A stretch of DNA of 64,000 nucleotides from positions 34,756 through 98,755 of the forward strand of contig JAKAEZ010000004.1 of assembly GCA_021819825.1 (NCBI GenBank). The letters run 5' to 3'. Origin of the DNA: Planctomycetota bacterium (lineage in GTDB: Bacteria; Planctomycetota; Phycisphaerae; WQYP01). Numbering within the stretch: the stretch's first letter is position 1; the number at the start of each line of letters is the position of its first letter. This document shows, in pieces, positions 1 to 64,000 of this stretch. The notes below the pieces were generated by a model. It did no database searches. It saw only the letters and a list, made by a program, of their open reading frames with translations, and had not been told where the DNA came from. The translations under genes and the position numbers were made by a program.

Positions 1-152
1 TCCATGAAGGTATTGGTTGAGGCATTATACGAATTTGCATCCAACGCCCAGTGGTCCAGAACCGTTGGATCCGCATGAGCGCTGGTGGCCGCCATGCCGA
101 CAACCGCGGCTGCCGCTAATCCAAGAGCCAATCCTAAATTTCTTGACAACAT
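1..152 (-). CDS. 5' end of a secreted protein gene (partial; continues past the left edge)
   Basis: ATG at 152-150 on the minus strand, preceded by AGGTG. Translation is MLSRNLGLALGLAAAAVVGMAATSAHADPTVLDHWALDANSYNASTNTFM, which has a signal-peptide-like N-terminus. The frame stays open to position 1. It is absent from the ORF track because it has no stop in the window. Confidence 0.4.
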   Translation of the reverse strand, partial: MLSRNLGLALGLAAAAVVGMAATSAHADPTVLDHWALDANSYNASTNTFM

Positions 153-656
153 GGAAACACCTGTGCTTTCTCCCGCCTTTGGCGAGCTTGTGCGGCTTGC
201 GCCGCAGGTTGGTAAAATAGGAGAAACGTGATACTCTCTGCTAAACTTTCGCATCGCAGAACCTCCAAAAAAAAAGTGGTTAATAAATACGCCCGGCTCA
301 CATTAAGCCATGGCTAGCCATTTACCAATTAAAACACCTCTTGATCAGCGTGTCATACCATATCTTGCCTCCGCACTAATAATTGTGCGACAAAGCGAAA
401 ACGAATCTCAAACGACTGCGGCGATAATGCTGCGCCAATTTCGTACAATACGGTTGCACATAAATGACACTTGGCAACCTCGATTAAAGATGCCTTAAGA
501 ATACGTGTTAATTGGTCCTTCCGCTAGTCTAATTTTGCGCAAAAATCATCATTTATCGCGCAAGGACGCAAGCCATCGCCAATTCATCGCCACTCCAAGT
601 TTCGCTTCAATTGCCGATATTATATTAAACAAACACAACTATTTTGCACTTTTATC

Positions 657-685
657 TTGACAATGAACACAAAAATTACTAGTAT
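657..685 (+). promoter_or_regulatory. Candidate sigma70-type promoter upstream of the DUF1080 gene
   Basis: TTGACA (657-662), a 17-nt spacer, then TAGTAT (680-685), about 65 nt upstream of the ATG at 750 in an AT-rich intergenic region. Confidence 0.3.
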
Positions 686-749
686 GCCTGCTGGCGTTGG
701 CTTCAAGCCCAACCGCTCATGAATCCCAGCTTGAAACGGAGACTTAACC

Positions 750-1466
750 ATGCCTGATTTCTCGGCAAGTCGTTGGCCGATGCGTACTGCCGTCGCATTG
801 ATTATGCTTGCAGGTCTTTACCTGACCTGCCTGGCCCTGCATAGCATGTATCCGGCGCGGGCGGGACAACTTTCCGACGCCCGGCATTACGCAGTATTAT
901 TCAATGGAAAAAATCTGCGCGGATGGATACAAGTTCCCGATCATTCATGGACGGTCAAACATGGTGCGATGGCCAGTCTCGGCGTTGGTCGCGGTATGAT
1001 ATATACTGCGAGAGACTTCAGCCACTATCGGCTCAGGTTCACCGCACGGCAGATTTCGGGCAATCATCAAGCCTGCTTTCTAATATTTTGCACGCGTCCG
1101 CAACGCGGAAAAAAGCCGCTGGATGCGCTTGCGGGCATTCAGTTTCAGATTCCCAATGGCGGCCACTGGGATTATCGTAAAGGCCATAACAACAGTGGCC
1201 GTGGGGAGTTTAAAACATTGCGGCACAAGAAATTCAATATCCACAAATGGTACAGAGTTGAAATTACGGTCAACGCGACGGCTGGAACAGCGCGCATGGC
1301 TATATCCCAGCCGCTGGGAAGTCGATTCGTGCCAGTGCTTGATTTCAAGAATAAGGCGGCGGGAAAAGTCGGGCCGATTGCATTTCAAATGCACAACAAG
1401 GGCCTTTTTGATCAATATAAGAATGTGCAAGTTGAGGTTATTCCCACGCACCCACACTCCCATTAA
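750..1466 (+). CDS. DUF1080 / 3-keto-disaccharide hydrolase family protein (secreted or membrane-anchored)
   Basis: Hydrophobic N-terminus. LFNGKNLRGW...SWTVKHG near the N-terminus and GPIAFQMHNKGLFDQYKNVQV at the C-terminus match the DUF1080 concanavalin-like family signature. Confidence 0.8.
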   Translation: MPDFSASRWPMRTAVALIMLAGLYLTCLALHSMYPARAGQLSDARHYAVLFNGKNLRGWIQVPDHSWTVKHGAMASLGVGRGMIYTARDFSHYRLRFTARQISGNHQACFLIFCTRPQRGKKPLDALAGIQFQIPNGGHWDYRKGHNNSGRGEFKTLRHKKFNIHKWYRVEITVNATAGTARMAISQPLGSRFVPVLDFKNKAAGKVGPIAFQMHNKGLFDQYKNVQVEVIPTHPHSH

Positions 1467-1529
1467 AGGCTTGCACGCGGGATTAACGCCAATTTTTTGC
1501 TTACTTTTTATGGAGTTGACACACTTGCG

Positions 1530-2195
1530 TCAGCGTGTCCAAATCCGGATATCTTTAATATAGACCTGCATGACCCGGCTGGCACCGTGCTGGGCGTACA
1601 CGCCGTCTTTCATATAAAAGTCCGGTGCGCCATTGTCATGCTGGGTCCATGCTTTCCGACCATTTATCCATACGGTAATTACATGGCTTTTCACGTCGTG
1701 CCGAACCTGCAGGTGAAACCACTTCCCCGTCAGATGCGCCGCCAATTCTCTTCCGGAGTAATCGTGAAGCGATCCTCCGTCCCGGGCGTACCAGAACAGC
1801 ATAAATGTCGTAGCGCCATAACGATGAGAATACGCATTGCCGGTGTGAATCTGAAAGATACATGTGCCGCTGGTACCGGCGGGAACCATCATATCTGATG
1901 CGTATTGGACCTCCCCGGAAGCGTAATCAGGAATGAACCGCTGTTCGGTGCGCGGCTTGGTATGGCTGCGCTTTGAAAAGGGTTTGTCATTTCGGTACAC
2001 CCGAAGATGGTAAATACCATGCGATATCACGTATCGGCTCTGTCGGGAGACGTTGTAGGGATACTGTATCCTGAAATGCACCGGTGCGGGAATCCAGCGA
2101 TCGCTTCCACTTGAAGCAGACACCCTTATTGAAATTGCCGCAGTGCATGCGATCAGAGCCATTAATATCAGCCTTAGGGTTATTTTTGCAACCAT
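1530..2195 (-). CDS. Secreted concanavalin-like jelly-roll protein, polysaccharide lyase family 7-like
   Basis: Signal peptide MVAKITLRLILMALIACTAA. IFQIH and FYMKDGVYAQ resemble the QIH and YFKAGVY motifs of PL7 lyases. The assignment is by motif only. Confidence 0.55.
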   Translation of the reverse strand: MVAKITLRLILMALIACTAAISIRVSASSGSDRWIPAPVHFRIQYPYNVSRQSRYVISHGIYHLRVYRNDKPFSKRSHTKPRTEQRFIPDYASGEVQYASDMMVPAGTSGTCIFQIHTGNAYSHRYGATTFMLFWYARDGGSLHDYSGRELAAHLTGKWFHLQVRHDVKSHVITVWINGRKAWTQHDNGAPDFYMKDGVYAQHGASRVMQVYIKDIRIWTR

Positions 2196-2365
2196 GATTG
2201 GGCTCCTGAATACAGCGGCACCGTCACGACTGGGCCGAAGGGGTGATCGCCTGCGAAATCATCATTCACACGCCCCTTTGTGCCATGTCGCTTTTATTAT
2301 AATTTAATACCATTATAATGCAATCCATGAAATCACGGTTGCGCGTTGTTTACAGGAGAAAAACA

Positions 2366-3784
2366 ATGTCTACTCATCCTCATTGGGTCCGAAGATTGCT
2401 TATGATCGGCTCTGTGCCGGCGCTCTTACTGGGCGTACTGGCGGCGTCAGCGGGAACAGCCACTCCAACACCGATGCCCTTGAATCCTATGAAGCTGCCC
2501 TGGCCGCGGGCCAACGAGATTCTTGCACGGGTACAGCCACCGAAGTTCCCGATGCGTACCTTTTCTGTTGTGCAATTTGGCGCAATTGGTAATGGCCGCA
2601 GCGATTGCACTGCTGCATTTCACAAGGCAGTCAAGGCCTGTTGGGCAGCCGGTGGCGGCAGTGTGATGGTTCCGCCAGGTGTATACCGCACCGGTGCCAT
2701 CAAGCTGTTGAGCCATGTCGATTTGCATATCCAGAAAGGTGCCACGATTGACTTCAGTGGCAATCCCCGCCAGTACCCTCTGGAACGATGCCGCAACCAA
2801 GGCATCGACCTCATGACGTTTTCACCGTTGATTTACGCCTATGATCAGACCAATATCGCCATTACCGGCCATGGAATTCTCAATGCCGCCCGAACCGGTC
2901 GCTGGAATCATGAAGTTGGCCGAAACTGGGGATTGCTTCAAAAAATGGAACGTGAGGGCGTGCCTGTTAAAGACCGGGTATTTGGCATGGGGCGGCCACT
3001 GGCCACGACTTTTATCGAGCCGTATCACTGCACGAATGTGCTGATTAAAGATATTACGCTCGTCCACTCGCACTGGTGGCAGTTGCACCCCACGTTATGT
3101 ACCGATGTCACGATCAACCATGTAACGACGGAGGGCACGAAAGCTCACAGCGACGGATGCGATCCGGATTCGTGTGATAATGTCGTCATCAACAATTGTT
3201 TTTTCGGCGCAGGTGATGATTGCATTGCCATCAAATCCGGACGTAATGCCGATAAATTCCGCAGTTCCCGGCCCTGCGAAAATCTGGTCATCATGAACAG
3301 TCGATTTTCCGGACCATGGGGCATGATTGCCTGCGGCAGCGAGCAGACACAGGGAATTAAGCATGTCTTCGGCTATAACCTGCGGACTGTACCGTGGCGA
3401 AAATATCGAGGCGTGCGCTACGCATTGTACATCAAGTCCAATACAATGCGCGGCGGCTATACGCGGGATGTACACGTGGATCATATTCGCGGAACGTTCA
3501 GTAACGCGGTGGTGTTCGCCACACTGAACTATGGCCACAGTCGCGACGGCCACAAACCGCTGTTTGATGATATTAGCCTGGATCATGTCACAACCATCAG
3601 CGCTCCGCGCGTACTGGATCTAATCGGCCTGCCGGATGATGATATCAAGTCAATTACTCTGCGCAATTGTACGTTTAAGCATATCACCCATCGGAACATT
3701 GTGCGGAATGTTAAAACACTTATTATGCAAAACGTAAAGGTTAACGGGCAATCCATGGATCATACGGTACGCGGCCAACGATGA
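2366..3784 (+). CDS. Glycoside hydrolase family 28 (polygalacturonase-like)
   Basis: FGAIGNGRSDCTAAF..GGGSVMVPPGVYRTGAIKL at the N-terminus and HSDGCDPDSCDNVVINNCFFGAGDDCIAIKSG catalytic-region motifs. The ATG at 2366 is preceded by AGGAG; the ORF track starts earlier, at 2318. Confidence 0.88.
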   Translation: MSTHPHWVRRLLMIGSVPALLLGVLAASAGTATPTPMPLNPMKLPWPRANEILARVQPPKFPMRTFSVVQFGAIGNGRSDCTAAFHKAVKACWAAGGGSVMVPPGVYRTGAIKLLSHVDLHIQKGATIDFSGNPRQYPLERCRNQGIDLMTFSPLIYAYDQTNIAITGHGILNAARTGRWNHEVGRNWGLLQKMEREGVPVKDRVFGMGRPLATTFIEPYHCTNVLIKDITLVHSHWWQLHPTLCTDVTINHVTTEGTKAHSDGCDPDSCDNVVINNCFFGAGDDCIAIKSGRNADKFRSSRPCENLVIMNSRFSGPWGMIACGSEQTQGIKHVFGYNLRTVPWRKYRGVRYALYIKSNTMRGGYTRDVHVDHIRGTFSNAVVFATLNYGHSRDGHKPLFDDISLDHVTTISAPRVLDLIGLPDDDIKSITLRNCTFKHITHRNIVRNVKTLIMQNVKVNGQSMDHTVRGQR

Positions 3785-3883
3785 TATATTTTCTACCGTC
3801 CCGGCGCGAGCCGGGTTTGCAGGGATGTCCAATCCACCAAGAGGTTAATATGTGCCCGCAGTGAATATGCGTTCCAGATATCG

Positions 3884-6580
3884 TCATCGCGTGGCATCGA
3901 CGCGCACGGCTTTGCTGCCGGCATATTCACCGCGCCCGGCGGCGTTGACCCCGGCAAGCTCAAAATGGTACGTCTGCCGCGGTTTCAAGCCCGACACAAT
4001 CGCAAACGTGGTGTGCCCGCCCCACAACACCAGCATGGTCCGTCCCGATAGTGTAATTTCTCTTCCGCCAGGGAAAACCCGCAAAACGTAGTGCGTCACC
4101 GGCGCGCCGCCGTTATAACGCGGGCTGCGGAAGCGCACACTTGCGATCCCATTTTGTATCCGCACGCGGACAATAGTAGGCACCCCCGGAGGTCGAATCC
4201 GCCGTTGCGATGGCGTAATGTCCGCTGAGGGAATTGACGGCGGGCTTTCCCCGTCACCGTTTGTGGCGGTAACGGTAAAGCTGCACGGCTTGCCATTGGG
4301 CAAGCCGGAGATTGTCACATAACCATTTTTCATGTACTGGGCATTTGAAATCGCAATGCTACTGCCATTGGATGCCATTACGGTATAGCGGGTTATGGGC
4401 GAGCTTCCCTGAAAAACCGGTGGATTCCATGATACATAAGCAAAGCCGTTGCCGCCCCAGGCCGCAACGCGCATAGGCGGTTCGGGCGCGGCTGGTGCTC
4501 CAAATTGTCGCTTAAGAATATTACGAAAGGCCTTTTGCAGTCCCGCTGTGCGCAGGATTGCCGCCGGCACCTGATCCAGGGAAGCAATCAGATGGTTGTT
4601 GCGGAGGGTAACGTTCATTCGCGAGGTGTCCGGATCCCCCTGTTGCCAGTAATTATTTTCAAAACGGAAACCATCAAATATTTTTCCACGGTTGCCGTCA
4701 TAATAATCACGGTGCCGTCCGCCCCAATTGTCAAAATTGGTATGGAATATCACGTTATCTTCAGCCGTTACGTTATTACAGCCGTTGTCGGTGTATATGC
4801 CATGGCCGGAACCGTATTGATTATATATCACATTACCAAGGAGCTTTTCACCCTGCGCCAATGACGGACCGGTAAGACCCTGCGTGTAAATGCCGCCCCC
4901 ATCCGCCAGTGTCAGCATGTGATCAAAGATAAGATTATGCGCGACCACGTTATCATGTGAATTATTCGCCACACCCGCCAGTTTGATCTTATCCAGCCAG
5001 CCACCCCAACCCAGCGATATCGCGGTATACGGCAGATCATTGAGTTGATTGTGATCGATCAGGGTATTGGCCGCATAGCCCACATCAATGCCCACGCCGC
5101 CATGATATTCAGTTGCAACATTATAAATATGATTGTCTTCAATAATATTATTCCGCGTTACCTCCATGAGCGGCGCTTCCGGCATGTCCACGTTACCAAG
5201 TTCTATGCCGTTGGCGGATATGTCGGTAAATACGCAACCTTTCACCGTATCAAATTGCGACCCATCACCAAGCTGTAAACCCGCAGCCCCAAGATGCACA
5301 AAGGCGTCACGCATAAACTGAATCTGGTGATCGTTGATGAAACTTACATTTCCCGGCGTTTGAGTCCAATACCCGAACGGACATTGACCGTGTGGTACAA
5401 GGTGGCACAGACCCTGCGTTTTATACCCATGGGTTCCGGTGACCATGTAATTGGCCTGAATTTCAGAAAACCCTTCCGGCGAACTGGGAAAAAGCCACGT
5501 CGCATACGAAAATTGAATACCCGAGAACGCAATATTATGAACCGGATCTGTAGGTGTACCATGGCCGATGATCAACTGCTGCAACACCGGCGCTTCAACG
5601 TCCGCGGTTACGAGGTTCTCACCAGTACGCGGCGTGTAAAACAGCGTGTGCGTCGGACGATCCAGATACCACTGGCCGGGTGTACCCAAAAATTCAAATA
5701 CATTCGCGGCATAAGCCGGCTCCTTGCCTACATGCCCCGGACCTACCAGATTGGCCATGCGGCGCGAGTGAAATTTGGCCGGTAGCTTGACCCGTCGCGT
5801 GGAATTATTCCAGCACGGTTGAGCCATCGAGATAATCCGACCCACAATGCTCTCCACCGGACACTGCGGCTGCGTCCACGGTCCCAGGCCCAGCGATGGC
5901 TGGGACCATAGTCCATTGCCCCCGGTGTATACAAAATCAATATCACTCTGGTTTTTCCAATGGGCCATAACCGCTGACGCGGCAATATAACCCGTTGCGG
6001 TTGTGCGAACGGCTACGGGCAGCCTACCGCGCGTCCGCAAGGCCCGCACACCGTTGATATACAGTTGCCGCGTATTATGCAACACCGCCGGCACTTCGGC
6101 CGCCCAGAGATTTTTTGTTTTGTTAATAAGCCGCCAACGCGTGATGCGCACTGCCCCGCTGATGACAACCTTTGCGCCTGATACGGCCTGATAGATCACA
6201 TCATGACCGTTGGTCCCAGAATCAGCCGGGGTCAATTCAAGCGGCTTGGTCAGGCGATAGGTTCCGGCCTCCAGATTCACCACAATATCGCCCGTCATGT
6301 TGCGATTCATCGTCCGCACTATGTCACGGGCATGCGGCAAAGTTCGCACGGGTTGCGCGGCCGTACCGGGGTTTTTGTTACTGCCGGCCGGCGAAACGAA
6401 AATGTTTACATGGGCCGCATTCACCGCTGCCAACGAAAAGCTTGAAAAAATACCGCCGGTCAGCAGTGCCGCCAGCACGAGACTCCGATTCGCCAGGCGT
6501 CTACGCCCGTTACCTGAGACCCGGCTAATCTGGATTTTCGCTCTACCGACCAGCGAACAGCAACCAAAAACACTTTTCAT
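3884..6580 (-). CDS. Secreted right-handed parallel beta-helix repeat protein with two C-terminal fibronectin type III domains
   Basis: 898 aa with a signal peptide containing an RRR stretch. Repeated beta-helix motifs (NVIxxN / GIxxxN) run through the middle. Two FN3-like modules sit at the C-terminus (WNPP..SPITRYTV..LPNGKPCSFTVTATNGDGES and ..GAPVTHYVLRV..LKPRQTYHFELAGVNAAGRGE). Confidence 0.8.
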   Translation of the reverse strand: MKSVFGCCSLVGRAKIQISRVSGNGRRRLANRSLVLAALLTGGIFSSFSLAAVNAAHVNIFVSPAGSNKNPGTAAQPVRTLPHARDIVRTMNRNMTGDIVVNLEAGTYRLTKPLELTPADSGTNGHDVIYQAVSGAKVVISGAVRITRWRLINKTKNLWAAEVPAVLHNTRQLYINGVRALRTRGRLPVAVRTTATGYIAASAVMAHWKNQSDIDFVYTGGNGLWSQPSLGLGPWTQPQCPVESIVGRIISMAQPCWNNSTRRVKLPAKFHSRRMANLVGPGHVGKEPAYAANVFEFLGTPGQWYLDRPTHTLFYTPRTGENLVTADVEAPVLQQLIIGHGTPTDPVHNIAFSGIQFSYATWLFPSSPEGFSEIQANYMVTGTHGYKTQGLCHLVPHGQCPFGYWTQTPGNVSFINDHQIQFMRDAFVHLGAAGLQLGDGSQFDTVKGCVFTDISANGIELGNVDMPEAPLMEVTRNNIIEDNHIYNVATEYHGGVGIDVGYAANTLIDHNQLNDLPYTAISLGWGGWLDKIKLAGVANNSHDNVVAHNLIFDHMLTLADGGGIYTQGLTGPSLAQGEKLLGNVIYNQYGSGHGIYTDNGCNNVTAEDNVIFHTNFDNWGGRHRDYYDGNRGKIFDGFRFENNYWQQGDPDTSRMNVTLRNNHLIASLDQVPAAILRTAGLQKAFRNILKRQFGAPAAPEPPMRVAAWGGNGFAYVSWNPPVFQGSSPITRYTVMASNGSSIAISNAQYMKNGYVTISGLPNGKPCSFTVTATNGDGESPPSIPSADITPSQRRIRPPGVPTIVRVRIQNGIASVRFRSPRYNGGAPVTHYVLRVFPGGREITLSGRTMLVLWGGHTTFAIVSGLKPRQTYHFELAGVNAAGRGEYAGSKAVRVDATR

Positions 6581-6671
6581 ATTTGCATCTCCGCGACATT
6601 TAATATAAATTTAACCGCCACGTGCTTTTTGTGCAAGAGCAGCGAACCGTTGTTGTTGAAAGGGTCATAAC

Positions 6672-8201
6672 ATGCCATTGTGCCGTCTTTGGATATTCAT
6701 CTGGATCGGGCTGCTGTGTGGCTCGCTACGAGCCGCAACCAGTCAGTGGGCGCATTTTGCCCGAGACGGCACGCTGGTTTATCGCACCAGCCCCGGGGGT
6801 GATCGCATCATGGATTTTTCTTACGCCGGTTATGCGGGCGGCGGCGTGGCAATTCCAATTGTGTCAGCTAAGCGTTCGGTGCGTCCCACGGGAGATCATG
6901 ATACTTTGGTCATTCAGCGGGCCATTGATGCTGTATCCAAAATGCCGCTGGTGGATGGATTCCGTGGCGCGGTGCTGCTTGCGCCGGGAACGTATGTCTG
7001 TCATCACACTCTCACGATCCATTCTTCCGGCGTGGTGTTACGCGGGGCAGGGATCGGCAAAACCATTATTCGCATGGCCGGTGCCAAACACTTGTGCATC
7101 CGTGTAACTGGCGGGCGCGGCCCTATGATTACCGGTCACCCCATTGCATTGACCAGATATTACGTGCCCTGCGGAACGTTATCGCTGAAGCTGCAAAATG
7201 TGCACGGACTTTCCGTGGGTGATCATATTCTCATTGGCCATCCCATAACTCGTCGCTATATCCATTTCATGGGGATGGACAAACTTTTTCGCAATGGCAG
7301 GCAGGAACATTGGATATCCGGAACCGTCAACACTCTGCGACGAATTACCGCAATTCGCGGCACTCGCATTGAACTCAATGCACCGTTGACCGACAGTATT
7401 AATCCGCACTTTACCGATCCACCGGGAGCAACAGTAGTGCGTTGTGAAACAGCGAATCAGTTGGCCCATGTGGGATTGGAAAATTTTGAAATACTCTCGC
7501 CGCCGCAGCATGGCACACTCTTCGGTTCGCGGCATAATGGGGGTATCCAGCTAAATGGGGTGAGTAACGCATGGCTTAATCACATCGCCATCGGCAATAC
7601 CGTCGGCGCGATTTCAGTGGGGCCATACGCCGACAAGATCACAATGAATCGTCTGGAAATTTCCCACGCCACCGCCACCACCGGTGCCGCGCTTCCGGCG
7701 GATTTTTCGATCAGTGGATCACGCATATTAATTAATCGCTGCACCGACCACGGCAGCCGTCTGTTTTATTTTGTTACCGGTGCCCGTGCGTCAGGACCAA
7801 ATGTCCTGTTGAATTGTAATTTTTACGGCAATGGCTCCATCCAGCCGCACCAGCGCTGGGCCACCGGACTGCTGGTCGACAATTGCTATGTGCCGCAAGG
7901 GAGCATTGAATTTATCAATCGCGGGGAAATGGGCAGCGGCCACGGCTGGACTATTGGATGGGCAGTTGCGTGGAACTGCCAAGCTCATTTTCTCGTGATC
8001 CAAAATCCCCCCGGCGCGGCCAATTGGGCCATCGGCTGCACAGGGCTGCTTCGGACACTTCCCATGCCCTTTACCCACGGCCCAAAAATACCCACGGGCA
8101 TCGTCGATCACCTTGCAGTGCCGGTTGACCCACCAAGCCTCTACTTAGCCCAGTTACGCCAGCGGCTGGGAAATAACGCGATTCACAATATCGGATACTA
8201 A
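6672..8201 (+). CDS. Secreted pectate-lyase-superfamily (beta-helix) protein
   Basis: Signal peptide. FSYAGYAGGGVAIP...IQRAIDAVS...GAVLLAPGTYVCHHTLTIHSSGVVLRGAG is typical of the pectate_lyase_3-type N-terminus. Confidence 0.7.
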   Translation: MPLCRLWIFIWIGLLCGSLRAATSQWAHFARDGTLVYRTSPGGDRIMDFSYAGYAGGGVAIPIVSAKRSVRPTGDHDTLVIQRAIDAVSKMPLVDGFRGAVLLAPGTYVCHHTLTIHSSGVVLRGAGIGKTIIRMAGAKHLCIRVTGGRGPMITGHPIALTRYYVPCGTLSLKLQNVHGLSVGDHILIGHPITRRYIHFMGMDKLFRNGRQEHWISGTVNTLRRITAIRGTRIELNAPLTDSINPHFTDPPGATVVRCETANQLAHVGLENFEILSPPQHGTLFGSRHNGGIQLNGVSNAWLNHIAIGNTVGAISVGPYADKITMNRLEISHATATTGAALPADFSISGSRILINRCTDHGSRLFYFVTGARASGPNVLLNCNFYGNGSIQPHQRWATGLLVDNCYVPQGSIEFINRGEMGSGHGWTIGWAVAWNCQAHFLVIQNPPGAANWAIGCTGLLRTLPMPFTHGPKIPTGIVDHLAVPVDPPSLYLAQLRQRLGNNAIHNIGY

Positions 8202-8367
8202 GCGAGCCGCACTTGCATTTTTGCGGCAAAGCGGGAAAATAGTCCGTGCGATGGAATGTGAAAGCCGCCATCCGGGGTATCTATGGCACCAGCAAGCCCT
8301 TTGGCTGGTTCTCAACTGAAACCGACCGGGCGGTTCCGAGGAACGCCATCAGTACGGATTAATAATT

Positions 8368-9519
8368 ATGAAAACAAACCGACGGGTTGCCGTGGTTATG
8401 GGCATTGATTCGGCGTTTGGCCGCGAATTATTGCGCGGTATTAACGAGTATGGGCGGGAAAACGGGCATTGGCATTTGTATTTTGGACACAATCCGGATA
8501 TTCCCATGCTCCCAAAGCGTGAAGAATGGGATGTTGACGGCATAATCATTTACCTGGGCACACGCAAGGACTATGACGCGGTGCAACCGATCAAAGTACC
8601 GATTGTCAATATCGGTAGCGCTTTTGAAGATTTAAAAATTCCTTCGGTCCGACCGGATAATGAGGATATTGGGCGTGCCGCCGCGGAACATCTAATCTCA
8701 AAGGGGTTGAATAATTTTGCCTGCGTGAGCGTTGCCGATCACGCCGGTGCGGAGAAGCGCGTGCGCGGATTTCTGTCGGTAGTCACCGCAGCCGGCACCA
8801 GCCATCGCTTTATTGACACAATTAAACTTCGCAGCCGCACACCCGAGGAGGCGGATCGGATCGCACTGATGCGCTGGCTGGCGGAATTACCCAAGCCAGC
8901 CGGCGTAATGGTCTTCAATGATCAGTATGCCCAAGCGGTCGTTGAGGCGGCCCGCCGCAGCAAGTTCCGCATCCCGGAAGAAATCGCCCTGATCAGCGTG
9001 GATAATGATGACCTGTTATGCACAATCACCAACCCGCAGTTATCAAGCGTGGATTCCGCGGCGGATCGAATCGGCTACAGCGCGGCAGAACTGCTCAATG
9101 GTTTGATGCACGGCAAGCATCCTCCAGCGGCACCCGTTCTCGTCCCCCATCGCGGGGTGGTTCCGCGCCGCTCCACGGATGTTTTAGCATTGGAAGACCC
9201 GGAAGTTCTTGCCGCCATGCGATTCATCCGGCAACAGCCGGTGGATCAGTTAAATATCGAGAAGGTCTTAACCGTGGTAAGCATTTCCCGCCGCACGCTG
9301 GAACGGCGATTTGCCCAGTCCATCGGCCGCACGGTCTATGACGAAATTAGAAACCGCCGCATTGAACATGGAAAATTCCTGCTATCACGTACAAAAATGC
9401 CGGTGGAAGAGATTGGCACGGCATGCGGATTCAAGCATCTTTCACATTTCAGTAACGCCTTTGAGAAAGCTACGGGCGTGCGGCCAAGAAAATTCCGCGA
9501 GCAGACCGGTGCGGTGTAA
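8368..9519 (+). CDS. XylR-like regulator (periplasmic-binding-protein-type sugar sensor domain + AraC-family HTH)
   Basis: N-terminal LacI/PBP-like domain. C-terminal AraC HTH (..ISRRTLERRFAQSIGRTVYDEIRNRRIEHGKFLL..TKMPVEEIGTACGFKHLSHFSNAFEKATGVRPRKFR). Confidence 0.85.
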   Translation: MKTNRRVAVVMGIDSAFGRELLRGINEYGRENGHWHLYFGHNPDIPMLPKREEWDVDGIIIYLGTRKDYDAVQPIKVPIVNIGSAFEDLKIPSVRPDNEDIGRAAAEHLISKGLNNFACVSVADHAGAEKRVRGFLSVVTAAGTSHRFIDTIKLRSRTPEEADRIALMRWLAELPKPAGVMVFNDQYAQAVVEAARRSKFRIPEEIALISVDNDDLLCTITNPQLSSVDSAADRIGYSAAELLNGLMHGKHPPAAPVLVPHRGVVPRRSTDVLALEDPEVLAAMRFIRQQPVDQLNIEKVLTVVSISRRTLERRFAQSIGRTVYDEIRNRRIEHGKFLLSRTKMPVEEIGTACGFKHLSHFSNAFEKATGVRPRKFREQTGAV

Positions 9520-9824
9520 GACCACTGGCGGTTCGTGGACGCCAGAGATCGATTCGCCAAATTAGGGTTGGTGTCTTTGGGACAACTTCCGCGCTCTGCG
9601 GCGACCATGAAGCGCAAAAATCACCGTGAACACCAGAGGCTGTGCGGCCACAATTCATAAAAATGTCATCATATTTTCTGACTCCATTTGGACGCATAAT
9701 ACATCCCCAGACCGCAACACAATGTCCGGTATTACTAAGGGGCAACGACAGCTAACTCGTTCACACTTCCCGTAGTGATGTTTATCGGACAGACAGTCGG
9801 AAAAGGTTTAAAGATTGCACCAGT

Positions 9825-11759
9825 TCACGCTGCCAGTGATAAGCGGCGGCACTTGACGCACCCATCGTGACAAACACCCTCTTTCCTACAGGTAAAAACA
9901 GCCAAAATAACGCTATTTTTGGGGTGGGTCTCGATGAGTGGTTTGTATACAGATAGCGCATCGAGACCCACCTGCGGCGAAGACTTGCAGGCTTGGGCCA
10001 TCCAGGATGGCAGGGCAAAGGCGATTTCCACCTCGCGGGTCTCCAAGTCAACTTCCATCCGTTCAACCAGTAGCTCCAGCAATTTAGCAATTCCGGGTAT
10101 ATCCATGGGATCAAGCTTCTGGCCAAATTCTTGCAAATCGTTGGCTAATTTTTCAACCGAAGCCTTGGAATCACTGCATGGCTGTTGCTGATTGGTCTGG
10201 GCATACTTCACTCGCTGTTCCATGTCGCTTATTTTCCTCTTGATTTCGGCGACTTTGCGGCTTAATGCATCATCTTCGTTCTCTACATTGACATCATCCG
10301 ACAATAGGGCAAGTTGGTTTCGACAACGTTTCAGTTCCTTGCGATATTGCTCCGCATTCTGACTTTCAGGTTGTTGTTTTTGCTCATTGGCAAGTATCTG
10401 TTTTAACCCTTCCATGAGGTCTGGTTTGTTCAGAAGCGTGGCGCGAAGGATTTCCATAACGGCCTTCTCCAACGGCTCGGCGGCGATACGGTATCGGAGA
10501 AGGTCGTTGCTTTTTGGTACCGACTGGGCGCGTGAGACGGCATAATAGCGATACGTATGGCCTTTTTTGCCGCTCTGCCTGCCGGTCATCGGGTAATGCC
10601 CCTGCTTGCTGTGGAGTATGCGTTTGAGGAGATATTGACTTTGCAAGTGTCGATCACGCTGGGGATGAGGTGATTTCCCATCGGCGATGGAATCCAGATA
10701 CCGTTCAATTCTGGCCGTAGCTAATTCTCGCACTTCAGGTGGTAGATATTCCACCAATTGTGGTTGGGGCTTTTCAACCCATTGATCGCGTGTCCTACGC
10801 CGCTGCCGGGGCCGCCGACGATTGGCCAGCTCGGCCAAATCCACCTCGGATGGCATGGGTTGAGCTTCGCCGCCATTGAAGAAGATCCCTGTTTTTCGGC
10901 GATAGCGAATCCCTCGGCCTACATAGATGGGGTTCCGGAGAATGTGTTGTACCACACTGGTACTCCATTCCCGTCCAGAGGGAGATGCGATACCTGTATC
11001 GTTAAGATGTTTTGCAATTTGGTGAGGACTATTGTGTTGAACATCGTGAAGATGAAAAATCAGAACGACCACCGCCACCAACTTGGGGTCTCCAGGAATT
11101 AGCCGTACCTGCTCGCTTTTTTGTTTGAGGTAATGATTCGGAATTCCCCGGTGCGTGTTACGCCCGAACCGACGCATAAGCTCACCGGTCTTGGCATTCC
11201 ACTGCTCTTGCGTACCATCGGGTAGATTGCGTATGAAATGCTGATCTTCATTATTTTCGGAATACATGCGGTCTATTCCGAATGGGGGTTTCCGGCTATA
11301 GGGGGAACGACCTGCCAGAAAGCTATTGGTGGTGCCCGAGGTTGCACCATAGGCAATTCTTTTGACCGATTCCTTGGCGGCGCTGAAGAGAAAGGAGATG
11401 TACATTTCGGCCATCTCACTATCCACAAGGATGTTTTCAGCTAAAAAGTAGACCAAAATGCCTGCTGCGCGCAGATCATAAATGAGCTTTTGACCATGCC
11501 CTTGACCGGCACGGGTGAAACGTGTTGCATCCTGCACGACGAGCAGTTGGAAGTCATCGCGTGTTTTTTTCCGTTGGATGATTGTGTCAATATCTGTGCG
11601 GTTTCCGGGTATCGATCCCGTAACACCTTCCAATAACTCTTCATGAACGACATGAAGGGCGTTTTCCCGGATACAGTCCTCCGTGGTCAGCCCTTGGTTG
11701 GTGATACTGGTGGCGACCTGCGCAGAACTGCTGCACCGTTTCAGTACGACACAATGCAT
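9825..11759 (-). CDS. Large serine recombinase (resolvase/invertase domain + recombinase domain + coiled-coil C-terminus)
   Basis: The N-terminus MHCVVLKRCSSSAQ...DTIIQRKKTRDDFQLLVVQDATRFTRAG matches the serine-recombinase catalytic domain, followed by a long recombinase/zinc-ribbon/coiled-coil extension. I prefer the ATG at 11759, 4 nt after the stop of the upstream small ORF, over the track start at 11783. Confidence 0.85.
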   Translation of the reverse strand: MHCVVLKRCSSSAQVATSITNQGLTTEDCIRENALHVVHEELLEGVTGSIPGNRTDIDTIIQRKKTRDDFQLLVVQDATRFTRAGQGHGQKLIYDLRAAGILVYFLAENILVDSEMAEMYISFLFSAAKESVKRIAYGATSGTTNSFLAGRSPYSRKPPFGIDRMYSENNEDQHFIRNLPDGTQEQWNAKTGELMRRFGRNTHRGIPNHYLKQKSEQVRLIPGDPKLVAVVVLIFHLHDVQHNSPHQIAKHLNDTGIASPSGREWSTSVVQHILRNPIYVGRGIRYRRKTGIFFNGGEAQPMPSEVDLAELANRRRPRQRRRTRDQWVEKPQPQLVEYLPPEVRELATARIERYLDSIADGKSPHPQRDRHLQSQYLLKRILHSKQGHYPMTGRQSGKKGHTYRYYAVSRAQSVPKSNDLLRYRIAAEPLEKAVMEILRATLLNKPDLMEGLKQILANEQKQQPESQNAEQYRKELKRCRNQLALLSDDVNVENEDDALSRKVAEIKRKISDMEQRVKYAQTNQQQPCSDSKASVEKLANDLQEFGQKLDPMDIPGIAKLLELLVERMEVDLETREVEIAFALPSWMAQACKSSPQVGLDALSVYKPLIETHPKNSVILAVFTCRKEGVCHDGCVKCRRLSLAA

Positions 11760-11763
11760 GCCT

Positions 11764-11961
11764 TTAATCTTGGGTTGTATCATAAATGTGCTCCTCCTGG
11801 CTGATACGCTGGCGGCCCCATTCCGCCAGAAACCTATTGACAGCCATCGTGAATCGTCGTTCTTCCTCCTGCGTTTGAGGTCGAACGATGACTCTATATG
11901 CCCCTTTATTCCACATTTGAGGTGCCATATCCTTTATTTGATTTTTGCCTTGATCAGTCAT
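11764..11961 (-). CDS. Small hypothetical protein between the RadA paralog and the serine recombinase (possible directionality factor)
   Basis: 65-aa ORF packed 4 nt after the RadA-like stop and 4 nt before the recombinase ATG. No recognisable motif. Confidence 0.4.
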   Translation of the reverse strand: MTDQGKNQIKDMAPQMWNKGAYRVIVRPQTQEEERRFTMAVNRFLAEWGRQRISQEEHIYDTTQD

Positions 11962-11965
11962 GGGA

Positions 11966-13288
11966 TTACCTCAATTCGGGCCAGGTTAAAAACACTGCCT
12001 CTTCCAACGTGGTGCAAGGAACAACGCGAACGCTTTCCGATGCAGTAAATTCGGCTGCGGTTACGGGATGCAAGAACAGTGTCACCGGCGTGTCGATGTC
12101 ACCAGTGTCCAGCGCGGCCTTCAGCGCCTGACTGATGGCTGGCGCAATCGCCCGCACATTTCTAAACAGATCGATCTCGCCGATGTAGATATTGTTTTCC
12201 GGAACAGATCGCTGCAAATACGATCCGATCATGGCAATACACAGTGGCAATCCCAGAATCGGATTATATTGCGCGCTGCCGGGAAGGCGGCAGTTAATCG
12301 AATAATTCAACTCGCCAAAATCCATATCTTTCATCTGGCTGATGCAACTCACGAGTTGCTCAATTTCTTTTCGCGGCAGACCTGGCGCGGTCATCCTGCC
12401 GCGCAATCCATCACTGGGGACGGTGACGGAAGCTTGTAATTCTAATTCTCCCGTTCCCGCCCCGGCGTATGTCCTGGCCATCGCGGGCCGGGGTTCACAA
12501 TGCGGCGCTGGTTCCAGCCGAATAGTGACCGGATCGAAACGCAACGGCATCGGCTGGAGCAGGGGTGGGCCGTAACGATTTTTGCGTATCGCAAGCAAGG
12601 AGTATTGCATAGCCCGGCGCAATATTAAACTCGTGTCCACCGAATGTTCCAATGATTTAGGTCCGGCGAGATCACCGCGTTTTGTTTGGTGACATAATAA
12701 AAGAGTGGTAATGCCGTGTTCTTCGCACAGTCGTGCGAAATCTAAAACTTTCGCGTAGCTCTTGGTGGCGCTGGCAGCCAAGCCCTGGCCCTGAATACTG
12801 TCGAGGACGATGAGTTTCACACCGTGATATGCCCCTCCCGGCGAGAGCACCTGACGCATAAGAAAATCCGGAAGAGTCGTCACATCAAATACACTGTGAT
12901 CAACATGTACATCGGACAGTGAGCGGGCGATATCCAATGGCTTCCAATCGGAAGTCATCTGTTGTGCCCGACGCTTCATCTGCGCCGGGGCTTCTTCCGT
13001 TAGAATCGTCAGGCTAGGAATTCCCTGCTGTCCGAGATCCAGACATATTTGGGTAGCAAGACGCGATTTGCCACCGCCGGGTGAACCGGAAAGCAGATAC
13101 CGCGCCCCGGCCACAAACTCCCCGCCGATAGCGTCTTGAAAAAAGCCGAGGCTTTCGGACAGTGGAAGCTTATTCCGCGCATCAAACGCTGTTGACATCA
13201 GCGTATTTGCCGGTGCCGGGCGCATTGCCCCGGCGACAGCGAATGTGGAATGAGTGTTAGTGGTGACGAGTTGACTTTGATTCAACAT
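11966..13288 (-). CDS. RadA/Sms-like RecA-superfamily ATPase with Lon-like C-terminal domain, lacking the N-terminal zinc finger
   Basis: Walker A LLSGSPGGGKSRLATQ, the RadA-specific KNRFG-type motif IRKNRYGPP, and a Lon-protease-like C-terminal domain (LPGSAQYNPILGLPLCIAMIGSYL). There is no CxxC pair at the N-terminus. The ATG at 13288 is preceded by AAAGGAA; the track start is 13345. Confidence 0.75.
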   Translation of the reverse strand: MLNQSQLVTTNTHSTFAVAGAMRPAPANTLMSTAFDARNKLPLSESLGFFQDAIGGEFVAGARYLLSGSPGGGKSRLATQICLDLGQQGIPSLTILTEEAPAQMKRRAQQMTSDWKPLDIARSLSDVHVDHSVFDVTTLPDFLMRQVLSPGGAYHGVKLIVLDSIQGQGLAASATKSYAKVLDFARLCEEHGITTLLLCHQTKRGDLAGPKSLEHSVDTSLILRRAMQYSLLAIRKNRYGPPLLQPMPLRFDPVTIRLEPAPHCEPRPAMARTYAGAGTGELELQASVTVPSDGLRGRMTAPGLPRKEIEQLVSCISQMKDMDFGELNYSINCRLPGSAQYNPILGLPLCIAMIGSYLQRSVPENNIYIGEIDLFRNVRAIAPAISQALKAALDTGDIDTPVTLFLHPVTAAEFTASESVRVVPCTTLEEAVFLTWPELR

Positions 13289-13561
13289 GGGAGTTCCTTT
13301 CTTAAGAACATACAAACGCACTGTTTTAAAAAGCCCGCAGCGCAAAAAGGCCGATTATTTGCTCTAACCCATTGCTTTCCCCGGCGCGACTTTACTGCCG
13401 CCGAGGATCAATCATCTAGTCCACCAGCATCCCGTGCTCCGCAATGGACGCGCGGACCAAACCCCGTAATTCGCGTCCACAGCGGAGCATCAGAACCTCC
13501 TCCTCCCTCCTCGCTCTCATTTGTTGTGCAGCCCATAACGACTCAGCGCCGGGCAATTGCG

Positions 13562-13876
13562 TCATTCCACATCTTCATCCGGCCACATGAATGATCCATG
13601 CTCGGAAAACATTTCAAAAGCTTCAATTGCTGGCAAAGATACGCTACCAGTCTGACAGATACTTCGTGCCACGAGCGTGGCCTCCTCCTGTGGGAAGCCA
13701 AGCTGTGCCATCAACTCCACCTCCAGATCTTCAGGACTGAAGTTCACGTGAAATCCCTGAACGGCGAACGAAAGAGCCTCATCTCCCGGCGCTTCATCCA
13801 CGATAACCCGGAGAGTGTGAACCGGCTGCTGCGCCGCTCCGGCGTTATTGTTGGCTATTGGGTCATTTGTACTCAT
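13562..13876 (-). CDS. Small, strongly acidic hypothetical protein
   Basis: 104-aa ORF with 18 Asp/Glu against 2 Arg/Lys by my count. No known motif. It lies on the island. Confidence 0.45.
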   Translation of the reverse strand: MSTNDPIANNNAGAAQQPVHTLRVIVDEAPGDEALSFAVQGFHVNFSPEDLEVELMAQLGFPQEEATLVARSICQTGSVSLPAIEAFEMFSEHGSFMWPDEDVE

Positions 13877-13932
13877 TGTGTTTTCCCTTCAAAAAAAACG
13901 AAACATATCTAATAATCCGACCAAAAAAGGTT

Positions 13933-14063
13933 TCTAGATTTCCAGTCGTCCGACCCAGCCGCACATAAATAAAGATTCATTTTCGGAGTTTCTAGACTTC
14001 GAAAAGTGAATCAGTCAACATTGTACAATAAAATCTAGATAACTCAATATCTAGACTACTAGA
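13933..14063. promoter_or_regulatory. Cluster of TCTAGA-core motifs (candidate recombinase / excisionase / repressor binding sites)
   Basis: TCTAGA at 13933-13938, 13991-13996, 14034-14039 and 14050-14055, plus CTAGA at 14059-14063. An inverted pair, TCTAG-CTCG-CTAGA, lies at 14607-14620 between the xis-like and int genes. Confidence 0.4.
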
Positions 14064-14360
14064 TTATTGTATTATTGCAACATAGTTGCCAAACAAATCA
14101 CGCAGGTGTTTCCGAGGAGGTGCGCAAAAGCGTGGGTGGAGCAGGATGGTGCGCGTGCCGGTCACGGAAAAGCTCAACAATTTCGCTAATACGAACATAC
14201 TAATTAAGAACATAATAATTAATTTTTTCCAAAAAAATTGAAATACTTCCTTTACAATTTAAAAAACTTCTCCGAAAGACATGTCATGTATGTATCGGGA
14301 CCCCGGAGGCTCGCAATACGCGAAACAGGTCGATCCCGTCTATTTTGAGGAGTCCACTTT

Positions 14361-14579
14361 ATGCAAATACTTAAGAAACCGGCAGAAATTATTGAACAGA
14401 CTTATCCTGAAATTATGACCATTACTCAGGTGGCCCAGTATCTCGGTTGTTCGGAACGTAATTGCCATACCCTTGTCAAAAATGGAACACTTCCAAGTTT
14501 TCTCTTAGGGAATCTGCGTCGGTTTCGCCTTGAATCTGTTCGTGAAACACTGGCCCGACTGGAGAAAAATGCCAATTAG
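14361..14579 (+). CDS. Excisionase-family / MerR-like helix-turn-helix DNA-binding protein
   Basis: 72 aa. MTITQVAQYLGCSERNCHTLVKNGTLPSFLLGNLRRFRLESV is the typical excisionase/AlpA-type HTH. It lies immediately upstream of the integrase. Confidence 0.75.
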   Translation: MQILKKPAEIIEQTYPEIMTITQVAQYLGCSERNCHTLVKNGTLPSFLLGNLRRFRLESVRETLARLEKNAN

Positions 14580-14673
14580 CAGGTCTAATCTTTGTGTCGA
14601 TACATATCTAGCTCGCTAGATTCAAAGTGAACACTATAATGAGGTCGCTAATTAATACTATTATCGAGGAGAA

Positions 14674-15966
14674 ATGATGGCAACGCTATTTACTGAACAA
14701 TCTGGTTCAAAACGAATTCAATTTCAATTCAATGGTCAACGCAAGTCTCTACGCCTTGGAAAAGTGACCCAACGACAAGCGGAATCGGTACGGGTCAAAA
14801 TTGATGGCATGGTGGCGGCAAAACAAGCCAATTTTCCGATAGACGGGGAAACGTCTACCTGGCTGGCCCAGTTGACTGATGAGTTTCACGCCAAAGTGGC
14901 AGAAACGGGATTAATTCCAGCCAAAGGGAATAGCGCGTTGGGGCCATTTCTGGAACGGTACATCGCATCGCGCACCGATATTAAGACAACTACACTGCGG
15001 TGGTACACCGATGCGAAGGCCGATCTAATAGCGAGTATCGGAGCGTCGAAGCGTATGCCAGATATTACCCCAGTGGACGCGGATGGGATACGACTATACT
15101 TGGAGAGAAAAGGGTTAGGCCCCAACACCGTCCGCCGAAGAATTGGAATATGTCGCCAAATATTTAATGCAGCCAAGCGATACAAACTTATTCAAGATAA
15201 TCCGTTTGCGGGGATGGCCACGGAGGTGCGGAGCAACCCCGATAAATTCCGTTATGTAACCCAAGAAGAAACCAAATCCATACTTGAGCATTGCCCCGAT
15301 GCAACTTGGAAAGCCATTGTCTGTCTGGTGCGTTTTGGCGGCCTGCGATGCCCCAGTGAAGTCTTATCTCTACAATGGGGTCATGTGAACTGGGAAGATT
15401 CACGCCTCACAGTGCCATCGCCCAAGACAGCCCACCATGAGGGTAAATCAAGTCGGGTTATTCCCTTGTTTCCTGAATTACAAAGGGCGCTGACGGAGGC
15501 GCTTGAGGAAGCCCTCCCCGGAGAACAGTATATTATTCAACGATACCGCAGCAACACCGTTAATTTGAGGACGCACTTTGAGCGAATCATCGCCAAGGCA
15601 GGTGTGGCACCATGGCCGAAGCTTTTTGTAAATCTGCGAAGCAGCAGGGAAACGGAACTGATAAAAGATTTTCCGATTCATACCGTAACAGCTTGGCTGG
15701 GTAACAGCCCTCGCATTGCCATGAAGCATTACCTGCAGGTCACGGAAGATGACTACGCCAAGGCCATCGGCATCTCCAATCAACCTGTGGTGCAAAATCC
15801 GGTGCAGCAAGCGCCTGAAATACCCCATAAGGAAGTGATTTGGCAACCGCCGGAAGAGGCAAATGCCTCCCATTGCGGGGATTTGCAGCCATATTCACAT
15901 AATAACATATCTAAATATGCTCGGGACAGGAATCGAACCTGCACTCCTTTCGGAACCGGAACCTAA
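14674..15966 (+). CDS. Tyrosine site-specific recombinase (phage-type integrase)
   Basis: Core-binding domain followed by a catalytic domain with ..GGLRCPSEVLSLQW.., ..LRSSRETELIK.. and ..HTVTAWLGNSPRIAMKHYLQ (catalytic Tyr region). The last ~50 nt of the ORF run into the tRNA-Leu gene on the opposite strand. Confidence 0.9.
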   Translation: MMATLFTEQSGSKRIQFQFNGQRKSLRLGKVTQRQAESVRVKIDGMVAAKQANFPIDGETSTWLAQLTDEFHAKVAETGLIPAKGNSALGPFLERYIASRTDIKTTTLRWYTDAKADLIASIGASKRMPDITPVDADGIRLYLERKGLGPNTVRRRIGICRQIFNAAKRYKLIQDNPFAGMATEVRSNPDKFRYVTQEETKSILEHCPDATWKAIVCLVRFGGLRCPSEVLSLQWGHVNWEDSRLTVPSPKTAHHEGKSSRVIPLFPELQRALTEALEEALPGEQYIIQRYRSNTVNLRTHFERIIAKAGVAPWPKLFVNLRSSRETELIKDFPIHTVTAWLGNSPRIAMKHYLQVTEDDYAKAIGISNQPVVQNPVQQAPEIPHKEVIWQPPEEANASHCGDLQPYSHNNISKYARDRNRTCTPFGTGT

Positions 15967-15998
15967 ATCCGGCGCGTCTGCCAATTCCGCCACCCGAG
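15917..15998 (-). tRNA. tRNA-Leu (anticodon UAG), type II with long variable arm
   Basis: Reverse complement is GCTCGGGTGGCGGAATTGGCAGACGCGCCGGATTTAGGTTCCGGTTCCGAAAGGAGTGCAGGTTCGATTCCTGTCCCGAGCA. It folds with a 7-bp acceptor stem, a GGCGGAATTGG D-arm typical of Leu, anticodon stem CCGGA/TCCGG with loop TTTAGGT, variable arm TCC-GAAA-GGA, and T-loop TTCGATT. No CCA is encoded. Confidence 0.93.
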
Positions 15999-16044
15999 CG
16001 GGCAATGCACCATTTTAACATAGCCCCTGCGTCTTGGCACACGC

Positions 16045-16119
16045 GTTGACAACACGTGTTGACGGACCCCATGTATTGACAGACCCCACGCCGACAGTTA
16101 TACCTAACATATACCTAAC
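16045..16119 (+). promoter_or_regulatory. imuB upstream control region: palindrome, direct repeats and a sigma70-like promoter
   Basis: Perfect 12-bp palindrome CAACACGTGTTG (16050-16061). Direct repeat TTGAC[G/A]GACCCCA at 16059-16071 and 16076-16088. TTGACA (16076-16081), 17 nt, then TATACC (16099-16104). Tandem TATACCTAAC at 16099-16108 and 16110-16119. AGAGGG ribosome-binding site before the ATG at 16134. Confidence 0.4.
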
Positions 16120-16133
16120 TTTTAGAGGGTTAT

Positions 16134-17711
16134 ATGAGTCTGTTTTTATGTGTTTATCTGCCCGATTGGGATATTCAGGCGATGCGGTTAAAACAACGGC
16201 GGGCTGAGGCACTCTTATCCGTTCGGACACCGCGGCCTCTGCTGTTGATTGTAGAGCAGGCACGGCAGGAAGTTGTGGGGCGATGTTGCGATATTTGTCG
16301 GCGGCGAGGTATTGTTCCCGGCATGGCGGTGGCGGAAGCACGGGCCTTGTTGCCCCGCGTGGAGATGATGCCTTTGGATGGCACGGCCGGTGCCCGGCTG
16401 CTGGAAAAGTTGGCGCGCTGGGCGTTGCGCTTTTCTCCTCTGGTAAGTATCGGAGAGCCGTTCCCGGATCATCAACTTCGCCCCGCAGCGGATTGTCTGT
16501 TGCTTAACATCACCGGAATGGAGCATCTGTTTAACGGGCCGCGCGCCTTAGCCCGGCGCATCACCGCCCTGCTGCGGCACAATGCATTAACCTGCCGCAC
16601 CGCTGTTGCCCCAACCCTCTCCAGTGCGGCAGCGCTGGCGCGTTATACGGAAACGCCTGCATTCATTGATGATCCTGCGGCTATTCCCGCCGCCGTGCGG
16701 AACTTTCCCCTGGCGGCATTACGCCTCAGTGCCGACACGCAGTCGGCCTTGCGCGAAACAGGCGTAACGCGCCTGGGGGAATTAATGGCCTTGTCGCGTG
16801 ATCAACTGGCGGTTCGCTTTCCACCAGAATTACTGCTGCGACTGGATCAACTGCTGGGGCACCGGATGGAATTGCCGCCCTTGATTACCTTGTCCAGTGT
16901 GCCAGAGGCCCAGTGGCGGGCGGATGGACCGGTGGAAAATCTGGAGGGGATTCTATTGGCGGCTCAAGCATTAACCGATCAGTTATCACAGGCATTAACG
17001 CAACGCAATCTGGGCACCACGCTGCTGACTATAGAAATGCAGGGGGAACATACGGGGACATCCACCGTCACGATTCATCTGGCCCAGGCGGTACGGCGCG
17101 CCGACCGGCTGTGGGCGGCCATCCGACCGCGGATTGAGCAACTGCGGCTCACCGGCGGCATTGAAGTTCTCACTGTCCGCGCGGAACAAACACATCTTCT
17201 CCCACCGGAGCAATTGCACGCTGATACCTGCACCGCCTGGCGCAGCAACCCCACCATGCCCCCCCTGGCGCCGGTGCTGGATATTTTGCAAACGCGACTG
17301 GCCGCCCGTTGCATCGGCATGGCTGCGGGGGGACAGTCGCATATTCCCGAGCAGGCTATGCGTCTGAACCAGCTCAATACAGGGCAGCGCACTACAGCGT
17401 TACCAGCCTCAAACGCGTCGCCCGATGGATTTGCCATCACTCCCCGGCCATCGCTGCTGCTGGCTCCGCCGCAACAGGCGCAGGTAATAACCGGAGGCCC
17501 TTCTAACACACCGGAGTATATTCAATGGCAGGGCCGCATTTACACCTGTCAGCAGGTGATCGGGCCGGAGCGTTTAACCACGCCCTGGTGGACAGGCACG
17601 CCACCGGTCACACGGGACTACTTTGCCGTGCTGGACCAGAATGGACAATGGCTGTGGGTATTTCATGAAGTGGAAACCGGGCAATGGCTGCTGCATGGAG
17701 TATGGGTATAG
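16134..17711 (+). CDS. imuB: ImuB, Y-family DNA polymerase-like protein of the imuB-dnaE2 mutagenesis cassette
   Basis: The N-terminus MSLFLCVYLPDWDIQA...RRRGIVPGMAVAEARALLP is typical of ImuB. It lies directly upstream of dnaE2. Confidence 0.8.
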   Translation: MSLFLCVYLPDWDIQAMRLKQRRAEALLSVRTPRPLLLIVEQARQEVVGRCCDICRRRGIVPGMAVAEARALLPRVEMMPLDGTAGARLLEKLARWALRFSPLVSIGEPFPDHQLRPAADCLLLNITGMEHLFNGPRALARRITALLRHNALTCRTAVAPTLSSAAALARYTETPAFIDDPAAIPAAVRNFPLAALRLSADTQSALRETGVTRLGELMALSRDQLAVRFPPELLLRLDQLLGHRMELPPLITLSSVPEAQWRADGPVENLEGILLAAQALTDQLSQALTQRNLGTTLLTIEMQGEHTGTSTVTIHLAQAVRRADRLWAAIRPRIEQLRLTGGIEVLTVRAEQTHLLPPEQLHADTCTAWRSNPTMPPLAPVLDILQTRLAARCIGMAAGGQSHIPEQAMRLNQLNTGQRTTALPASNASPDGFAITPRPSLLLAPPQQAQVITGGPSNTPEYIQWQGRIYTCQQVIGPERLTTPWWTGTPPVTRDYFAVLDQNGQWLWVFHEVETGQWLLHGVWV

Positions 17712-17761
17712 AAATATGGTAAATCCAAGATTTGAATTTGAACTTTGAGATATAAATCGGT

Positions 17762-20700
17762 ATGCCAGAGCAGCCTGAAAAGCGTTATAAACCGGCAGTG
17801 ACCCCGCGACGCCCAGCGGCCGCCGGGGCAATGCAATATGTGGAATTGCAAACCACCAGCAACTTCACATTTTTGCATGGAGCCAGCCATCCGGAGGAAT
17901 ATATTCAGCGAGCCGCCGAACTGGAATATGATGCCATTGCGTTGACGGATCACGCCACCATGGCCGGCATGGTGCGGGCGCACACCGCAGCCAAACAGGC
18001 CGGCATACGCCTGATTGTCGGAACGCATATACGCATTGATTTACCAGCATCTGCCTCCAATTCCCGGCAACATTGCAACGTGCTGTTATATCCCACCGAC
18101 GTTGCCTCGTATGGTCGCCTGTGCCGCCTGATCACGCTGGGGCGCAGACAAGCCTGCAAGGGTTCTTATCGCATCACCTTGGAGAATGTATTGGCGCACC
18201 AGGCCGGTTTGCTGGTGATCGCCTTACCACCGGTGCATGCCGATGCCGCATTTACCGATACTCTGATGACCTTAAAATCCGTGGTGGATGATGATCGACT
18301 TTCCCTGGCGATGATCCACCGCTACGGTTGCAATGACGCTCAAACGCTTCAACAACTGGCGCAGTTATCCCGGCGCACGGAACTTGCGCCGGTAGCGGTC
18401 AATGATGTGCTGTATCACGCGCCGCGGCGGCAGCGGCTTCAGGATGTACTGGCGTGCATCCGGCTGGGCCGCACGATTCATGAATTAGGCCTGCAGCGCA
18501 TCGCCCATGCCGAGCGGCATTTGAAATCACCAGAGGAAATGTGCCGCTTATTCCGGGATTACCCGCAGGCCTTGAAACGAGCGCTGGAAATAGCGGCGCG
18601 GGCTAAAGCTTTTTCCATGGATCAATTAACTTATCACTATCCACATGAAATTTGCCCGCCGGGCTTTACTCCGATGGATTACCTGATTCAATTAACCTTG
18701 CAAAGAGCCGCGCAACGCCATCCGGAGGGTGTGCCGGAATCGCTGCAAAGGCGGCTGGAACATGAATTTTCCCTGATCCGGGAATTAAATTATCCCGCGT
18801 ACTTTCTTACCGTCTATGACATTGTGCGCTTTGCGGTATCACAGAATATTTTATGTCAGGGCCGGGGCGCGGCAGCCAATTCCGCAGTCTGTTATTGCCT
18901 GGGTATTACGGCGGTTGATCCGCAGCGCATTGACCTGCTGATGGAGCGGTTCATCAGTAAAGAACGCAATGAGCCGCCGGATATTGATATTGATTTTGAA
19001 CATGAACGCCGCGAGGAAGTTATTCAATATATCTATAAACGTTTTGGCCGAAATCGTGCGGCCATTACCGCGGAGATTATTTCCTATCGCCGCAAAAGTG
19101 CGCTAAGGGATGTGGGCAAAGCCATGGGCCTTTCCTTGGATTGTGTGGACAAACTGGCAAAAAGCGGCGACTGGTGGGAAAAAGGAATGATCCGGGAACA
19201 CCAACTGCGGGAATTGGGCCTGAATCCCTCAGATACAACCATTGCGCAAGTATTGGAACTGGCCGGAGAATTAATCGGCTTTCCCCGTCATCTGTCACAG
19301 CATGTGGGAGGTTTTGTCATTACCGAGCAACCGCTGTGTGAACTGGTCCCCATTGAAAATGCTGCCATGCCGGATCGCTCCATCATTCAATGGGACAAGG
19401 ATGATCTGGATGCGATGGGTATTTTAAAAATTGATATTCTGGCTTTGGGGATGCTTACCTGCATCCGCAAGGCCATTGATCTGGTCAATCGCTGGAACCG
19501 GCGGATAAATCCGGCCCCGGCGGCCATCACCTTTGCCACAATACCGCCGGAAGCAACCGAAGTTTATGACATGCTGTGCCGGGCGGATTCCATCGGTGTA
19601 TTTCAGGTGGAATCCCGCGCCCAGATGGCGATGCTGCCGCGGCTTAAACCAAGATGTTATTACGATCTGGTTATTGAAGTGGCCCTGGTGCGGCCCGGCC
19701 CCATTCAAGGCGGCATGGTGCATCCTTATTTACGCCGACGCAGCGGGCGGGAACCCGTGGACTATCCATCGGCGGCGGTGCGCGGGGTGCTGGAACGTAC
19801 CTTGGGCGTACCGCTTTTTCAGGAACAGGTTATGCGGCTGGCCATGGCGGCGGCGGGCTTTACACCGGGGCAGGCGGATGCACTACGGCGCAGCATGGCG
19901 GCGTGGAAACGCAAGGGCAACCAGTTGGCGGCATTCGGCGGACAATTGATCGCCGGCATGCTGGCCAACGGTTATACGCAGGAATTTGCACAGCGCTGCT
20001 TTGAGCAGATCAAAGGCTTTGGAGAATATGGGTTTCCCGAATCGCATGCCGCCTCATTTGCGCTGTTGGTTTATGTATCCGCATGGTTGAAATGCTTTTA
20101 TCCAACGGCTTTCGCGGCAGGGTTGTTAAACAGTCAACCGATGGGATTTTATCAGCCTGCCCAAATTCTCCGTGATGCGCAAAATCACCGCGTACAAGTG
20201 CTGCCGGTGGATGTAAATTATTCGCAATGGGACTGCACCCTGGAATGGGTATCAGCCGACAGGACGGCAGGCCGGCTGCCTGATGTTGATGCCGATGCTG
20301 AGAGACCGGCTGTGCGATTGGGCTTGCGGATGGTGCGCAGCCTGCATCAAAGCGGTGCGGATTTAATATGCGATGCGGTGGCACGCCATGGCCGGATGGA
20401 ATCGATCTCCACGTTACGCCGATTGAGCCGCTGCAGCCTGGCGGATTTAAAATCTCTGGCACGGGCGGATGCGTTTGGTTCCATGGGCCTGGATCGGCAG
20501 GAGGCGTTGTGGAGCCTGCGGCGATTACGGTCGCAGGCGTTGCCTCTGCTGGATGAATTAGATCCGCCGGAACCGCGGCCCGGTTTGCCCATCATTGCGG
20601 AATCCGACAAAGTCATCGGCGATTATCAGAGTGTGGGACTATCTCTTAAAGCCCACCCCATGTCCTTCGTGCGATTGATCTTGAATCAGCGCGGCATAAT

Positions 20701-21034
20701 AGCAGCCGGCGAATTAGCGGATGCCATTGGCCACCCGGATGCCGCCAAAGTGGCGGTAGCCGGATTGGTACTGGTGCGGCAACGCCCCGGCACAGCATCC
20801 GGAATTTTATTTATCACCATGGAAGATGAAACCGGCACGGTAAATCTGATTGTCAAACCGCGAATCTACCAGCGGTACCGCATGGACCTGCGCCACAGCA
20901 CCGCCCTGGTGGTATGGGGACAGGTGCAACGCCAGGAAGGCGTCACCCACATCATCGTTCGCCGAGCGGTTAACCTGCAAACCATAACCCGCAGTACCGA
21001 AGCATTACAAAGTGTCTCGCGGGATTTTCATTAA
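17762..21034 (+). CDS. dnaE2: Error-prone DNA polymerase III alpha-subunit paralog DnaE2 (ImuC)
   Basis: 1090 aa. PHP-domain N-terminus YVELQTTSNFTFLHGASHPEEYIQRAAELEYDAIALTDH. Pol III alpha core motifs (ILKIDILALGML, FQVESRAQM) and an OB fold at the C-terminus. Confidence 0.92.
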   Translation: MPEQPEKRYKPAVTPRRPAAAGAMQYVELQTTSNFTFLHGASHPEEYIQRAAELEYDAIALTDHATMAGMVRAHTAAKQAGIRLIVGTHIRIDLPASASNSRQHCNVLLYPTDVASYGRLCRLITLGRRQACKGSYRITLENVLAHQAGLLVIALPPVHADAAFTDTLMTLKSVVDDDRLSLAMIHRYGCNDAQTLQQLAQLSRRTELAPVAVNDVLYHAPRRQRLQDVLACIRLGRTIHELGLQRIAHAERHLKSPEEMCRLFRDYPQALKRALEIAARAKAFSMDQLTYHYPHEICPPGFTPMDYLIQLTLQRAAQRHPEGVPESLQRRLEHEFSLIRELNYPAYFLTVYDIVRFAVSQNILCQGRGAAANSAVCYCLGITAVDPQRIDLLMERFISKERNEPPDIDIDFEHERREEVIQYIYKRFGRNRAAITAEIISYRRKSALRDVGKAMGLSLDCVDKLAKSGDWWEKGMIREHQLRELGLNPSDTTIAQVLELAGELIGFPRHLSQHVGGFVITEQPLCELVPIENAAMPDRSIIQWDKDDLDAMGILKIDILALGMLTCIRKAIDLVNRWNRRINPAPAAITFATIPPEATEVYDMLCRADSIGVFQVESRAQMAMLPRLKPRCYYDLVIEVALVRPGPIQGGMVHPYLRRRSGREPVDYPSAAVRGVLERTLGVPLFQEQVMRLAMAAAGFTPGQADALRRSMAAWKRKGNQLAAFGGQLIAGMLANGYTQEFAQRCFEQIKGFGEYGFPESHAASFALLVYVSAWLKCFYPTAFAAGLLNSQPMGFYQPAQILRDAQNHRVQVLPVDVNYSQWDCTLEWVSADRTAGRLPDVDADAERPAVRLGLRMVRSLHQSGADLICDAVARHGRMESISTLRRLSRCSLADLKSLARADAFGSMGLDRQEALWSLRRLRSQALPLLDELDPPEPRPGLPIIAESDKVIGDYQSVGLSLKAHPMSFVRLILNQRGIIAAGELADAIGHPDAAKVAVAGLVLVRQRPGTASGILFITMEDETGTVNLIVKPRIYQRYRMDLRHSTALVVWGQVQRQEGVTHIIVRRAVNLQTITRSTEALQSVSRDFH

Positions 21035-21040
21035 TTGAAA

Positions 21041-21064
21041 TCGCAAAAATAATACCATTTGCGA
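21041..21064 (+). terminator. Possible hairpin terminator after dnaE2
   Basis: TCGCAAA (21041-21047), a 10-nt loop, then TTTGCGA (21058-21064), starting 7 nt after the stop. The trailing T-run is weak. Confidence 0.25.
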
Positions 21065-21147
21065 CATTTAAGTACGATACTGGCATAATTTTTGCTTAAT
21101 TGCTACAATATAAGATAGATCGAACCCTTTGAGAAAGGCCTTAACCC

Positions 21148-22470
21148 ATGCTGCTTTCTTTTTCAGTGGAGAACTTTTATTCCTATCGGGAACGGCAGAC
21201 CCTAAGCCTGCTGGCCGAGGATCGCGACGATCTTATTGAAAACACAATACCCATTGATGCTCCAGCGCTGCGGGGACGCCGAGCCGTAAAGTTTGCCAGT
21301 ATTTATGGTGCCAACGCATCGGGAAAAAGCAACCTTCTTCTTGCCTTTCATCGGCTTACCAAGATAATTGCAAATTCGGCAAAGGAAAGTACGACGGCTG
21401 ATCAATTGCCCGTCACGTCGTTCCAGCTCGACGACGCCTGGGCGGAAAAACCAACCCACTTTTCCACGACATTTGTGGTTGATAACGTGGTCTACAAATA
21501 CGACGTTTCACTTACCAAAGATCGCATACACTCTGAGGAATTGAGGGCTTTTTCCAAAACACACCCTCAGCACCTTTTTAGTCGTCACGTAGCCCCTGAT
21601 GGAAAAAGCCAATGGCATTTTAGCCGTACGCACTTCCGGCGAGACAAAGCTCTGGAAAGCCGAACCAGGCCCAATAGCTTGTACCTTTCAGTTGGGGCAC
21701 TATTCAACCATTCGCAGTTGACCTCGCTTTCAGAATATTTCTCCCGCTGCAGCTTTCGGGGGTCCCCTTCACCTGATACAGACTCCCTTAAGGTTATGTC
21801 CCGGTGTGATACCGATGCGAAGTTCAACCAATGGGCTTCTGACATGCTCTCCACAGCCCAAACCGGAATCACCGCGTTGCGCCTGCGCGATGTGGCTATC
21901 CGTGAACCGGATATTGCGCGAATTCTGCGTGCGCAACGTGACACCGCGAATCCGCCTTCCCTCCGGGCAAAAGAAATGCAGGTGGCGCATGTGAAATCCG
22001 ATGGGCAAACGGTTTGGTGGCCGATAGGCTGGGAATCGGGGGGAACAAAGCAATTATTGAGCCTCCTTCGATCCTGGTACGACGTATTAAACCAGGGTGG
22101 ACTGGTGCTCGTGGACGAAATTGAGGCAAGCCTTCACCCATTGCTCAGCCGCCGCCTGCTTACGATGCTCGCGGAAGCCGGCCCGAGCAAACACCACGGA
22201 CAATTGATATTTACCACCCATGACGCCACGCTGCTGGATCTTAGCATTCTGCGCCGGGACCAAGTTATTCTGGCGGAAAAATTCGGCGACGGAGCAACGC
22301 AATTGGTTTCATTGCTTCATTACACGCCACGCGCCGGTGAGGCCCTCCAGAAAGGATATCTTTCGGGCAGGTACGGTGCCATTCCTCTTTTAACGGAGTT
22401 TACGCTTCATGGACAAAAACCGGCGAAAGGCAATTCCAAAAAAATTACAATATCTTCAGCAAGCAGTTGA
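21148..22470 (+). CDS. AAA15/ABC-type ATPase, AbiLi-like (defence-system ATPase)
   Basis: MLLSFSVENF..., Walker A GANASGKSN, signature-like ESGGTKQLL, Walker B LVLVDEIEASLHP, and TTHD. Confidence 0.8.
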   Translation: MLLSFSVENFYSYRERQTLSLLAEDRDDLIENTIPIDAPALRGRRAVKFASIYGANASGKSNLLLAFHRLTKIIANSAKESTTADQLPVTSFQLDDAWAEKPTHFSTTFVVDNVVYKYDVSLTKDRIHSEELRAFSKTHPQHLFSRHVAPDGKSQWHFSRTHFRRDKALESRTRPNSLYLSVGALFNHSQLTSLSEYFSRCSFRGSPSPDTDSLKVMSRCDTDAKFNQWASDMLSTAQTGITALRLRDVAIREPDIARILRAQRDTANPPSLRAKEMQVAHVKSDGQTVWWPIGWESGGTKQLLSLLRSWYDVLNQGGLVLVDEIEASLHPLLSRRLLTMLAEAGPSKHHGQLIFTTHDATLLDLSILRRDQVILAEKFGDGATQLVSLLHYTPRAGEALQKGYLSGRYGAIPLLTEFTLHGQKPAKGNSKKITISSASS

Positions 22471-23065
22471 TGACCGCAAAGTCACTCCCATTATGCTCAT
22501 TGTGTGCGAAGGCTCGGCTACGGAGCCGATGTATTTTAACGCAGTCACCAAGCACCTGCGATTAGCAGCGATTACTGTGCGAAGAGCCAAAGGATCTGCC
22601 CCGATGACGGTCGTTCAAGATGCGGTAGCTTCCAAGTTACAACGCGAACAAATTGCCAATCAAAGCTCATCGGTTGCCGCTTACGACCAAGTCTGGTGCG
22701 TGTTCGATGTTGACCAGCATCCCAAGCTGCGGGATGCACTTGCATTAGCGGAAAAACACCAAATCAGCGTAGCCCTTTCAAACCCCTGCTTTGAGTTCTG
22801 GCTCCTGTTGCATTTTGAAAGGTTTGCAATAACAGGCCAGTCACGTAGTCACATCCAGCGGGAGTTGAAGCGACACATCCCAAAATACCGCAAGGGCGGC
22901 AATTACGGTAACCTGCTGTTGCCTTGCCTCAGCAGCGCGGTAAAAAATGCCGCGCACATCTGGACTGCGCAATGGAGAACTGTCGCCCCCACCCCCTGTA
23001 ACGTGTTGAGCCGCAACCCCAGCACACTGGTTCACCAACTCATTGAGTGTTTGCAGCCACGATAG
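22409..23065 (+). CDS. RloB-family (TOPRIM-like) protein, AbiLii-like partner of the AAA15 ATPase
   Basis: MLIVCEGSATEPMYFN, VWCVFDVDQH and ALSNPCFEFWLLLHFE are the RloB family motifs. The track start overlaps the ATPase by 62 nt. An alternative ATG at 22493 (MLIVCEG) removes the overlap. Confidence 0.8.
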   Translation: MDKNRRKAIPKKLQYLQQAVDDRKVTPIMLIVCEGSATEPMYFNAVTKHLRLAAITVRRAKGSAPMTVVQDAVASKLQREQIANQSSSVAAYDQVWCVFDVDQHPKLRDALALAEKHQISVALSNPCFEFWLLLHFERFAITGQSRSHIQRELKRHIPKYRKGGNYGNLLLPCLSSAVKNAAHIWTAQWRTVAPTPCNVLSRNPSTLVHQLIECLQPR

Positions 23066-23106
23066 CCACGGCGAAACGAATTCATTGATAATGTAAACTC
23101 CGCCCG

Positions 23107-23655
23107 TCACACATGCCACACGCGTAATACGATCTGCAAAATTATATTCACCTGTATGCCTGCGGCGATGTCGTCAAGCAGAATGCCCCAGCCGGCGGGA
23201 AGATTTTCTAATTGTCGGCATGGCGGAAGTTTGAGCGTATCAAACAGGCGAAAAAGAATATAGACGGCCGCAGTCGCTAACCAAGCATGCCAAAGACTGC
23301 TTGTGGCGGCTACCGGCAGGGGCAATAAGAGACATGCGACCCAGTAGCCGCTATATTCATCAAGAACCACAGAGCCAGGATCTTCGCGGCCGAAATATCG
23401 GATCGCCCAAGGCGACAATTGCACGGTCAAAATGCCCGCAATTATTGCGCCAACCAGGCACACCACCGAGCGCCACGGATCAGATACTTTCCCCCATAAC
23501 AGCATCCAAAACAGGATTGCCGGACCAAGAGTCCCCCAGCTTCCCGGAGCGGGCTTAAGCAAACCCAGCCCCCCGCCGGTTATCACCCATTTACGCCAGG
23601 GCGATAACGTCGGCGGCGGATTTTCCGAATTAGGGATTGATGGATCAGTGCTCAT
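23107..23655 (-). CDS. pgpA: Phosphatidylglycerophosphatase A
   Basis: GLGLLKPAPGSWGTLG...DDIAAGIQVNIILQ are PgpA family motifs. Confidence 0.85.
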   Translation of the reverse strand: MSTDPSIPNSENPPPTLSPWRKWVITGGGLGLLKPAPGSWGTLGPAILFWMLLWGKVSDPWRSVVCLVGAIIAGILTVQLSPWAIRYFGREDPGSVVLDEYSGYWVACLLLPLPVAATSSLWHAWLATAAVYILFRLFDTLKLPPCRQLENLPAGWGILLDDIAAGIQVNIILQIVLRVWHV

Positions 23656-23687
23656 TTATCAACTCGTCAACGGCGGGGCCAACGGGA

Positions 23688-24371
23688 TCACGCATCTATA
23701 ATACGCCACGCTTTGGAAATATATTGCCATGCGGATGCGACTGTGACAATCAGCGTGGCCCAGATGGCGATATTCCGCGCCCAGCGGAACGCCGTCAACA
23801 CGCTCTGATTCTGGATTTCATAGATTAAAGCCAGATATACCAGCACGCCGATCACTGCGGCACACTGCACAATCATTTTGACTTTGCCAGTCCACATGGC
23901 GCGAAAATCTATGCCTTGCGATTCGGCCAATCCGCGAATGCCGGTTACCAGAAATTCGCGTGCGATCAGCACCACCGCCATCCATGGAGCCACACCGGTA
24001 AGGTCTGAACGTTGGGCCACCGGAGTGATGGTAAGGTGCGGCAACATCAGTTGCGGAGCGGCGAAAAATATAAAGGCCCCACAGATAAGAATCTTGTCCG
24101 CAAAGGGATCCACAACCCGCCCAAAGGCGCTTTCGACTTTCCACGATCTGGCCAGATATCCATCCAGCGCGTCACTGGCCACCGCAAGCAGGAAAATAAC
24201 CAAAGCAATCCACATGCACATGGGAATATCCCTTTGGCGTCCGGCAAAATTGATGGCGATAAAAAATAGCGCGGTCAGCACCAGGCGGCTTAAGGTTATG
24301 AGATTGGGAATTTGCCGGTACATATTGTTCCATACCTGAACCGAACCACTTTCGCGTTTCCTTCGCACCAT
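23688..24371 (-). CDS. pgsA: CDP-diacylglycerol--glycerol-3-phosphate 3-phosphatidyltransferase
   Basis: CDP-alcohol phosphatidyltransferase motif DALDGYLARSWKVESAFGRVVDPFADKIL. IPNLITLSRL near the N-terminus. An alternative start lies at 24323. Confidence 0.88.
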   Translation of the reverse strand: MVRRKRESGSVQVWNNMYRQIPNLITLSRLVLTALFFIAINFAGRQRDIPMCMWIALVIFLLAVASDALDGYLARSWKVESAFGRVVDPFADKILICGAFIFFAAPQLMLPHLTITPVAQRSDLTGVAPWMAVVLIAREFLVTGIRGLAESQGIDFRAMWTGKVKMIVQCAAVIGVLVYLALIYEIQNQSVLTAFRWARNIAIWATLIVTVASAWQYISKAWRIIDA

Positions 24372-24551
24372 TGTATGCCATGAAAGGCGGAATCACAGCA
24401 GGACCGCGTGTCTGAAGTCTTACGCCGCACCCATTCTTACCGGGAACCCCTTTGGGCGGTCTCGGATATTTTTTAATGTTTTCCACCGCCGGCACAGCCA
24501 GTGTGAAGTTCCCCGGCGCAGCCGCGTGCAGTGGCAATGCTGCCGCGCCCT

Positions 24552-26066
24552 TTACACCGCATCTTCCGCAAATACCGGCAGACTTACCGGCTTATGCCCG
24601 TTGCGGATTTTTTTATAGTTGATCGGCTTGGCGATTAAATCATAATGTTTCCAATGTTCGATTTTCGCCTGAATTAAATCGCCGGCGGTCGCATCAATGC
24701 CATGCAGAAGCACCTGTCCGTCGATATCCGGAGCCTGCCCGCTGTGCCGCCCCACCGCTGTGCGGCGCTTTTTATCTACTGCGTCAATGAGTACCGCAAC
24801 GGTCTTACCAACCTGGGCCTCATTGATCTTAAACACCACCGCCTGCTGAGCGAGCATAATTTCCTCGCGCCGGGCCGCGGCAACGGCCCCATCCACTGCG
24901 TGTGATTTCCAAAGCCGCCCGGCCGGTGTTTCCGGTTCCGGCGAATATTCAAAAACGCCCAGGCAATCAAATTCAAATTGCCGCACAAAGTCCACAAGTT
25001 CCTCATGTTGCGCTGCGGTTTCACCGGGGAACCCGCTGATAAATGTGGTGCGAATACTGATGCCCGGGATCCATTTTCGGAGCTTTTCCAGAAGCGTGGT
25101 AATTTGTCGCCGGGAGGTTTTGCGGCGCATCGCGTGGAGAATATCATCATTGATATGCTGCAAAGGCATATCAATGTATTTAACCCAGCGCCCGGCATCG
25201 GCCAGCGCTTTAATCATGTCGTCGGTAAAGCAGCTCGGATAGGCGTACATCAGGCGAATCCAGCCGGCGCTATCAAGTTTATCCAGAGTTTTAATCAGGC
25301 CGGTCAGCCCTTCGCCGGGTTTGTCATAGCCAATATCATGTCCGTAACTCGTGGTATCCTGCCCGATGAGATTTAATTCAAAAGCTCCATCGGCGACCAG
25401 TTCGCGCGCCTCATTGACAATATCCGCCAGCGGCTTGCTGCGCATGCGTCCGCGAATACTGGGAATGGTGCAAAATGTGCAGCCCTGATTGCACCCTTCT
25501 GAAATACGCAGATAGCCAAAATGTCGCGGCGTCAAACGCAGGCGGCCCGCATCGGATTCAAAATAGCCGACTTTGCTGCGGTCATGGCGGTGAATCATCT
25601 GCGTCACCGGATGAAATTCGCCTAAGTTTACATCGGTGGCCGGGGCCGATGCACCACGGACCGCGGTGACAATATTTTCCCGATCAAACACGCCCACCAA
25701 CGCATCAATGCCGGGGACTTCATCCAATAATTTGGCGCGTTGCCGCTGCACCAGGCAACCGGCCACAACAACCCTCTTGCCACGGCCTTGTTTCAGCGCT
25801 TTATTTTTTTCGTCCAACGCTTCATTGATAACTTCCAACGCTTCGGTTTTGCTGGCTTCCAGAAACCCGCAGGTGTTAATGACAATCGCATCTGCGGCGG
25901 CGTGATCATCCGTAATTGCTATACCGTCGGCGGCCAATAGTCCGAGCATCCGTTCACTATCAATAAGGTTTTTGGGGCAACCTAAAGAGACCAGCGCCAC
26001 CCGTCGCACGGCCGGAGGTTCAGGAGTTATGGTTGTCTTGGATTTTATTTTTTTTTGTCCAGCCAT
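24552..26066 (-). CDS. rimO: Ribosomal protein S12 methylthiotransferase RimO (radical SAM)
   Basis: VSLGCPKNLIDSE N-terminal cluster, radical-SAM motif SEGCNQGCTFCTIPSIRG, and a TRAM-like C-terminus. Confidence 0.88.
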   Translation of the reverse strand: MAGQKKIKSKTTITPEPPAVRRVALVSLGCPKNLIDSERMLGLLAADGIAITDDHAAADAIVINTCGFLEASKTEALEVINEALDEKNKALKQGRGKRVVVAGCLVQRQRAKLLDEVPGIDALVGVFDRENIVTAVRGASAPATDVNLGEFHPVTQMIHRHDRSKVGYFESDAGRLRLTPRHFGYLRISEGCNQGCTFCTIPSIRGRMRSKPLADIVNEARELVADGAFELNLIGQDTTSYGHDIGYDKPGEGLTGLIKTLDKLDSAGWIRLMYAYPSCFTDDMIKALADAGRWVKYIDMPLQHINDDILHAMRRKTSRRQITTLLEKLRKWIPGISIRTTFISGFPGETAAQHEELVDFVRQFEFDCLGVFEYSPEPETPAGRLWKSHAVDGAVAAARREEIMLAQQAVVFKINEAQVGKTVAVLIDAVDKKRRTAVGRHSGQAPDIDGQVLLHGIDATAGDLIQAKIEHWKHYDLIAKPINYKKIRNGHKPVSLPVFAEDAV

Positions 26067-26161
26067 ATTGCAAACACATTATCCATCATTATGAAAAACC
26101 GCAGTTTAGGAATGTTGAGGATAGCAGAAATAAGGGGTTAAAACCAGCCGCCTGCGCACCG

Positions 26162-26320
26162 CCCAAGCCGCGGGTGTGGCAATTTTTCCGGGCATTCCTG
26201 GGACCGCGGGTGTCCTCACCCGCTTTTGCTTTGTGGAGACCAAGACTCAGCCCTGAATTTAGGCCTCCATTAGCAAATTTCCGCCCTTGCCCGGAAAAAT
26301 TGCCACGCCCCAAGCCGCGG
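26162..26320. repeat. MITE-like unit: 19-bp perfect terminal inverted repeats flanked by a 12-bp direct repeat
   Basis: CCCAAGCCGCGG (26162-26173), GT, then GTGGCAATTTTTCCGGGCA (26176-26194). A 93-nt interior follows. Then TGCCCGGAAAAATTGCCAC (26288-26306), G, and CCCAAGCCGCGG (26309-26320). Confidence 0.45.
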
Positions 26321-26546
26321 ATCAAGCCCACACCGCAGTGCCACAAAGCATACCTATCCCGCATCGCGTTTCTCATCAGCCACGACAACCATCATTATCG
26401 CGACGCGACAGCGTAGAGATAATCGCGGAAATGGGATCCCATGATGCCAATGGGCTTGGCTTTGGGCTTGGGGCGGTTGGTGCAGCCGTGTGAGAAACGC
26501 TGGAAGTTGTCTGGGAACCGATCCAAATCGCGTCCAGCACCGGCTT

Positions 26547-28118
26547 TCAGGCTCCCAAATTTTGTAAATATTCGACCACCAGTCGCACACCGAAACCACT
26601 GGCATGATCGCCAATCCACCAGCGATCGTCTTTTTTGGGGTGCGCTACGCCGGCAATATCCAGATGGGCCCAGGGCACACCATCGGCCACAAATTCACTT
26701 AGAAACATACCGCCCTGTATGGGATGGGCTTCTCGTGCGCCACTGTTGACCATATCCGCATGAGGACTATCCAGCAGCTTCCGATATGCCTGATCCAAGG
26801 GCAGCCGCCACAGACGTTCTCCCGTGCTATTACCCGCGGCAATCAGTTGTGCGGCCAATTCGTCCTCCCCGGCCATCAACCCCGCAAATACAGAACCCAA
26901 TGCAACAACCACACCGCCGGTAAGCGTGGACATTTCAATAAGCGCGCCAGGCTTGTATTTTTCACAGGCATAGGCGATGGCATCCGCAAGAATCAGCCGC
27001 CCTTCGGCATCGGTGTTGGTGACATCCACGGTTTTACCATTGTACATGTGCAGGATGTCGCCAGGGCGGTAAGCCTGGGAATCCAGTGTATTTTCCGCAG
27101 TGGGAATAAGGCCGACAACGTGGTGCGGCAATTGCAATTGTGCCGCCGCCTGCATAATACCCAGCACCGCCATGCCGCCACATTTATCATACTTCATATT
27201 CCCCATATCCGCCGCGGGTTTAATGGATATGCCGCCGGTATCAAATGTTACAGCCTTTCCCACCACCGCCACGGCTTTTCCGGCATTGCGTTTTAAACCG
27301 CGCGGCAGATATTCCAAAATCAGCAGTGCGGGCGGCGACGCACTACCGGCACCGACGGCGCATAACCCCCCCATACCCATTTTCTGCGCCGTCTTGGCAT
27401 CAATTACTGAAAATTTCAGTTTATTGGCGGCCGCGATATTGCGGGCAATGCCGGTAAGGGTACTGGGCGTAAGGACATTACCGGGTTGGCAAGCCACCGT
27501 ACGCGCCAGATTAGTGGCCGCAGTTATCACGGATTTTTCCGCCAAGACACGTTGCACAGTTTTCACGGAATTTTGATCCGGGCAGCAGATCGAAAGCGTT
27601 AGCGGCCTGGATTTGCCAGCCTCTTCTTGTAGCGACGGCGATTTTTTTTCGGATTTATACGCTGTAAATCTAAAATCCCCCAAAGAGACCCCCTCCGCGA
27701 AGGCTCCGGCCAAGATAGGCCAATGCGTAAGCTCAAGTCCGGCGGGATGAAACGTCACCGAGTTAATTTTAATTTTACGCAAATGGCGAGCCAACAGCGA
27801 TCCGGCCCAGCGAATCTGGTCAGCATTAATTTTCTCTAGTTTACCCACACCGAGAAGAATCAAGCGCTCCGCCGAACCAATGCCGTTGGCCTGCATAAGC
27901 GTTCCAACCTTACCGTCAAAGCCATGAAGTTCGATGGCCTTGCTGATCGCGGCGGCGATGTCCGGGGGAAAACCGTCCGAGGCAAAGCGATCCTTGGAAG
28001 ATTCAACAATTGGAATAACCAGTGCGGCACATTTCCATTCGGCCCGCGACAGAACATGAAATACGGGCGGCTTTCCAGGAGAAACGGTAACGCTTTCCAA
28101 ACGCCGGGAGTTTGCCAT
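26547..28118 (-). CDS. pepA: Leucyl aminopeptidase (M17 family)
   Basis: VGKAVTFDTGGISIKP and NTDAEGRLILADA motifs. The ATG at 28118 is preceded by AAGGA; the track start is 28181. Confidence 0.92.
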   Translation of the reverse strand: MANSRRLESVTVSPGKPPVFHVLSRAEWKCAALVIPIVESSKDRFASDGFPPDIAAAISKAIELHGFDGKVGTLMQANGIGSAERLILLGVGKLEKINADQIRWAGSLLARHLRKIKINSVTFHPAGLELTHWPILAGAFAEGVSLGDFRFTAYKSEKKSPSLQEEAGKSRPLTLSICCPDQNSVKTVQRVLAEKSVITAATNLARTVACQPGNVLTPSTLTGIARNIAAANKLKFSVIDAKTAQKMGMGGLCAVGAGSASPPALLILEYLPRGLKRNAGKAVAVVGKAVTFDTGGISIKPAADMGNMKYDKCGGMAVLGIMQAAAQLQLPHHVVGLIPTAENTLDSQAYRPGDILHMYNGKTVDVTNTDAEGRLILADAIAYACEKYKPGALIEMSTLTGGVVVALGSVFAGLMAGEDELAAQLIAAGNSTGERLWRLPLDQAYRKLLDSPHADMVNSGAREAHPIQGGMFLSEFVADGVPWAHLDIAGVAHPKKDDRWWIGDHASGFGVRLVVEYLQNLGA

Positions 28119-28190
28119 GATGTTTTTCCTTATCATTAAAATTTTGGAACGATCTATTAAAAGTTTCACTCTAAACAACATACGCTCAAT

Positions 28191-29636
28191 TTATGGCTTG
28201 GATGATGGCTTGGAGCCCCCCGCTGAAAACGAATTGGTCGGCTCGCCGGGCCAGATTACGCTGGATCGCTGAGGCACCGCCTTTGCGGGAAATAGCTGTT
28301 GGGCGTACCAATGGATAATCGGGTTGCCGATAAACAGGGTTAAAATAGCCGCCATGCTAAGCCAGGGGCCATAAGGCAAAATATTGGGTTTCCCCTGAAA
28401 TTTAAGCACTACCGCCCAAACCAAACCCAAAATCGGTGCCAGAAAAAATACGACAATCACCGCCGGCACACCAACCACCGCCCCGATGGCCGCCATTAAT
28501 GGAGCATCCGCCGCCCCCATGGCCACGCGCCCCACAACCAGCGTTCCAATAATTCTGATCACCCAAATCATCCCCCCACCCACCAGCAATCCTAATAAAA
28601 CTCCCAATAACCTTTCCAGCCACGGCAACGCCGGTAGAGCAATGGGAACCGCGGCAGCTAGAATTGCCAGGCACAGCGGCGGCAGAAGAAATAAAATTTC
28701 TTTGCTGATTTCCCACCGGGCATTTACATCGGCGGATTCATCCAGCACCAGTTGTGAATCATCCGGTGCCAACATTGGCCTTGGCAGGATGCCGATAAGA
28801 AATGCCAATATTCCGCCAATCATCGTTGCCAGCGCGGCCGTTGTCGCTGAGCACAGCACCCACGCCAGAAAAACAATCACGGCGATGATGAAACCGGCGG
28901 CGATCTGCGGCCAAGATTTTTGCAACGTCGGCGGGGGAATCAGCGGCAAAGCAACGTTATCAACATGATCCGCTGCGGCGTGTGGTGTGGCAAAACTGCG
29001 CGGCAGAATTTTAAGATAGATCAGGGCGTTGGATAGCAGCAGTCCTACCGTGCCGCCAAACGCCAATTTTCCCCCAATGGATGCGGGCACTACTGACGGC
29101 AACATTTTTGGCGCGCCAAAAACGCAGGATGCCAAAGCCACAGCCATGATCAGATACGGTATTCGCAGCGGAATGATAAAAAAATCAGCATCAATAGCCG
29201 AGGCTGCCAGGAGACCGGAAACAAATATCAGATATAAAACCATCGCGACAACGCCACCGCTGAAATCCGGTGTGGGGCTGTTGTTCCAGTGGGCGTCAAA
29301 AAATCCAAGATAAAGTGCCAGATAAATCAGACCCGTGCCCAGTTCCACCAGCGGATACCGCGCAGAAATCGGCGCTTGGCACGAACCGCATTTTCCCCGC
29401 AGCATCAGCCAGCCTAACACCGGAATATTGCGATACCATGGAATGGCATTATGACACATCGGGCAGTGGGAGGGCGGCCAGCTCAAGGTCAACGGAGCGG
29501 TGCGGTTCTTAAATGCGACAATCGTTCCCAGCGCGGGCAGGCGCCAAATCACTACATTGAGAAAACTGCCGACACAGCATCCCAGAAAAAACAGAAAACC
29601 GGACATGAGCCAAAGTGGAAATTCCATGTCCCGCAT
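28191..29636 (-). CDS. Type IV prepilin peptidase / N-methyltransferase (A24 family) with a long internal hydrophobic insertion
   Basis: GCCVGSFLNVVIWRLP, the Cys box CPMCHNAIPWYRNIPVLGWLMLRGKCGSCQAPISARYPLVEL, a first catalytic Asp in AIDADFFIIP and a second in MGAADAPLMAAIG. Confidence 0.85.
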   Translation of the reverse strand: MRDMEFPLWLMSGFLFFLGCCVGSFLNVVIWRLPALGTIVAFKNRTAPLTLSWPPSHCPMCHNAIPWYRNIPVLGWLMLRGKCGSCQAPISARYPLVELGTGLIYLALYLGFFDAHWNNSPTPDFSGGVVAMVLYLIFVSGLLAASAIDADFFIIPLRIPYLIMAVALASCVFGAPKMLPSVVPASIGGKLAFGGTVGLLLSNALIYLKILPRSFATPHAAADHVDNVALPLIPPPTLQKSWPQIAAGFIIAVIVFLAWVLCSATTAALATMIGGILAFLIGILPRPMLAPDDSQLVLDESADVNARWEISKEILFLLPPLCLAILAAAVPIALPALPWLERLLGVLLGLLVGGGMIWVIRIIGTLVVGRVAMGAADAPLMAAIGAVVGVPAVIVVFFLAPILGLVWAVVLKFQGKPNILPYGPWLSMAAILTLFIGNPIIHWYAQQLFPAKAVPQRSSVIWPGEPTNSFSAGGSKPSSKP

Positions 29637-29675
29637 TATGCCGTCAAGTCTGAAAATCAGCCAGCACTTGGCCGG

Positions 29676-30455
29676 TTACCACCATGATATTTTACGTCTG
29701 CGCATCATCGGGAGCAGCGCCAATGCGGGCAATGCTAAAAGCATCCAGGCCGCGGGTTCCGGCACGACCGTTGCCGTGCCGATGAGAGTTCCACTGCTGA
29801 ATTCAAATAAATCGCCGGAACCGCCGATGGGAACCGCAAAGTCCAACTGCGATGGCGTCACCGCAGCATTCGCCGTGCCCGCTTCGTTAATGTTAAATTG
29901 CTGGGCCAGGGACAATCCGCTGATAATATCACCCTCCGCATTTGCCGCCGTCAACGTCGGTGCCAAGCTGCCGCCCACGCTATTGGCTACCTGCTGCAGC
30001 AGCGCCAGATCACCCGGACTGGTGCTCAGCAGGGAAGAAAATGATACCCCATTGGCTGCCGAGTAATTATTGGGGTTAATCACTACCGCCAAGTCTGAGC
30101 TACCGATAGAACCGATAATGGAGTAGTAGCTGGGTTCAGCCGTTAGTGAAAGTAAATCCAAGCCGAAGTTCACCGTACCGGTTGTCGGTGCCGCATCGGA
30201 CAATGACAAACTGCTCCCCATGGAAACCGCACCGACATTTGCCGTACCGGCTGCAATCGGCTGAATAAGAACCAGATAGGGGTCACTAAGAGTAATCGGC
30301 GTGGAGGAGTTGGAAGTGATACTGTACGAAACACTGCCGCCGGGTTGCAGCGCCTGCGATGTACCCGCATCAAGGATCAAGCCTGACACAGCGGCCCCGA
30401 CCGCAATTAACGCCACGTGTGAAAATTTTAAACTTCGCATGATCGAACTCCTCAA
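29676..30455 (-). CDS. PEP-CTERM sorting-signal secreted protein
   Basis: Signal peptide, a Ser/Gly/Thr-rich body, and the C-terminus VVPEPAAWMLLALPALALLPMMRRRK. Confidence 0.8.
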   Translation of the reverse strand: MRSSIMRSLKFSHVALIAVGAAVSGLILDAGTSQALQPGGSVSYSITSNSSTPITLSDPYLVLIQPIAAGTANVGAVSMGSSLSLSDAAPTTGTVNFGLDLLSLTAEPSYYSIIGSIGSSDLAVVINPNNYSAANGVSFSSLLSTSPGDLALLQQVANSVGGSLAPTLTAANAEGDIISGLSLAQQFNINEAGTANAAVTPSQLDFAVPIGGSGDLFEFSSGTLIGTATVVPEPAAWMLLALPALALLPMMRRRKISWW

Positions 30456-30493
30456 AAAATCCCTTGACCATTTATCACATTAACTGAGAGCCA

Positions 30494-31639
30494 TCATACC
30501 GACACTGCCATGCGTTTGCCATTGCTTGCTTTCGCCTTTGTTTTGCCGGTTTCGCTGGCGGATTTCACCTTTTCAACCTTGGTCGGAGCCAACCCGGCAC
30601 CGCGGTTCAGAGCGTCAATGCGGCCCGCAAAATCCATGGCTTTGCGGTTCTTCCAACCTTTTTTATGGTAGGCATAGCCCGCGATTAAGGGGAAGGCCAA
30701 CGTAGCTTCGCTATACACCATCTGTTCATAAACAATATCCACCTTGCCCCAACTGCTGGCCTCACGCAACGTGGAGCTGGATAACGCCCCGTCGCGAACA
30801 TCCGCCACGGTTATTTGAATGGCATATTTGTGCATGGGGGCATCGGCACCAAGTATTTCCGCCGCCACGACAATATCCTGCGTGAAGTTTTTCGGTACAC
30901 CGCCGCCGATCATGAATATACCGGTTTCCCGGTTCATGAGTTTGATCTGCGTAAGTTCCCGGAAATCTTTTACCGAGTCTATGCTGACGTGGCTGTCCGG
31001 GCGATTAATCTGGTGTACCACCAGACCAAAGCCGGCTGAACAATCGGAAAATGCCGGGCAGAAAATGGGCACGCCCTTCTCGTGGGCGGTAAGAATAATG
31101 CTGTCACGATTTTTCGCGTTCTTAGTCAGGTAGCGCCCCATGGCGGCAATAAATTCACGGCTGCTGCACGGACCGGGCGGTAACGAATCGGCAATGAGGC
31201 GTGTGGTGTCATCGCAAATACGCAATTCATCTTCATCAATGTAGGTATCATAAATGCGGTCAATGTGCAGGTCTCTTAGTACCGTGTCATCGGCATATTG
31301 TGAGCCAAGATAATGATGAAATCCTAACGCCTCGAAAAAATCCTGATCCACGATATTGGCACCGGTGGAAACAATGGCATCAACCATGTTATTGCGAAGC
31401 ATATCGACGATCACTTTTTTCAGGCCCGCGGAAATCAGTGATCCGGCCAAAGTCAGAATCACCGCGCACTGCGTATCGCGCAACATGCGATCATAAATGT
31501 CCGCAGCGCGGTACAGATCACGCGAGGTAAAGGCCATGGACTTCATGGATTCCACCAGCGGCAAAATACCCGGCTGCGCGGTGATATCAATATGATTAAC
31601 CGTCTGCTTGAGCAGATCCTTACGATTGACTTTAGCCAT
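30494..31639 (-). CDS. Deoxyhypusine synthase-like (homospermidine-synthase-like) protein
   Basis: DHS family motifs: TGANIVDQD, MIGGGVPKNF and LREASSWGKV. Confidence 0.85.
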   Translation of the reverse strand: MAKVNRKDLLKQTVNHIDITAQPGILPLVESMKSMAFTSRDLYRAADIYDRMLRDTQCAVILTLAGSLISAGLKKVIVDMLRNNMVDAIVSTGANIVDQDFFEALGFHHYLGSQYADDTVLRDLHIDRIYDTYIDEDELRICDDTTRLIADSLPPGPCSSREFIAAMGRYLTKNAKNRDSIILTAHEKGVPIFCPAFSDCSAGFGLVVHQINRPDSHVSIDSVKDFRELTQIKLMNRETGIFMIGGGVPKNFTQDIVVAAEILGADAPMHKYAIQITVADVRDGALSSSTLREASSWGKVDIVYEQMVYSEATLAFPLIAGYAYHKKGWKNRKAMDFAGRIDALNRGAGLAPTKVEKVKSASETGKTKAKASNGKRMAVSV

Positions 31640-32116
31640 AATTGCGATCCTCTAATTGCCTGTACTTAGTTGAAAAAAATATCACACTCGAGTGTCAAAG
31701 GTGTTGTAAGAAAACTCGCTGTCCCATCCCCGCGGTGAAAAGTCGATTGGTTCCCACTGGGTTATATTGCACATTCCACCCGACGTTACCGGACAGAACT
31801 AAAGATACAAAATAAAAAGCCACCGCTTTTTCTGGAAAGTGGGCTCACTGCCATCTGTCCGTTGCCGCTATAACCCGGGCACTTTCAGCACAGCCGTGCT
31901 CCACTTAGCGGTCGCGTCAGGATCGGCATTAAACCCCAAAAACCAGTTTCATCTGGTCAGGGTCAGAACTCAATCTGACGACCCGGTGCCAGCGACCTGC
32001 GGTGGCTACGCTAATTAGTATAGCCACCGGCAATGGCAATGCAAGAGAAAAAATTCGTTTTTTTTGGACCCGACCAATGGGCCTTAAACGAACGCGGAAA
32101 ACCGTTGCTTGCCACC

Positions 32117-34156
32117 TCACCCCGGCTGTGGGACTGGTCCCACGCCCGGCCCGGCGATTTCCGCAGTAGCCGACGCTTCCCCGCCGCGGCGTTGCTGTTC
32201 CAGAGCCAAAATATCACCCACGGTCGGCTTGTTGAGCGCCTGCCCGGTCATGATGCGCTTCACATCTTCAAAATCAAGCGTTTCGTACTTAAGCATCGCC
32301 TCTTTCAGATTGGTTAATTCGGTTTTCTTTTCCACCAGAAGTTCGCGCGCTTCCACATACGCACTGCTGATCAAACGATGAACTTCACTATCAATAAGTT
32401 CCGCCGTTTTGTCGCTGTATTCGCGTGAGGCTTCGTACCACGGCACATTTTCATCGTGACCAAAACGTATCGGCCCCAGCGCATCACTCATGCCATAATT
32501 GCAGACCATCTCCCGGGCAATATTGCTGGCCATTTTTATGTCCATGCTGGCACCGCTGGAAATTTCGCCGATGTACAGTTCCTCCGCGATACGCCCCCCA
32601 AATAAAATCCGCAATTCCGCCAGTAAATACTTGCGACTGTAATAAAAGCGATCTTTCTCCGGCAACGAGAAAGTGGCACCACCATACGAACCGCGTGGAA
32701 TAATTGTTACCTTATGAATCGGATCCGCGCCGGGTGAAAAATATTGCACCACCGCATGACCGGCCTCATGCCAGGCCGTAAGCTGCCGTTCCTCTTCGTC
32801 CACCACACGGCTCTTGCGGGCTTTGCCAAAACGAATCTTATCACGAGCTTCCTCGAGATCGACCATTTCAATGGCTTCGCGATTCAACATGGTGGCGATC
32901 AGTGCCGATTCATTTATCATGGCCGCCAAATCCGCACCACTGAACATGGGCGTCTGCCGCGCCAGTCGCAACATATCCACATCCGGCCCGAGCTTCACTT
33001 TACGGGCATGAACTTTCAGAATTTCATAGCGGCCCTTGATATCCGGCAAAGGCACAATGACTTGCCGATCAAACCGGCCCGGACGCGTCAACGCCGGATC
33101 CAGCACATCCGAACGATTGGTGGCCGCCACCACAATAACCTGATCATTGGTATCAAAACCATCCATCTCCACGAGAATGGCGTTGAGCGTCTGCTCGCGC
33201 TCATCATGGCCGCCGCTGGAAAAGCCGTTGCCGCGCCGCCGCCCGACCGCATCAATTTCATCAAGAAATACAATACATGGCGAACTTTCCTTGGCGGTGC
33301 GGAATAAATCCCGCACCCGCGAAGCACCCACGCCGACAAACATTTCCACAAAATCCGAACCACTGATGGAGAAAAATGGCGCTTCGGCTTCGCCGGCAAT
33401 CGCCTTGGCCAGCAATGTTTTGCCCACGCCCGGAGGTCCCACCAGCAAAACACCGCGCGGAATTCTTCCACCCAATCGCTGAAATTTTTTCGGATTTTTC
33501 AAAAAGTCAACAATTTCAGCCAGTTCTTCCTTGGCCTCATCAATTCCCGCCACATCACTGAACGTAATATTGGTAAGCTCTTTGGACATCATCCGATGGC
33601 GCGATCGGCCAAAATTCCCCAACATGCTCATACCGCCGCCGGCGGAACGGAACTGGCGCGACACCAGAAAATAAACAACCGCAAACACCAGAATAAACGG
33701 CAGATAATCCACAAGGAAAATATTCAGAAAGTCATTGGACTTTTTGTAATTTAAATCCGGTACGTCGTATTGATGCGATTGAGCTTCCAGAATAGCCCAA
33801 CCGTTGCCATCCAATGCCGTGCGTGGAATATTGGTTTTTTCACGTAAAGAACTGCCGACCGGCGACCCCGGGGCAATCTGCTTGAGTTCGAAATTAATCT
33901 GGCCGTCGCTGTAAACAATCAGCTTTTTAATATTTTTGTGCCGTAGCGCGCTGTAGAAGGTCCCGGAATCGACTTTTCGCGATCCACCCGGATGCTGCAT
34001 GAGAATCAACGCAAACACGACAAGACACAATATAACCAGCCAGCCCAGCATGCTGCGGCTGAATCTGAAATTATTGTTATCCCGGCCGGGCCTGTTGTTA
34101 CCTGAGCCACCTTCCCGTGAAGGGCCTCTTGAAGGGTCTTGCTGCGAGTCCGCCAT
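32117..34156 (-). CDS. ftsH: ATP-dependent zinc metalloprotease FtsH
   Basis: [18 protein letters not shown] (Walker A), the SRH region and the HEAGHA zinc site. There is an N-terminal TM segment. Confidence 0.95.
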
Positions 34157-34453
34157 GAAATTTCCTCATAATAGGGCGACCGGTGGAATCATCCCGCCGG
34201 AAGCGCCGTTCCAGACCATTATAGTCGGTATTGGCATGAAAATGGAACAGATAACGTGATAAAAACGGACGTATGTGCTTTTAAGCCCGGAAATTCTTCC
34301 GGGAAGGAGCAAAATTCTGAAAGTTTTGGGGCCGCATTTTTCGCAAGTATCACTGGTTCAGACGCCACGATATTCAGATGATAATGGGTCATGCCGCCAT
34401 TTTTCCGTCAAAAAACTGACCGTCTGATCCAAACTTCCCACACCCCGGATGGA

Positions 34454-37258
34454 TTACAAGGAGGCCTCCACGAGCTGCGGCGATCCTGCGCCGACATGGC
34501 CCCTGTGGGCTTGAAGCCTGCATAACGTGTGCAGCAAAGTTAGCGTTTTCCGATCCATATCCGCCATGACCGCATCGGGCAATGATCCGGAATCACAAAG
34601 CAACCGGTTGGCTTTGGCATACGCACGGTGCCACGCGGCATCGTGCTTTAAGGCTTTGTCCATAAACACCGCGGGGCACGACAGCGCCCGCAGTGATTTT
34701 TCCAGTGTACCGCTTGAGTCAGATCGGTGTGTCGGGTTGGCGCGCCGCGCGCCACGTGTGGTGTCACCGCGCATCACGTCGGGATCTTCATAGTTTGTAT
34801 TGGGCTTAAGCACGCGAAGGTCCGCAAGCAAGCGAAGGTGAGGCAACATATTGGGAAGAGCTTTATCCAGCATCGGGAAGGTTCCCGCCTGCGTCCAAAG
34901 GGACGGAGCTTTCCAGTTTGCCAGCCAGTTTAACATTTCCTCCGGCGGCATGGGCTTGGCGATGGCATACCCCTGAGCTGTGGTGCCCAGGCCGCTGGCC
35001 AGAAGAATTAATCCAAGTTCCGGGCTTTCCACACCTTCCGCCACCAACTCCCGATGCGTAATGCGACAGAATTCCGACAGCGACGTGATGATGGCGTGGT
35101 TTTCATAGCGCGCCCACATGCCACGCACAAACCGCTGATCGATTTTTACCGCATAACACTCAATTCGCTCCAGGTGCACCAGTGACGACGCGCCCGTGCC
35201 GAAATCATCCAACAGCACCGGCAAACCTAATTTGCGGGCACCGGTGAGAAAATCGTCCAGATCATTGAGATCACGTTCGGCGGCACTTTCCAGAATTTCC
35301 AGGTGTAACCGGCCCCGCGCCTGCGGGTATTGCTCCAGCAAACCTTCCAGGAATACCAGGCTCTTGTGATCACGAAGAAATATCGGGGCCAGATTAACCG
35401 ATACGGGGACAGCCAGCGGCGTGCCGTGCCACTTCTGAATCTGGGCGCAAGCCTGCGTCAGTACGCGTCGATCAAAGGTTAATAGATGATGCGTGCCTTC
35501 AATGGCCGAGAGGAATTCCGCGGGATTCAGTATCTTGCCGTCGCGCTTGACGCGTGACAAAGCTTCCATGCCGCGCAATTTCCCGGTGCGTAAATCCACC
35601 ATGGGCTGGAAATAGAGAATCGGATCCTGATCCTTGAGATAATTAACCAGAAATTCGCGCACTTCCTCCTTGCGGCGCATTTCGCTTTCCATGGTGTGAT
35701 TAAAGAAATTGTACCGGTCTTTACCCGCACCCTTGGCTTCATAAAGCGCTATATCCGCGTGGCGCAACAGGTCCTGCGGCGTGGCCTCATCCATGGGAAA
35801 TAGTGTCAGCCCCAGGCTGCCGCTGATGCCCGTATGCGTCTGACCGCCGATGACAAAGGGCCTGTGAATTTCCGCTAAAAGCCGATCAATAATCGGCAGG
35901 ACAACCGAGTCACATTCCAACCCGGGAAGAATAATCAGAAATTCATCGCCTCCCAGCCGCGCCAGCGTATCGCTGTCACGGATACACGGTCGCAGCCGTT
36001 CCGCAACAGTTTGCAGCAGCACATCGCCGGCCCCGTGGCCGTACAAATCATTAATCTGTTTAAAGCCGTCAAGATCGAGAATTCCTACCGCCATCAAACG
36101 TTGCCGCCGCCGGGCGTCGGCCGCCCCCTGTGCCAGGCGATCCAGCGCTAACTCCCGGTTGGGAAGTCCTGTGAGCATATCATGCGTTGCCTGGTGGGAA
36201 ATTTGCCGCTGTTCATCGCGCCGCTTTAAGCCGAAAGCAATATCTTCCGCGAAGCGCGTCAACAAATCGCGTTCGCGCGGGCCAAAAGCCATACAATGGT
36301 CTTCATACAGCACCAGAACCGCTTCCACGCGCCCGGCGATCCGCACCGGAACCGCCGCCAAAGATTGCAGGCCGTATTTGCCGGCAGCGTCGCGCCAAGG
36401 TGCCATGCGACTATCGGTAATAAAATCATTCACGACAACCAGTTCGCCGCGACGCCAAGCTTCCGCCGCGGGGCTGCGTCCGGTTTCATCGCGCCGATCC
36501 GCGGAAATTGGGGCCTGCCCCAGTGATTCGGCAACAAATTCGCTGGCACGTCCGGCATAGGCCATCGGTTCAATCACGTCGCCTCGGCGTGCTCCCACCC
36601 ACGCCAGCGGGAAGCCGCCTTGCTGGGTTGCCGCCGTACAAAAGGCCGCAAAGAAACCTTCATGCCCACCAATGACAGCGCGCTGCACGGCAGCTAAAGC
36701 GTCATACAGGCGGGTCATACGTTTGGCCTGCTTCTGGGCCTCACCGCTTTCCATGGCCAAAGCCAACATTTTGGCCAGCAGCCGCAGCCCCTGCCGTGGC
36801 CAGCCAATCGGTGCCCTTTTTTGTGGCTGGTTCCATTCAATCGCCAGGATTCCCCGGTTACTGGCTTTTCTTCCGTGCAGCGGCGTATACCAAAGTGATC
36901 GAGTACCGGCGGCAATGAGTTCGGGAAGCGCATCGGCCTGGGCCGCATAATCCCGAATAAACGACTCAAGATTTTCCGCGGGACTTAACATTGGAACCGC
37001 ATGTTGCATGGGCATGCGAACATGCATGAGTTTTCCCTGCGAGCTTTGCGGTAAGCCATAAAAATGCGAATAGCGCCACCAGCCGTCTGTATCCATGGTG
37101 GCTAATGCCGCCCCACGCGCACCGGCCGTCCATGCCGCAAGCTGTAATCCCGACGAAACAAACTTTTCCGGCTCCGTGGGCAAACGCCGCACTTTTTTCC
37201 AGAATCGCGGATAACTTACTATTTCATCAGGCATTTCATTACCGCCGCAGGGCCGCAA
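34454..37258 (-). CDS. Multidomain c-di-GMP signalling protein (GAF-type sensor regions + GGDEF + EAL + ~190-aa C-terminal extension)
   Basis: GGDEF motif LARLGGDEFLIIL. EAL-domain motifs MEALSRV and LLDDFGTGASSL. Confidence 0.85.
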   Translation of the reverse strand: MRPCGGNEMPDEIVSYPRFWKKVRRLPTEPEKFVSSGLQLAAWTAGARGAALATMDTDGWWRYSHFYGLPQSSQGKLMHVRMPMQHAVPMLSPAENLESFIRDYAAQADALPELIAAGTRSLWYTPLHGRKASNRGILAIEWNQPQKRAPIGWPRQGLRLLAKMLALAMESGEAQKQAKRMTRLYDALAAVQRAVIGGHEGFFAAFCTAATQQGGFPLAWVGARRGDVIEPMAYAGRASEFVAESLGQAPISADRRDETGRSPAAEAWRRGELVVVNDFITDSRMAPWRDAAGKYGLQSLAAVPVRIAGRVEAVLVLYEDHCMAFGPRERDLLTRFAEDIAFGLKRRDEQRQISHQATHDMLTGLPNRELALDRLAQGAADARRRQRLMAVGILDLDGFKQINDLYGHGAGDVLLQTVAERLRPCIRDSDTLARLGGDEFLIILPGLECDSVVLPIIDRLLAEIHRPFVIGGQTHTGISGSLGLTLFPMDEATPQDLLRHADIALYEAKGAGKDRYNFFNHTMESEMRRKEEVREFLVNYLKDQDPILYFQPMVDLRTGKLRGMEALSRVKRDGKILNPAEFLSAIEGTHHLLTFDRRVLTQACAQIQKWHGTPLAVPVSVNLAPIFLRDHKSLVFLEGLLEQYPQARGRLHLEILESAAERDLNDLDDFLTGARKLGLPVLLDDFGTGASSLVHLERIECYAVKIDQRFVRGMWARYENHAIITSLSEFCRITHRELVAEGVESPELGLILLASGLGTTAQGYAIAKPMPPEEMLNWLANWKAPSLWTQAGTFPMLDKALPNMLPHLRLLADLRVLKPNTNYEDPDVMRGDTTRGARRANPTHRSDSSGTLEKSLRALSCPAVFMDKALKHDAAWHRAYAKANRLLCDSGSLPDAVMADMDRKTLTLLHTLCRLQAHRGHVGAGSPQLVEASL

Positions 37259-37434
37259 AATTACCCCGGAACATGTCCGGGCACTCGCTTGCCAGCTTAA
37301 GTTATCGGCTTAAACCGCGATTAATTTAAATAATTCGCCCATTTGGCCAAAATATCATGCCAACGCCGCAGCTTTCACGGCGCGGCCTCTAACAAATCCC
37401 AAACGGACCAAAAAGCGGCTTTACGAAAAACTTT

Positions 37435-37611
37435 GCCAAATGCCAAATACCAAATACCCTCGCTCGTCGTTCGTTGTGACATCGACGTTTCTGATCAGTG
37501 ATCGTTGACCAATGAAGTTCACCCCAGTTTCCCCGTCCCGCTGTAACCCGTAACCACCGCCGGAGGGCGGTTGTGCCGGGATGGCGAAATTGTTCATCAA
37601 GTGCAACCACA
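37435..37611 (-). repeat. Heptamer-array composite element, copy A
   Basis: Head GTTCATCAAGTGCAACCAC (37593-37611), hairpin CCGCCGGAGGGCGG, GTAACC units, TGATC units and CCAAAT[G/A] x3 (37437-37457). It is homologous to copies B-D. Confidence 0.7.
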
Positions 37612-37816
37612 ACCCGCCTGAAAAAGGGCCAATGCTGTTTTGGTGATTGAATCATACCTCGCCAACCGCATGGGGCCAAGCATATCCACACGGATCCACA
37701 CGAATCCGCAAAAACCGGCACCCGTGCGGTGAATCACTGGCGGCCATTTCCGCGCTGGCCCGCCGAACCGATGGATACCACCTTCTCGCGTTCCATAATC
37801 ATCGCAGTAACCTGAC

Positions 37817-38884
37817 TCATTTTAACCCCGCCCGGCGCTTTTTAACCGGGATCCAGATGTCCTTTGCTTTATCATAGCGGTAAGTTTCGGACCCGTATTG
37901 GAAAGTTCGCGGCCCGAGCCCACCACCGATCTGCCAACCATTATTTACCAAAACCGACGGTGCCTTATGCGAAGCACGGTGGCCTTGCGCCAGCACGACG
38001 ACGTATGGAGCCATTCCGCGGCCCTGGGGTCCGGAAAATTCGGACAATCCAACGTCGTTTTGCCCGGAGATAACATCCACGGAAAGGGAAGTCAGTCTGC
38101 TGTGCATTCGCATCGCCCTGAGTTCGATATCGCACGGCTTGCCGCCGAATCCATTATGGATGACCCACGAACGGGACTCTCCCGCTAGAGCTCCACGGAG
38201 TGCCGAACCGAGGCCCGCTTGTAAAGAAGCCAGCGTTGCTTTTTTGCTCCACATTTGAGCCTTCTGGCGGTCGCGAGGAACACCTATGCCAAATCGGTAA
38301 ACATTGGCTAACTCAGACATTGCCGTACCATCTCCTGCGGCGGCTGCCATCCTGTACCACTTTAACGCTTTTGCAGGGTCTTTGGGCACCCCGTCACCCA
38401 ATGAGTAGAGCTGGCCTATTGCGTACATCGCCGGAGCAAAATCCAGGGCTGCAGCGCTCTGGTACCACTTCATCGCCAACGCGTAATTCTGCTTCCGGCC
38501 TCTTCCCCGCTGGTAGCAGATGCCGAGATCATACCTTGCGTTGAGATCCCCGGCGGTGGCAGCCCGTTCGTACCAGTCCGCCGCTTTGCGGTAGTCGGGG
38601 GGAACGCCCCAGCCCTTGTTATACAAATACCCAACGGCGGCCATGGCGTTGGAGTTTCCGCCTGTGGCGGCCTTCAACCAGAGGAGCCTCGCCTTGGGGT
38701 AATCACCCGCCACGAAGGCAGCGTAACCCTGTAGAAAATCTTTCTCGGCAACGGGGCCGCCCTGCGCCCCCATCGCTGGCGGGGATCCCAAGAAGTGGCC
38801 GACAGTTGCAAACGTACTAATCAGAATGAAAAAGACAACTGGGGTGAGAAAGCGGAGGTTGTTCGTTTTGTTGATTTCCCGCAT
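37817..38884 (-). CDS. Secreted Sel1-repeat protein with an unassigned ~150-aa C-terminal domain
   Basis: Signal peptide, then at least four Sel1-type repeats (..A.WY.KAA..G...A...LG..Y..G.GV..D...A..W..). Confidence 0.8.
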   Translation of the reverse strand: MREINKTNNLRFLTPVVFFILISTFATVGHFLGSPPAMGAQGGPVAEKDFLQGYAAFVAGDYPKARLLWLKAATGGNSNAMAAVGYLYNKGWGVPPDYRKAADWYERAATAGDLNARYDLGICYQRGRGRKQNYALAMKWYQSAAALDFAPAMYAIGQLYSLGDGVPKDPAKALKWYRMAAAAGDGTAMSELANVYRFGIGVPRDRQKAQMWSKKATLASLQAGLGSALRGALAGESRSWVIHNGFGGKPCDIELRAMRMHSRLTSLSVDVISGQNDVGLSEFSGPQGRGMAPYVVVLAQGHRASHKAPSVLVNNGWQIGGGLGPRTFQYGSETYRYDKAKDIWIPVKKRRAGLK

Positions 38885-38977
38885 AGGTGTGCTCCTGCCT
38901 GCGGATGTAACATAGTTCTGTTTTCGGACCGTTTAGACCCGTCCCGATATCCGTTGAGACACGATTGTTATCTGAAT

Positions 38978-39200
38978 AGCCGCAGCAAATAATTTCATTG
39001 GCACCGGCGCTACGCTCAAATACCAGGGAGCAGTGATCAATGAACAAATCATTGGAAGCTCGGCGTTTCTGGTCAGTGATCCGTGATCGTTGATCAATGA
39101 AGTTCACCCCAGATTCCCCGCTCCGCTGTAATCCGTAACCTGTCCCCTGTAACCCCGGCCTCGCGCCGTTATGGTGAGATGGTTCGTTCAGTGCAACCAT
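38978..39200 (-). repeat. Heptamer-array composite element, copy B, fused to an Rhs-core remnant
   Basis: Head GTTCGTTCAGTGCAACCAT (39182-39200), GTAACC/TGTCCCC units and TGATC units. At 38978-39010 there is AGCCGCAGCAAATAATTTCATTGGCACC, which encodes GANEIICCGY on the minus strand; this is the motif that precedes the Rhs C-terminal core in the full modules. Confidence 0.7.
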
Positions 39201-39306
39201 AACCCAATCCATAACACGAAACCGACTGTTTCAGCTCTCCACTTTCTACCGGCTGCTCTCTCAGCGTAGCCGCCGCAATCTTTAAAACCGCCGCCATTTC
39301 CATTAG

Positions 39307-40260
39307 CTAACCGCCGTTGCGAAGGTCGGTGTAGTCGCGGACCAGATCCTTGCGGCGAGCCATTTCGCTGGCGTAGCGGTTTCCGAGCCATGCGCGATTT
39401 TCCTGCGCCCATTCTGTTAGCCTTGTTTTTCCGGCGGCCGGGGCATCCACAACGAGCCGGCTTTCCATCAGGCCACGAATTTCGTCGCGCGTGATAATGA
39501 CATCGTGAACGAGCTTTCCGGCCACCGCCGCAAACAGGTATCCAACTTCCGGATTCACGGATATGACCGGACGCGGGCACCCGATGATAGTGCCTATCGC
39601 CTTTACGAGTTCGCGATAGGTAAATGTTTCGGGGCCGATGGCTTGGACAATACGGTTGGTGCTATCGCCCGCGCAGCGTACCGCCAACTCCGCCAGATCA
39701 TCCACGTAAATCGGTTGCAACTTGTATTGGCCATCGCCAAACACCCCAAACACGGGCAGGTGCCGTAACACCCATGCGATATTATTAATCAAAATATCCT
39801 CCCGCCCGAAGATCACAGCAGGCCGCAGGATCGTGAAATCCACCCCGGAATCCGTCAGTGCCTGTTCAACTTGCGCCTTGCCGCGAAAATACTCTAAATC
39901 CGAGTTGATATCCGGATTGGTAATACTCACATGCACAATCCGCCGTACACCGGCGGCCTTGGCGGCGACAAACAGGTTCCGACTGTTTTCGATAGCCTCC
40001 GCAAAGCAGAATGTCCGGCTATTGAAACGCACCCAATAGGTGTTGTAAAGTACATCCACACCCGTCAATGCTTCGGCCAGCTTTTTGGGATCATGCCAGT
40101 TAAACGCTTGCACCTCCACGGACCGGCCAAAAGGATTATGCCGTTGCGGCGAGTTGGTCAAGGTTCGTACCCGCGATCCCTGTGCCAGCAACCGCTTGGT
40201 GATATATTTGCCCGAGTAGCCAAAAGCCCCGGTAACCGCATGCAATAACTTATCGCTCAT
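39307..40260 (-). CDS. NAD(P)H-binding SDR-family (NmrA/epimerase-like) oxidoreductase
   Basis: Rossmann motif VTGAFGYSGKYITKRL at the N-terminus. 317 aa. Confidence 0.75.
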   Translation of the reverse strand: MSDKLLHAVTGAFGYSGKYITKRLLAQGSRVRTLTNSPQRHNPFGRSVEVQAFNWHDPKKLAEALTGVDVLYNTYWVRFNSRTFCFAEAIENSRNLFVAAKAAGVRRIVHVSITNPDINSDLEYFRGKAQVEQALTDSGVDFTILRPAVIFGREDILINNIAWVLRHLPVFGVFGDGQYKLQPIYVDDLAELAVRCAGDSTNRIVQAIGPETFTYRELVKAIGTIIGCPRPVISVNPEVGYLFAAVAGKLVHDVIITRDEIRGLMESRLVVDAPAAGKTRLTEWAQENRAWLGNRYASEMARRKDLVRDYTDLRNGG

Positions 40261-40317
40261 AATTCCAGTCCTATTAAATGCGTGCGATAAACCTTATAAC
40301 ATATGATACCCGAAGCC

Positions 40318-40632
40318 TTAAAAGAAAAAGAGAAACAACGCCAAGCTGAATACTAACACCGGAAGGGCCATGAAAAACCACCAGATATGGATAGGCCACG
40401 GCACACGCTCCCGCCTGCGCCCGAGTATGAAGAGGCAGATAGTACCGAGGTACCACGTCACTAAGTATGTCAAGATGGCCAGAACTTCCGGACCGCTGGC
40501 GTATCCCCCGCGCCGGCCTTGATGCCATTGAATTATCCCCGTGACGAGGGCGGTGGCAAAAGAGATTGTATTTAATAATGCCAGTATATATGTAAGGTTG
40601 CGCATCGTATTATACCTAGAAAAGCCAGCCAC
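40318..40632 (-). CDS. Small multi-pass membrane protein, candidate immunity protein for the 40712-42883 Rhs tip
   Basis: 104 aa with three hydrophobic segments. It is the first ORF downstream of the Rhs module on the same strand. Confidence 0.5.
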   Translation of the reverse strand: MAGFSRYNTMRNLTYILALLNTISFATALVTGIIQWHQGRRGGYASGPEVLAILTYLVTWYLGTICLFILGRRRERVPWPIHIWWFFMALPVLVFSLALFLFFF

Positions 40633-40711
40633 CTACGCAGAGTGGATCGAAACCACCTCGACATCAGGGTTTCATCCACAAGGTTGTCAGGAGCACAGTG
40701 TTGTGTTCATG

Positions 40712-42883
40712 CTAATTAGCAATCGGAGGCCACGGCCAAGGAGGCGGGCCACCAGCTCCATTCGAACACTGGCCATAGCACTTCACCAAGGTTCCGTAGG
40801 GAACGTTTTGCAGGCCATATTTCTCCGTAGCCCATAGGTAGCAAAGAGTGTGAGCCATTTCAGCGCTGGCCCCAAAGCCGTAAAGCTCCGCCAAGCATCC
40901 ACGTACATATTGCGACCATGGACTGTTTCCGGCGCATTTGCAGAAGCACCGCGCGTTGGCTCCCATGTATGTATAGCTGCACGGGTACTTGTTGCACACC
41001 GGTGAGTCGGCAGGGGCCGGCGGAAAATTCGGCGGGGCTGCTGGCCCCCTCGCCGGCTCCGGCGGTATGGGCCACAGCCGCCAACCGCCCGGCGGCGGGA
41101 TCCAGGGATTAGGTGGAGCGGTACCGTTGTTACCCGTTTCGCCCGCCAGCCCCATTGGGTCCACCGCCGCATCCGCCAGTCCCCCCACATACTCATACAA
41201 ATTCACGCCACCGGCGTAGCCGATCGGATCGCGTTGAATCCACCGGCCGAGCACTGGCGAATATGTTCGATTGCGGACATAGTAAAGCTCACTTTCCGGA
41301 TCGAATCGGTAGCCGCAATAGATGACTTCATTGGCACCGTAACTGCTTTGCACATCGTCATCCGTGAACCAGATGCCATCCGCACCCGGCGCGGTGAAGA
41401 TCAGCGTGTTACCGTACGCGTCGGTGTCGTATGTTTCCACGATGCCGCCGCTGGAATTGGTTAATGCCACCGCGCGATACAGCAAGTCCTGCAGCAAATA
41501 GTAACTTCCAGGTTCCAGGTTCTGACTTCCCAATGCTGCGAACGTCGTGAGTTGGATACACTCATCAATATAGGTACCCCAGACATATTGCCGGATCGGC
41601 GTATCGGTTGAGCCGCTGCCACCGAACGGGTTGCGTTCTTCCACCACCTGCCAGCCGCTCCAGATATAATCCGTGGTGCCGTTGGGAACACTGCCCGTCA
41701 GGCCGCCATTGAAGATTGTTTTCCGCACCCGCCGATTCATGGCATCATATAAATATGTCGTAATGATGAGGCCATCGGATACACGGTTGATCTGAATCAA
41801 TCTGTTGAGCGCGTCATAGGCGTAAATCAGGGTGCCGTCATTTTTCAGATTGCCATTGGAGGCACCGGTTGCGCCATCGTATTGGAATGTGACGGCCGGG
41901 CTGGTTCCCACTGTCCGCTGAATGATCTCGTTGAGCTTGTTGTGATTCCTCTGATCCGTTATCGCACTACCGGCCCCTTCGGGCGTATACACACTGCTGG
42001 TCCAATTGCCCAAGGCGTCAAGGTTATAATTCCGGCTTTGATCGGTATTGGGCAACGCAATGGGCGTAGTAACACTGCCGCCGCCGGTGGCTAATATGCC
42101 GCGCTGATAATCCAATAGCCGGTTCATGGAATCATACGAATCATAAAGGCTGCTGCGTTCTTCGGCGTGCAGCGGGCGTTCAAAGAGTTTGTTGGAACTC
42201 TCATCATAAGCACTGGTAAAGCCCACAGTGACATTGGTGCCATTGAAGTACCGCTTGCCGATCATGCGGCCAGAGCCGTCATAACCAAGCTGATCGGTGC
42301 TGATGCTGCCCCAGGCGGGTGTGGGCAGGCCGGATTGAATCGCCGATCTGGTCTGGGCATCGTTCATATTGGAGCACACCAAACCATTACCCAGCGTTAC
42401 CGTAGCTATTCGGTTGGCTCCAAAGTACTGCCAACTGGCGATCACAGCACTCGTAGCTGCTTCAATAATTTGTTGGCGACGAAAGAGTTTGTCGAAGCTG
42501 TTGTTAATCTGCCTACTGTTGGGATACGTAAACTGGCTTACCGGCAATGAGGTAAAGCCGTCATTGGTGACATAGCGTGTGTTGCCGCCATAAACTTGCT
42601 CTTCTTCCACAGTCCTTCCGATGGAATCATAGACCAAGGTTACATCGGCATTGTTTGTGCCGACGGTATCACGGGCAAATGTAGTCTGGGCCAGGCCGTT
42701 ATATTGGAAGCTTTGCGCAGTCGTGCCGCCAATTCCAGATGCGGGAGTAATCGTGATGTTCGTCTTCCGGCCCATACAATCCCAAGTGTCAGAGAATACC
42801 GAACCGTTTTCGTCCGTGTATGTTACCACATCGCCGGCTGAATCGTACACAAATTCAACATAGCCACCGCATCTCCCTTTCAC
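40712..42883 (-). CDS. Rhs/YD-repeat protein module (5'-truncated core + C-terminal variable tip)
   Basis: YD repeats throughout. Rhs core end ..YVWGTYIDECIQL..IYCGYRFDPESELYYVRNRTYSPVLGRWIQRDPIGYAGGVNLYEYVGG..DPMGLAGE, followed by a ~140-aa Pro/Cys-rich tip. The only start is a GTG that overlaps the stop of the upstream ORF. There is no N-terminal delivery domain. Confidence 0.88.
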   Translation of the reverse strand: MKGRCGGYVEFVYDSAGDVVTYTDENGSVFSDTWDCMGRKTNITITPASGIGGTTAQSFQYNGLAQTTFARDTVGTNNADVTLVYDSIGRTVEEEQVYGGNTRYVTNDGFTSLPVSQFTYPNSRQINNSFDKLFRRQQIIEAATSAVIASWQYFGANRIATVTLGNGLVCSNMNDAQTRSAIQSGLPTPAWGSISTDQLGYDGSGRMIGKRYFNGTNVTVGFTSAYDESSNKLFERPLHAEERSSLYDSYDSMNRLLDYQRGILATGGGSVTTPIALPNTDQSRNYNLDALGNWTSSVYTPEGAGSAITDQRNHNKLNEIIQRTVGTSPAVTFQYDGATGASNGNLKNDGTLIYAYDALNRLIQINRVSDGLIITTYLYDAMNRRVRKTIFNGGLTGSVPNGTTDYIWSGWQVVEERNPFGGSGSTDTPIRQYVWGTYIDECIQLTTFAALGSQNLEPGSYYLLQDLLYRAVALTNSSGGIVETYDTDAYGNTLIFTAPGADGIWFTDDDVQSSYGANEVIYCGYRFDPESELYYVRNRTYSPVLGRWIQRDPIGYAGGVNLYEYVGGLADAAVDPMGLAGETGNNGTAPPNPWIPPPGGWRLWPIPPEPARGPAAPPNFPPAPADSPVCNKYPCSYTYMGANARCFCKCAGNSPWSQYVRGCLAELYGFGASAEMAHTLCYLWATEKYGLQNVPYGTLVKCYGQCSNGAGGPPPWPWPPIAN

Positions 42884-43458
42884 TCCCCACTTGAATTCCG
42901 CCTCCCGCGAGACGCCGAGGGCAGGGTGCCGAGCGCTGTTCCAATTCCAAAAAGAAAGCCCCGCATCGCATCAGCTAGGCGACCAACCAGCCACTTCTCG
43001 GCCTCCCCTACACCCTCGACCCGCGCCGTATGCACTTCCGCCTGCCCACCCACCCGCGTATGGATGTCCATACGTCCTTCTACTAGCCTGCCAAGCCAAA
43101 CCGTTGTCCCCGAACTACCATTCACCGCGTCGGCGTACAGGTCGGCACCCAGTCGGCGCACCAAGAAGATGTGGGTTGACTCATCGGGAAGATCACAGCG
43201 AAGGAGGAGCCAGTTCTTCGTAGCCGCAGCTTCCGGAATCCTCCTCAACGCGAGCGCCGCCAATTCGAGCACCTGATCGCAACGGTCCTTCACAGCAGAC
43301 CACCGGTCAGTGGTCTCACTTCTGCTCGCCGCAGCCACCGTTCTTAGTTCCGCATAATCCTCGGCGGATGCATTCACCAACCTCGCCACCGCATCCGCGG
43401 TGGCGAGGGCGACGGTACGCTCGAAGAGCGCCAAAAGATCACCTTCCGCGTGACTCAT
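42880..43458 (-). CDS. Hypothetical soluble protein (Ala/Leu-rich); possible orphan immunity gene
   Basis: 192-aa ORF with no motif recognised. Its TGA overlaps the GTG of the Rhs module (GTGA at 42880-42883). Confidence 0.45.
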   Translation of the reverse strand: MSHAEGDLLALFERTVALATADAVARLVNASAEDYAELRTVAAASRSETTDRWSAVKDRCDQVLELAALALRRIPEAAATKNWLLLRCDLPDESTHIFLVRRLGADLYADAVNGSSGTTVWLGRLVEGRMDIHTRVGGQAEVHTARVEGVGEAEKWLVGRLADAMRGFLFGIGTALGTLPSASRGRRNSSGE

Positions 43459-43614
43459 TTCGTGCGTACCCTTTCCAGATCTCTAAACGCCTCCCTGCCA
43501 TCCATCACGGTGGCAAACATAGCAGCGCAGCTAACGCAAGTGGCTGTCGCAGAACAATACGGAGCCGGAGCTGTACGGTGTTGCCCCGGCCGCACGCCCC
43601 TAAAATTTCCGGAA

Positions 43615-43971
43615 TCAGGGGGGGACCGCATTTTCATCGCCCCCGTGCTCACCAGTCTCGCCGCGGCGATTGCCCGGACCACCTGCCGCGCCCGTCTGCG
43701 ATCCCTCGCCCCTTGCCTCGGTGAAAGCCTGGCCTACTGCTTCGAAAATAACCCCTCGAAACCATGCTCTCCACCACCTGAATATTTTCCAGATTAGAAA
43801 CGCGCATGCGGCCGTGACAAGGAACGGCAGAACGTCAACCAGCCAAAAGGCGTATGGGGTTGGATGCCGGATAGTAACGGAGCTTAGCTGAGGCGGCAAT
43901 ACCGATACCGCTCCGACCGGCACCGCCGCGATGCTAGACAGCTGGGAAATCGCATGTAATATGGGGCCCAT
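43615..43971 (-). CDS. Small membrane protein, candidate immunity protein for the orphan tip at 43983-44646
   Basis: 118 aa with two or three hydrophobic segments. It starts 11 nt after the orphan tip stop. Confidence 0.5.
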   Translation of the reverse strand: MGPILHAISQLSSIAAVPVGAVSVLPPQLSSVTIRHPTPYAFWLVDVLPFLVTAACAFLIWKIFRWWRAWFRGVIFEAVGQAFTEARGEGSQTGAAGGPGNRRGETGEHGGDENAVPP

Positions 43972-43982
43972 TGGTCATCCTC

Positions 43983-44840
43983 CTAGTTGCAGCAATTGCA
44001 CCGTACCTGGAAAGTGTCTCCGTGGAAAATGGACCCCACCACCTTGGTGAATCCAAATTTCCAAACGCCTATTGTATCCAATATTTTGACCTCGTAGATC
44101 AGTGTATACGTGATTATCTGGGTGCCATCCGCGCAGGGGCTGGCGGTCACAATCGGGGTGCAGGGAATGACGACGGCGGAAAAGTGGCCGCCGGGAACAG
44201 TCGTGAATCCCGTCCAATAGTGTGCCACTATCTGGGCGCTGGGGCTTGGGCACACTTTATTCTCACGGACCACGACGTGAAAGGTTGCCCAGAAGCCTGC
44301 GTGGAACGTGTCTGTGGCGGTGACAATCGCAAGGCCCGACGCATCCGCCCCCGCCACCGCTCGGCCACCGACATACTCATACAAATTAATTCCACCGGCG
44401 TAGCCGATCGGATCGCGTTGCAGCACCCGAGTCGCCACTCCTGTGGCCTTTCGGGATTTCGGCTCCTGCCTCAACACCGTGCCGGGAATCGAGCTGTAGG
44501 TGCGATTGCGGACGTAATACAGTTCCGCTTCCGGATCGTGTTGATTAAGCGGGGTTGCCAAGCAGCGACATTGTGGCGAAGCGTCATCCAATCCGCGAAA
44601 TCCCGGTCTGTCGGGATATCCGCAGATGATGATTTCGTTGGCACTGGCGCTTCGCTCAATGACCAATGAGTAATGATCAATGAATAGAACGGGGAAGCCG
44701 TATTTTCGATCCGTGATCAGTCTTCCTTGATCAGTGGAAATGTCTCCTAACTCCCAACTCCTGCATGCTCGTCCAACCCCTGTCCCCTGTAACCCCGGCC
44801 TCGCGGCGGGATCGTGAAATTTTGCGTTCAGTGCGACCAT
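43983..44840 (-). CDS. Orphan Rhs C-terminal fragment (core end + ~125-aa tip); the 5' part of the ORF is the heptamer element
   Basis: ..SANEIIICGY[26-aa insert]DPEAELYYVRNRTYS[insert]LQRDPIGYAGGINLYEYVGGRAVAGADASGL, then a unique tip. Rhs homology starts near 44646. Upstream of that point the ORF is read through repeat copy C. Confidence 0.6.
   Translation of the reverse strand: MVALNAKFHDPAARPGLQGTGVGRACRSWELGDISTDQGRLITDRKYGFPVLFIDHYSLVIERSASANEIIICGYPDRPGFRGLDDASPQCRCLATPLNQHDPEAELYYVRNRTYSSIPGTVLRQEPKSRKATGVATRVLQRDPIGYAGGINLYEYVGGRAVAGADASGLAIVTATDTFHAGFWATFHVVVRENKVCPSPSAQIVAHYWTGFTTVPGGHFSAVVIPCTPIVTASPCADGTQIITYTLIYEVKILDTIGVWKFGFTKVVGSIFHGDTFQVRCNCCN
44647..44840 (-). repeat. Heptamer-array composite element, copy C
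   Basis: Head TTGCGTTCAGTGCGACCAT (44822-44840), TGTCCCC/GTAACCC units, CTCCTAA/CTCCCAA/CTCCTGC (44744-44764), TGATC units and CAATGA units. 38 nt (GCGCTTCGCTCAATGACCAATGAGTAATGATCAATGAA) are identical to copy D. Confidence 0.7.
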
Positions 44841-45063
44841 CAGAGCAACTCCGCAATCGACAAATGCTAGCCACAGTTTACCCCGCCGGACATGTTCTCA
44901 CAACGCTCCGAAATCGGGAGGGTGGCTACACCCTTAAATTGCACCGAAACCCGAAAACCGGTCGCGTCCCCGTTTCACTTTCTGGCCCGGGTAGTCGGGA
45001 TATGGAAGGTGATTGCTTGACCGCCGGTTGCGTGGCCCGTTAAGGGCCTCGCTTCCCCGTGCA

Positions 45064-46491
45064 TCAATATTGGGTGGCATTGTATATATGGCCGCACCGC
45101 CGCGATAGGCGTTGAAAGCGCGACGCTTTAAATTGTCTTTCAAAGTCACCATGCCAGTTCCCGAAACTTGAGTCGGCCAAAAGGAATTTCACTATTCTAC
45201 CGCCGCGGCGCGGCCGCAGGCAATCGCCAAAGTTCCGCACCCAGCGGGCCGCCGGTGATCGCGGCCCGGCCATCGGGCGATACCGCGATCGATGTGCAGC
45301 CGCCGATGATGTCGGGGGATCTCCAGACCATTCGCCCGTTGCTGGTATCCACCGCACAAAAAAACCGATACCGCCTGCAATGTTACTTGTAAGCGCAGCA
45401 ATTACACATTTAGGATTTCCGCTGTTAGCGAGTTGAACGATGTACCATTGATCGGCGTACTCAAAGTGAATGGAGATGTGGCGAACGAGCGCCCCGTTTT
45501 GGTCACTGAACGCAGAGATACCGGGCACCACGCCAATCGTCCCAGTCGCGGCGAGAAAATCGTTCCCGCCAGGCGTCTTGAGCAGGGATCCGGTGAAAGG
45601 CATGTGATTTGTTGCACCTATCTGCTTGCGGGGCCGACGTCGGTGGCCGCTGAATATGAATATTTGGGCACCGCCCTCCACAGCTACCCGGTGGGCGCTG
45701 ATGTAGGCCAGGCCGGCGGGTACCCGGAAGCGCCGTGAAAAGTAGCGTGCGATTGGGGCGGGCGTTGCCGAGTCCGTACGCCATATTACGCACACCGGAC
45801 CGGGAGTGGTGAGGGAATCATAACCCACCGCCAGTTCTTTTCCAGAGGTTGAAAAACTTAGCGCAGTGGCGGGATTATTCCAATCCGTGCGCAATTGGAT
45901 GGGGTTGCTTCTGGCATTCCCGCTCCACAGGGCCACAAAATTTTTGTTCCCCAGCCTCGTTGATGTAGCGACAAGGTGAGTTTCTGGCGAGGTTGCACCG
46001 CAAACACCGAATACGGGATTTGACCAAGACTGTGGAGTTGGCAACTGGCTGATAGAAACCGTGGGTGTCCGTAGATTGGCAGCGTCAGGCCAAAATGGCT
46101 CCCGTGGATGGGACTGTAAAATGCTTAAAAATTTTTGCGACTGCCATGCGTCGTCGAGTCGGAATAGTTTTGATCCTTGGGGACGGGAGGCGAGCACGGG
46201 GCCGGAACTCAACGCAAATACCGCCAATGACGGCGATAAAAATCCGATTGCGCCCGGGCTGAACCAATCGTTTTTATCTCCCTTTGATATCCTTAAATGG
46301 GGCGACGCAGTTCGCGCTGCCATCGCTGCGAGATCGCCTCGATTCCACCACGAGTAAAGAAGAAGTGGTACCGGCGGCTTCGGTGGTGCATGAGTTGAGT
46401 TCCCGTTGCGGTGACAGCCAGCGATGGTTAATAGCACCACGGAAACAGGCAACGCGTTTCGCCACGCTGTGAGCGATTGTTTTATTCTCAT
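45064..46491 (-). CDS. Lipoprotein (possible beta-propeller), candidate immunity protein for the 46488-48905 Rhs tip
   Basis: MRIKQSLTAWRNALPVSVVLLTIAGC contains a lipobox. The ATG at 46491 overlaps the Rhs TGA (ATGA at 46488-46491); the track start is 46506. Confidence 0.55.
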   Translation of the reverse strand: MRIKQSLTAWRNALPVSVVLLTIAGCHRNGNSTHAPPKPPVPLLLYSWWNRGDLAAMAARTASPHLRISKGDKNDWFSPGAIGFLSPSLAVFALSSGPVLASRPQGSKLFRLDDAWQSQKFLSILQSHPREPFWPDAANLRTPTVSISQLPTPQSWSNPVFGVCGATSPETHLVATSTRLGNKNFVALWSGNARSNPIQLRTDWNNPATALSFSTSGKELAVGYDSLTTPGPVCVIWRTDSATPAPIARYFSRRFRVPAGLAYISAHRVAVEGGAQIFIFSGHRRRPRKQIGATNHMPFTGSLLKTPGGNDFLAATGTIGVVPGISAFSDQNGALVRHISIHFEYADQWYIVQLANSGNPKCVIAALTSNIAGGIGFFVRWIPATGEWSGDPPTSSAAAHRSRYRPMAGPRSPAARWVRNFGDCLRPRRGGRIVKFLLADSSFGNWHGDFERQFKASRFQRLSRRCGHIYNATQY

Positions 46492-48905
46492 TTGGCACCA
46501 CAGCACTTTTGGAACCCGTAATTAATTCGGGCATTGAGGCCTAAAAGAAGTCGCAACAACCACCCGCCCTCGTCACCGGTTACAAACAGGCAGCCGGCAG
46601 TGCAACGGATGGCGCATTGGGAAAGCCCGAGTTGCTCGGCCATGACACTCTGGTAGCAGCATTCTGGGCTGCAAAGCCCCTTTTTACGGCATGTACCATC
46701 CGCCACTTGCCACGCGGGTGTGTTCCCAAGGCTCCAATGGTGGGAGAGGCATCGGTTGGCACATCCAACAAAACAGGCCTGTGTAGGGATTCCGAACGGG
46801 TGGACCACTGGAACTGGTGGCAAGGGAAGCCACCCCGGCGGTGGAGAAAGCCTTTGCACCTCCGTGCAGAGAAAGCGGGAGACATCCGCAGCACAACACG
46901 ACCATGGCTTATTGGGGCAGCTACAGACCGCGGATTGGGATTGGCACTTTCGGGCGTAACGGGAGGTCGCCCGCTCACAGGTCTGTTGGTAGGGGACTAA
47001 CCATGGTGGCGTTCGCAATTCTAGCGGGCCCGCAACAGCGCCATTGTTACCGCTCGTATCCACCTCCGCCACCGCTCGTCCCCCCACATATTCATACACA
47101 TTCACGCCGCCCGCATAGCCGATTGGATCGCGCTGCAGCCACCGGCCAACCGAAATGCCTTCGGCGTCCGTCAGGAACATGCGGTTACGAACGTGGTACA
47201 GCCGCGTTTCCGGATCGTATCGGTAACCGCAGAAGATCATGTCGTTGGCACCGTAGGTGAAGCCTGACCCGACATCGTCATCGGTGAACCACACGCCGTC
47301 GGGGCCGGGGCCGGTATAGATGATCGTCTGGCCGTAAGCATCAGTATCATAAGCCTCGACGATATTTCCGCTCGAATTGGTCAACGCCACCGCGCGATAC
47401 AGCAAATCCTGTAACAGGTAATAGGTTCCCGGTGCAAGATTTCCGCCGCCCAATGTTGCAAGCGTCGTGAGTTGGATGCACTCGTCAATGTTGAGGCCTC
47501 CAAACCTCCATATCTGCGGCCGAAATCCCGTCGGGGCCGAGGCCCCCGTGCGCGCCGCTGCGCCGGGATACGTGCCCCAGATATATTGCCGAATCGGCGT
47601 GTCAGTGGAACCTGTTCCACCAAACGGATTGCGTTCCTCCATTACCTGATTGCCCAAGTAAATACAGTCGGTTGTGCCGTTGGCAATTCCCCCGCCGAAT
47701 CCGCCGTTACTTATCGTCTTGCGGATTCGTCGGTTGAACGCGTCAAAGACGTAGCTGCCCAGAACCGTTGCACCGCCCGCCATATTCACTTGGATCTGCC
47801 GATTCATCGCATCGAATTGATAAGTACGGAAGCTGTCATCAGCCAGGTTGCCGTTAGAGGCTCCCGGCGAGCCGTCGTAGGTGAATGGCCTGCCACCGAA
47901 ATTGGTGATCTGGTTAAGCCGATTGTGGTTGCGCTGCTGGACCGAGGGAGTGTCGCCCATAGGCGTGTAGGTCAGCGATCGCCAATTTCCCATGCCGTCG
48001 AGGTTCCATGCCTCCTGTGCGTTGACACTCGGCAACGTGGTTGGCGTAGCGACACTTCCTCCGCCGGCATTCTGATAACCTCCGGTGCTGTTCAACGTCC
48101 CTCTCTTATATTGCAACAGCCTGTTGATGGAATCATAACCGGGTATTGGTGAGGCGATGTTACCGTTGTTGTCCACTGGCTGATACAGGAAACTTCTGCT
48201 TTCCGCGTGCAACGCCCGTTCATAGAATTTGTTATCCGCCGGATCAAAGGCGGTGGTGTTGCCCACTACGGACGTGGTGTTGTTGTAGGCAAAAGTGCTG
48301 GAATTGATGCCGCCGAAAAGGTACCGTTTGGCAATCATGCGGCCAGAGCCGTCATAACCCAATCGGTCACTGGAGGGTGTGCCCCACGCCGGATTGGGTA
48401 CCGTGCCGAACTGCACCGCACTGTGGGTTCTGGCATTGTTGAGCATGGTTTGAATGATGCCATTGCCAAGGGCAACTTCCGCAGTTCTCTGTGGCCCGAA
48501 GAATTGCCAACTGGCGATCACGGCACTGGTGGCCGCTTCGATAATCTGTTGGCGGCGGTACAGGGCGTCATAGCTACTGTTGATCTGCCGCGCGTTGGGG
48601 AAGGTAAACTGGCTAACTGGAAGTGATGTAAATGCGTCATTGGTGACATACCGGCTGTTGCCGCCGTAGGCTTGAGCTTCTTCCACGGTTCGCTGGATGG
48701 AATCGTAGACCAGTGTGACATCAGCATTGTTGCCGCTGGCGGTATCGCGGGCAAAGGTGGTCTGCGCCAGGCCGTTGTATTGGAAGCTTTGCGCGGTGGT
48801 GCCCCCAATTCCTGATGCGGGAGCAATCGCTACATCTGTCTTCCGGCCCATACAATCCCAAGTGTTAGAGAATACCGAACCGTTTTCGTCCGTGTATGTT
48901 ACCAC
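46488..48905 (-). CDS. Rhs/YD-repeat protein module (5'-truncated core + Cys-rich C-terminal tip)
   Basis: Paralog of 40712-42883, with the same YD core and core end ..RWLQRDPIGYAGGVNVYEYVGGRAVAEVDTSG, followed by a ~190-aa tip with about 19 Cys. YD-like codons continue upstream of the GTG as far as a TGA at 48973-48975, which is the stop of the preceding membrane-protein ORF. Confidence 0.88.
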   Translation of the reverse strand: MVTYTDENGSVFSNTWDCMGRKTDVAIAPASGIGGTTAQSFQYNGLAQTTFARDTASGNNADVTLVYDSIQRTVEEAQAYGGNSRYVTNDAFTSLPVSQFTFPNARQINSSYDALYRRQQIIEAATSAVIASWQFFGPQRTAEVALGNGIIQTMLNNARTHSAVQFGTVPNPAWGTPSSDRLGYDGSGRMIAKRYLFGGINSSTFAYNNTTSVVGNTTAFDPADNKFYERALHAESRSFLYQPVDNNGNIASPIPGYDSINRLLQYKRGTLNSTGGYQNAGGGSVATPTTLPSVNAQEAWNLDGMGNWRSLTYTPMGDTPSVQQRNHNRLNQITNFGGRPFTYDGSPGASNGNLADDSFRTYQFDAMNRQIQVNMAGGATVLGSYVFDAFNRRIRKTISNGGFGGGIANGTTDCIYLGNQVMEERNPFGGTGSTDTPIRQYIWGTYPGAAARTGASAPTGFRPQIWRFGGLNIDECIQLTTLATLGGGNLAPGTYYLLQDLLYRAVALTNSSGNIVEAYDTDAYGQTIIYTGPGPDGVWFTDDDVGSGFTYGANDMIFCGYRYDPETRLYHVRNRMFLTDAEGISVGRWLQRDPIGYAGGVNVYEYVGGRAVAEVDTSGNNGAVAGPLELRTPPWLVPYQQTCERATSRYARKCQSQSAVCSCPNKPWSCCAADVSRFLCTEVQRLSPPPGWLPLPPVPVVHPFGIPTQACFVGCANRCLSHHWSLGNTPAWQVADGTCRKKGLCSPECCYQSVMAEQLGLSQCAIRCTAGCLFVTGDEGGWLLRLLLGLNARINYGFQKCCGAK

Positions 48906-48974
48906 ATCACTGGCTAAATCATAAAAAAATTCCCTGCTTGATCCATCCTGAAATTGGGTAACCGCAGTAATGGC

Positions 48975-49313
48975 TCACTCTTCCCGCTTATTGCCGCCCC
49001 CGTGGCGACGGTGCCAAGTCCGTATCACTTGCCGCGTTCTGATGAGCATATCCGGATTCCGCGCCAAAAGGATCCAAATCGCGGCCACGGTGATGTTTAA
49101 GGACTGGGCGAGGTCTGAGTATTGGTGGCTATATCGGAGCTCGGTCACGAAGATAACCAAGACTACCAAGGTCGCCTCGGCAAGGCGAATTTCCCGGAGC
49201 TTCGCTGTGTCCCTTCGCTTGATTGCTGGCACACGGTAAAATAGCAGTTCGTTCGTCGGTGTCTGAAGGATCACGAACGCGAGCATGCCAACAAGCCACG
49301 GCTGAATCTGCAT
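48975..49313 (-). CDS. Small membrane protein, candidate immunity protein for the orphan tip at 49404-50027
   Basis: 112 aa with hydrophobic segments (LVGMLAFVILQ, LVVLVIFV, ITVAAIWILLA). It is the first ORF downstream of the orphan tip. Confidence 0.45.
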   Translation of the reverse strand: MQIQPWLVGMLAFVILQTPTNELLFYRVPAIKRRDTAKLREIRLAEATLVVLVIFVTELRYSHQYSDLAQSLNITVAAIWILLARNPDMLIRTRQVIRTWHRRHGGGNKREE

Positions 49314-49403
49314 TGTAAAACCTCCTTATCTAAGGGCGTTCCGCCAAGGGCGTGCCAGCCCGACGGTCGCAGGTTTCCGCCGGCACAGAACGAGGTCGGG
49401 CCG

Positions 49404-50027
49404 CTACTTAGTCCCGCCCCCTGAAAGGCTCCCGCATGGGGGATAGGGCGAGGCACTCGCCGGGTCCGTATTGCCGAATGTCGTGATTTGGCACCTGCAG
49501 TGGCCTGCCAGCCTCACTATCCCCAAGAACGCGACCGGCCTGCCTTGGCCTCGCCTGGGTCCGGGAAGCACTCCAGTGCCGGAAACGCAAATTGTGCCCG
49601 CCGGGGGATTGCAGGGTTTACAGGGGCAGGGGGGAGTGCAAATTTCCGAGATTCCGTAGAGCAGCGAAGCAAGACAACCGGCCAGCACGAGCAGGTCGCC
49701 GCTGCGGAGGGCGCTTGCTACACATATCGCGTAAAGATCCAGCCACTGGGACACGCATTTCTGGTATGCCGCCTCGCTAGCAAGGCCTGTCGGGTCCAGG
49801 GCAGTCACCGCCCGTCCTCCCACATACTCATACAAATTCACGCCACCGGCGTAGCCGATCGGAGCGCGTTGCAGCACCCGAGTCGCGACTCCTGTGGCCT
49901 GTTGAAATTTCGGCTCCTGCCTCAACACCGTGCCGGGGATCGAGTTGTAGGATTGCACGGATACGCCGCTGTGGCGGCCTTTGCCGTTCAGTTTGGTTGC
50001 CGAAGTTGTTTCGCTCAACGCGACCAA
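49404..50027 (-). CDS. Orphan Rhs C-terminal fragment (very short core remnant + Cys-rich ~125-aa tip)
   Basis: ..YNSIPGTVLRQEPKFQQATGVATRVLQRAPIGYAGGVNLYEYVGGRAVTALDPTGL, then a tip with about 11 Cys. It starts with TTG inside a copy of the 19-nt head motif (50008-50027) and translates as MVALSE. Confidence 0.55.
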   Translation of the reverse strand: MVALSETTSATKLNGKGRHSGVSVQSYNSIPGTVLRQEPKFQQATGVATRVLQRAPIGYAGGVNLYEYVGGRAVTALDPTGLASEAAYQKCVSQWLDLYAICVASALRSGDLLVLAGCLASLLYGISEICTPPCPCKPCNPPAGTICVSGTGVLPGPRRGQGRPVAFLGIVRLAGHCRCQITTFGNTDPASASPYPPCGSLSGGGTK

Positions 50028-50154
50028 GAAACAATTCCTTTCCTTTATCCGAAGAGCACGCGTTAACTATACCGCATGGCACAACATCAGCAAACTCGCC
50101 GGTAGACTACAACATTGCGTAACTGGCCAAGACGCCGATTCCCCCACCGTTAAA

Positions 50155-50586
50155 TTAGCTACTCGCGTCTCCGCTGCACTTCCTCGGGAGGACGACCGCC
50201 AATCCGAAGGCGAACGCCGCCACGACGAAAAGGAAATCCAGGAATGTAGCGACTGCGAACCCCGCTGGTGCGGTCCGGCCAAACACGATCCCTACCGTCT
50301 CCCTACCGGAAAAATACAATGCCAATGCCAATGCGATCAACGTTCGAATAAGGTACGCACGTCGCCCGCGGGCGGCCGTCCCCGCGACGGCGATCGCGTG
50401 GGGCCGTAGGAGTCGCCTTCCGGCAACGAGAATCTGCCATACCGCCAGCGGATTTATCAGCACACTCGACGCGAACCAGAATCGTTCGCCCAGGCGGAAT
50501 GGTGCCAGTGCAACCAGCGTGCCGGAATAGACCAATACACACGCCAGAACTCCGCCGCAAAGCCTGTTCCAGAGACGCAATCGCAC
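50155..50586 (-). CDS. Multi-pass membrane protein, orphan immunity candidate
   Basis: 143 aa with four hydrophobic segments. It lies downstream of the degenerate Rhs remnant attached to repeat copy D. Confidence 0.45.
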   Translation of the reverse strand: MRLRLWNRLCGGVLACVLVYSGTLVALAPFRLGERFWFASSVLINPLAVWQILVAGRRLLRPHAIAVAGTAARGRRAYLIRTLIALALALYFSGRETVGIVFGRTAPAGFAVATFLDFLFVVAAFAFGLAVVLPRKCSGDASS

Positions 50587-50761
50587 TCGAGTTACTCCTT
50601 ATCGCAAGCTATACTCCGCTCGGCCCCTGGCGGTACATTGCGATGGCCTGAAAACCCAATAAAGGGCCGATTTTGTGGAAGAATCTACCAGTGCAAACGT
50701 ATCACGGCTGGCCGAGTCGCGTATAATAAAAAACTTACTTCGACATATCCCCCGCCGGGAT

Positions 50762-50987
50762 AGCCGCAGAAGATGGTTTCATTGGCACAAGCGCTTCGCT
50801 CAATGACCAATGAGTAATGATCAATGAACAAATCATTGGATGTTCGGCGTTTCTGATCAGTGATCCGTGATCGTTGATCAATGGTGTTCACCCCCGATTC
50901 CCCCTGTAACCCGTAACCTGTAACCTGTGACCTCCGCCCGCGGGCGGTTGTGCTGGAATGGCGAAATTGTTCGTTCAACGCAACCAT
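50762..50987 (-). repeat. Heptamer-array composite element, copy D, fused to a degenerate Rhs-core remnant
   Basis: Head GTTCGTTCAACGCAACCAT (50969-50987) and palindrome CCGCCCGCGGGCGG (50934-50947). Arrays are GTAACCC/GTAACCT/GTAACCT/GTGACCT (50906-50933), TGATCAG/TGATCCG/TGATCGT/TGATCAA (50854-50883) and CAATGAC/CAATGAG/TAATGAT/CAATGAA (50801-50828). TAGCCGCAGAAGATGGTTTCATTGGCAC encodes ANETIFCGY on the minus strand, and no Rhs tip follows it. Confidence 0.75.
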
Positions 50988-51239
50988 GGGCTGCCCGCCA
51001 ATACACAATGGATTCGACGCCCACATTCTAACCCCCCGCCCCCGTCTATGCCAAATACCAACTGCCAAATGTTCTCCCTCGGGACCTGTGACAAATTCTG
51101 CCAGGTCTTTCGGGGCCAAAAGCCTTAACGTTTTAGCGCTGTTGCGCATTACCCCTCTTACTGCCACCCTATAGCGTTCCCGATGAATAGCTCAGACCTG
51201 CTGAACAATGTTCTTTGACAAATGAATAACATGCCGCCA

Positions 51240-51780
51240 CAGTGATCGCGGAAAAGAATCCTGAACGGAAACCCGTTGCTCGTCACTCGTTGAGTGCCCG
51301 TGTGTTTCGTTGCTCGCTGCTCGTTAAGCGCAGCGTTTCGTTGTTCGTTGTAGCCAACAGCCCGCGCCCATTCCACGCAATTCTCAAATTACTGATCAAT
51401 ACTGACCAATACCGACCAATACTGTAAAACGCCTCCTAACTCCTGAATGCTGAATGCCGCCCCCCCCCTTAAAACATCTTGAGCTTCTTGAGCAACTTGA
51501 ATTACACCCTCTAAAATCAACGCTTCCATCAACTTGCCCAACTTGGGCAAGTTGCCCCCGAACTTGGGCATCTTGGGCACCTTGAAATTCGCAAAGTCTT
51601 CTAACCCCTATTCTCCTAACTGCTAACTTCTGAATGCCCCCCTGGGGACCCAAAACATCTTGATCGCCTTGGCCGTCGCAACGACAGCTCTACTCTCTAC
51701 CCTCAACTGCTCCGCGCCCGGCAGGTGCCCGTCCCGGCGAGCCAGCATTCTACTGCACTCTACTGCTCAACTATCTACTG
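51240..51780. repeat. Dense field of short tandem repeats (7-, 9- and 10-nt units), non-coding
   Basis: TCGTTG-containing heptamers (51276-51350). CAATACTGAT/CAATACTGAC/CAATACCGAC (51397-51426). CTCCTAA/CTCCTGA/ATGCTGA (51433-51453). 9-mers AACTTGCCC/AACTTGGGC/AAGTTGCCC..AACTTGGGC/ATCTTGGGC/ACCTTGAAA (51531-51587). TCTACTG-type units (51740-51790). Confidence 0.7.
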
Positions 51781-51785
51781 TTCTC

Positions 51786-52730
51786 CTACTCCTCCCGCCG
51801 CCGCCTGAATAAGGACATTTGCCGGCCTGCGGTTGCCAGCAGGATTCCAAACGCCAGCATTTCGACGGTACCTGGCAGCGGTACGGGTTGTGGTGAAATA
51901 GAAAGCGATCCAGCCAGAACGCCTCCGGAGAAATTGACCAAATCAATATTCGCGGCCACAACACCATTGGAATTGGTGAGAAAATCTGATGTCGTGGGTA
52001 ATGCAGCAACCTCGGGAATGTTTGAAAAATTTGTCGGGTAACCGGCCAGATAATTCGTGAAATCGCCAAAAATCTGGTAAGACTCGGTGGAACTTGGATC
52101 GCTGCCGCCATTCAATAAAGCATTGACCACATCGGATTCCGTTAATGTCGGTGAACCGGCAGCTAATATATTCTGGCTTTCCAAGTTTTGTGTTTCAGCC
52201 TGCAGGAAGTTTGAGAACACCGTATCAAAGTTACTGCCGAGATAGTTGCTAACGCTGTTTGCCGCAAAGCCGATCACGACTCCCTGGGTGATTACACCAC
52301 TGGCAGTCGTGGTACGGTATAGGCCGTAAGCATCAAAGTTTTCAAAGGCGGCAGGCGGTTCGCCCACGCTGGCCCCAAATGCAATTGCCCCATCGCTAAA
52401 AGGCCCTTCGCCAAATCCGATCTGGCTAGGTCCGCTGCTGAGCCTGAAGTCAACATTCAGTTCAGAGAGTGAATCGCCGGCACCCGACACGCCGGCGTTG
52501 GGGCCATTCCATGTTCCGGTTGCCAAAACATTGGGCGGGGGCGGCTGATAGCCGGGGGGAACGCGGACAGTAGCTTCAGCCTGTCGCACCGGACTAACGA
52601 GTGAAGCGGTTCCAGCAACCATGGAAAACAAAATTACTTTAACCGTGAGACGCGGTAGATTCATTGATTCCATCCAAAAAGCAACCTTTATTTTGCCGGG
52701 GGTTGTCACCCGACTCGACATCCAAGTCAA
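51786..52730 (-). CDS. Secreted protein with a PEP-CTERM-like C-terminal sorting signal
   Basis: Signal peptide (MESMNLPRLTVKVILFSMVAGTASLVSPVRQAEA; the start is probably near 52673). C-terminus PVPLPGTVEMLAFGILLATAGRQMSLFRRRREE. Confidence 0.7.
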   Translation of the reverse strand: MTWMSSRVTTPGKIKVAFWMESMNLPRLTVKVILFSMVAGTASLVSPVRQAEATVRVPPGYQPPPPNVLATGTWNGPNAGVSGAGDSLSELNVDFRLSSGPSQIGFGEGPFSDGAIAFGASVGEPPAAFENFDAYGLYRTTTASGVITQGVVIGFAANSVSNYLGSNFDTVFSNFLQAETQNLESQNILAAGSPTLTESDVVNALLNGGSDPSSTESYQIFGDFTNYLAGYPTNFSNIPEVAALPTTSDFLTNSNGVVAANIDLVNFSGGVLAGSLSISPQPVPLPGTVEMLAFGILLATAGRQMSLFRRRREE

Positions 52731-52925
52731 TTACTTTTAGGCACGTTACGCCGGATAGTCAAATCGAGAAGGTTTTATGAAAATGGTTCTCCGCCGGCCA
52801 TCGCCCCGCGTCGGCCTTACAACATCCGCCCGGCCTGCTCATTTGACCCTCTTCGCCCGATGCTCTATTCTAATTGCCCGGTTAATTTTGTTGTTGTAAC
52901 AGGGCTTATTGCAAGGGTACACTAA

Positions 52926-53948
52926 ATGTCAGGATTCGAGACTACATTAAAAATTTATTATGAAAAAGATGCTCCCATTTCCGGTCTTAATGGAAAAACC
53001 GTGGCCGTTCTGGGTTATGGCTCGCAAGGACATGCCCACGCTCAAAACCTGCGTGACAGCGGCGTGAAGGTCATCGTGGCCAATCGCCGCGATTCCGCCA
53101 ATGGCAAACTGGCTATCGAACACGGCTTTGACCCCATGCCGATTCCCGACGCCGTCAAGGCGGCGGACCTGATTATCGCCACGCTTCCTGACGAACTGCA
53201 GCCGGATATTTACGTCCGGGAGATCGGGCCGCATCTTAAAGCCGGCAAAACCTTCGGTGCCACCCACGGCTTTGGAATTCACTTTAAGCAAATTGTCCCC
53301 TCCAAAGATGTTGATGTTGTCATGATTGCCCCCAAAGGTCCGGGCCATCTGGTGCGCAGCGAGTACGTCAAAGGCGGCGGCGTGCCCTGTCTGGTTGCCG
53401 TGCATCAGAACGCCAGCGGTCAGGCCATGAAAACGGCTCTGGCATGGGGCAACGGCGTCGGCGGAGCCAGAGCCGGCATTATTGAAACAAGCTTTAAGAA
53501 TGAATGTGAAACGGATTTATTTGGTGAGCAGGCCGTGCTGTGCGGCGGACTTTCGGCCTTAATCAAGGCCGGGTTTGAAACGCTGGTGAAAAATGGCTAC
53601 CCGCCGGAAATGGCCTACTTTGAATGCGTGCATGAAGTGAAACTGATTGTTGATCTGATTTATCAGGGCGGCCTGAACTACATGCGTTACAGCATCAGCA
53701 ATACCGCGGAATACGGCGATCTTACCCGCGGCCCGCGCATTGTTACCGATGAAACCAAAAAAGAAATGCAGAAGATTCTCGATGAAATTACCTCGGGCAA
53801 ATTCGCGGCGGAATGGATGGCTGAGCACCGTGCCGGCAAACCCAAATTCAAAGCTCTTTACGAAGCGGACGCCAAACATCCGGTGGAAGTCATTGGTCGT
53901 AAATTGCGTAAAATGATGCGGTGGATCAACTCCAAGGAAGTGGATTAA
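52926..53948 (+). CDS. ilvC: Ketol-acid reductoisomerase
   Basis: [17 protein letters not shown] and other class I KARI motifs. 340 aa. Confidence 0.95.
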
Positions 53949-54421
53949 CACCGCCGCAGCCTGTTAGCCTGAATGAATACACGGAGCGTAAAAGGGTGAC
54001 AATCAAACTAACCAGTGGCTTGGATCATGTGGCGATTGCCGCGGACAATACCCAGCAGGTAGTGCAATGGTACAGCCGGATGCTTGGCATGGTGATTATT
54101 GCACAAACCGAACCCATGGAAAGCTCCGGTCAGCGCACGTATTTAATCGGTCCGCCGACATGTAAAAACGCCTTTGGCGGCATGATGCTTGAGGTTATGC
54201 CCCGTAATGAACATGTGCGCCGCCCGCGTGAAAGTCATGATCCCGGGATCAGCCATATCGCGTGGATGGTCGAGGATTTTGATGAAGCCTATGCCCATCT
54301 GGCCGGGCAGGGCGTGGGCTTTGTCGGGTCGGTCGTCGGCGCAGTGGGCGGCGGACGACTTATTTCCTTCGTCGATTGTGAAGGTAATCTCATGCAGATT
54401 GTGGAACGTAAAAAGCCCTGA
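53921..54421 (+). CDS. VOC (glyoxalase/bleomycin-resistance/dioxygenase) family protein
   Basis: [25 protein letters not shown]...[18 protein letters not shown]. The start is uncertain because the track start overlaps ilvC by 28 nt. Confidence 0.7.
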
Positions 54422-55512
54422 TGGCAAATGCACAACTGCGTCTGACACCCCTACCAGGAATTAAAATTATGCGGCAAAGCTATAACATTTCAGGTGTCGA
54501 GCATGAGCCATCGCATTTCGCACGCCGTTTTTTGGTAGGCGGTATGCTTCTATTAATTATGGCTCTTGCCGGATGCAGCGACCGCACCGTGCAGATCAGT
54601 CTGGTGCCGACACATGGCGGCATTCATCCCCGCATGGTGCACAAAAGCGCGCACTGGTTTGTCAGCAACCGAATCGCAATTGTCAATATCAGCGGCATGC
54701 TCATGGATGGCACGGCGGGCGGACTATTTGGCGGCGGACATAATCCGGTCAGCGACCTGAAACAAACGCTTGCCAACATCCAGCGCGATCCCCGTGTGAA
54801 AGCGGTGGTGCTTCGGATGAACACGCCTGGTGGAACGGTGACTTCCAGCGCCATGATGTACCATGAAATACTGGCGTTTAAGCGCAAAACCCACCTGCCG
54901 GTGATTGCCTCAATGATGGATGTGTGTGCCAGTGGCGGATACTACGTATCGTGTGCCGCTGATTATCAAATGGCCTATCCGACAACCATCACCGGGTCCA
55001 TCGGAGTCATCGTGCAGTTGTTCAATTTCCACCGTGCCTTGCGTTACCTTGGCGTGCAGGCCCCGGTTTTTGTCAGCGGGCCCAATAAAGATACCGCGTC
55101 GCCATTTCATGCCATGACACCGGAAAACAAAAAAATTATCCAAGGCTTTGTCACGCAGTTCTACGCGAGATTTCTTAACATTGTAAAAAAATCGCACCCG
55201 GACGTGAATCCCAAATACTGGCCCAAGCTTACCGACGGCCGCCCCGTTACCGGTGAAGACGCTTTTCATGATCACCTTATCAATGGGCTTGGCGGCTTGG
55301 AATCCGCGATCAAGCTGGCAAAAAAGATGGCTCATATTCGCCACGCCAATGTCGTGCTTTACCGGCGCTACAGCCAATCCAGCGGCTCCATTTATGCCCG
55401 CAGCGAAATGCCATCACCGCATAGCCAGCAGGTCAATTTAATGAATCTTAATTTGGGCGCCGCGGATGTCAGTTCTCTTCTGCATCCCAATTTCTTTTAT
55501 ATGTGGCAATAA
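54421..55512 (+). CDS. sppA: Signal peptide peptidase SppA (S49 family, 36K type)
   Basis: ASGGYYVSCAADYQMAYPTTITGSIGV is the S49 motif. The ATG overlaps the upstream stop (TGATG). Confidence 0.85.
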   Translation: MANAQLRLTPLPGIKIMRQSYNISGVEHEPSHFARRFLVGGMLLLIMALAGCSDRTVQISLVPTHGGIHPRMVHKSAHWFVSNRIAIVNISGMLMDGTAGGLFGGGHNPVSDLKQTLANIQRDPRVKAVVLRMNTPGGTVTSSAMMYHEILAFKRKTHLPVIASMMDVCASGGYYVSCAADYQMAYPTTITGSIGVIVQLFNFHRALRYLGVQAPVFVSGPNKDTASPFHAMTPENKKIIQGFVTQFYARFLNIVKKSHPDVNPKYWPKLTDGRPVTGEDAFHDHLINGLGGLESAIKLAKKMAHIRHANVVLYRRYSQSSGSIYARSEMPSPHSQQVNLMNLNLGAADVSSLLHPNFFYMWQ

Positions 55513-55545
55513 TATTGCGGCAGCGGCCGCCGCGGACATGAACAA

Positions 55546-56820
55546 TCATTCTGCGGCGTCACCGCTATCCGGCCCATCAAGATTCAGTAGGGCGGATGTT
55601 TCCTGCGAAGGCAATTCCTGCACACTGCGAAGCTTTGCGCTAATAGTGCGGGATTTTCGCGCGGTATCATCCAGGGTGTTGGAGGCCTGATCAAGTTTCT
55701 TTTTTACACCGTCGAGCAAATCGCCAAACTTTCCGAATTCGGTTTTTACCGCTCCCAGAACTTTCCACACTTCGCTGGAGCGCTGCTGAATAGCCAGTGT
55801 GCGAAATCCCATTTGCAGGCTGTTAAGCAAAGCGGCCAGTGTGGTCGGACCGGCAATGACAACGCGGTAATCACGCTGAATCTGCTCCACCAGGGCAACG
55901 CGACTGACGACCTGCGCATATAACCCCTCGCTGGGCAAAAACATAATTCCAAAATCCGTCGTGCGCGGCGGATTAAGGTATTTGGTGGATATATCCTGGG
56001 CAAAAAGTTTGATGCGGGCCTCCAGGGACCGCCCAGCCGCTTCCATGGCCGCAATATCCGCCCGATCCTGCGCTAAGCCTATTGCTTCGTAGTCTTCCTT
56101 GGGAAATTTGGAGTCGATGGGCAGCCAGACCGATTCTTGTCCATCTTCCGTGCGGCCCGGCAACTTAATGGCAAACTCCACGACTTCGCCGCCGGACTCC
56201 CTGGGCTTAAAATTCTTTTCAAACTGACCGGGGCTTAAAATCTGGGATAACAGATTTTCAACCAGTACTTCACCCCATGTTCCACGCGTTTTTACATTGG
56301 TCATCACGCGTTTGAGGTCGCCGACGTTCACGGCCAGATTCTGCATTTCTCCCAGGCCCTTGTGGACCTGCTCCAACCGGTCGGAAACCTGCTTGAACGA
56401 TTCGCCCAGCCGCTTTTCCAGAGTACTTTGCAGTTTTTCATCCACCGTGGCCCGCATCTGTTCAAGCTTCAGGGCGTTATCGGTTTGCATGGCGGTTAAG
56501 CGCTGCTCCACGGCCTGACGCAGTGCATCCAGACGTTGTTCCGTGGAGAGCGTCATGGCGGCGATCTGCTTATTTAGACTGTCTCCAACATTTTTCAGGC
56601 TCCCCGCCAATTCTTCCCGGGCCTTCTGCGACGCCGTGGTATTTTCCTCGCGGTTGCGGGCCAAGTCGTCACGAATGGAACGTTCCATTTTTTCCTGGGA
56701 TTTTTCGAGATTCTCCACGTGAACTTTAAGGGCCACACCACTTTGCCGCAGCAGCAACATGGCTTGCATAGCGGCTACCGCCAGCAGCACAACGAGAATT
56801 AAAACAGAGAGTATCAGCAT
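55546..56820 (-). CDS. rmuC: DNA recombination protein RmuC
   Basis: N-terminal TM segment, a coiled coil, and the RmuC nuclease-like region TRGTWGEVLVENLLSQ..FAIKLPG..LPIDSKFP. The ATG at 56820 is preceded by GGAG; the track start is 56883. Confidence 0.88.
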   Translation of the reverse strand: MLILSVLILVVLLAVAAMQAMLLLRQSGVALKVHVENLEKSQEKMERSIRDDLARNREENTTASQKAREELAGSLKNVGDSLNKQIAAMTLSTEQRLDALRQAVEQRLTAMQTDNALKLEQMRATVDEKLQSTLEKRLGESFKQVSDRLEQVHKGLGEMQNLAVNVGDLKRVMTNVKTRGTWGEVLVENLLSQILSPGQFEKNFKPRESGGEVVEFAIKLPGRTEDGQESVWLPIDSKFPKEDYEAIGLAQDRADIAAMEAAGRSLEARIKLFAQDISTKYLNPPRTTDFGIMFLPSEGLYAQVVSRVALVEQIQRDYRVVIAGPTTLAALLNSLQMGFRTLAIQQRSSEVWKVLGAVKTEFGKFGDLLDGVKKKLDQASNTLDDTARKSRTISAKLRSVQELPSQETSALLNLDGPDSGDAAE

Positions 56821-56843
56821 CACATCTCCAGTGATTTGAGGTT

Positions 56844-57329
56844 TCAAACTCCGATTCGCGTAAGCCGGTTCGCCAGCACCCACGCAATGGCGATGGCATC
56901 CGCCGTGTCCGCCGGCGTTGGCGGTTTGGGTAAATGACAGAGCATCATGACAGATTTCTGAATTTGCGCCTTGCCGGCATGGCCATTGCCGGTAATCATT
57001 TTTTTTACCAGCGTGCTGGGCAAATGGGTAATAGGCACCTGAGCCTGCGCGGCGGCCAGTAAAATTACGCCGCGGGCGTGGCCCATGAGAATCGCTGTGC
57101 GCGGGTGCTTATAGTGGGCGTAAAGTTGCTCAACCCCCATTTGATCAATCGCAAATTCCTTCAACAGTTCCGCCACCTGCTGATGCAATTCCACCAATCG
57201 CTTGGATGCATCCATCCGGGGGTTTAACCGAATCACGCCCGCCTCGGTAAGCGTGGGCTTAAATCGCTTAGCTTCTACCACAGCATAGCCGGTAAGGTGC
57301 AACCCCGGATCAATACCCAATATTCGCAT
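56844..57329 (-). CDS. ruvC: Crossover junction endodeoxyribonuclease RuvC
   Basis: MRILGIDPGLHLTGYAVVE... The ATG at 57329 is preceded by GGGAG. Confidence 0.92.
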   Translation of the reverse strand: MRILGIDPGLHLTGYAVVEAKRFKPTLTEAGVIRLNPRMDASKRLVELHQQVAELLKEFAIDQMGVEQLYAHYKHPRTAILMGHARGVILLAAAQAQVPITHLPSTLVKKMITGNGHAGKAQIQKSVMMLCHLPKPPTPADTADAIAIAWVLANRLTRIGV

Positions 57330-57383
57330 GATTGCTCCCGTGCGCCGCAAGGCTTGCCGCAACTCAATGCCCGGGCTGAAAAC

Positions 57384-57869
57384 CTAAGCCAGCCGTTTCA
57401 GCAGCGCCACGCAATGGCACGCAATGGCCTGTTCCATCCCCACCGCGTCCACCGCTTCGTTGGTCTTCCCCTTGATATTAACCAATTCCCGCTCAACACC
57501 CAGCAATTCAGCCAACCGCTGTTGCATGGCCGACTTGTGCGGAGAAATTTTGGGGCTTTGGGCGATAATCACGACATCCACATTGTTGATCATCCAGCGC
57601 GTTTTCTCAAGTTCCACCATCGTGTGTTCCAGCAAGCGTGCCGAATCAATGCCCTGATATTGCGGATCAGAATTCGGAAACAACTGCCCCACATCCGGCA
57701 AACCCGCCGCCCCGGTTATAGCGTCAATCAACGCGTGAATCACCACATCCGCATCCGAATGCCCCAGCAGACCGAACGTGTGGGGAATGGTAATATTTGC
57801 TAGAACCAGCGGCCTGCCCGCTTGCGTCCGATGCAGGTCATAGCCAATTCCAATACGGTATTCCATCAT
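57384..57869 (-). CDS. ispF: 2-C-methyl-D-erythritol 2,4-cyclodiphosphate synthase
   Basis: RIGIGYDLHR and GHSDADVVIHALIDAI motifs. Confidence 0.93.
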   Translation of the reverse strand: MMEYRIGIGYDLHRTQAGRPLVLANITIPHTFGLLGHSDADVVIHALIDAITGAAGLPDVGQLFPNSDPQYQGIDSARLLEHTMVELEKTRWMINNVDVVIIAQSPKISPHKSAMQQRLAELLGVERELVNIKGKTNEAVDAVGMEQAIACHCVALLKRLA

Positions 57870-58087
57870 TGATTATCCAATCACTTTCAGCCGGTAAAAA
57901 CCCCGCGCCAGCCGCGCTATCTAACAGCACGCGCTAAAAATGGTAACCGAAGCGGCCAAACGCTGGCAAATTCGGCAGCAGAGATTCACGGTCGTTGGCC
58001 ATTAAGCGTCCGCTGGACGCGCTATCCCGTTGCAGCGGCAAAATATCCAACGGTATCTGACGCCGCAATTCCGCAGCAAATACTGCC

Positions 58088-58978
58088 TCATGGAGCTATT
58101 GACTCTCTCACGCGCACAAATCGCGACCGACCGCGCGGATCGGTTTCGGTAAAATAGATTGGCAATTTTCCGGTCCCAATCCTGGCGGCGGCAAGGGCGG
58201 CTGCCAGATGGACGGCACCATCGGTGGGAAAATTGTGGATATTCAGTGTTACGGGGGCGGAAGCACTGGCGGCGTTGGTATCCAATATCTCTAATAGAAC
58301 ATCCGAGGGGCTGGACTCTTCGGGCCGCTTTAATACCAAAGCTACTGATCCGTATCCCGCTTCATCGGAAGTAAATCGGGCAAATTCATGGCGATTCAGG
58401 GCTGTGGCCCCACGGCGGCATAAATCTTCAGCAATTTTGGACGACTGGTCCGCCCAACAGGCAATAACATGATCCACACGCCGCGATGCCAGCATGTCCG
58501 CCGCGCGATCCAGTACACTGCAGATCGGCCACTGGCCATGCGTCACGGTTTCGCAGGGACCATGAATACCAAAATAAATCGCGGCATGGGAAGCCACCGT
58601 GGAATATACCGAACGTGTAAAATGCCGGGGTGAAGCGTAACGTCCTTGAGCTTCCAGCATGCTGTCCAAAAAGCTTGCGGTATGGTCCATGGGGCCCCAT
58701 GCGGATAACAGCAGCAAACCCGCGCGATGCAGCATGGCACTGTCACGACCCGCCAGGGCGTCATGCAACGCGCGAAACGCATATTGGTTAATATTGTCCA
58801 AGCCCTGCAAGGCGGTTTCCAGGTCTGGATCGGTCATTTGCGCACGATCAGCATCGGCACAATTTAAGCCGGGAGGAATGCCTGCCTGCGCTTTCACTGC
58901 TGCGATCAGACTTGCGGCATCGGCGAACTGATCCGTGTAAATTCCCCAGTTGCACACCGCCAATTTTGTCCCATTCAT
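58088..58978 (-). CDS. Beta-ketoacyl synthase N-terminal-like protein lacking the active-site Cys (chain-length-factor-like partner)
   Basis: 296 aa. The KS-like segment FTRSVYSTVASHAAIYFGIHGPCETVTHG has no Cys at the KS nucleophile position. The ATG overlaps the KS stop (ATGA at 58975-58978). Confidence 0.6.
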   Translation of the reverse strand: MNGTKLAVCNWGIYTDQFADAASLIAAVKAQAGIPPGLNCADADRAQMTDPDLETALQGLDNINQYAFRALHDALAGRDSAMLHRAGLLLLSAWGPMDHTASFLDSMLEAQGRYASPRHFTRSVYSTVASHAAIYFGIHGPCETVTHGQWPICSVLDRAADMLASRRVDHVIACWADQSSKIAEDLCRRGATALNRHEFARFTSDEAGYGSVALVLKRPEESSPSDVLLEILDTNAASASAPVTLNIHNFPTDGAVHLAAALAAARIGTGKLPIYFTETDPRGRSRFVRVRESIAP

Positions 58979-60228
58979 GCGATTGCCTCCGTAACGGTGG
59001 GCAAATCGCGGCAGAATACCAGGGCGGTATTATTTCCCCCAAACGCCAGATTACAGGATAGCGCTGTGGCAAGAGGTTTTGCTGTCGCTGACAGTACCAG
59101 TGGCAACGGACATTGCGGATCAGGATCCACTGAACCCGCGTTGGGTGGTAATACGCCGTGCCGCAACGCCAGAATACAAATGGCCGCTTCAATTGCGCCG
59201 GCAGCGCCAAACGTATGGCCCGTAAGCCGCTTGGTCGAACTTACGGGCGGAACACCCGATTTGGAATCGAAAACTTTTGCGATGGCGGCGGCTTCAGTAA
59301 CGTCATTGTCATGTGTTCCGGTACCATGGGCGTTAATGTAATCAACGTCACTTGAGGCAAGCCCCGCTTCATGCAGGGCCTCTCGCATGGCTTGCGCGGC
59401 CGCGGACCCATCTGGTTCCGGTTTGGTGATGTGAAACGCGTCGCAGGTAGCGGAAAAGCCCGTAATGTAAGCGATGGGAGATTTACCGCGCCGCCGCGCG
59501 CTATGGATGGATTCCAGCATCAGCATAGCCGAACCTTCCCCCACCGTGATGCCCGGCCGATTCCGGTCAAAAGGTCGGCATCCGTCGGGCGACACCAGCC
59601 GCAGGGAGTTAAATCCGGATATCAACAGTTGGCACAGCGCCTCGGTCCCCCCGGCAACCGCCAATTCACAGCGGCCAGCGCGAATGGCGTCACATGCCGC
59701 CCCGATGGCCATGGCGGAACCGACGCATGTAGTAAGATTCATATATCCCGGCCCGGCAAAGCGATGCCGACGCGATAACAGGGAAAGCACTTCATACGGC
59801 TGCATGCGGCGCATGAGATTAATATCCGCAGCATCCGCGTTAACACGATATTGTTGATAGTACCGCTCGGATAAATCCATTCCGCAAACGGTCGTGGCAA
59901 CAAAACATCCTATGGGCGGGTCGGAGGCCATTTGGCGGCGCGGCAATCCGGCACTTTCCAAGACCTCATCCGTGCTGATACATGCGAGTTGCTGCGTGCG
60001 CGAAAGTCTGGTCCACAAACGCGGCGGCAAATCCACGGGCCGGGCCAAATTGGTGCAAGCGGCAACTTTTATATCCCGCAGTGCCGCGGGCAATGGTTCA
60101 TACCAGGGCTTAAGCACTTCGGCACCAGCCCGAATTCCACGCCAGGAGTCCGCGGCATTATTTCCCTGCGCGGTAATCATACCAATGCCGGTCACTGCGA
60201 TAGGTTTAACATGTGCCACTAATTTCAT
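58975..60228 (-). CDS. Beta-ketoacyl-ACP synthase (FabF/KAS II-like)
   Basis: Active-site Cys in LTTCVGSAMAIGAA, His in INAHGTGT and TGHTFGAAG, and C-terminal LAFGGNNTALVF. Confidence 0.85.
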   Translation of the reverse strand: MKLVAHVKPIAVTGIGMITAQGNNAADSWRGIRAGAEVLKPWYEPLPAALRDIKVAACTNLARPVDLPPRLWTRLSRTQQLACISTDEVLESAGLPRRQMASDPPIGCFVATTVCGMDLSERYYQQYRVNADAADINLMRRMQPYEVLSLLSRRHRFAGPGYMNLTTCVGSAMAIGAACDAIRAGRCELAVAGGTEALCQLLISGFNSLRLVSPDGCRPFDRNRPGITVGEGSAMLMLESIHSARRRGKSPIAYITGFSATCDAFHITKPEPDGSAAAQAMREALHEAGLASSDVDYINAHGTGTHDNDVTEAAAIAKVFDSKSGVPPVSSTKRLTGHTFGAAGAIEAAICILALRHGVLPPNAGSVDPDPQCPLPLVLSATAKPLATALSCNLAFGGNNTALVFCRDLPTVTEAIA

Positions 60229-60249
60229 CGGTTTCCGGAATCTGCTGTT

Positions 60250-61572
60250 TTATAAACCTGTATCAAGGGTTGCCATGCGGGGGGCCGGAGATGCGACCTG
60301 TAATTCTTCCAAAACAGTCGAACCTGTCAGATCGGCGTGGCTTACATTCTTCGGCTTATTAGTCTGCAGCATCGCAATGAGTGGATTCGACATATCCCAG
60401 ACATGCCCGGCAAGAATGTTAATAATCGCGGCCCGCATCCTGGGATTTTTATCCGCGGAAAAAAAGAGATTCCGCACGAGATCGCGCTGATAAAACCGCT
60501 CCACAAAAGCCTGAAATACGCGCAAACCCGCTTCCATATCCGCCTGATATTGCCGCAAAGCAAACTTTTCCCCGCGGCTTAAAAGCGCATCAACGCCCTC
60601 GGCAGCGCGCGCTGCCGAAGTAATCGCCAGGTGCACCCCGCTGGAAAATATGGGATCAAGAAAACCTGCCGCGTCGCCAATCAACACATGATGCGGGCCG
60701 ATTTTTGGGTCACAATGATAACTGTAATCACTAATCGGCCGGTACGCGGCCAACGCCGCGGCCTTGGAAAGTCGATCATAGAGGGCCGGCGATTGTTTCA
60801 TCGCCGCCCAAAACTGCCCGGCCAAATCAATATCCTTTTTAATGGCTTCACGTTTTAATACCACCCCCACACCCGTGCTGCCGTCGCGCAGCGGAATAAA
60901 CCAGATCCATCCGCCATCAATGAGGTGCATGGTTAAATATTGACGCTCGAACGGATCCGTGGACTCCGGTGCGGGAATATTGGTAAAATAATTGTAAATA
61001 GCCAGGCGGCCAAAATCCGGCAGCATTTCCCGGCCGCAATGTTTCCGGGCCAACATGGTCGAGGCTCCGGTGGCATCCATGAGAAAATTGCAGCAATGCG
61101 TTTGACCTGATTCACTGTGGATATGCACCGGCGATTGCTCTTCTTCCACAATTGCAATAGCCATATTTTCATGAATGATGCATCCGCATTGTCGCGCCTT
61201 ATCGCGCAACTGCATATCAAAAGTTTCACGTATGACGTTAAACGTGGGGGGTGGGGCACCCTGATCCGGTAGAGCGAACCCGAATACCTCAAGGCGATTA
61301 GCAACTGGATCGAAAAATCGCGCCCCATATTTCCCCTGATGATGGGCCTGCATGTATTGGCTATCCATGCCGATACTTTGCAAAATGGTCATACTGGCGG
61401 GCAGCAGCGATTCGCCAATATGGTGCCGCGGATGAGAATCACGGTCAAAAATAACAACGGAATATCCCTTGCCGGCCAGTATCGCCCCGGCCACCGCCCC
61501 GGCCGGGCCGCAACCAATGATGGCAATATCGCTGTGGTTTTCCATGTCCCTATTTTCCGCGTATCGCGTCAC
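60250..61572 (-). CDS. FAD-dependent oxidoreductase, flavin-dependent-halogenase-like
   Basis: IIGCGPAGAVAG (GxGxxG), HPRHHIGESLLP and GGWIWFIPL (WxWxIP motif). Alternative start at 61545. The track start abuts the nadD stop. Confidence 0.65.
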   Translation of the reverse strand: MTRYAENRDMENHSDIAIIGCGPAGAVAGAILAGKGYSVVIFDRDSHPRHHIGESLLPASMTILQSIGMDSQYMQAHHQGKYGARFFDPVANRLEVFGFALPDQGAPPPTFNVIRETFDMQLRDKARQCGCIIHENMAIAIVEEEQSPVHIHSESGQTHCCNFLMDATGASTMLARKHCGREMLPDFGRLAIYNYFTNIPAPESTDPFERQYLTMHLIDGGWIWFIPLRDGSTGVGVVLKREAIKKDIDLAGQFWAAMKQSPALYDRLSKAAALAAYRPISDYSYHCDPKIGPHHVLIGDAAGFLDPIFSSGVHLAITSAARAAEGVDALLSRGEKFALRQYQADMEAGLRVFQAFVERFYQRDLVRNLFFSADKNPRMRAAIINILAGHVWDMSNPLIAMLQTNKPKNVSHADLTGSTVLEELQVASPAPRMATLDTGL

Positions 61573-62202
61573 TTAAGCAAGCGACTTATTTTGATACAGG
61601 CGATGGTTACGGATATAAGCCATCACTGCTTCAGGAATCTGGTCCGATACCGGTTGGCCTTGCGCGATGGCCCGGCGAATGGCGGTGGCGGAAATACTGT
61701 ATTGCGGAATTTTGAGCACCCCGCCCATCACTTTTTTCCACATATCATCGCCGAAATTTCCGGGCGGTTTATTTGGCACTTCAAAACCCGGGCGCGGCAA
61801 AATGGCAATGGGCGTGGTGGCCAAGATCGTATCAATTTCTTTCCAGGTGTTTAGCGCCGGTAATTGATCGGCACCCACCAGCAAGATCAGTGTATCACCG
61901 GGCCGGTCGCGTCGCAGGATCGCCAAGGTATCCACGGTGTAGCTCGGCGGCGGGCGCAGAAGTTCCACGGACGATACCTCCATGGCGGGATCGTCCCGCA
62001 CGGCAAGTTGCAACATCGCCAGACGATGTTGTGGCGGCGTTGTCCCCTGCGGCGTGGATAACTTATGCGGAGATGTATTGGCCGGCACAAACACGACACG
62101 CTGGGCTTGCAGCATCTTCATTGCCGCCCGGGCCGTAAGGAGATGGCCGTTATGCACGGGATCAAACGTACCGCCAAAAATTAATAGCTTCGCCATAGTC
62201 AT
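61573..62202 (-). CDS. nadD: Nicotinate-nucleotide adenylyltransferase
   Basis: LIFGGTFDPVHNGHL and ISATAIR motifs. Confidence 0.9.
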   Translation of the reverse strand: MTMAKLLIFGGTFDPVHNGHLLTARAAMKMLQAQRVVFVPANTSPHKLSTPQGTTPPQHRLAMLQLAVRDDPAMEVSSVELLRPPPSYTVDTLAILRRDRPGDTLILLVGADQLPALNTWKEIDTILATTPIAILPRPGFEVPNKPPGNFGDDMWKKVMGGVLKIPQYSISATAIRRAIAQGQPVSDQIPEAVMAYIRNHRLYQNKSLA

Positions 62203-62280
62203 TGCTCATATCGCGTGCAGCTCCTAAACTGTCAGCACAACTTCCGGCCTGCGCCGGAGAGGATTTTGCAGGAGCCGCCG

Positions 62281-62832
62281 ATGCGCATTTATACCCGCCA
62301 GGGGGATCAAGGCCAAACCAGTTTGTTTGATGGCACGCGTGTGAGTAAAGACGATATGCGACTGGCCACGTACGGTACCGTGGATGAGTTAAACTCCTGG
62401 CTGGGAATGGCGTCCGGCATTTGCCGCCATGAACCGCTGCGCGACCTGCTAAATCAATTGCAACATCAATTATTTGATCTTGGGGCGGATTTAGCTACGC
62501 CGATTGATTCGCCCAACAGTTCACGAGTGAATCGTATCAACCCGCAACACGCCGCGAATTTGGAATTGCAGATTGATGCTGCTACCGCGGAACTTCCGGT
62601 GTTGAAGGAATTTATTCTGCCCGGCGGTTCGCCTTTGGCATCTCACCTGCATATAGCACGAACCGTATGCCGGCGAGCGGAGCGCCATCTGGTGGAACTC
62701 ATGCGGCAACAACCCACGGGCGAGGCCCCGCTGGTTTATCTTAATCGATTAAGTGATCTGCTTTTTGTGCTGGCGCGATTAGCCAATAAACTCGATGGGC
62801 ATCCGGAAACACATTGGCACAAACAGCCGTAG
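62281..62832 (+). CDS. ATP:cob(I)alamin adenosyltransferase, PduO type
   Basis: MRIYTRQGDQGQTSLFDGTRVSKDD...TYGTVDELNS. The ATG at 62281 is preceded by GGAG; the track start is 62215. Confidence 0.88.
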   Translation: MRIYTRQGDQGQTSLFDGTRVSKDDMRLATYGTVDELNSWLGMASGICRHEPLRDLLNQLQHQLFDLGADLATPIDSPNSSRVNRINPQHAANLELQIDAATAELPVLKEFILPGGSPLASHLHIARTVCRRAERHLVELMRQQPTGEAPLVYLNRLSDLLFVLARLANKLDGHPETHWHKQP

Positions 62833-63316
62833 CGCCCCCCCTCTTTCTTAATTCGACGAGTGCAAATCGCAACGTAATCGCCGCGGCAAACCGCACCAAT
62901 AAATTCCTCCCAACCGTACCCGCAAGTACGGCTTGGCGGAAGTTGAGCGTTATTAACATTTATGATGGCGTGGGGTCATTAGACCAACACCCCGCCACCG
63001 CTGCTTTTAGCTGCACTTGCCGAATTTTTTCTTACCGTACTTCTTTTTGACTTTTTTCTTCTTCATAATATCGCTCGATTCCATCTAATTTATTCATTAA
63101 CTGCATAAGCAAGACAGTTCTTAATTATGCACGGCAATTTAGCAGTTTTGGCGTAAATCGTCAAACCGGTACCGGCGGATAGCGGATCGCAAATCAGCAA
63201 AAAATGGCACTGATTGGCGAAAAAAACAGGCCGAAGTTACAATTATGGCGTTGGTTTTTGAAACCAGAGCGTGGGCGATCTAAGACTATATGGTTCCTTG
63301 CGCTGGTGGAGGTTTT

Positions 63317-64000
63317 ATGCAATTTCGCCGCCGGGCCGCCGCCGCCGCTGCATGCCCATTGCTATGGGCGACTTTTTACGCCCACGCCGCCGGCGCTCCC
63401 TCAAGCTCAATTATCCGCGAATTGCCCGCCAACAGCGCCTTGTGTGTGATCTGCAACAATGTGGCGCAACTCGATCAACGCATCACCCGGCTGGAACGGC
63501 GCATCACGGACCAACAACCGCAAATCGATGAATTTGCCGCCCTGAAAATGGTTTTGGGGCCTTATTGGAACATCTCGGCCCCAATGGCGTGGGTACTGCC
63601 GTCACCGGCCAAGGGAAAAATCCTTGAATTGCGCCGATCCGTAGTAATCTTGCAAACGACCAACACCGCAAAGTTTATCGCTGGTCTGAAAAATGGTGCC
63701 GTCCGGGGCGGAATAACGCCGGCACGCATTGAAGGTACTCCCGCCTTTATTGCAACGCGCGGACTCTGGACGATTATTTCCGCCTCACGTTCAGAATTAA
63801 AATTGTATCTTCAAACCAAAACCCGCCTGAAGCTGTCCGGTAAGATGACTGCGGCGCTACGTCATGCGGATATTGCCATTGAAGCCGACACACGCGCCAT
63901 ACGAAAAGAATTAGGCGATCCATCCCAGGCTCTGTTATTTTCGGCAATGGCAGGTAATCCATTGTCACTTCGCAATCCCGCTTTGAAATCCATTCTGCGG
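63317..64000 (+). CDS. Secreted hypothetical protein (partial; continues past the right edge)
   Basis: The frame is open from a stop at 63281-63283 to the end of the window. ATG at 63317 (or 63290). MQFRRRAAAAAACPLLWATFYAHAAGAP is signal-peptide-like, and a coiled-coil-like LDQRITRLERRITDQQPQIDEF follows. It is absent from the ORF track because it has no stop in the window. Confidence 0.45.
   Translation, partial: MQFRRRAAAAAACPLLWATFYAHAAGAPSSSIIRELPANSALCVICNNVAQLDQRITRLERRITDQQPQIDEFAALKMVLGPYWNISAPMAWVLPSPAKGKILELRRSVVILQTTNTAKFIAGLKNGAVRGGITPARIEGTPAFIATRGLWTIISASRSELKLYLQTKTRLKLSGKMTAALRHADIAIEADTRAIRKELGDPSQALLFSAMAGNPLSLRNPALKSILR

What the first reader, a model, noticed from the sequence alone, without database searches (positions are those of the whole stretch)
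37435..50987. Multi-copy composite element made of blocks of tandem heptanucleotide repeats with a conserved 19-nt head, sitting at Rhs cassette boundaries
Seen in sequence: there are four co-oriented copies (A 37435-37611, B 38978-39200, C 44647-44840, D 50762-50987) and a head-only copy (50008-50027). Each ends in a conserved head, GTTCGTTCA[A/G][C/T]GC[A/G]ACCAT, written on the plus strand. Leftwards from the head come a short GC hairpin (for example the perfect palindrome CCGCCCGCGGGCGG at 50934-50947) and then successive blocks of 2-5 tandem 7-mers. Each block uses a different unit: GTAACCN, TGATCNN, CAATGAN, CCAAATA, CTCCTAA. The number of blocks and units differs between copies. Copies C and D share 38 identical nt and then diverge. 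In B, C and D the array is fused directly to the ~30 nt that encode GANE(I/T)I.CGY, which is exactly where homology to the Rhs core resumes. Each short orphan tip or remnant is therefore preceded by one element. On the minus strand the head reads ATGGTTGC.CTGAACGAA (MVALNE), and in B, C and D one frame stays open through the whole array into the Rhs remnant. Established knowledge: tandem heptamer blocks of this style are known as STRR sequences in heterocystous cyanobacteria, and I know of no description linking them to Rhs loci. Inference: this is either a non-coding repeat that marks or promotes cassette recombination, or a portable translational start/leader for orphan toxins.
Basis: partly seen in the sequence, partly recalled or inferred. 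Interest (0 to 1): 0.75.

Follow-up and report, generated by a model that had tools for sequence, protein, structure and literature searches.

The report
Promoter-plus-leader cassette heading orphan Rhs toxins
The repeated "element" is real, but it is the shared front end of a family of small Rhs-type toxin genes in an uncultured planctomycete: a promoter, a start codon and a roughly 65-residue translated leader whose DNA happens to be built from 7-base tandem repeats.

Summary
There are four co-oriented copies plus a head-only copy, 7-nt arrays, a 38-nt block shared by C and D, and fusion exactly at GANE..CGY.

The element is protein-coding on the minus strand. The "head" is ATG GTN GCN YTG AAY GAA (MVALNE), and its degenerate positions are synonymous sites. 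In related Planctomycetota/Phycisphaerales MAGs and metagenomes, about 15 of 17 Rhs-fused loci keep the head ATG in frame, despite indels of 1, 5, 10 and 29 codons. Only the leader frame shows purifying selection (pN/pS 0.42, no stops; the other frames give 1.04 and 1.29, with 9 and 46 stops).

A profile of the three window leaders finds 88 protein clusters. All are 500 aa or shorter and nearly all carry the leader at the N-terminus. 51 of 62 scanned carry the RHS repeat-associated core domain, joined to the leader at many different points. A sigma-70-like promoter sits at a fixed 32-41 nt upstream of the start.

The 7-nt periodicity exceeds what the peptide requires. Similar arrays fill intergenic DNA in this lineage, and a 5-unit GGTTACA array breaks the frame at two loci.

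Verdict: a portable promoter, start and leader cassette for orphan Rhs toxin and immunity modules. It is a new variant of a known kind. What the leader peptide does is unknown.

The parts
51025..51054 (-). Promoter-like site of copy D: TTGGCA, 18 nt, TAGAAT. The -10 hexamer ends 37 nt before the ATG.
   Evidence: Best sigma-70 match in 37000-52000 (10 of 12). The same motif sits at the same distance in L005, L007, L010, L012 and L017.
50778..50987 (-). Copy D leader ORF: head ATG at 50987, 70 codons ending ...LFIDHYSLVIERSACANE.
   Evidence: leader HMM score 115 bits.
50685..50777 (-). Copy D stub: TIFCGY of the Rhs tip, then unrelated sequence to the stop. The toxin is missing.
   Evidence: Translation; alignment with L004 and L010 loses homology after CGYP.
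50155..50586 (-). 143-aa ORF downstream of stub D, preceded by AAGGAG. Candidate orphan immunity gene (by position only).
   Evidence: no Pfam family. Assignment is inferred from position.
50066..50094 (-). Weaker promoter-like site of the head-only copy E: TTTGCT, 17 nt, TATAGT, 38 nt before the TTG start.
   Evidence: 8 of 12, at the family-typical distance.
49404..50027 (-). A type-2 head (LVALSETTSATKLNGK, TTG start) is fused directly to the Rhs tip at YNSIPGT. DPTGL lies at 49796-49782, followed by a C-terminal toxin. 207 aa in all.
   Evidence: The head type matches P0047, P0051 and P0043.
48975..49313 (-). 112-aa ORF after E. Candidate immunity gene.
   Evidence: Position only.
46488..48905 (-). 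N-truncated Rhs fragment (805 aa) with its own C-terminal toxin. It contains the GAND..CGY..DPIGYAGG core end and has no leader.
44875..44903 (-). Promoter-like site of copy C: TTGTGA, 17 nt, TAAACT, 34 nt before the ATG.
   Evidence: 8 of 12. The same position is seen in L009b.
44634..44840 (-). Copy C leader ORF (69 codons, MVALNAKFHD...LFIDHYSLVIERSASANE).
   Evidence: 105 bits. The gene was called with this start in the public assembly.
43983..44633 (-). Copy C Rhs tip plus toxin. RHS-associated core domain end, DASGL at 44345-44331, then a roughly 115-aa beta-rich C-terminal domain. This is the only complete ATG-headed leader-toxin gene in the window.
   Evidence: TIGR03696 match at residues 138-170; AF2 strands at residues 221-280 with low confidence.
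43615..43971 (-). 118-aa ORF after C. Candidate immunity gene.
   Evidence: Position only.
40712..42883 (-). Second N-truncated Rhs fragment (723 aa). Its toxin also occurs behind a D-type leader in another assembly (P0009).
   Evidence: The last 140 aa are 133 of 140 identical to P0009.
39201..39310 (-). Upstream region of copy B, of the 'U2' type shared with L013-L016 and L018. No good sigma-70 match.
   Evidence: Alignment; promoter scan gives 5 of 12.
38994..39200 (-). Copy B leader ORF (69 codons, MVALNEPSHH...LFIDHCSLVFERSAGANE). In the FIDH..ERSA block it differs from C and D mainly by synonymous changes.
   Evidence: 131 bits.
38817..38993 (-). Copy B stub: IICCGYSDNNRVSTDIGTGLNGPKTELCYIR of the tip, then a junction to AGGAG plus the Sel1 gene start. 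The toxin is missing.
   Evidence: homologous to the P0002/L004 tip.
37817..38884 (-). Sel1-repeat protein (355 aa) directly downstream of stub B. Candidate immunity gene now served by the cassette.
   Evidence: Pfam Sel1 6.8e-40. L012 has a leader-toxin followed by a Sel1 protein.
37435..37679 (-). Copy A, a decayed cassette. Promoter-like TTGGCC, 17 nt, TATGAT at 37679-37651. GTG head at 37610. A 17-nt deletion in the GGTTAC array region and 7 nt missing from the GATCA array relative to the other copies, leader split over two frames, not joined to any Rhs sequence.
   Evidence: (two weak HMM hits in different frames).

Best explanation
Each copy is the constant 5' part of a small, self-contained polymorphic-toxin gene of an uncultured Planctomycetota (Phycisphaerales-like) lineage.

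Reading the minus strand, a cassette has four parts:
(i) About 100-130 nt of conserved upstream DNA. In most subtypes this carries a sigma-70-like promoter (TTGGCA, 17-18 nt, TAGAAT) whose -10 ends 32-41 nt before the start.
(ii) The start codon and the conserved head MVALNEQFHH.
(iii) A 55-90-codon, low-complexity, probably disordered leader ending in ...TDQRSRITDQKxGxSDDLFIDHCSLVIERSA.
(iv) An in-frame junction to a truncated Rhs/YD protein. The junction is usually at GANE..CGY, about 50-80 codons before the DPxGL end of the RHS-associated core. A variable toxin and an immunity gene follow.

The cassette therefore gives orphan Rhs tips their own transcription, their own start codon and a common N-terminal peptide, so they do not depend on a full-length rhs gene. 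This step is inferred from sequence; it has not been shown experimentally.

In this window C and E are complete leader-toxin genes. B and D have lost the toxin and now sit directly in front of immunity-like genes, so they probably still drive them (inferred). A is decayed.

The leader's DNA is made of blocks of tandem heptamers of the same style as the intergenic repeat arrays of this lineage. The most likely history is that the leader was recruited from, and is still being remodelled by, such repeat DNA through slippage and gene conversion, while selection keeps the frame open and conserves the head and the C-terminal block. What the leader peptide does is unknown. It could be an export or packaging signal, or a plain start and spacer.
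For: Frame conservation. The distance from the head ATG to the 3' block is 156 (five copies), 159, 186 and 243 nt, all multiples of 3 with open ORFs. Leader proteins align with in-frame indels of 1, 5, 10 and 29 aa. P0034 carries three extra GGTTACA units, which add 7 aa in frame.

Selection. On 14 DNA copies of the 84-nt 3' block, pN/pS is 0.42 with 0 stops in the leader frame, against 1.04 (9 stops) and 1.29 (46 stops) in the other two frames. The FIDH..ERS codons give 0.27. Across the whole leader dN/dS is about 0.3-0.8, compared with 0.1-0.4 for the adjacent Rhs tip. Head codons 2-5 vary almost only synonymously (GTT/GTC, GCA/GCG, CTG/TTG, AAC/AAT).

Family. The HMM search finds 88 clusters, 35 of them at 1e-10 or better. 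The leader is at or near residue 1 of proteins no longer than 497 aa. 51 of 62 scanned carry TIGR03696 Rhs_assc_core, and no Pfam or NCBIfam model covers the leader. At least six different fusion points are seen: |GANE, |DAYGNT, |DAHGSTR, |RNRNY, |QGMTLD and GG|LTG.

Promoter. 11 of 24 heads have a sigma-70 match of 9 of 12 or better (background 4.6%), and 7 of 24 have 10 of 12 or better (background 0.6%). The site is at a constant distance across unrelated upstream types. The D promoter is the best site in the 15-kb region scanned.

Distribution and context. All genome hits are Planctomycetota or Phycisphaerales MAGs. The cassette occurs in Rhs arrays (L012, L019, L023) and also stands alone next to a tRNA (L020). 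The same toxin appears behind a leader (P0009) and at the end of the 723-aa Rhs fragment in the window.
Against: No expression data exist, so the promoter and translation are inferred.

The middle third of the leader shows little amino-acid constraint: variable columns by codon position are 36, 35 and 39 of 65.

The lag-7 periodicity (0.37-0.47) exceeds what synonymous-codon resampling allows (0.28-0.34; between 0 and 8 of 1000 resamples reach the observed value). A DNA-level process or constraint therefore also acts on the sequence.

Heads of the U2 type occur with early stops (MVALNEQFR*; ORFs of 9, 28, 37 and 53 aa) in front of non-Rhs DNA, and U2 lacks a recognisable promoter. Leader-like modules also fill a 940-nt intergenic region with no Rhs nearby (L022).

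Two loci (L004 and L025-27) are out of frame.

AlphaFold2 gives no confident fold (mean pLDDT 47.6), so no structural or functional assignment of the leader is possible.

Many copies are related by descent and gene conversion, so the frame counts are not fully independent.
Confidence: 0.7

Rival explanations
1. The element is a non-coding dispersed repeat (STRR-like array, MITE or recombination joint). On this view it is primarily a DNA-level repeat that seeds or marks rearrangements at Rhs cassette boundaries, and the open frame is incidental or secondary.
For: The 7-nt periodicity is stronger than the peptide needs. The same modules occur in intergenic DNA (L011 3125-3380, L022 2967-3905). 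The 3' block occurs in inverted orientation after stop codons (L011, L022, L025). Copies have sharp 5' boundaries and many different 3' junctions. A central patch was replaced between the otherwise identical loci L004 and L010. TIR-like inverted repeats of 26-27 nt flank the cassette in L025 and L005.
Against: Purifying selection is frame-specific and the leader frame has no stops. Head variation is synonymous. Indels are in frame. 88 protein clusters have the leader at the N-terminus. The window copies, L010 and L012 have no TIRs. No target-site duplications were seen. Folding energy is not significant and there is no Rfam match.
Confidence: 0.12
2. The element is a phase-variable switch. Slipped-strand mispairing in the heptamer arrays, especially GGTTACA, adds or removes 7 nt and toggles the head ATG in or out of frame with the toxin. 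The result would be ON/OFF expression of individual orphan toxins.
For: The repeat unit is not a multiple of 3. Array sizes of 4, 5 and 7 units are seen: 4 and 7 are in frame, 5 is out of frame. The only defect in L004 and in the P0028 locus (7 contigs, including NCBI GCA_027436295.1) is a fifth GGTTACA unit, and everything downstream is intact. Several database proteins start inside the leader just after the array or stop just after it (P0002, P0026, P0028, P0031, P0032, P0045, P0063, P0080). Heptanucleotide tracts are mentioned in a Haemophilus HMW1A phase-variation paper (PMC8262952, listed; not read).
Against: The arrays are short (5 units or fewer, rarely 7) and imperfect, so slippage should be slow. 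The two 5-unit loci share an identical 5' segment, which suggests one allele spread by gene conversion and not repeated switching. All three sequenced contigs of the P0028 locus have the same 5 units. No case was found of the same locus differing only by one unit.
Confidence: 0.12
3. The element is decaying debris. On this view the copies are non-functional remnants of repeated recombination in an Rhs graveyard, and frame conservation only reflects recent common descent.
For: In the window A is decayed, and B and D are stubs without toxin. There is no full-length rhs in the window. Many copies in JGI contigs are truncated.
Against: Copies diverged to pS 0.3-0.5 still keep the frame and show pN/pS below 0.5. 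The family spans several MAGs and many toxins, with independent fusion points. The promoter position is conserved across upstream types.
Confidence: 0.06

Closest known systems
Orphan rhs-CT/rhsI modules, in particular the Salmonella Typhimurium orphan expressed from internal promoters and a CTG start (PMC7043789, read)
   Same: Both are 3' fragments of the rhs core with a variable toxin and an immunity gene. Both are arranged in arrays, and both are expressed independently of the full-length delivery gene from their own promoter and start codon. Toxins are exchanged through the shared core end (P0009 against the window's 723-aa fragment).
   Different: In Salmonella the promoter and start lie inside rhs-homologous sequence. 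Here they are supplied by a separate conserved cassette with no rhs homology. That cassette adds a 65-100-aa leader, is reused at at least six junction points and in stand-alone genes (L020), and was never found on a protein longer than 497 aa.
Polymorphic toxin architecture: N-terminal trafficking module, repeats, C-terminal toxin, with standalone cassettes (Zhang et al. 2012, PMC3482391)
   Same: A conserved N-terminal module is shared by proteins with many different C-terminal toxins (one WHH nuclease, one SitA6-like, most unknown), and immunity genes lie downstream.
   Different: The leader matches none of the Pfam or NCBIfam models. It has no signal-peptide or transmembrane character by eye and no confident fold. 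No link to any secretion system could be tested.
STRR (short tandemly repeated repetitive) heptanucleotide sequences of heterocystous cyanobacteria (from my own knowledge; the papers only mention the term)
   Same: Both consist of blocks of 2-7 tandem 7-mers, with different units in adjacent blocks. Such arrays are abundant in intergenic DNA of the lineage (window 51000-51785, L011, L022). The unit TGACCAA at 51390-51424 resembles STRR2 TTGGTCA read on the other strand (from memory).
   Different: The host is a planctomycete, not a cyanobacterium, and HIP1 is not enriched. The arrays in the finding are translated and under purifying selection.
Simple-sequence-repeat contingency loci (for example the Haemophilus HMW1A phase-variation paper, PMC8262952, which appeared in the heptanucleotide search; not read)
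   Same: A 7-nt unit lies between the start codon and the body of a surface or toxin gene, and a one-unit change breaks the frame (L004, L025).
   Different: The tracts are short and imperfect, and no within-locus length polymorphism was observed.

Membership tests
Orphan Rhs toxin/immunity module | Contains the 3' end of the conserved Rhs core (RHS repeat-associated core, ending PxxxxDPxGL) followed by a variable C-terminal domain | tested here: met
   C: TIGR03696 match at residues 138-170, and DASGL. E: DPTGL at 49796-49782. 51 of 62 family members hit TIGR03696. B and D retain only the first 6-40 residues of the tip.
Orphan Rhs toxin/immunity module | Lies downstream of a full-length rhs gene in the same orientation | tested here: not met
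   The window holds only two N-truncated fragments (805 and 723 aa). L019 and L023 do have 1110-aa and 839-aa Rhs genes upstream. L020 has none.
Orphan Rhs toxin/immunity module | Small cognate immunity gene immediately downstream | tested here: inconclusive
   Small ORFs follow every copy (118, 112 and 143 aa, and the Sel1 protein), but they have no family assignment except Sel1. Immunity function is not testable here.
Polymorphic-toxin N-terminal trafficking domain | A conserved N-terminal module shared by proteins with unrelated C-terminal toxins | tested here: met
   88 clusters, with diverse C-termini.
Polymorphic-toxin N-terminal trafficking domain | Demonstrable link to a secretion or packaging apparatus | not testable with these tools
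   No complete genome was available. No secretion genes were found next to the loci read.
STRR (cyanobacterial heptanucleotide repeats) | Tandem arrays of 7-nt units | tested here: met
   TRF; lag-7 autocorrelation 0.37-0.47.
STRR (cyanobacterial heptanucleotide repeats) | Non-coding (intergenic) location | tested here: not met
   The arrays of the finding are inside an ORF under frame-specific purifying selection. Other arrays of the lineage are intergenic.
STRR (cyanobacterial heptanucleotide repeats) | Host is a (heterocystous) cyanobacterium | tested here: not met
   All genome hits are Planctomycetota or Phycisphaerales MAGs. HIP1 occurs 3 times against 2.8 expected.
MITE / REP-type mobile repeat | Terminal inverted repeats or subterminal hairpins, with target-site duplication | tested here: not met
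   No inverted repeats flank the window copies, L010 or L012. Only L025 and L005 have 26-27-nt inverted CAATGA blocks. Folding z-scores are -0.2 to -1.2.
Phase-variable contingency locus | Repeat-number polymorphism at one locus that switches the reading frame | tested here: inconclusive
   5-unit alleles are out of frame at two loci, while 4 and 7 units are in frame. No single locus was seen in two states. Read-level data are not available.
Known structured RNA | Match to an Rfam covariance model or a significant folding energy | tested here: not met
   No Rfam hit at E of 1 or below in 37000-52000 or in six loci. Folding z-score for the D transcript is -0.34.

The most novel reading that the evidence does not exclude
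The cassette is a lineage-specific 'orphan activator'. It is a compact promoter, start and leader unit, assembled from STRR-like heptanucleotide repeat DNA, that can be grafted onto any truncated Rhs/YD fragment to turn it into an independently expressed toxin. Its leader would serve as a previously undescribed export or packaging signal, and its heptamer arrays would provide slippage-based ON/OFF switching of individual toxins. It would also be a traceable case of a coding leader born from intergenic tandem repeats while still carrying their DNA-level periodicity.
Probability: 0.15. Interest if true: 0.7.

Novelty: new variant of a known kind. Interest (0 to 1): 0.5.

Why it matters
Orphan Rhs and CdiA toxin cassettes are usually described as silent spare parts that need recombination into a full-length gene. 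The alternative view is leaky expression from cryptic internal signals.

Here a whole bacterial lineage equips its orphans with a dedicated, reusable front end: a promoter, an ATG and a conserved leader peptide. The same front end is retained in front of immunity genes after the toxin has been lost. If this is confirmed experimentally, three things follow.
- It would show that orphan modules can be a regulated, autonomous arsenal, or an immunity-expression device.
- It would define a new N-terminal module for polymorphic toxins in Planctomycetota, whose secretion routes are poorly known.
- It would offer a clean example of coding sequence that is simultaneously shaped by protein-level selection and by tandem-repeat dynamics at the DNA level.

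It also documents STRR-like heptanucleotide arrays outside cyanobacteria.

Tried and rejected
Cyanobacterial origin: rejected. HIP1 is not enriched and the relatives are Planctomycetota.

Known RNA or riboswitch leader: rejected. No Rfam hits and no excess folding energy for the D transcript, the GC hairpin or the tip inserts.

MITE with terminal inverted repeats: rejected for the window copies.

Plasmid, phage or viral origin: no matches.

Homology of the leader to Rhs core sequence upstream of GANE: none at the DNA level.

Known protein domain in the leader: none in Pfam or NCBIfam.

Structure-based assignment: AlphaFold2 confidence was too low (pLDDT 47.6), so no fold search was run.

First word-indexed protein search with the D leader: only 2 hits. 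The exhaustive HMM search was needed.

RAYT/IS200-like ORF after the L018 copy: a 28-aa fragment gave no Pfam hit, so this was not pursued.

Sel1 proteins after B and after L012a: only 39% identical over repeats. This is weak evidence that they are the same immunity family.

Dam/GATC regulation idea: GATC sites cluster in the leader, but GATC is generally over-represented in the window (317 against 244). Not pursued.

Full report
1. WHAT IS IN THE WINDOW

The window matches, at the loci checked, a 62.5-kb ENA metagenome contig (ERZ27237538 k141_1726804). The genes between 52.7 kb and 34.4 kb all lie on the minus strand. In that orientation the order is:
- a 314-aa ORF;
- a repeat-rich intergenic region (51785-50988);
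- copy D with a short Rhs stub;
- a 143-aa ORF;
- the "head-only" copy E, heading a 207-aa Rhs-tip toxin;
- a 112-aa ORF;
- an N-truncated Rhs fragment of 805 aa;
- a 480-aa ORF;
- copy C, heading a 285-aa Rhs-tip toxin;
- ORFs of 118 and 192 aa;
- a second N-truncated Rhs fragment of 723 aa;
- a 104-aa ORF;
- an NAD-dependent epimerase gene;
- copy B with a stub;
- a Sel1-repeat gene;
- copy A;
- a GGDEF/EAL gene.
There is no full-length rhs gene in the window.

2. THE OBSERVATION

- The 19-mer head occurs 4 times with up to 3 mismatches, against 0.06 expected.
- The four copies align.
- TRF finds the named heptamer arrays in A, C and D.
- Period 7 dominates the tandem repeats in all related DNA I collected (56 of about 126 arrays).
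- The palindrome, the 38-nt block shared by C and D, and the exact onset of Rhs homology at GGTGCCAATGAA (GANE) are all present.

Three corrections apply. Conservation continues 100-130 nt upstream of the head. The hairpin is not a general or energetically significant feature. The head-only copy is a second head subtype with a TTG start.

3. RELATIVES

A 32-nt pattern from the 3' block found 8 loci among 185,579 species genomes. All are in three Planctomycetota/Phycisphaerales MAGs, five of them in one MAG. The head pattern found 6 loci in JGI metagenomes.

A profile of the three window leaders, searched exhaustively against 1.84 billion protein representatives, found 88 clusters, 35 at E of 1e-10 or better. 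Most come from ENA assemblies of one ERZ2723xxxx accession series, plus two NCBI MAGs. Nothing was found in plasmids, phages or viral contigs. The family is real, multi-copy and lineage-restricted.

4. CODING OR NOT

On the minus strand the head reads ATG GTN GCN YTG AAY GAA CAA TTT CAC. Across 13 distinct heads, codons 2-5 vary almost only synonymously.

The distance from the ATG to the conserved 3' block is 156, 159, 186 or 243 nt in eight of nine copies, all multiples of three with open frames. The leader proteins align with in-frame indels of 1, 5, 10 and 29 residues. One database member has three extra GGTTACA units, which add 21 nt or 7 aa (P0034).

A three-frame test on 14 DNA copies of the 84-nt 3' block gives these results:
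- leader frame: pN/pS 0.42, no stops;
- second frame: pN/pS 1.04, 9 stops;
- third frame: pN/pS 1.29, 46 stops;
- the twelve FIDHYSLVIERS codons alone: 0.27.
Copy B differs from C and D in that block mostly by synonymous changes.

Whole-leader dN/dS is about 0.3-0.8, against 0.1-0.4 for the adjacent Rhs tip. The leader is therefore translated. Its head and C-terminal block are constrained, and its middle is only weakly constrained.

5. WHAT THE LEADER IS ATTACHED TO

In the 88 clusters the leader sits at or near residue 1 of proteins of 42-497 aa, and no full-length Rhs carries it. 51 of 62 members scanned contain the RHS repeat-associated core domain (TIGR03696). No Pfam or NCBIfam model covers the leader.

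The junction after ...IERSA varies. It is followed by:
- GANE..CGY (the commonest);
- DAYGNTLIF, about 30 residues further upstream in the core;
- DAHGSTRLVTD (another YD family);
- RNRNYDPSLGRWINQDP;
- QGMTLD..GLYYARNRNY;
- GG|LTGNIPNETTDY;
- a few non-Rhs C-termini.

Loci occur inside Rhs arrays (L012, L019, L023) and as a stand-alone gene beside a tRNA (L020). The toxin at the end of the window's 723-aa fragment is found behind a D-type leader elsewhere, with 133 of 140 residues identical. This shows exchange through the shared core end.

6. PROMOTER

The best sigma-70-like site in 37000-52000 is TTGGCA, 18 nt, TAGAAT at 51054-51025, upstream of D.

Across 24 heads, 11 have a match of 9 of 12 or better (background 4.6% of random 120-nt windows) and 7 have 10 of 12 or better (background 0.6%). 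The -10 hexamer ends 32-41 nt before the start codon in 16 copies, even though they belong to unrelated upstream sequence types.

In the window, A, C, D and E have such a site at 40, 34, 37 and 38 nt. B belongs to a different upstream type (U2) that has no recognisable site. The upstream homology has a sharp 5' edge, and beyond it the contexts differ.

7. THE DNA-LEVEL REPEAT ASPECT

The lag-7 autocorrelation of leader DNA is 0.37-0.47. Shuffles give 0.25, Rhs core DNA gives 0.24, and resampling synonymous codons while keeping the peptide gives 0.28-0.34, with 0 to 8 of 1000 resamples reaching the observed value. Codon choice therefore preserves the heptamer pattern.

The same repeat modules (GATCA-, CAATGA/TCATTG-, AGGAGTT- and GGTTACA-type) fill intergenic regions next to housekeeping genes in related MAGs (L011 3125-3380; L022 2967-3905) and upstream of D.

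Loci L004 and L010 are identical in their flanks and downstream tip but carry different central leader patches, which indicates gene conversion. Heads of the U2 type also occur with early stop codons in front of non-Rhs DNA and between truncated Rhs fragments.

I read this as a coding leader that was recruited from, and continues to be remodelled by, the tandem-repeat DNA typical of this lineage.

8. FRAME-BREAKING ALLELES

L004 and the P0028 locus (L025-27; seven contigs, including GCA_027436295.1) carry five GGTTACA units instead of four. That is their only defect. The head frame then runs into a TGA, and gene callers start the protein inside the leader.

This is what slipped-strand phase variation would look like. 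However, both loci share the same 5' segment, and no locus was seen in two states. I rate phase variation as possible but unproven.

9. STATE OF THE FIVE WINDOW COPIES

- C is a complete gene.
- E is complete with a TTG start and a shortened leader.
- B keeps the leader plus 40 tip residues and then joins AGGAG plus the start of the Sel1 gene.
- D keeps the leader plus 6 tip residues and is followed by AAGGAG plus a 143-aa ORF.
- A is frame-shifted and unattached.

B and D suggest that cassettes are kept as drivers of immunity genes after the toxin is lost. This is an inference.

10. WHAT THE LEADER PEPTIDE DOES

This is unknown. The peptide is hydrophilic and arginine-rich, with no signal-peptide character by eye. 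AlphaFold2 with a 62-sequence alignment gives mean pLDDT 47.6 and no confident structure for the leader. An export or packaging signal, or a simple start and spacer, both remain open.

11. COMPARISON WITH WHAT IS KNOWN

The closest functional precedent is the Salmonella orphan Rhs toxin, which is expressed from internal promoters and a CTG start (PMC7043789). The general framework is the polymorphic toxin system (PMC3482391).

The difference here is a separate, reusable cassette with no rhs homology, carrying its own conserved leader and used at many junctions. The STRR resemblance holds for the repeat style only (membership fails on host and on non-coding location). My literature searches found no description of this leader or of heptanucleotide arrays in Planctomycetes; that negative result is limited to the open-access and preprint full texts searched.

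VERDICT

The finding is a new variant of a known kind, of moderate interest.

Noticed in passing
window 51000-51785 (also L011 3125-3380, L022 2967-3905): The intergenic region is packed with successive short tandem arrays of 7-, 9- and 10-nt units (TACTGACCAA x3.5, CTGAATG, CTTGAGCAA, CAACTTGCC, GCACTCTACT and others). Comparable arrays sit between housekeeping genes in related Phycisphaerales MAGs. They look like a lineage-wide, STRR-like feature of intergenic DNA outside cyanobacteria.
   Followed up: partly
window 44492-44421 (C) and 49943-49872 (E): A 24-residue in-frame segment, SIPGTVLRQEPKSR(K/Q)ATGVATRVL, replaces the conserved PVLGRW(I/L) of the RHS-associated core. The related segment SVLRQEPKSRLSAGVAHRE occupies the same site in a different tip subfamily (P0040, P0043, P0048, P0076). 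13 of 92 held proteins carry it. It has no hairpin potential. Its origin is unexplained.
   Followed up: partly
window 38975-38928 (B); C has a different insert, PDRPGFRGLDDASPQCRCLATPLNQHD, at 44615-44535; also L004, L007, L010, L014: A second in-frame insert lies between CGY and PE(T/S)ELYY of the tip: (P/S)DNNRVSTDIGTGLNG, replacing RFD. It is present in many leader-type tips and absent from the long Rhs fragments.
   Followed up: no
window 48905-46488 and 42883-40712; 43458-42880: The two long Rhs fragments are truncated at the same core position (..DVVTYTDENGSVFS.TWDCMGRKT). The second overlaps the stop of a 192-aa ORF by ATGA, which suggests translational coupling. They look like duplicated large orphan units without a leader.
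   Followed up: no
window 39078-39095, 50858-50880, 44708-44737: Each leader holds 3-5 GATC sites spaced 7 nt apart (the GATCA heptamer block). GATC is also over-represented in the whole window (317 against 244 +/- 15 expected). A methylation-related role was not examined.
   Followed up: no
window 44647-44690, 50793-50835 (+ strand): On the plus strand the complement of the 3' block reads CAATGAC CAATGAG TAATGAT CAATGAA TAG, with a TGA every 7 nt. That places stop codons in all three frames. The same block in this orientation sits right at or after stop codons of upstream genes in L011, L022 and L025.
   Followed up: partly
L011 4100-4140 and 4385-4425: Inverted copies of the 3' block flank a 245-nt YD-repeat fragment next to a suf operon. 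The forward copy continues in frame into a different YD protein (ERSAS|TTTAYG). This could be an inversion or rearrangement scar.
   Followed up: partly
L018 1-90 (- strand), L013 5-1020, L009 4140-5524, L025 2686-3133: Several cassette copies lie next to transposase genes (DDE_Tnp_1, an IS3-like gene, IS110) or, in L018, next to an ORF start MARKARYCPGGYVYHVLKRS that I could not assign. In L024 the leader's 5' half is replaced by sequence that in L009 follows an IS3-like transposase gene.
   Followed up: partly
window 9825-13345 and 14674-21034: There is a large serine recombinase (Resolvase plus Recombinase domains) next to a KaiC-like ATPase, and further on an error-prone DnaE2-type polymerase (17762-21034) preceded by two ORFs. 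This is a possible mobile element plus mutagenesis cassette. No link to the finding was seen.
   Followed up: no
window 45064-46506: The 480-aa ORF between the 805-aa Rhs fragment and copy C has a lipoprotein-like N-terminus (..LLTIAGC) and no Pfam family. It overlaps the Rhs fragment's 3' end by 19 nt and may be its immunity protein.
   Followed up: no

Follow-up and report, generated by a model that had tools for sequence, protein, structure and literature searches.

The orphan rhs-CT/rhsI modules of enterobacteria (Jackson et al. 2009; Poole et al. 2011, PMC3150448; Koskiniemi et al. 2014) are tandem 5′-truncated cores on one strand, each with a different tip, a small immunity ORF after it and core homology at its 5′ end. 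The planctomycete locus described here shares these features, and in related planctomycete genomes the orphans likewise lie downstream of a full-length gene. Unlike enterobacterial loci, the planctomycete array is headless and has no T6SS, PAAR or VgrG context; full-length planctomycete proteins are ~2100 aa with a low-complexity N-terminus, and the core fragments are often long (~600 aa). Whereas enterobacterial orphans are described as generally lacking initiation signals, the short planctomycete orphans carry a putative promoter/leader cassette of their own.

Steele et al. (2017, PMC5727410) observed that many truncated Rhs genes of Snodgrassella alvi are transcribed and not silenced. These genes resemble the planctomycete modules in number and in retaining an intact core end and tip with no delivery domain, but their loci are headed by a PAAR-containing full-length gene and tied to a T6SS, and no separate conserved leader cassette is described there. 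In Salmonella Typhimurium, main and orphan rhs genes contain internal promoters and have a type II TA-like role (Starsta et al. 2020, PMC7043789). A conserved promoter precedes many tips, translation starts internally, and toxin and immunity protein are made in the producer without delivery; among functional analogies for the short modules that bear the cassette, this system is the best. In Salmonella, however, both the P2 promoter and the CTG start lie within the coding sequence of the Rhs core, whereas the putative planctomycete promoter, UTR and ATG leader are non-Rhs DNA fused to the core at many truncation points. For the long modules, a functional analogy is offered by Neisseria pilS/pilE, in which promoterless 5′-truncated tandem copies with short conserved recombination arms lie away from the expression locus, although the protein family and biology are unrelated and each planctomycete module brings an immunity gene.

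The array occupies the minus strand from 51.05 to 40.3 kb, with remnants to 37.4 kb, of a 64-kb stretch (the window) of a Phycisphaerae-type MAG contig. It consists of two long Rhs modules, two short modules and three remnants, and downstream of every Rhs unit lies a gene for a membrane protein, a lipoprotein or a Sel1 protein. The ORF list bore out the order, strand and nearly all coordinates given in an earlier note on this DNA, and alignment to a 2162-aa full-length relative (residues hereafter numbered as ref) supported its description of the modules as 5′-truncated and orphan-type. That no full-length rhs gene or delivery domain is in sight holds for all 64 kb: tblastn returned only four Rhs fragments and no full-length gene in the window, a domain search of the array found no PAAR, signal peptide or other N-terminal domain, and the N-terminal ~1350 Rhs residues, including the DUF6531 plug, are absent across the window. 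A protein search with the N-terminal region as query returned no full-length proteins. We consider it about 70% probable that displaced orphan Rhs C-terminal modules, each with its immunity gene, have accumulated here as a headless array on a Phycisphaerae-type planctomycete chromosome.

Full-length Rhs relatives in this lineage are open frames of 2046–2213 aa, typically ~2100 aa, comprising a low-complexity N-terminus, DUF6531, a ~1900-aa YD shell, a DPxGL core end and a variable tip. In the full-length relative, the DUF6531 plug spans residues 73–147 and the core end matches solved Rhs/Tc structures. As the long modules start at approximately ref 1358–1366, about 1350 N-terminal residues are missing. 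From established facts about Rhs shells, we infer that modules lacking these ~1350 residues of shell, plug and export part cannot be delivered toxins. In L017, a related MAG, a full-length gene precedes first an orphan (from ref 1526) and then a long orphan (from ref 1335; 83% identity to module 1); L016, L019 and L012 have a similar canonical layout, and L030, L007, L010 and L011 are headless arrays. Long modules are thus normal in this lineage, where orphan cores begin at points between ref 406 and ref 1937, many of them at 1160–1390, and they cannot be called unusually long, as had been proposed. The view drawn from enterobacteria, in which orphans are just short tips, does not apply here. 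N-truncated Rhs ORFs of 350–799 aa are also common in other bacteria (bioRxiv 10.1101/2025.05.08.652813).

Long module 1 (40712–42883) matches Pfam RHS_repeat (E=7.9e-7), the domain search that the earlier note had suggested, and aligns with ref 1366–1968 (E=0) at 42853–41150. Its DPMGL core-end motif is intact and is followed by a 145-aa Cys/Pro-rich tip. The only start signal is a GTG that overlaps the upstream stop, and similarity to longer Rhs proteins begins ~8 codons past it. This GTGA overlap at 42880–42883, correctly reported before, joins module 1 to a 192-aa ORF of unknown function (42880–43458), which has no homologue in any fetched locus. The presumed immunity gene of module 1 is a 104-aa membrane ORF at 40318–40632.

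Long module 2 (46488–48974) is an Rhs frame open straight from the upstream TGA. It aligns with ref 1358–1968 (E=0) at 48953–47049, has a degenerate core-end motif (VDTSGN) and ends in a Cys-rich 187-aa tip (47048–46488). The TGA is real and in the same frame as module 2, although it lies at 48975–48977 and not at 48973–48975 as first placed; the earliest start codon in this frame is a GTG at 48905, in agreement with the claim that an internal GTG is the sole possible start. No Shine–Dalgarno sequence is present at the module's 5′ end. The TGA terminates a 112-aa membrane ORF (48975–49313), a presumed immunity gene with AAGGAGG 7 nt before its ATG and 89% protein identity to the ORF in the same position of L002. 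Downstream, and overlapping the end of module 2, lies a 480-aa lipoprotein-like ORF (45064–46506; lipobox LTIAGC), also a presumed immunity gene, with no significant Pfam match.

The two long modules share an ultra-conserved 64-nt 5′ arm (module 1, 42769–42832; module 2, 48845–48908, encoding DVVTYTDENGSVFSNTWDCMG) that is identical at 63/64 positions. The earlier claim of ~60 nt with one difference was therefore right in substance but out of register: 42775–42835 against 48843–48903 gives 48 mismatches, and the true offset is 6076 nt. The shared 5′ end also extends beyond this contig, as the module 2 arm matches the full-length rhs of L017 at 64/64 positions and its long orphan at 68/70. This pattern, identical in the full-length gene and near-identical in the orphan, is what a swap-in arm should look like. 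The identity maximum falls on the arm in 6/6 pairwise comparisons, with 98–100% identity across genomes against ~75–85% in the flanks. The junction upstream of module 2 also recurs elsewhere: window positions 49476–48855, which run from the end of a tip through the immunity ORF and ~120 nt into module 2, are 91.3% identical to L002; beyond them, identity falls to 74–76%. Module start points show a weak association with conserved blocks of the core.

It is proposed that the array diversified by recombination of a unit comprising 3′ core, new tip, immunity gene and short core-homology arm. Judging from the identity patterns, such a unit would be installed by crossovers in the core on its left and in the arm on its right, with the resident 3′ part displaced downstream. 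Displacement would explain why the Rhs frame opens immediately where the preceding, unrelated ORF stops, why both long modules share a start point and a near-identical arm, and why the same junction recurs in other genomes. The immunity ORFs, which have AAGGAG(G) 7–8 nt upstream, are probably expressed, forming a bank of immunity genes. The long modules, which lack start signals, may supply sequence for recombination with a full-length rhs, should the genome have one elsewhere; this reservoir role is suggested by analogy with related MAGs, because the window contains no full-length rhs.

The short modules and remnants are preceded by a portable cassette comprising a promoter-like sequence (TTGGCA-17/18-TAGAAT), a short UTR and ATG-MVALNEQFHH. 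In 7/12 copies, a conserved −35 box (TTGGCA/C), a 17–18-nt spacer and a −10 box (TAGAAT, TATGAT or TATAAT) precede a UTR that is itself conserved. The promoter is predicted from its match to the consensus, with poorer −10 boxes in units e44 and e39, and promoter-like sites are no more numerous in the region than chance would give (12 observed versus 9.7 ± 3.3 expected). Differences in leader codons 2–10 fall preferentially at third positions (12/7/19 for the three codon positions), a bias absent from the leader–core linker (42/43/44), so only the first ~10 leader codons look constrained. ATG-to-core distances of 196, 196, 196, 199, 205 and 283 nt are equal modulo 3, and among database proteins and metagenome contigs the leader is joined in frame to Rhs cores at at least eight positions and also directly to small ORFs. 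The conserved promoter and start codon suggest that several fragments are still switched on. Short modules and remnants are probably transcribed and translated inside the cell as toxin–immunity (addiction-like) pairs, and the cassette would also drive the downstream immunity genes. With such signals before the short modules and remnants, the earlier description of the locus as a silent archive fits only the long modules. The locus is of a known kind, but its expression device may be new.

At the head of the array, e50 (50685–51054) carries the region's best promoter match (10/12; TTGGCA-18-TAGAAT at 51054–51025), an ATG at 50987 (MVALNEQFRH...), a linker and a core-end fragment (ANETIFCGY, ~50790–50760), after which it is truncated without a toxin tip. 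Previously described as a degenerate remnant at 50.8 kb, it is indeed a remnant, but of a copy of the e44-type leader cassette. The adjoining 143-aa multi-pass membrane ORF (50155–50586; AAGGAG 8 nt before GTG; no Pfam match) is presumed to be an immunity gene that remained after its toxin tip was lost. The short module at 49404–50027 has a TTG start, a degenerate leader (LVALSE...), the final stretch of the core, ref 1937–2017 (RDP/APIGYAGGVNLYEYVGG...LDPTGL) and a Cys-rich 129-aa tip. The other short module, e44, is real, but its ORF extends beyond the 43983–44646 first assigned to it, to an ATG at 44840 with the conserved leader (43983–44840; MVALNAKFHD...). Its leader cassette and linker precede a core end (ref 1907–1968, 44642–44334) with a degenerate motif (ADASGL) and a 117-aa tip, and a 118-aa membrane ORF, a presumed immunity gene, follows (43615–43971; AGGAGG 7 nt before ATG). 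Two further cassette copies lie outside the interval reported earlier. In e39 (38885–39245; ATG at 39200, MVALNEPSHH...), at 39.2 kb, a linker leads to the Rhs core-end fragment ANEIICCGYSDNNRVSTDIGTGLNGPKTELCYIRRQ and the tip is lost; directly after it comes a 355-aa Sel1-repeat protein (37817–38884; Sel1 E=6.8e-40), likely an immunity gene because L015 and L048 likewise have Sel1-like genes after their Rhs modules. In e37 (37440–37679), at 37.6 kb, TTGGCC-17-TATGAT (37679–37651) and a GTG at 37610 (VVALDEQFRH...) remain, with no Rhs part left.

Degenerate core ends in two of the four modules (VDTSGN and ADASGL) and three bare remnants look like decay, and the array could be what is left after a full-length rhs was deleted from its head, with modules and cassettes decaying as functionless pseudogenes whose conservation reflects recent origin or past function. 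The tipless units e50, e39 and e37 and the degenerate DPxGL motifs of module 2 and e44 agree with this reading, as do the many database leader copies that are short dead ORFs (42–160 aa), the internal deletions and frameshifts in modules of L030, L059, L063, L004 and L002, and the classification of N-truncated Rhs ORFs of 350–799 aa as pseudogenes (10.1101/2025.05.08.652813). We nevertheless regard it as unlikely: the 2.2–2.5-kb ORFs of the long modules are intact (723 and 828 uninterrupted codons) with a core dN/dS of 0.10–0.17, the immunity ORFs keep canonical Shine–Dalgarno sequences, the arm far exceeds its flanks in identity between genomes, leader codons retain third-position bias, and indels preserve the frame. 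Misassembly, in which one or more full-length genes would have been reduced to truncated pieces because the assembler collapsed or chimerised repeated Rhs sequence, is very improbable. The source is a short-read metagenome assembly (record names k141_...) and the region has repeats of 64–300 nt at 74–98% identity; yet two deposited contigs (62.5 kb and 113 kb) carry the same protein in the same surroundings, each junction adjoins an intact ORF with its own Shine–Dalgarno sequence, and similar arrays exist on megabase-scale contigs and complete chromosomes. Recurrence of the immunity-ORF/TGA/module 2 junction at 91% in a third, independent MAG from another assembly (L002/L003) also argues against it.

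The long modules might instead be expressed as they stand and act as partial shells of the TcC kind, completed in trans by a separately encoded N-terminal shell protein. Module 1 would then be translated by coupling at the GTGA, and module 2 through read-through or a non-canonical start. In the TcB/TcC split cocoon, a YD shell of ~1900 aa in total has its C-terminal ~650 aa and tip on a separate exchangeable subunit similar in size to the long modules, and the retained core (~600 aa before DPxGL) is near TcC length (YenC2 core end 614–690 of 690). This boundary match is one of length, because sequence profiles align only the core end. Long-module starts cluster at ref 1255–1390 in several planctomycete families, the in-frame TGA, like the GTGA overlap, would suit such expression and is also kept in L002, and in L002 and P0021 an ATG leader has been inserted in frame with a module of this kind. 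Against this, the homologue is one uninterrupted ~2100-aa ORF with no N-terminal-only partner gene in 15 fetched loci, no TcA, TcB or SpvB-type gene is present, and the long modules lack a conserved start, leader or Shine–Dalgarno sequence and have 5′ junction sequences that vary between loci. Autonomous expression therefore appears decidedly doubtful, and accretion of displaced modules is preferred.

The core of module 2 also contains an in-frame, GC-rich 78-nt insertion (47490–47567, minus strand; GTY[PGAAARTGASAPTGFRPQIWRFGGLN]IDE). This insertion is strongly self-pairing and is found in two L002 modules as well.

Four orphan Rhs modules and three tipless remnants lie in one orientation on the minus strand, and each unit is followed by a membrane, lipoprotein or Sel1 ORF. 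Read along that strand, the array begins with a remnant at 50.8 kb, a membrane ORF (50155–50586) and a short module (49404–50027), whose core covers residues 1937–2017 of the full-length, 2162-aa relative L008 (reference residues). It continues with a membrane ORF (48975–49313), long module 2 (46488–48974; reference residues 1358–1968), a lipoprotein-like ORF (45064–46506), a second short module (43983–44840; 1907–1968), a membrane ORF (43615–43971), a 192-aa ORF (42880–43458), long module 1 (40712–42883; 1366–1968) and a membrane ORF (40318–40632). The earlier note had this order right, as the ORF map confirms, and also the GTGA-type junction at which the GTG start of module 1 overlaps the stop of the 192-aa ORF. 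An orphan module does lie at the short tip it placed at 43983–44646, but the ORF starts further upstream, at an ATG at 44840. The array thus shows the hallmark of orphan rhs-CT/immunity loci, namely 5′-truncated cores in one orientation, differing tips (mutually unrelated in the four modules) and a small ORF after each. No convincing terminators were found between the units, all of which run in the same direction.

Two promoter–leader cassette copies flank a Sel1-repeat gene (37817–38884) at 37440–39245 on the minus strand, beyond the interval first reported; the Rhs-derived array therefore reaches ~37.4 kb. An NmrA/epimerase-like gene (39307–40260) sits in the middle of the extended array. 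Upstream of 51.05 kb there is no Rhs sequence, and a PEP-CTERM-like gene and ilvC are found instead. The array is bordered by housekeeping genes (ilvC, FtsH, FabF-like, leucyl aminopeptidase and ImuB-DnaE2), with no secretion apparatus genes among its neighbours in the window. The host is a Planctomycetota (Phycisphaerae-type) MAG, and the closest named relatives of the module 1 protein are Phycisphaerae/Phycisphaerales MAG proteins; the exact protein is deposited on two NCBI/ENA contigs (113 kb and 62.5 kb).

Modules 1 and 2 each align over ~600 aa to full-length Rhs relatives (E=0). The HMM check proposed in the earlier note returned the RHS repeat family PF05593 for module 1 (E=7.9e-7) and no Pfam match for module 2; in full-length relatives the same family scores E=1e-16 to 2e-32. 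As the earlier note had held, the 64 kb contain no full-length rhs gene or delivery domain. Neither the DUF6531 plug nor a delivery/export region occurs in any module or elsewhere in the window, so these ORFs are fragments of Rhs genes and not complete Rhs toxins. DUF6531 is itself weak in full-length relatives, where it lies at residues 73–147 with E=0.0015, under the Pfam cut-off. The L008 protein matched no Rhs fragments in the 64 kb beyond the four modules. As coverage begins only at reference residues 1358 and 1366, ~1350 N-terminal residues are missing; judging from established knowledge of Rhs/Tc shells, such a fragment could presumably neither close the cocoon nor be exported.

The core end was recognised by the feature …RDPIGY.GG.NLY.Y… with a PxxxxDPxGL motif directly before the variable tip, and this region of the modules matches the core end seen in solved structures (Rhs, Tse5 and YenC2). 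Module 1 (VDPMGL) and the 49404 module (LDPTGL) have an intact autoproteolysis motif DPxGL, whereas it is degenerate in module 2 (VDTSGN; 46488–47060) and in the 43983 module (ADASGL; 44330–44345). Comparable variants occur in database homologues. All four tips are Cys-rich, with 9 (40712–41150), 19 (46488–47048), 6 (43983–44333) and 11 (49404–49790) Cys residues, and some are also Pro-rich. Neither the tips, the 192-aa ORF nor the membrane ORFs match Pfam at E≤1. Cys-rich tips paired with membrane-protein or lipoprotein partners suggest toxins that act outside the cytoplasm. The candidate immunity ORFs, judged by position, size, Shine–Dalgarno sequence and membrane, lipoprotein or Sel1 character, carry AAGGAG(G) or AGGAGG 7–8 nt ahead of their starts.

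A profile built from the N-terminal 330 aa of the module, run against species-representative genomes, yielded 63 loci (best identity 88%). In 12 of them, including that of the cultured Planctomycetales bacterium ZRK34, the homologous frame stays open for 2046–2213 codons; counted over the fetched loci, homologues are single ORFs of ~2100 aa in 15. These full-length relatives combine a low-complexity Pro/His/Gly/Ser N-terminus, the weak DUF6531 match and RHS repeats throughout, and their core ends at ~1905–1968, matching solved Rhs, Tse5 and TcC structures. The tracts ahead of the plug are poly-His, PNPNPN, poly-Gly or (PSPSVN)n (L008:5930–6100, L009, L012, L019, L031 and L040), and no signal peptide or PAAR is recognisable at the N-termini of these six relatives. 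A protein search with reference residues 900–1365, upstream of the module start, returned only fragments, its word prefilter evidently missing full-length proteins.

Full-length rhs exists in several copies in related MAGs. In L017 the full-length gene (964–6567) is followed by an orphan starting at residue 1526 and a long orphan starting at residue 1335, the database protein P0002 (83% identity to module 1). L016, L019 and L012 likewise contain a full-length gene with orphans, and in all four the array lies directly downstream of that gene, which is not so in the window. Arrays are also headless in L030, L007, L010 and L011, where up to 10 kb of upstream sequence contains no full-length gene. 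Truncated modules of all fetched loci start between residues 406 and 1937, with clusters at 1166/7, 1311–1366, 1582–1587, 1631–1634 and 1906/7. N-truncated Rhs ORFs of 350–799 aa are also common in other bacteria, where most are called pseudogenes (bioRxiv 10.1101/2025.05.08.652813); with this range of starts, the description of the long modules as unusually long fails. A MAG labelled 'uncultured Chromatiales' (L022–L029, L050; CAYTGL01) has many short contigs with planctomycete-type Rhs of ~60% identity, all truncated near residues 1283–1319, and represents either a contaminated bin or a transferred family.

The two long modules share a 64-nt arm at their 5′ ends, GATGTGGTAACATACACGGACGAAAACGGTTCGGTATTCTCTRACACTTGGGATTGTATGGGCC, which encodes DVVTYTDENGSVFS(N/D)TWDCMG. 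The near-identity of ~60 nt with one mismatch claimed earlier holds at 63 of 64 positions (42769–42832 vs 48845–48908, an offset of 6076 nt), but the original alignment was ~8 nt out of register. The arm is identical at 64/64 positions to the full-length gene of L017, which comes from another MAG, and at 68/70 to its long orphan. It was the most conserved stretch in all comparisons made, its flanks being ~70–90% identical. A possible coincidence of module starts with the upstream boundaries of conserved core blocks was assessed by profiling conservation along a codon alignment of eight full-length genes; the fit was weak at residues ~1360 and 1906 and absent at 1631, and the idea is not relied on.

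The junction itself recurs in L002, a MAG from another assembly. Window positions 49476–48855, which run from the last part of the preceding tip through the membrane ORF and the TGA ~120 nt into module 2, are 91.3% identical to L002, and identity drops to 74–76% exactly past …NTWD. The TGA ahead of module 2 is present and in frame with the module as the earlier note had it, although its position is 48975–48977. This single codon separates the membrane ORF from module 2 in a shared reading frame, as it does in L002 (~903–905). Read-through was considered and rejected, no evidence of recoding having been found; the arrangement persists in L002 because the junction was inherited without indels, and the shared frame is probably a chance inheritance. 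Right behind the arm of its long module, L002 carries a ~290-nt insertion (1026–1312), also seen at the N-termini of the database proteins P0006 and P0021. With it come GAGGTG-N5-ATG and a leader of 64 aa (MARSDNTADGRL…) that reads in frame into the Rhs core; this is a second way, unrelated to the cassette, by which a truncated module gained a start.

It is proposed, with a probability of roughly 0.7, that this headless orphan array arose by successive C-terminal displacements mediated by short homology arms. The mobile unit would consist of 3′ core, tip, immunity gene and a short core arm. Homologous crossovers at both flanks, left within the core and right within the arm, would insert it, and the resident 3′ part would be displaced and keep the arm as its 5′ end. 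Such crossovers would account for an Rhs frame that abuts the stop of an unrelated ORF, for the common start point and for a junction that recurs in other genomes. The same recurrence is a strong argument against misassembly: an assembly artefact, contradicted by the independent L002 junction, is barely credible. The long modules could instead be autonomous half-shells like TcC, which their size would fit. This is improbable, since the homologues are single ORFs of ~2100 aa, no partner gene for a TcB-like N-terminal half is present and the long modules have no conserved start. When the TcB/TcC boundary was mapped with a 21-sequence profile against PDB structures, only the core end aligned, so the analogy is one of length.

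A pure gene graveyard would explain the remnants, the degenerate core-end motifs of two modules and the many dead leader ORFs, yet it is unlikely in view of the intact ORFs of 2.2–2.5 kb, the preserved arm and the immunity genes with Shine–Dalgarno sequences. Under the displacement model, the immunity genes would be expressed and form an immunity bank, the long modules would serve as a start-less reservoir for full-length rhs, and the short modules, driven by the cassette, may be expressed inside the cell as pairs of toxin and immunity protein. Main and orphan rhs genes of Salmonella have an internal P2 promoter and show TA-like behaviour (PMC7043789), an intracellular toxin/immunity expression similar to that proposed for the cassette-bearing short modules. 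Truncated Rhs genes are similarly transcribed in Snodgrassella (PMC5727410), to which the proposed expression of the short modules may be likened.

The cassette is a repeat of ~230 nt with four copies in the window (50.99–50.74, 44.84–44.60, 39.20–38.95 and 37.61–37.44 kb), three of them the remnants at 50.8, 39.2 and 37.6 kb. Further copies were found in five other MAGs, within their Rhs loci, and on JGI metagenome contigs. It opens with ATG GTT GCA CTG AAC GAA CAA TTT CAC CAC (MVALNEQFHH). Upstream, 7 of 12 copies have TTGGCA/C, a spacer of 17–18 nt, TAGAAT/TATGAT/TATAAT and a conserved UTR of ~40 nt ending in CAGGCGG. The copy at 51054–51025 is the best promoter match of the region, and another promoter-like copy lies at 37679–37651. 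In database proteins and loci, the leader and its recognisable variants (MVALDEHFQHNG, MVAQNEKLDHNG, MVALNESIFHH, MVSANEK, MVVADEII) are joined in frame to the Rhs core at no fewer than eight positions, with fusions at residues ~103, 105, 122, 238, 266 and 288 of module 1 and at reference residues ~1780, 1907 and 1937; direct joins to small non-Rhs ORFs occur as well. Among the 52 truncated modules of the fetched loci, some 10 have such a leader, all of them starting at residue 1458 or later, and no long module in those loci has one. A longer leader profile search found mostly short dead ORFs.

Several features point to translation of the leader. Changes in codons 2–10 fall mainly on third positions (12/7/19 by codon position) and include synonymous CTG/TTG, the distances from ATG to core in six copies that continue into Rhs (196, 196, 196, 199, 205 and 283 nt) are all equal modulo 3, and the fusions are in frame. 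The linker between leader and core has no codon-position bias (42/43/44), RNAalifold on six copies gave a positive, penalising covariation term with few compensatory pairs, and Rfam found no match to the repeat, its only hit in the window being a tRNA located elsewhere. A structured RNA or known RNA family was rejected on the last two results. Constraint is thus limited to promoter, UTR and the initial ~10 codons. The linker (~50800–50890, with counterparts in the 39.1-kb and 44.7-kb copies) contains a GC palindrome (CCGCCCGCGGGCGG), a cluster of GATC/TGATCA motifs (~5 within 80 nt) and heptamers resembling GGTTACA in tandem, and may be constrained as DNA, for instance by methylation or by sites that a protein binds.

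By sequence, conserved −35/−10 elements, a UTR and an ATG leader are present; the long modules are without the cassette. Module 2 has no start before an internal GTG and no Shine–Dalgarno sequence there. The core, with a dN/dS of 0.10–0.17 against the closest relatives, shows a long history as translated sequence, which is no proof of translation at present. If the cassette is active, the orphan modules of this lineage would be systematically expressed and not silent, which bears on why orphan toxin/immunity arrays persist, be it as immunity bank, addiction module or reservoir.

Loci of this kind are already well known, and this one is what Rhs tip swapping ordinarily produces. It carries that picture into the Planctomycetota, whose Rhs proteins are ~2100 aa long, have no T6SS-type delivery domains and bear Cys-rich tips. 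It differs from known loci in phylum, in the lack of a T6SS-type context, in its headless state, in the ultra-conserved arm and, above all, in the non-Rhs promoter–leader cassette. That specific device, in frame on Rhs cores cut at many points, is the more useful result, and a limited check of full-text literature found no description of it. As a stretch common to full-length genes and orphans across genomes, the arm is a defined site at which recombination could be sought in population data. More speculatively, cassette and arm could be parts of a dedicated, horizontally propagated exchange and expression system, in which every displaced C-terminal module is automatically re-equipped with promoter, start codon and conserved N-terminal decapeptide. 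This seems rather doubtful; were it so, the decapeptide could be a tag for export, shell docking or controlled turnover, the Phycisphaerae 'orphans' would be working, leader-tagged mini-Rhs toxins, and headless arrays would be pilS-like donor loci.

The core of module 2 contains a GC-rich insertion of 78 nt (47490–47567) in frame (GTY[26 aa]IDE), with a self-folding energy of −35 kcal/mol. Two L002 modules have the same kind of core insertion (L002:2500–2606 and 8828–8891); this is apparently a small palindromic element whose insertion the shell tolerates. At 9825–21034, a large serine recombinase (9825–11783), a low-GC stretch (14–15 kb; GC 0.43), a tRNA (15918–15999) and an ImuB/DnaE2 mutagenesis pair (16134–21034) are grouped together, and may constitute an integrated element adjoining the tRNA.

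Follow-up and report, generated by a model that had tools for sequence, protein, structure and literature searches.

The short blocks lying inside Rhs coding sequence in the window, i.e. the whole 64-kb stretch of DNA analysed here, probably represent (at a probability of about 0.55) a family of miniature hairpin-bearing DNA repeats residing within the Rhs toxin-cassette genes of one Phycisphaerae lineage. X1 and X2 would then be larger or more diverged relatives of the X3 type, with X1 sharing its right arm and the start of its tail, and X2 mainly its stem. The Rhs genes of the window are encoded on the minus strand, and all four blocks (X1, X2, X3, and X3') are found on that coding strand, each with a length divisible by three, free of stops, and in frame with its host ORF; the coordinates and peptides assigned to them in an earlier note on this DNA agree with the window sequence and its translations. 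The window contains two Rhs genes plus downstream orphan modules composed of a vestigial core end, a toxin, and a downstream gene (Table 1). As judged from the translations, the cores of the host genes end in a DPxG..DPxG motif followed by a variable toxin, and the assignment to Rhs is supported by an RHS_repeat Pfam match and by homologues named RHS repeat-associated core proteins. The architecture of orphan module 1 matches that of about 22 orphan modules from other assemblies. The blocks range from 39 to 78 nt in size, and all their sites fall within the last ~170 codons of the Rhs core, the region where cassettes are swapped.

Table 1. Rhs genes, blocks, and hairpins in the window (positions of the 64-kb stretch).
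Feature	Position	Strand	Description and basis
Rhs gene A, 723 aa	40712..42883	-	"Empty" reference; site 1 between 41569 and 41570, site 2 within 41291-41323, site 3 within 41225-41275
Orphan Rhs C-terminal module 1	43983..44840	-	Degenerate core leader, X2, X3, then toxin (ORF list)
X3, 72-nt block	44421..44492	-	Before QRDPIGY; holds ~50-nt hairpin-plus-tail module, antisense to the gene
X3 hairpin	44425..44457	-	ATCCCGA-AAG-GCCAC-AGGA-GTGGC-GAC-TCGGGT (DNA fold and consensus fold)
X2 (window type "X2w"), 78-nt block	44538..44615	-	After CGY, in orphan ORF 43983-44840
Mini-hairpin at X2 5' end	44600..44617	-	ATCCCGACAGACCGGGAT, then TTCG (sequence and DNA folds)
Rhs gene B, 805 aa	46488..48905	-	Host of X1 (ORF list); homologues are RHS repeat-associated proteins from Phycisphaerae MAGs
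X1, 78-nt block, 26 codons	47490..47567	-	PGAAARTGASAPTGFRPQIWRFGGLN; splits WGTY|IDECIQL of gene B; sense orientation (hairpin, then tail)
Right hairpin arm and tail start of X1	47518..47532	-	GACGGGATTTCGGCC; first 14 bases invariant in all X1 copies read
X1 branched hairpin	47525..47569	-	Outer stem ATCCCG/CGGGAT around two sub-hairpins, one being the GGGGCC..GGCCCC palindrome (DNA folds)
Orphan module 2	49404..50027	-	Shortened leader fused straight to X3' (ORF list)
X3', 72-nt block	49872..49943	-	Degenerate X3 module; left hairpin arm TCCCGA changed to TTTCAA; in orphan ORF 49404-50027
Further mini-hairpin	50745..50763	-	CTATCCC-GGCGG-GGGATAT; directly 3' of the CGY codons in Rhs fragment 50685-51167, same site as X2

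The X3-type module has a consensus of ~50 nt, in which the tail TTCGGCTCCTGCCTCAAC follows an imperfect hairpin whose stem is CCCGA(T)/(A)TCGGG and whose loop contains CTCCT. An nhmmer search locates it at 44422-44479 on the plus strand for X3 (E 5e-18) and at 49873-49930 for X3' (E 2e-16). X3 indeed forms a block just before QRDPIGY, which MAFFT refines to a net insertion of 17 codons. The outer stem of its hairpin is invariant and the inner stem contains two compensatory pairs, a thin covariation signal in the consensus fold, while the CTCCT/AGGAG loop is kept although the inner stem varies. Across the blocks, the inverted-repeat arms read TCCCGR/YCGGGA, and the predicted hairpins fold with z-scores down to -4.1. 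The X3-type module recurs in Rhs-type loci of about ten other assemblies, at no fewer than four different positions and with matches to the family model on both strands relative to the host ORF (E 1e-18 to 7e-11). Site 3 is occupied in the window and in loci L001, L054, L071, L075 (two copies), and L076; site 4 is filled in L069 with ~83% identity to X3 (counted by hand), site 3 of the same gene being empty; at the leader site of L077, a copy forms a clean 48-nt insertion that six other leaders lack; and further copies are present in L078 and L070. L077 even carries both orientations inside one ORF. The same DNA motif is read in three frames (as PKSR, GFR, or RDL), and the conserved unit must therefore be the DNA rather than the peptide. 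The proposal that one sequence family sits in sense and antisense, always in frame and without a stop, is thus supported, mainly by the related genomes.

X1 interrupts a protein segment that is contiguous at the same site of gene A, as had been proposed, and all seven DNA copies read in other assemblies are located at the equivalent WGTY|IDEC site. Four X1 variants are predicted to fold into the same architecture (z -1.2 to -2.8), with the inner stem varying from CTGGGCC/GGCCCAG to CGGGGCC/GGCCCCG, and the palindrome previously seen in X1, GGGGCCGAGGCCCC, is found at 47533-47546. The first 14 bases of GACGGGATTTCGGCC are common to X1 and the opposite strand of X3, the invariant core GACGGGATTTCGGC is common to X1 and the X3-type module, and five X1 copies rank among the best sub-threshold nhmmer matches of the X3-family model, covering model positions 26-43 or 30-43. 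A location in surface loops, which the earlier note had suggested checking by structure prediction, is consistent with an AlphaFold model placing X1 in a low-confidence loop between confidently predicted strands; in P0024, the block forms a loop with pLDDT<50. The X2w type has homologous copies in L006, L008, L031, L036, P0122, and P0145, and two different hairpin blocks, X2a and X2b, occupy the X2 site in other genes. X2a occurs at two different sites with termini (TATCCCGAT ... GATATCGGGACGGGT) identical in 24 of 24 nt and with different interiors; its arms are near-terminal, whereas the X3 type has an internal hairpin and a non-palindromic tail. X2 shares only the stem and one 10-mer with the X3-type module, and because this 10-mer is exact in just two of five X2-type copies, its inclusion in the family stands on the shared elements but remains a weak tie.

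The shared motif is only marginally significant within the window, and as far as sequence comparison goes, it is the related genomes that settle it. CGGGATTTCGGC lies on the coding strand in X1 but on the non-coding strand in X3, confirming the opposite-strand sharing claimed for these two blocks, and GGGATTTCG occurs four times in 64 kb against 1.18 expected, three of the four copies being in X1, X2, and X3. Formal alignment of the window blocks gave marginal support for the claimed orientations (p 0.006-0.02) and none for the opposite ones. When window segments are drawn at random in threes, the proportion with a three-way shared 9-mer is no higher than 2.5e-4; this value is an upper bound, as segments that overlap and copies that are paralogous remained in the comparison. 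With the homologues, X1 aligns to reverse-complemented X3 at p 0.0005-0.005 in every pair and yields nothing in sense orientation, and the 25-mer TCGGGATTTCGGCTCCTGCCTCAAC (up to 6 mismatches) has 17 matches in ~0.5 Mb as opposed to 0-1 in shuffled sequences. The X1-X3 link is based on 14-17 nt, the X2-X3 link on 10 nt.

Within orphan cassettes, the blocks are islands of DNA-level conservation. A comparison of five sequences, drawn from four assemblies, shows X2a and X3 to have diverged about six-fold less than the Rhs codons next to them, with a nucleotide diversity (pi) of 0.03 in the blocks (0.032 for X3) compared to 0.17-0.26 in the flanks, and with variable third codon positions amounting to 4/39 in the blocks versus 31/42 outside. 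Amino-acid differences among 22 orphans show the same trend (0.08-0.10 in blocks versus 0.14-0.31 in flanks), and X2a and X3 are near-universal among the ~22 orphan modules, which come from many assemblies.

The blocks are polymorphic among related Rhs genes, as expected from the proposed insertions, and most Phycisphaerae homologues as well as the Rhs loci of Chromatiales lack them, so they are not ancestral segments kept across diverse taxa. L080 and L081 represent a near-isogenic filled/empty pair, differing by exactly the 78 nt of X1 within DNA of 95-100% identity, and P0049/P0017 form a similar pair at two sites. No target-site duplication is seen at the filled/empty junctions of the L077 leader and of L080/L081, and no transposase or candidate transposase for the blocks was found; an unrelated IS66 transposase lies near one locus. 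Blocks move between Rhs genes on tracts of homologous recombination or gene conversion, including swaps of whole C-terminal cassettes: the toxin part of gene A matches, at ~99% identity, an orphan module with X2a and X3 from another MAG, the crossover lying in the conserved DPIGY..NLYEYV stretch 3' of X3, and a second cassette swap has its crossover 28 nt 5' of X1. X1 is identical in two L001 paralogues despite differing flanks. The earlier view of an element active in this lineage is not supported; the evidence is for transfer by homologous recombination between Rhs genes, and independent insertion events are few (~6-8). The blocks might instead be targeted recombination scars, the other option of the earlier note. 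For a repeat family of this kind, the seeding of a new site would be a rare, non-homologous event that depends on the hairpin, works by copy-and-paste or strand switching, and leaves no target duplication, and only in-frame and stop-free copies landing in tolerated loops would persist. Either recent spread on short conversion tracts or selection acting on the hairpin, as DNA or RNA, would account for the excess conservation. At sites 3 and 4, which are equivalent places in neighbouring repeats (xPxxxGxW), out-of-register conversion could mimic transposition.

The strongest competitor, though rather unlikely and partly overlapping with the repeat-family explanation without excluding it, is that the blocks serve the cassette system as DNA or RNA signals and are maintained by selection instead of selfishly. 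The hairpins might provoke breaks or stalls and thereby stimulate recombination at the core/toxin junction, or they might act in the mRNA, where the AGGAG of the X3 loop lies 11 nt upstream of an in-frame GTG that could start translation at (V)LQRDPIGY; this Shine-Dalgarno reading comes from sequence inspection alone and involves a long spacing. A signal function agrees with the blocks standing out, down to synonymous sites, as the best-conserved segment of the orphan 5' region, with the near-universal presence of X2a and X3 in orphan modules, with the clustering of all sites where cassettes swap, and with a loop retained while the inner stem changes; the decaying orphan module 2 has also lost a hairpin arm. 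However, the observed crossovers lie outside the blocks, most full-length Rhs genes do without them, and no associated enzyme was identified. A bolder and quite improbable extension regards the hairpin and tail as an undescribed portable signal for toxin-cassette exchange, a structured DNA (or RNA) module marking the core/toxin junction, from which a dedicated enzyme or hairpin processing would start recombination or expression in a role comparable to that of attC in integrons. Such a role would keep the blocks nearly invariant while the surrounding codons drift.

About equally doubtful are ordinary lineage-specific loop indels, each arisen once in a variable Rhs core loop and shuffled by homologous recombination among paralogues, with the shared motifs and hairpins due to coincidence or codon convergence (e.g., the P-D and I-G codons are reverse complements). 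This would fit the finding that each window block occupies the same site in most homologues carrying it, the clear movement of blocks by recombination, the marginal in-window alignment statistics, and the variation of the X2 motif among X2 homologues, but it does not account for an X3 module at non-homologous positions and in inverse orientation with E-values down to 7e-11, for identical X2a termini at two sites, or for one motif read in three frames. Synonymous sites are moreover far less diverged in the blocks than in the flanks, the opposite of what a variable loop should show, and the explanation is already strained by block conservation and the extra-site copies. Very improbable are untranslated intervening sequences that are removed or skipped by ribosomal bypassing or as a small intron, leaving the protein unaffected. 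Bypassed segments have lengths not bound to codons, tolerate stops, and show matching take-off and landing codons. The richness in hairpins, the position at conserved motifs, and the intact protein motifs on either side would suit this idea, yet every copy is a multiple of three and stop-free in its host frame, the peptide keeps a conserved length, there is no Rfam match, and the blocks are too short for self-splicing introns.

The blocks are a miniature repeat that behaves like the Rickettsia palindromic elements (RPEs) but is confined to the Rhs family. In the outline given in PMC10969869, RPEs (Ogata et al. 2000) are ~100-150 bp long, form about ten families, and occur in many unrelated genes and in intergenic DNA; likenesses to this outline are short palindromic or hairpin repeats that are in frame in coding genes and, here by predicted translation, read through as extra peptide, the lack of a transposase of their own, and an apparent tolerance in loops. 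Measured against the same outline, the blocks are smaller, restricted to one gene family, inserted in three frames and both orientations, and better conserved than the host codons. RPE-like behaviour, as suggested earlier, therefore applies to palindromic, in-frame, read-through insertion and not to promiscuous scatter through unrelated genes, which would be the defining sense of the analogy: no unambiguous copy outside Rhs-type loci was found in ~0.5 Mb (the 64 kb of the window and ~0.43 Mb of related DNA, most of it flanking Rhs loci) or in a 7.3-Gb plasmid search, and block translations in all open frames retrieved Rhs-type proteins or nothing from 5.8 billion proteins. The window shows no enrichment of ATCCCGR (19 copies against 24 expected), and no Rfam family matches the blocks. 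The bare TCCCGA-loop-TCGGGA stem is also seen in a toxin-side ORF (L016, L021) and in a group II intron adjoining Rhs loci (L012, L023), where TCCCGAT-loop-ATCGGGA occurs three times; under the portable-signal reading, this might indicate a shared binding protein.

MITEs and REP/REPIN sequences are small non-autonomous repeats with an inverted repeat or hairpin as hallmark. The blocks resemble them in the varying interiors between conserved arms of the X2a type and in head-to-head arrangements (L077, L078), but differ in being intragenic, without target-site duplication or high-copy extragenic spread, and no parent IS or REP-associated tyrosine transposase (RAYT) was identified for them. The X3 type has no terminal inverted repeat, its internal hairpin being followed by a conserved single-copy tail. 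Orphan toxin cassettes of Rhs/CDI systems are known, as is C-terminal displacement by homologous recombination (PMC3150448, PMC7043789). The orphan modules of the window likewise have partial core homology and exchange by homologous recombination, as seen in the two crossovers. We know of no report of conserved hairpin insertions splitting the core homology in the orphan systems described so far. Intragenic ERIC, BOX, or Correia-type repeats can create in-frame fusions, but are primarily intergenic and only exceptionally intragenic (PMC10969869); the blocks share with them the occasional in-frame position of a small repeat in an ORF, the intragenic location being the rule here.

To our knowledge, nearly all known cases of selfish repeats inserted in frame come from Rickettsia. 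If the repeat-family explanation is true, the blocks would represent a second, independent case, this time from the free-living phylum Planctomycetota and, unusually, limited to one fast-recombining family of toxin genes. Their occurrence in three frames, together with a conservation above that of the host codons, offers a clean test between gene-conversion parasites and signals of the cassette system. The blocks can mislead gene callers and Rhs protein alignments, and as they cut the sequence that Rhs cores and orphan cassettes have in common into ~30-60-nt pieces, they should shape where toxin swapping occurs.

All four blocks lie at the positions that the earlier note had assigned to them, are in frame and free of stop codons, and carry the peptides and shared strings reported there. 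Within the window, their similarity is barely above chance: Smith-Waterman alignments of X1, X2 and X3, evaluated with shuffled sequences, gave p values of 0.006-0.02 in the claimed orientations, which is too weak to serve as sole support, and local alignments in the non-claimed orientations were not significant. The nhmmer profiles of X1, X3 and X2w (the window's type of X2 block) detect one another only at E~2. The string GGGATTTCG occurs four times in the 64 kb, three times within blocks, and a 9-mer common to three random segments was obtained in ≤2.5e-4 of trials, a value inflated by overlapping segments and paralogues. Across genomes, local alignment of X1 with reverse-complemented X3 was significant in every pair. 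Together with the matches to an X3 model described below, this similarity indicates that CGGGATTTCGGC followed by CCTCAAC, which had been proposed as common to X1 and X3, belongs to a real module, of which it forms the conserved tail and right hairpin arm, present in sense in X1 and in antisense in X3. The proposed membership of X2 holds less firmly: it shares the mini-hairpin ATCCCGACAGACCGGGAT, but is the weaker link, only two of five X2w copies having the 10-mer without mismatch.

The blocks are embedded in an array of minus-strand Rhs toxin modules (40.7-51.2 kb), as seen from the list of ORFs, and this setting is that of a typical orphan-cassette array (PMC3150448, PMC7043789), the orphan modules consisting of a degenerate Rhs core leader and a toxin. 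The homologue search identified RHS repeat-associated proteins of Phycisphaerae/Planctomycetota MAGs as relatives, and Pfam returned a single RHS_repeat match and nothing else for the local ORFs. The Rhs genes of the window are short (about 600-aa core), with no obvious N-terminal delivery domain at the start. The region is flanked by two PEP-CTERM-type secreted proteins (29676-30455 and 51786-52730, minus), whose C-terminal VPEP, hydrophobic and RRR motifs were seen in translation, and one tRNA gene is located at 15918-15999.

Rhs array, blocks and intron fragment (window positions unless a fetched locus is named)
Feature	Position	Strand	Remarks
RhsA	40712-42883	minus	723 aa
192-aa ORF		minus	listed between RhsA and orphan module 1
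Orphan module 1	43983-44840	minus	
X3	44421-44492	minus	before QRDPIGY (site 3)
X2	44538-44615	minus	after CGY
480-aa ORF		minus	listed between orphan module 1 and RhsB
RhsB	46488-48905	minus	805 aa
X1	47490-47567	minus	WGTY/IDEC
Orphan module 2	49404-50027	minus	
X3'	49872-49943	minus	
Core-end fragment	50685-51167	minus	
Group II intron fragment	L012:5342-5530; L023:5880-6063		RF02003, 30-32 bits, below gathering score; starts GTGCG

Between the core-end fragment, which ends with CGYP..., and orphan module 2, about 800 nt (49951-50756) bear no relation to Rhs; they contain a hydrophobic 143-aa ORF (50155-50586, minus) without a Pfam match, which is possibly a stranded immunity gene. Orphan module 2 itself may be decaying, because its shortened leader (MVALSE...) is joined straight to X3' and QRAPIGY stands in place of QRDPIGY. 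The orphan leaders of the window, like those of many other assemblies, contain four tandem heptamers (TCATTGA TCATTAC TCATTGG TCATTGA, peptide FIDHYSLVIE; 44653-44684 and 50797-50828, minus, 92% conserved between both copies), which could be a binding motif, a slippage motif or merely decayed core sequence. Direct repeats of 31 nt (family D9, ..CTCCTAACTCC..GAATGC) are situated upstream of orphan leaders (44738-44768, 51427-51457 and 51607-51637).

The possibility raised in the earlier note that the blocks are ancestral Rhs sequence does not agree with their distribution, which is polymorphic: most of 120 homologues have empty sites, reading WGTY-IDEC, CGY-RF/RY-DPE and SPxLGRW, respectively. 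X1 is found in a minority of them, with 26 aa and always at the same site, and X3 is likewise present in a minority, while in a minority CGY is followed by one of three blocks that look unrelated to each other, namely X2a (PDNKRVSTDIGTGLN), X2b (PDYGIVIMVIGTGL) or X2w; X1, X2a and X3 are all present in the homologue P0024. The block peptides alone as query returned 28 proteins, all Rhs-type apart from one antisense ORF that overlies an X3 copy. In 22 of the 28, a common architecture runs from the core end GANEIIYCGY through X2a, DPETELYYVRNRTYN and X3 to QRDPIGY.. and a variable toxin, and the majority of these are orphan modules starting with a degenerate-core leader (MVALNEQF...LFIDHYSLVIERSA). 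More small in-frame indels were seen in Rhs genes, N-terminally and in the middle (L001:1245-1334, L028:1780-1869, L018:378-434, L069:634-690 and P0122), such as QHAQRRGLDSLPNRLG after DTWDC, SRRAGISAGGALAGERLQ in P0122, and GACPD(G/C)(P/L)Q before Y(D/T), which has TCCCGAT and is followed in one copy by TGGGATTTCGGG; these may belong to the same phenomenon.

The arms TCCCGR...YCGGGA, exact or with one base changed, are present in every block. X1 forms a branched hairpin that includes the palindrome noted earlier and whose inner stem changes compensatorily between copies, the arms of X2a and X2b enclose a variable interior of 22-25 nt, X2w has an 18-nt mini-hairpin, and X3 has a nested hairpin whose loop carries CTCCT, its consensus fold showing an invariant outer stem and an inner stem with two compensatory pairs. 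With fold z-scores between about 0 and -4.1 across the blocks, the case for hairpins consists in structural recurrence rather than in strong thermodynamics or covariation. One and the same DNA motif gives PKSR when read in antisense, GFR in X1 and X2w, and RDL/RDF in leader copies, so what is conserved is the nucleic acid and not the peptide. The coding strand of X3 (44425-44457, minus) has AGGAG in the hairpin loop and, 11 nt later, an in-frame GTG (GTG CTG CAA CGC, VLQR, followed by DPIGY), with a second AGGAG in the X3 tail; by inspection of the sequence, the former may be an internal ribosome-binding site serving the toxin part alone.

Copies also occur at other positions and in both orientations. 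The homologue P0049 (locus L069) carries an X3-type block about 40 codons upstream (APGA|...|FTDDD), about 83% identical to X3 by hand count, with site 3 empty in the same gene; both this block and X2b are absent from P0017, which is approximately 90% identical. In P0038 (L070), an X2a-type block follows EFVY near the N-terminus, its termini matching X2a in 24 of 24 nt and its interior differing. Locus L077 contains the X3 module (~50 nt, hairpin plus tail) in sense in the leader, where comparison with six other leaders shows 48 nt cleanly inserted, and again in antisense, in tandem, within the same ORF ~100 nt downstream. The 25-mer TCGGGATTTCGGCTCCTGCCTCAAC with ≤6 mismatches gave 17 matches in ~0.5 Mb versus 0-1 in shuffles. 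An nhmmer model of the X3 module found copies both along and against the host gene, with E values between 1e-18 and 7e-11, and the best sub-threshold matches include all five X1 copies compared, at model positions 26-43 or 30-43 and all in the same relative orientation. Isolated GGGATTTCGG matches in L034 and L057 were rejected as copies, having no further similarity.

As to the movement of the blocks, two near-isogenic loci with and without X1 (L080 and L081) are 95-100% identical over ~100 nt on each side and the length difference is exactly 78 nt, with a few substitutions close to the junction, which fits either precise insertion or a short conversion tract; neither here nor at the L077 leader insertion is there a target-site duplication. 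Loci L082 and L083 are 100% identical over ~800 nt, and their divergence starts 28 nt before X1; X1 arrived with a swapped C-terminal cassette. A breakpoint exactly at the block edge was rejected for this comparison, that of P0040/P0047 lying 28 nt upstream of X1, and the breakpoint is therefore not site-specific. Capture of a cassette at a syntenic locus is seen directly in the RhsA toxin domain with ~70 nt past the stop (40712-41250), ~99% identical to a stand-alone orphan of GCA_021844265.1 (L071:10440-10990). This orphan sits between an MGMT-like gene and an NmrA-type epimerase gene, the latter also found at 39307-40260 of the window, and RhsA remained empty because the crossover fell just 3' of X3. 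Judged from these comparisons, homologous recombination demonstrably spreads blocks, and we infer that inverted copies and those at new, non-homologous sites needed a non-homologous step.

No unambiguous non-Rhs copy was found in the window or in ~0.43 Mb of fetched loci, one degenerate copy in a stop-containing spacer still lying inside an Rhs array. A single metagenome scan with the X3 21-mer yielded three loci, L077 among them, all Rhs-type, and a plasmid search yielded no block copies. No non-Rhs copies emerged among 5.8 billion proteins queried with the sense, antisense and all other open frames, such peptide searches with 20-30-aa segments detecting near-identical copies only. ATCCCGR is not enriched within the window, and Rfam holds no family matching the blocks or the region. 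A generic search for TCCCGA..TCGGGA stems found three hairpins with the TCCCGAT/ATCGGGA stem of the Rhs blocks in a group II intron fragment that directly follows an Rhs-immunity pair; these were set aside as probably unrelated, and the likeness may reflect chance, a shared binding protein, or insertion of the same mini-hairpin in the intron. A TCCCGA-GGCTG-TCGGGA mini-hairpin also occurs in frame (SPEAVG) in a toxin-side ORF, ~200 nt past the end of the Rhs core (L016:1015-1055, L021:3678-3718).

Translational bypass or an intron can be dismissed from block lengths in multiples of three without stops, an intein from the far too small size, and an assembly artefact from the agreement of independent NCBI, ENA and JGI assemblies. 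Plain loop indels with chance similarity are improbable. In the AlphaFold model of P0024 (mean pLDDT 59; ≥70 in 361 of 842 residues, mostly shell strands), X1 (residues 466-491) coincides with a segment of pLDDT<50 (467-490) between confident strands (456-464 and 493-500), a predicted position compatible with a tolerated loop; pLDDT stays below 50 all through the X2a/X3 region and the toxin, so that the model is informative for X1 alone. In five X2a+X3 sequences from four assemblies, pi was 0.031 for X2a and 0.032 for X3 (3 of 15 and 1 of 24 third positions varying) versus 0.17, 0.17 and 0.26 for three flanking core segments (31 of 42 in total), and a variable loop evolving with its host gene is therefore excluded. 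Two X1 copies in L001 are identical with flanks differing by about 20-30%, and the blocks are the least variable segments of the 22 orphans at the protein level.

Such conservation suggests either recent spread or selection acting on DNA or RNA. A functional hairpin signal, the main rival or complement of the repeat-element reading, is rather unlikely as the explanation. We favor, with a probability of about 0.55, a family of repeat elements in which non-homologous events would seed new sites and inverse orientations and homologous recombination would then spread the blocks. Miniature inverted-repeat elements (MITEs) match poorly, as no target duplication was found at the near-isogenic junctions and no parent IS was seen. 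The Rhs blocks resemble RPEs (Rickettsia palindromic elements), which are in-frame, read-through palindromic repeats (PMC10969869), in being in-frame, stop-free and palindromic, but the defining dispersal of RPEs through unrelated genes was not found for the blocks in the DNA and proteins searched. The blocks are thus best described as an RPE-like miniature repeat confined to one polymorphic-toxin family, which possibly exploits it.
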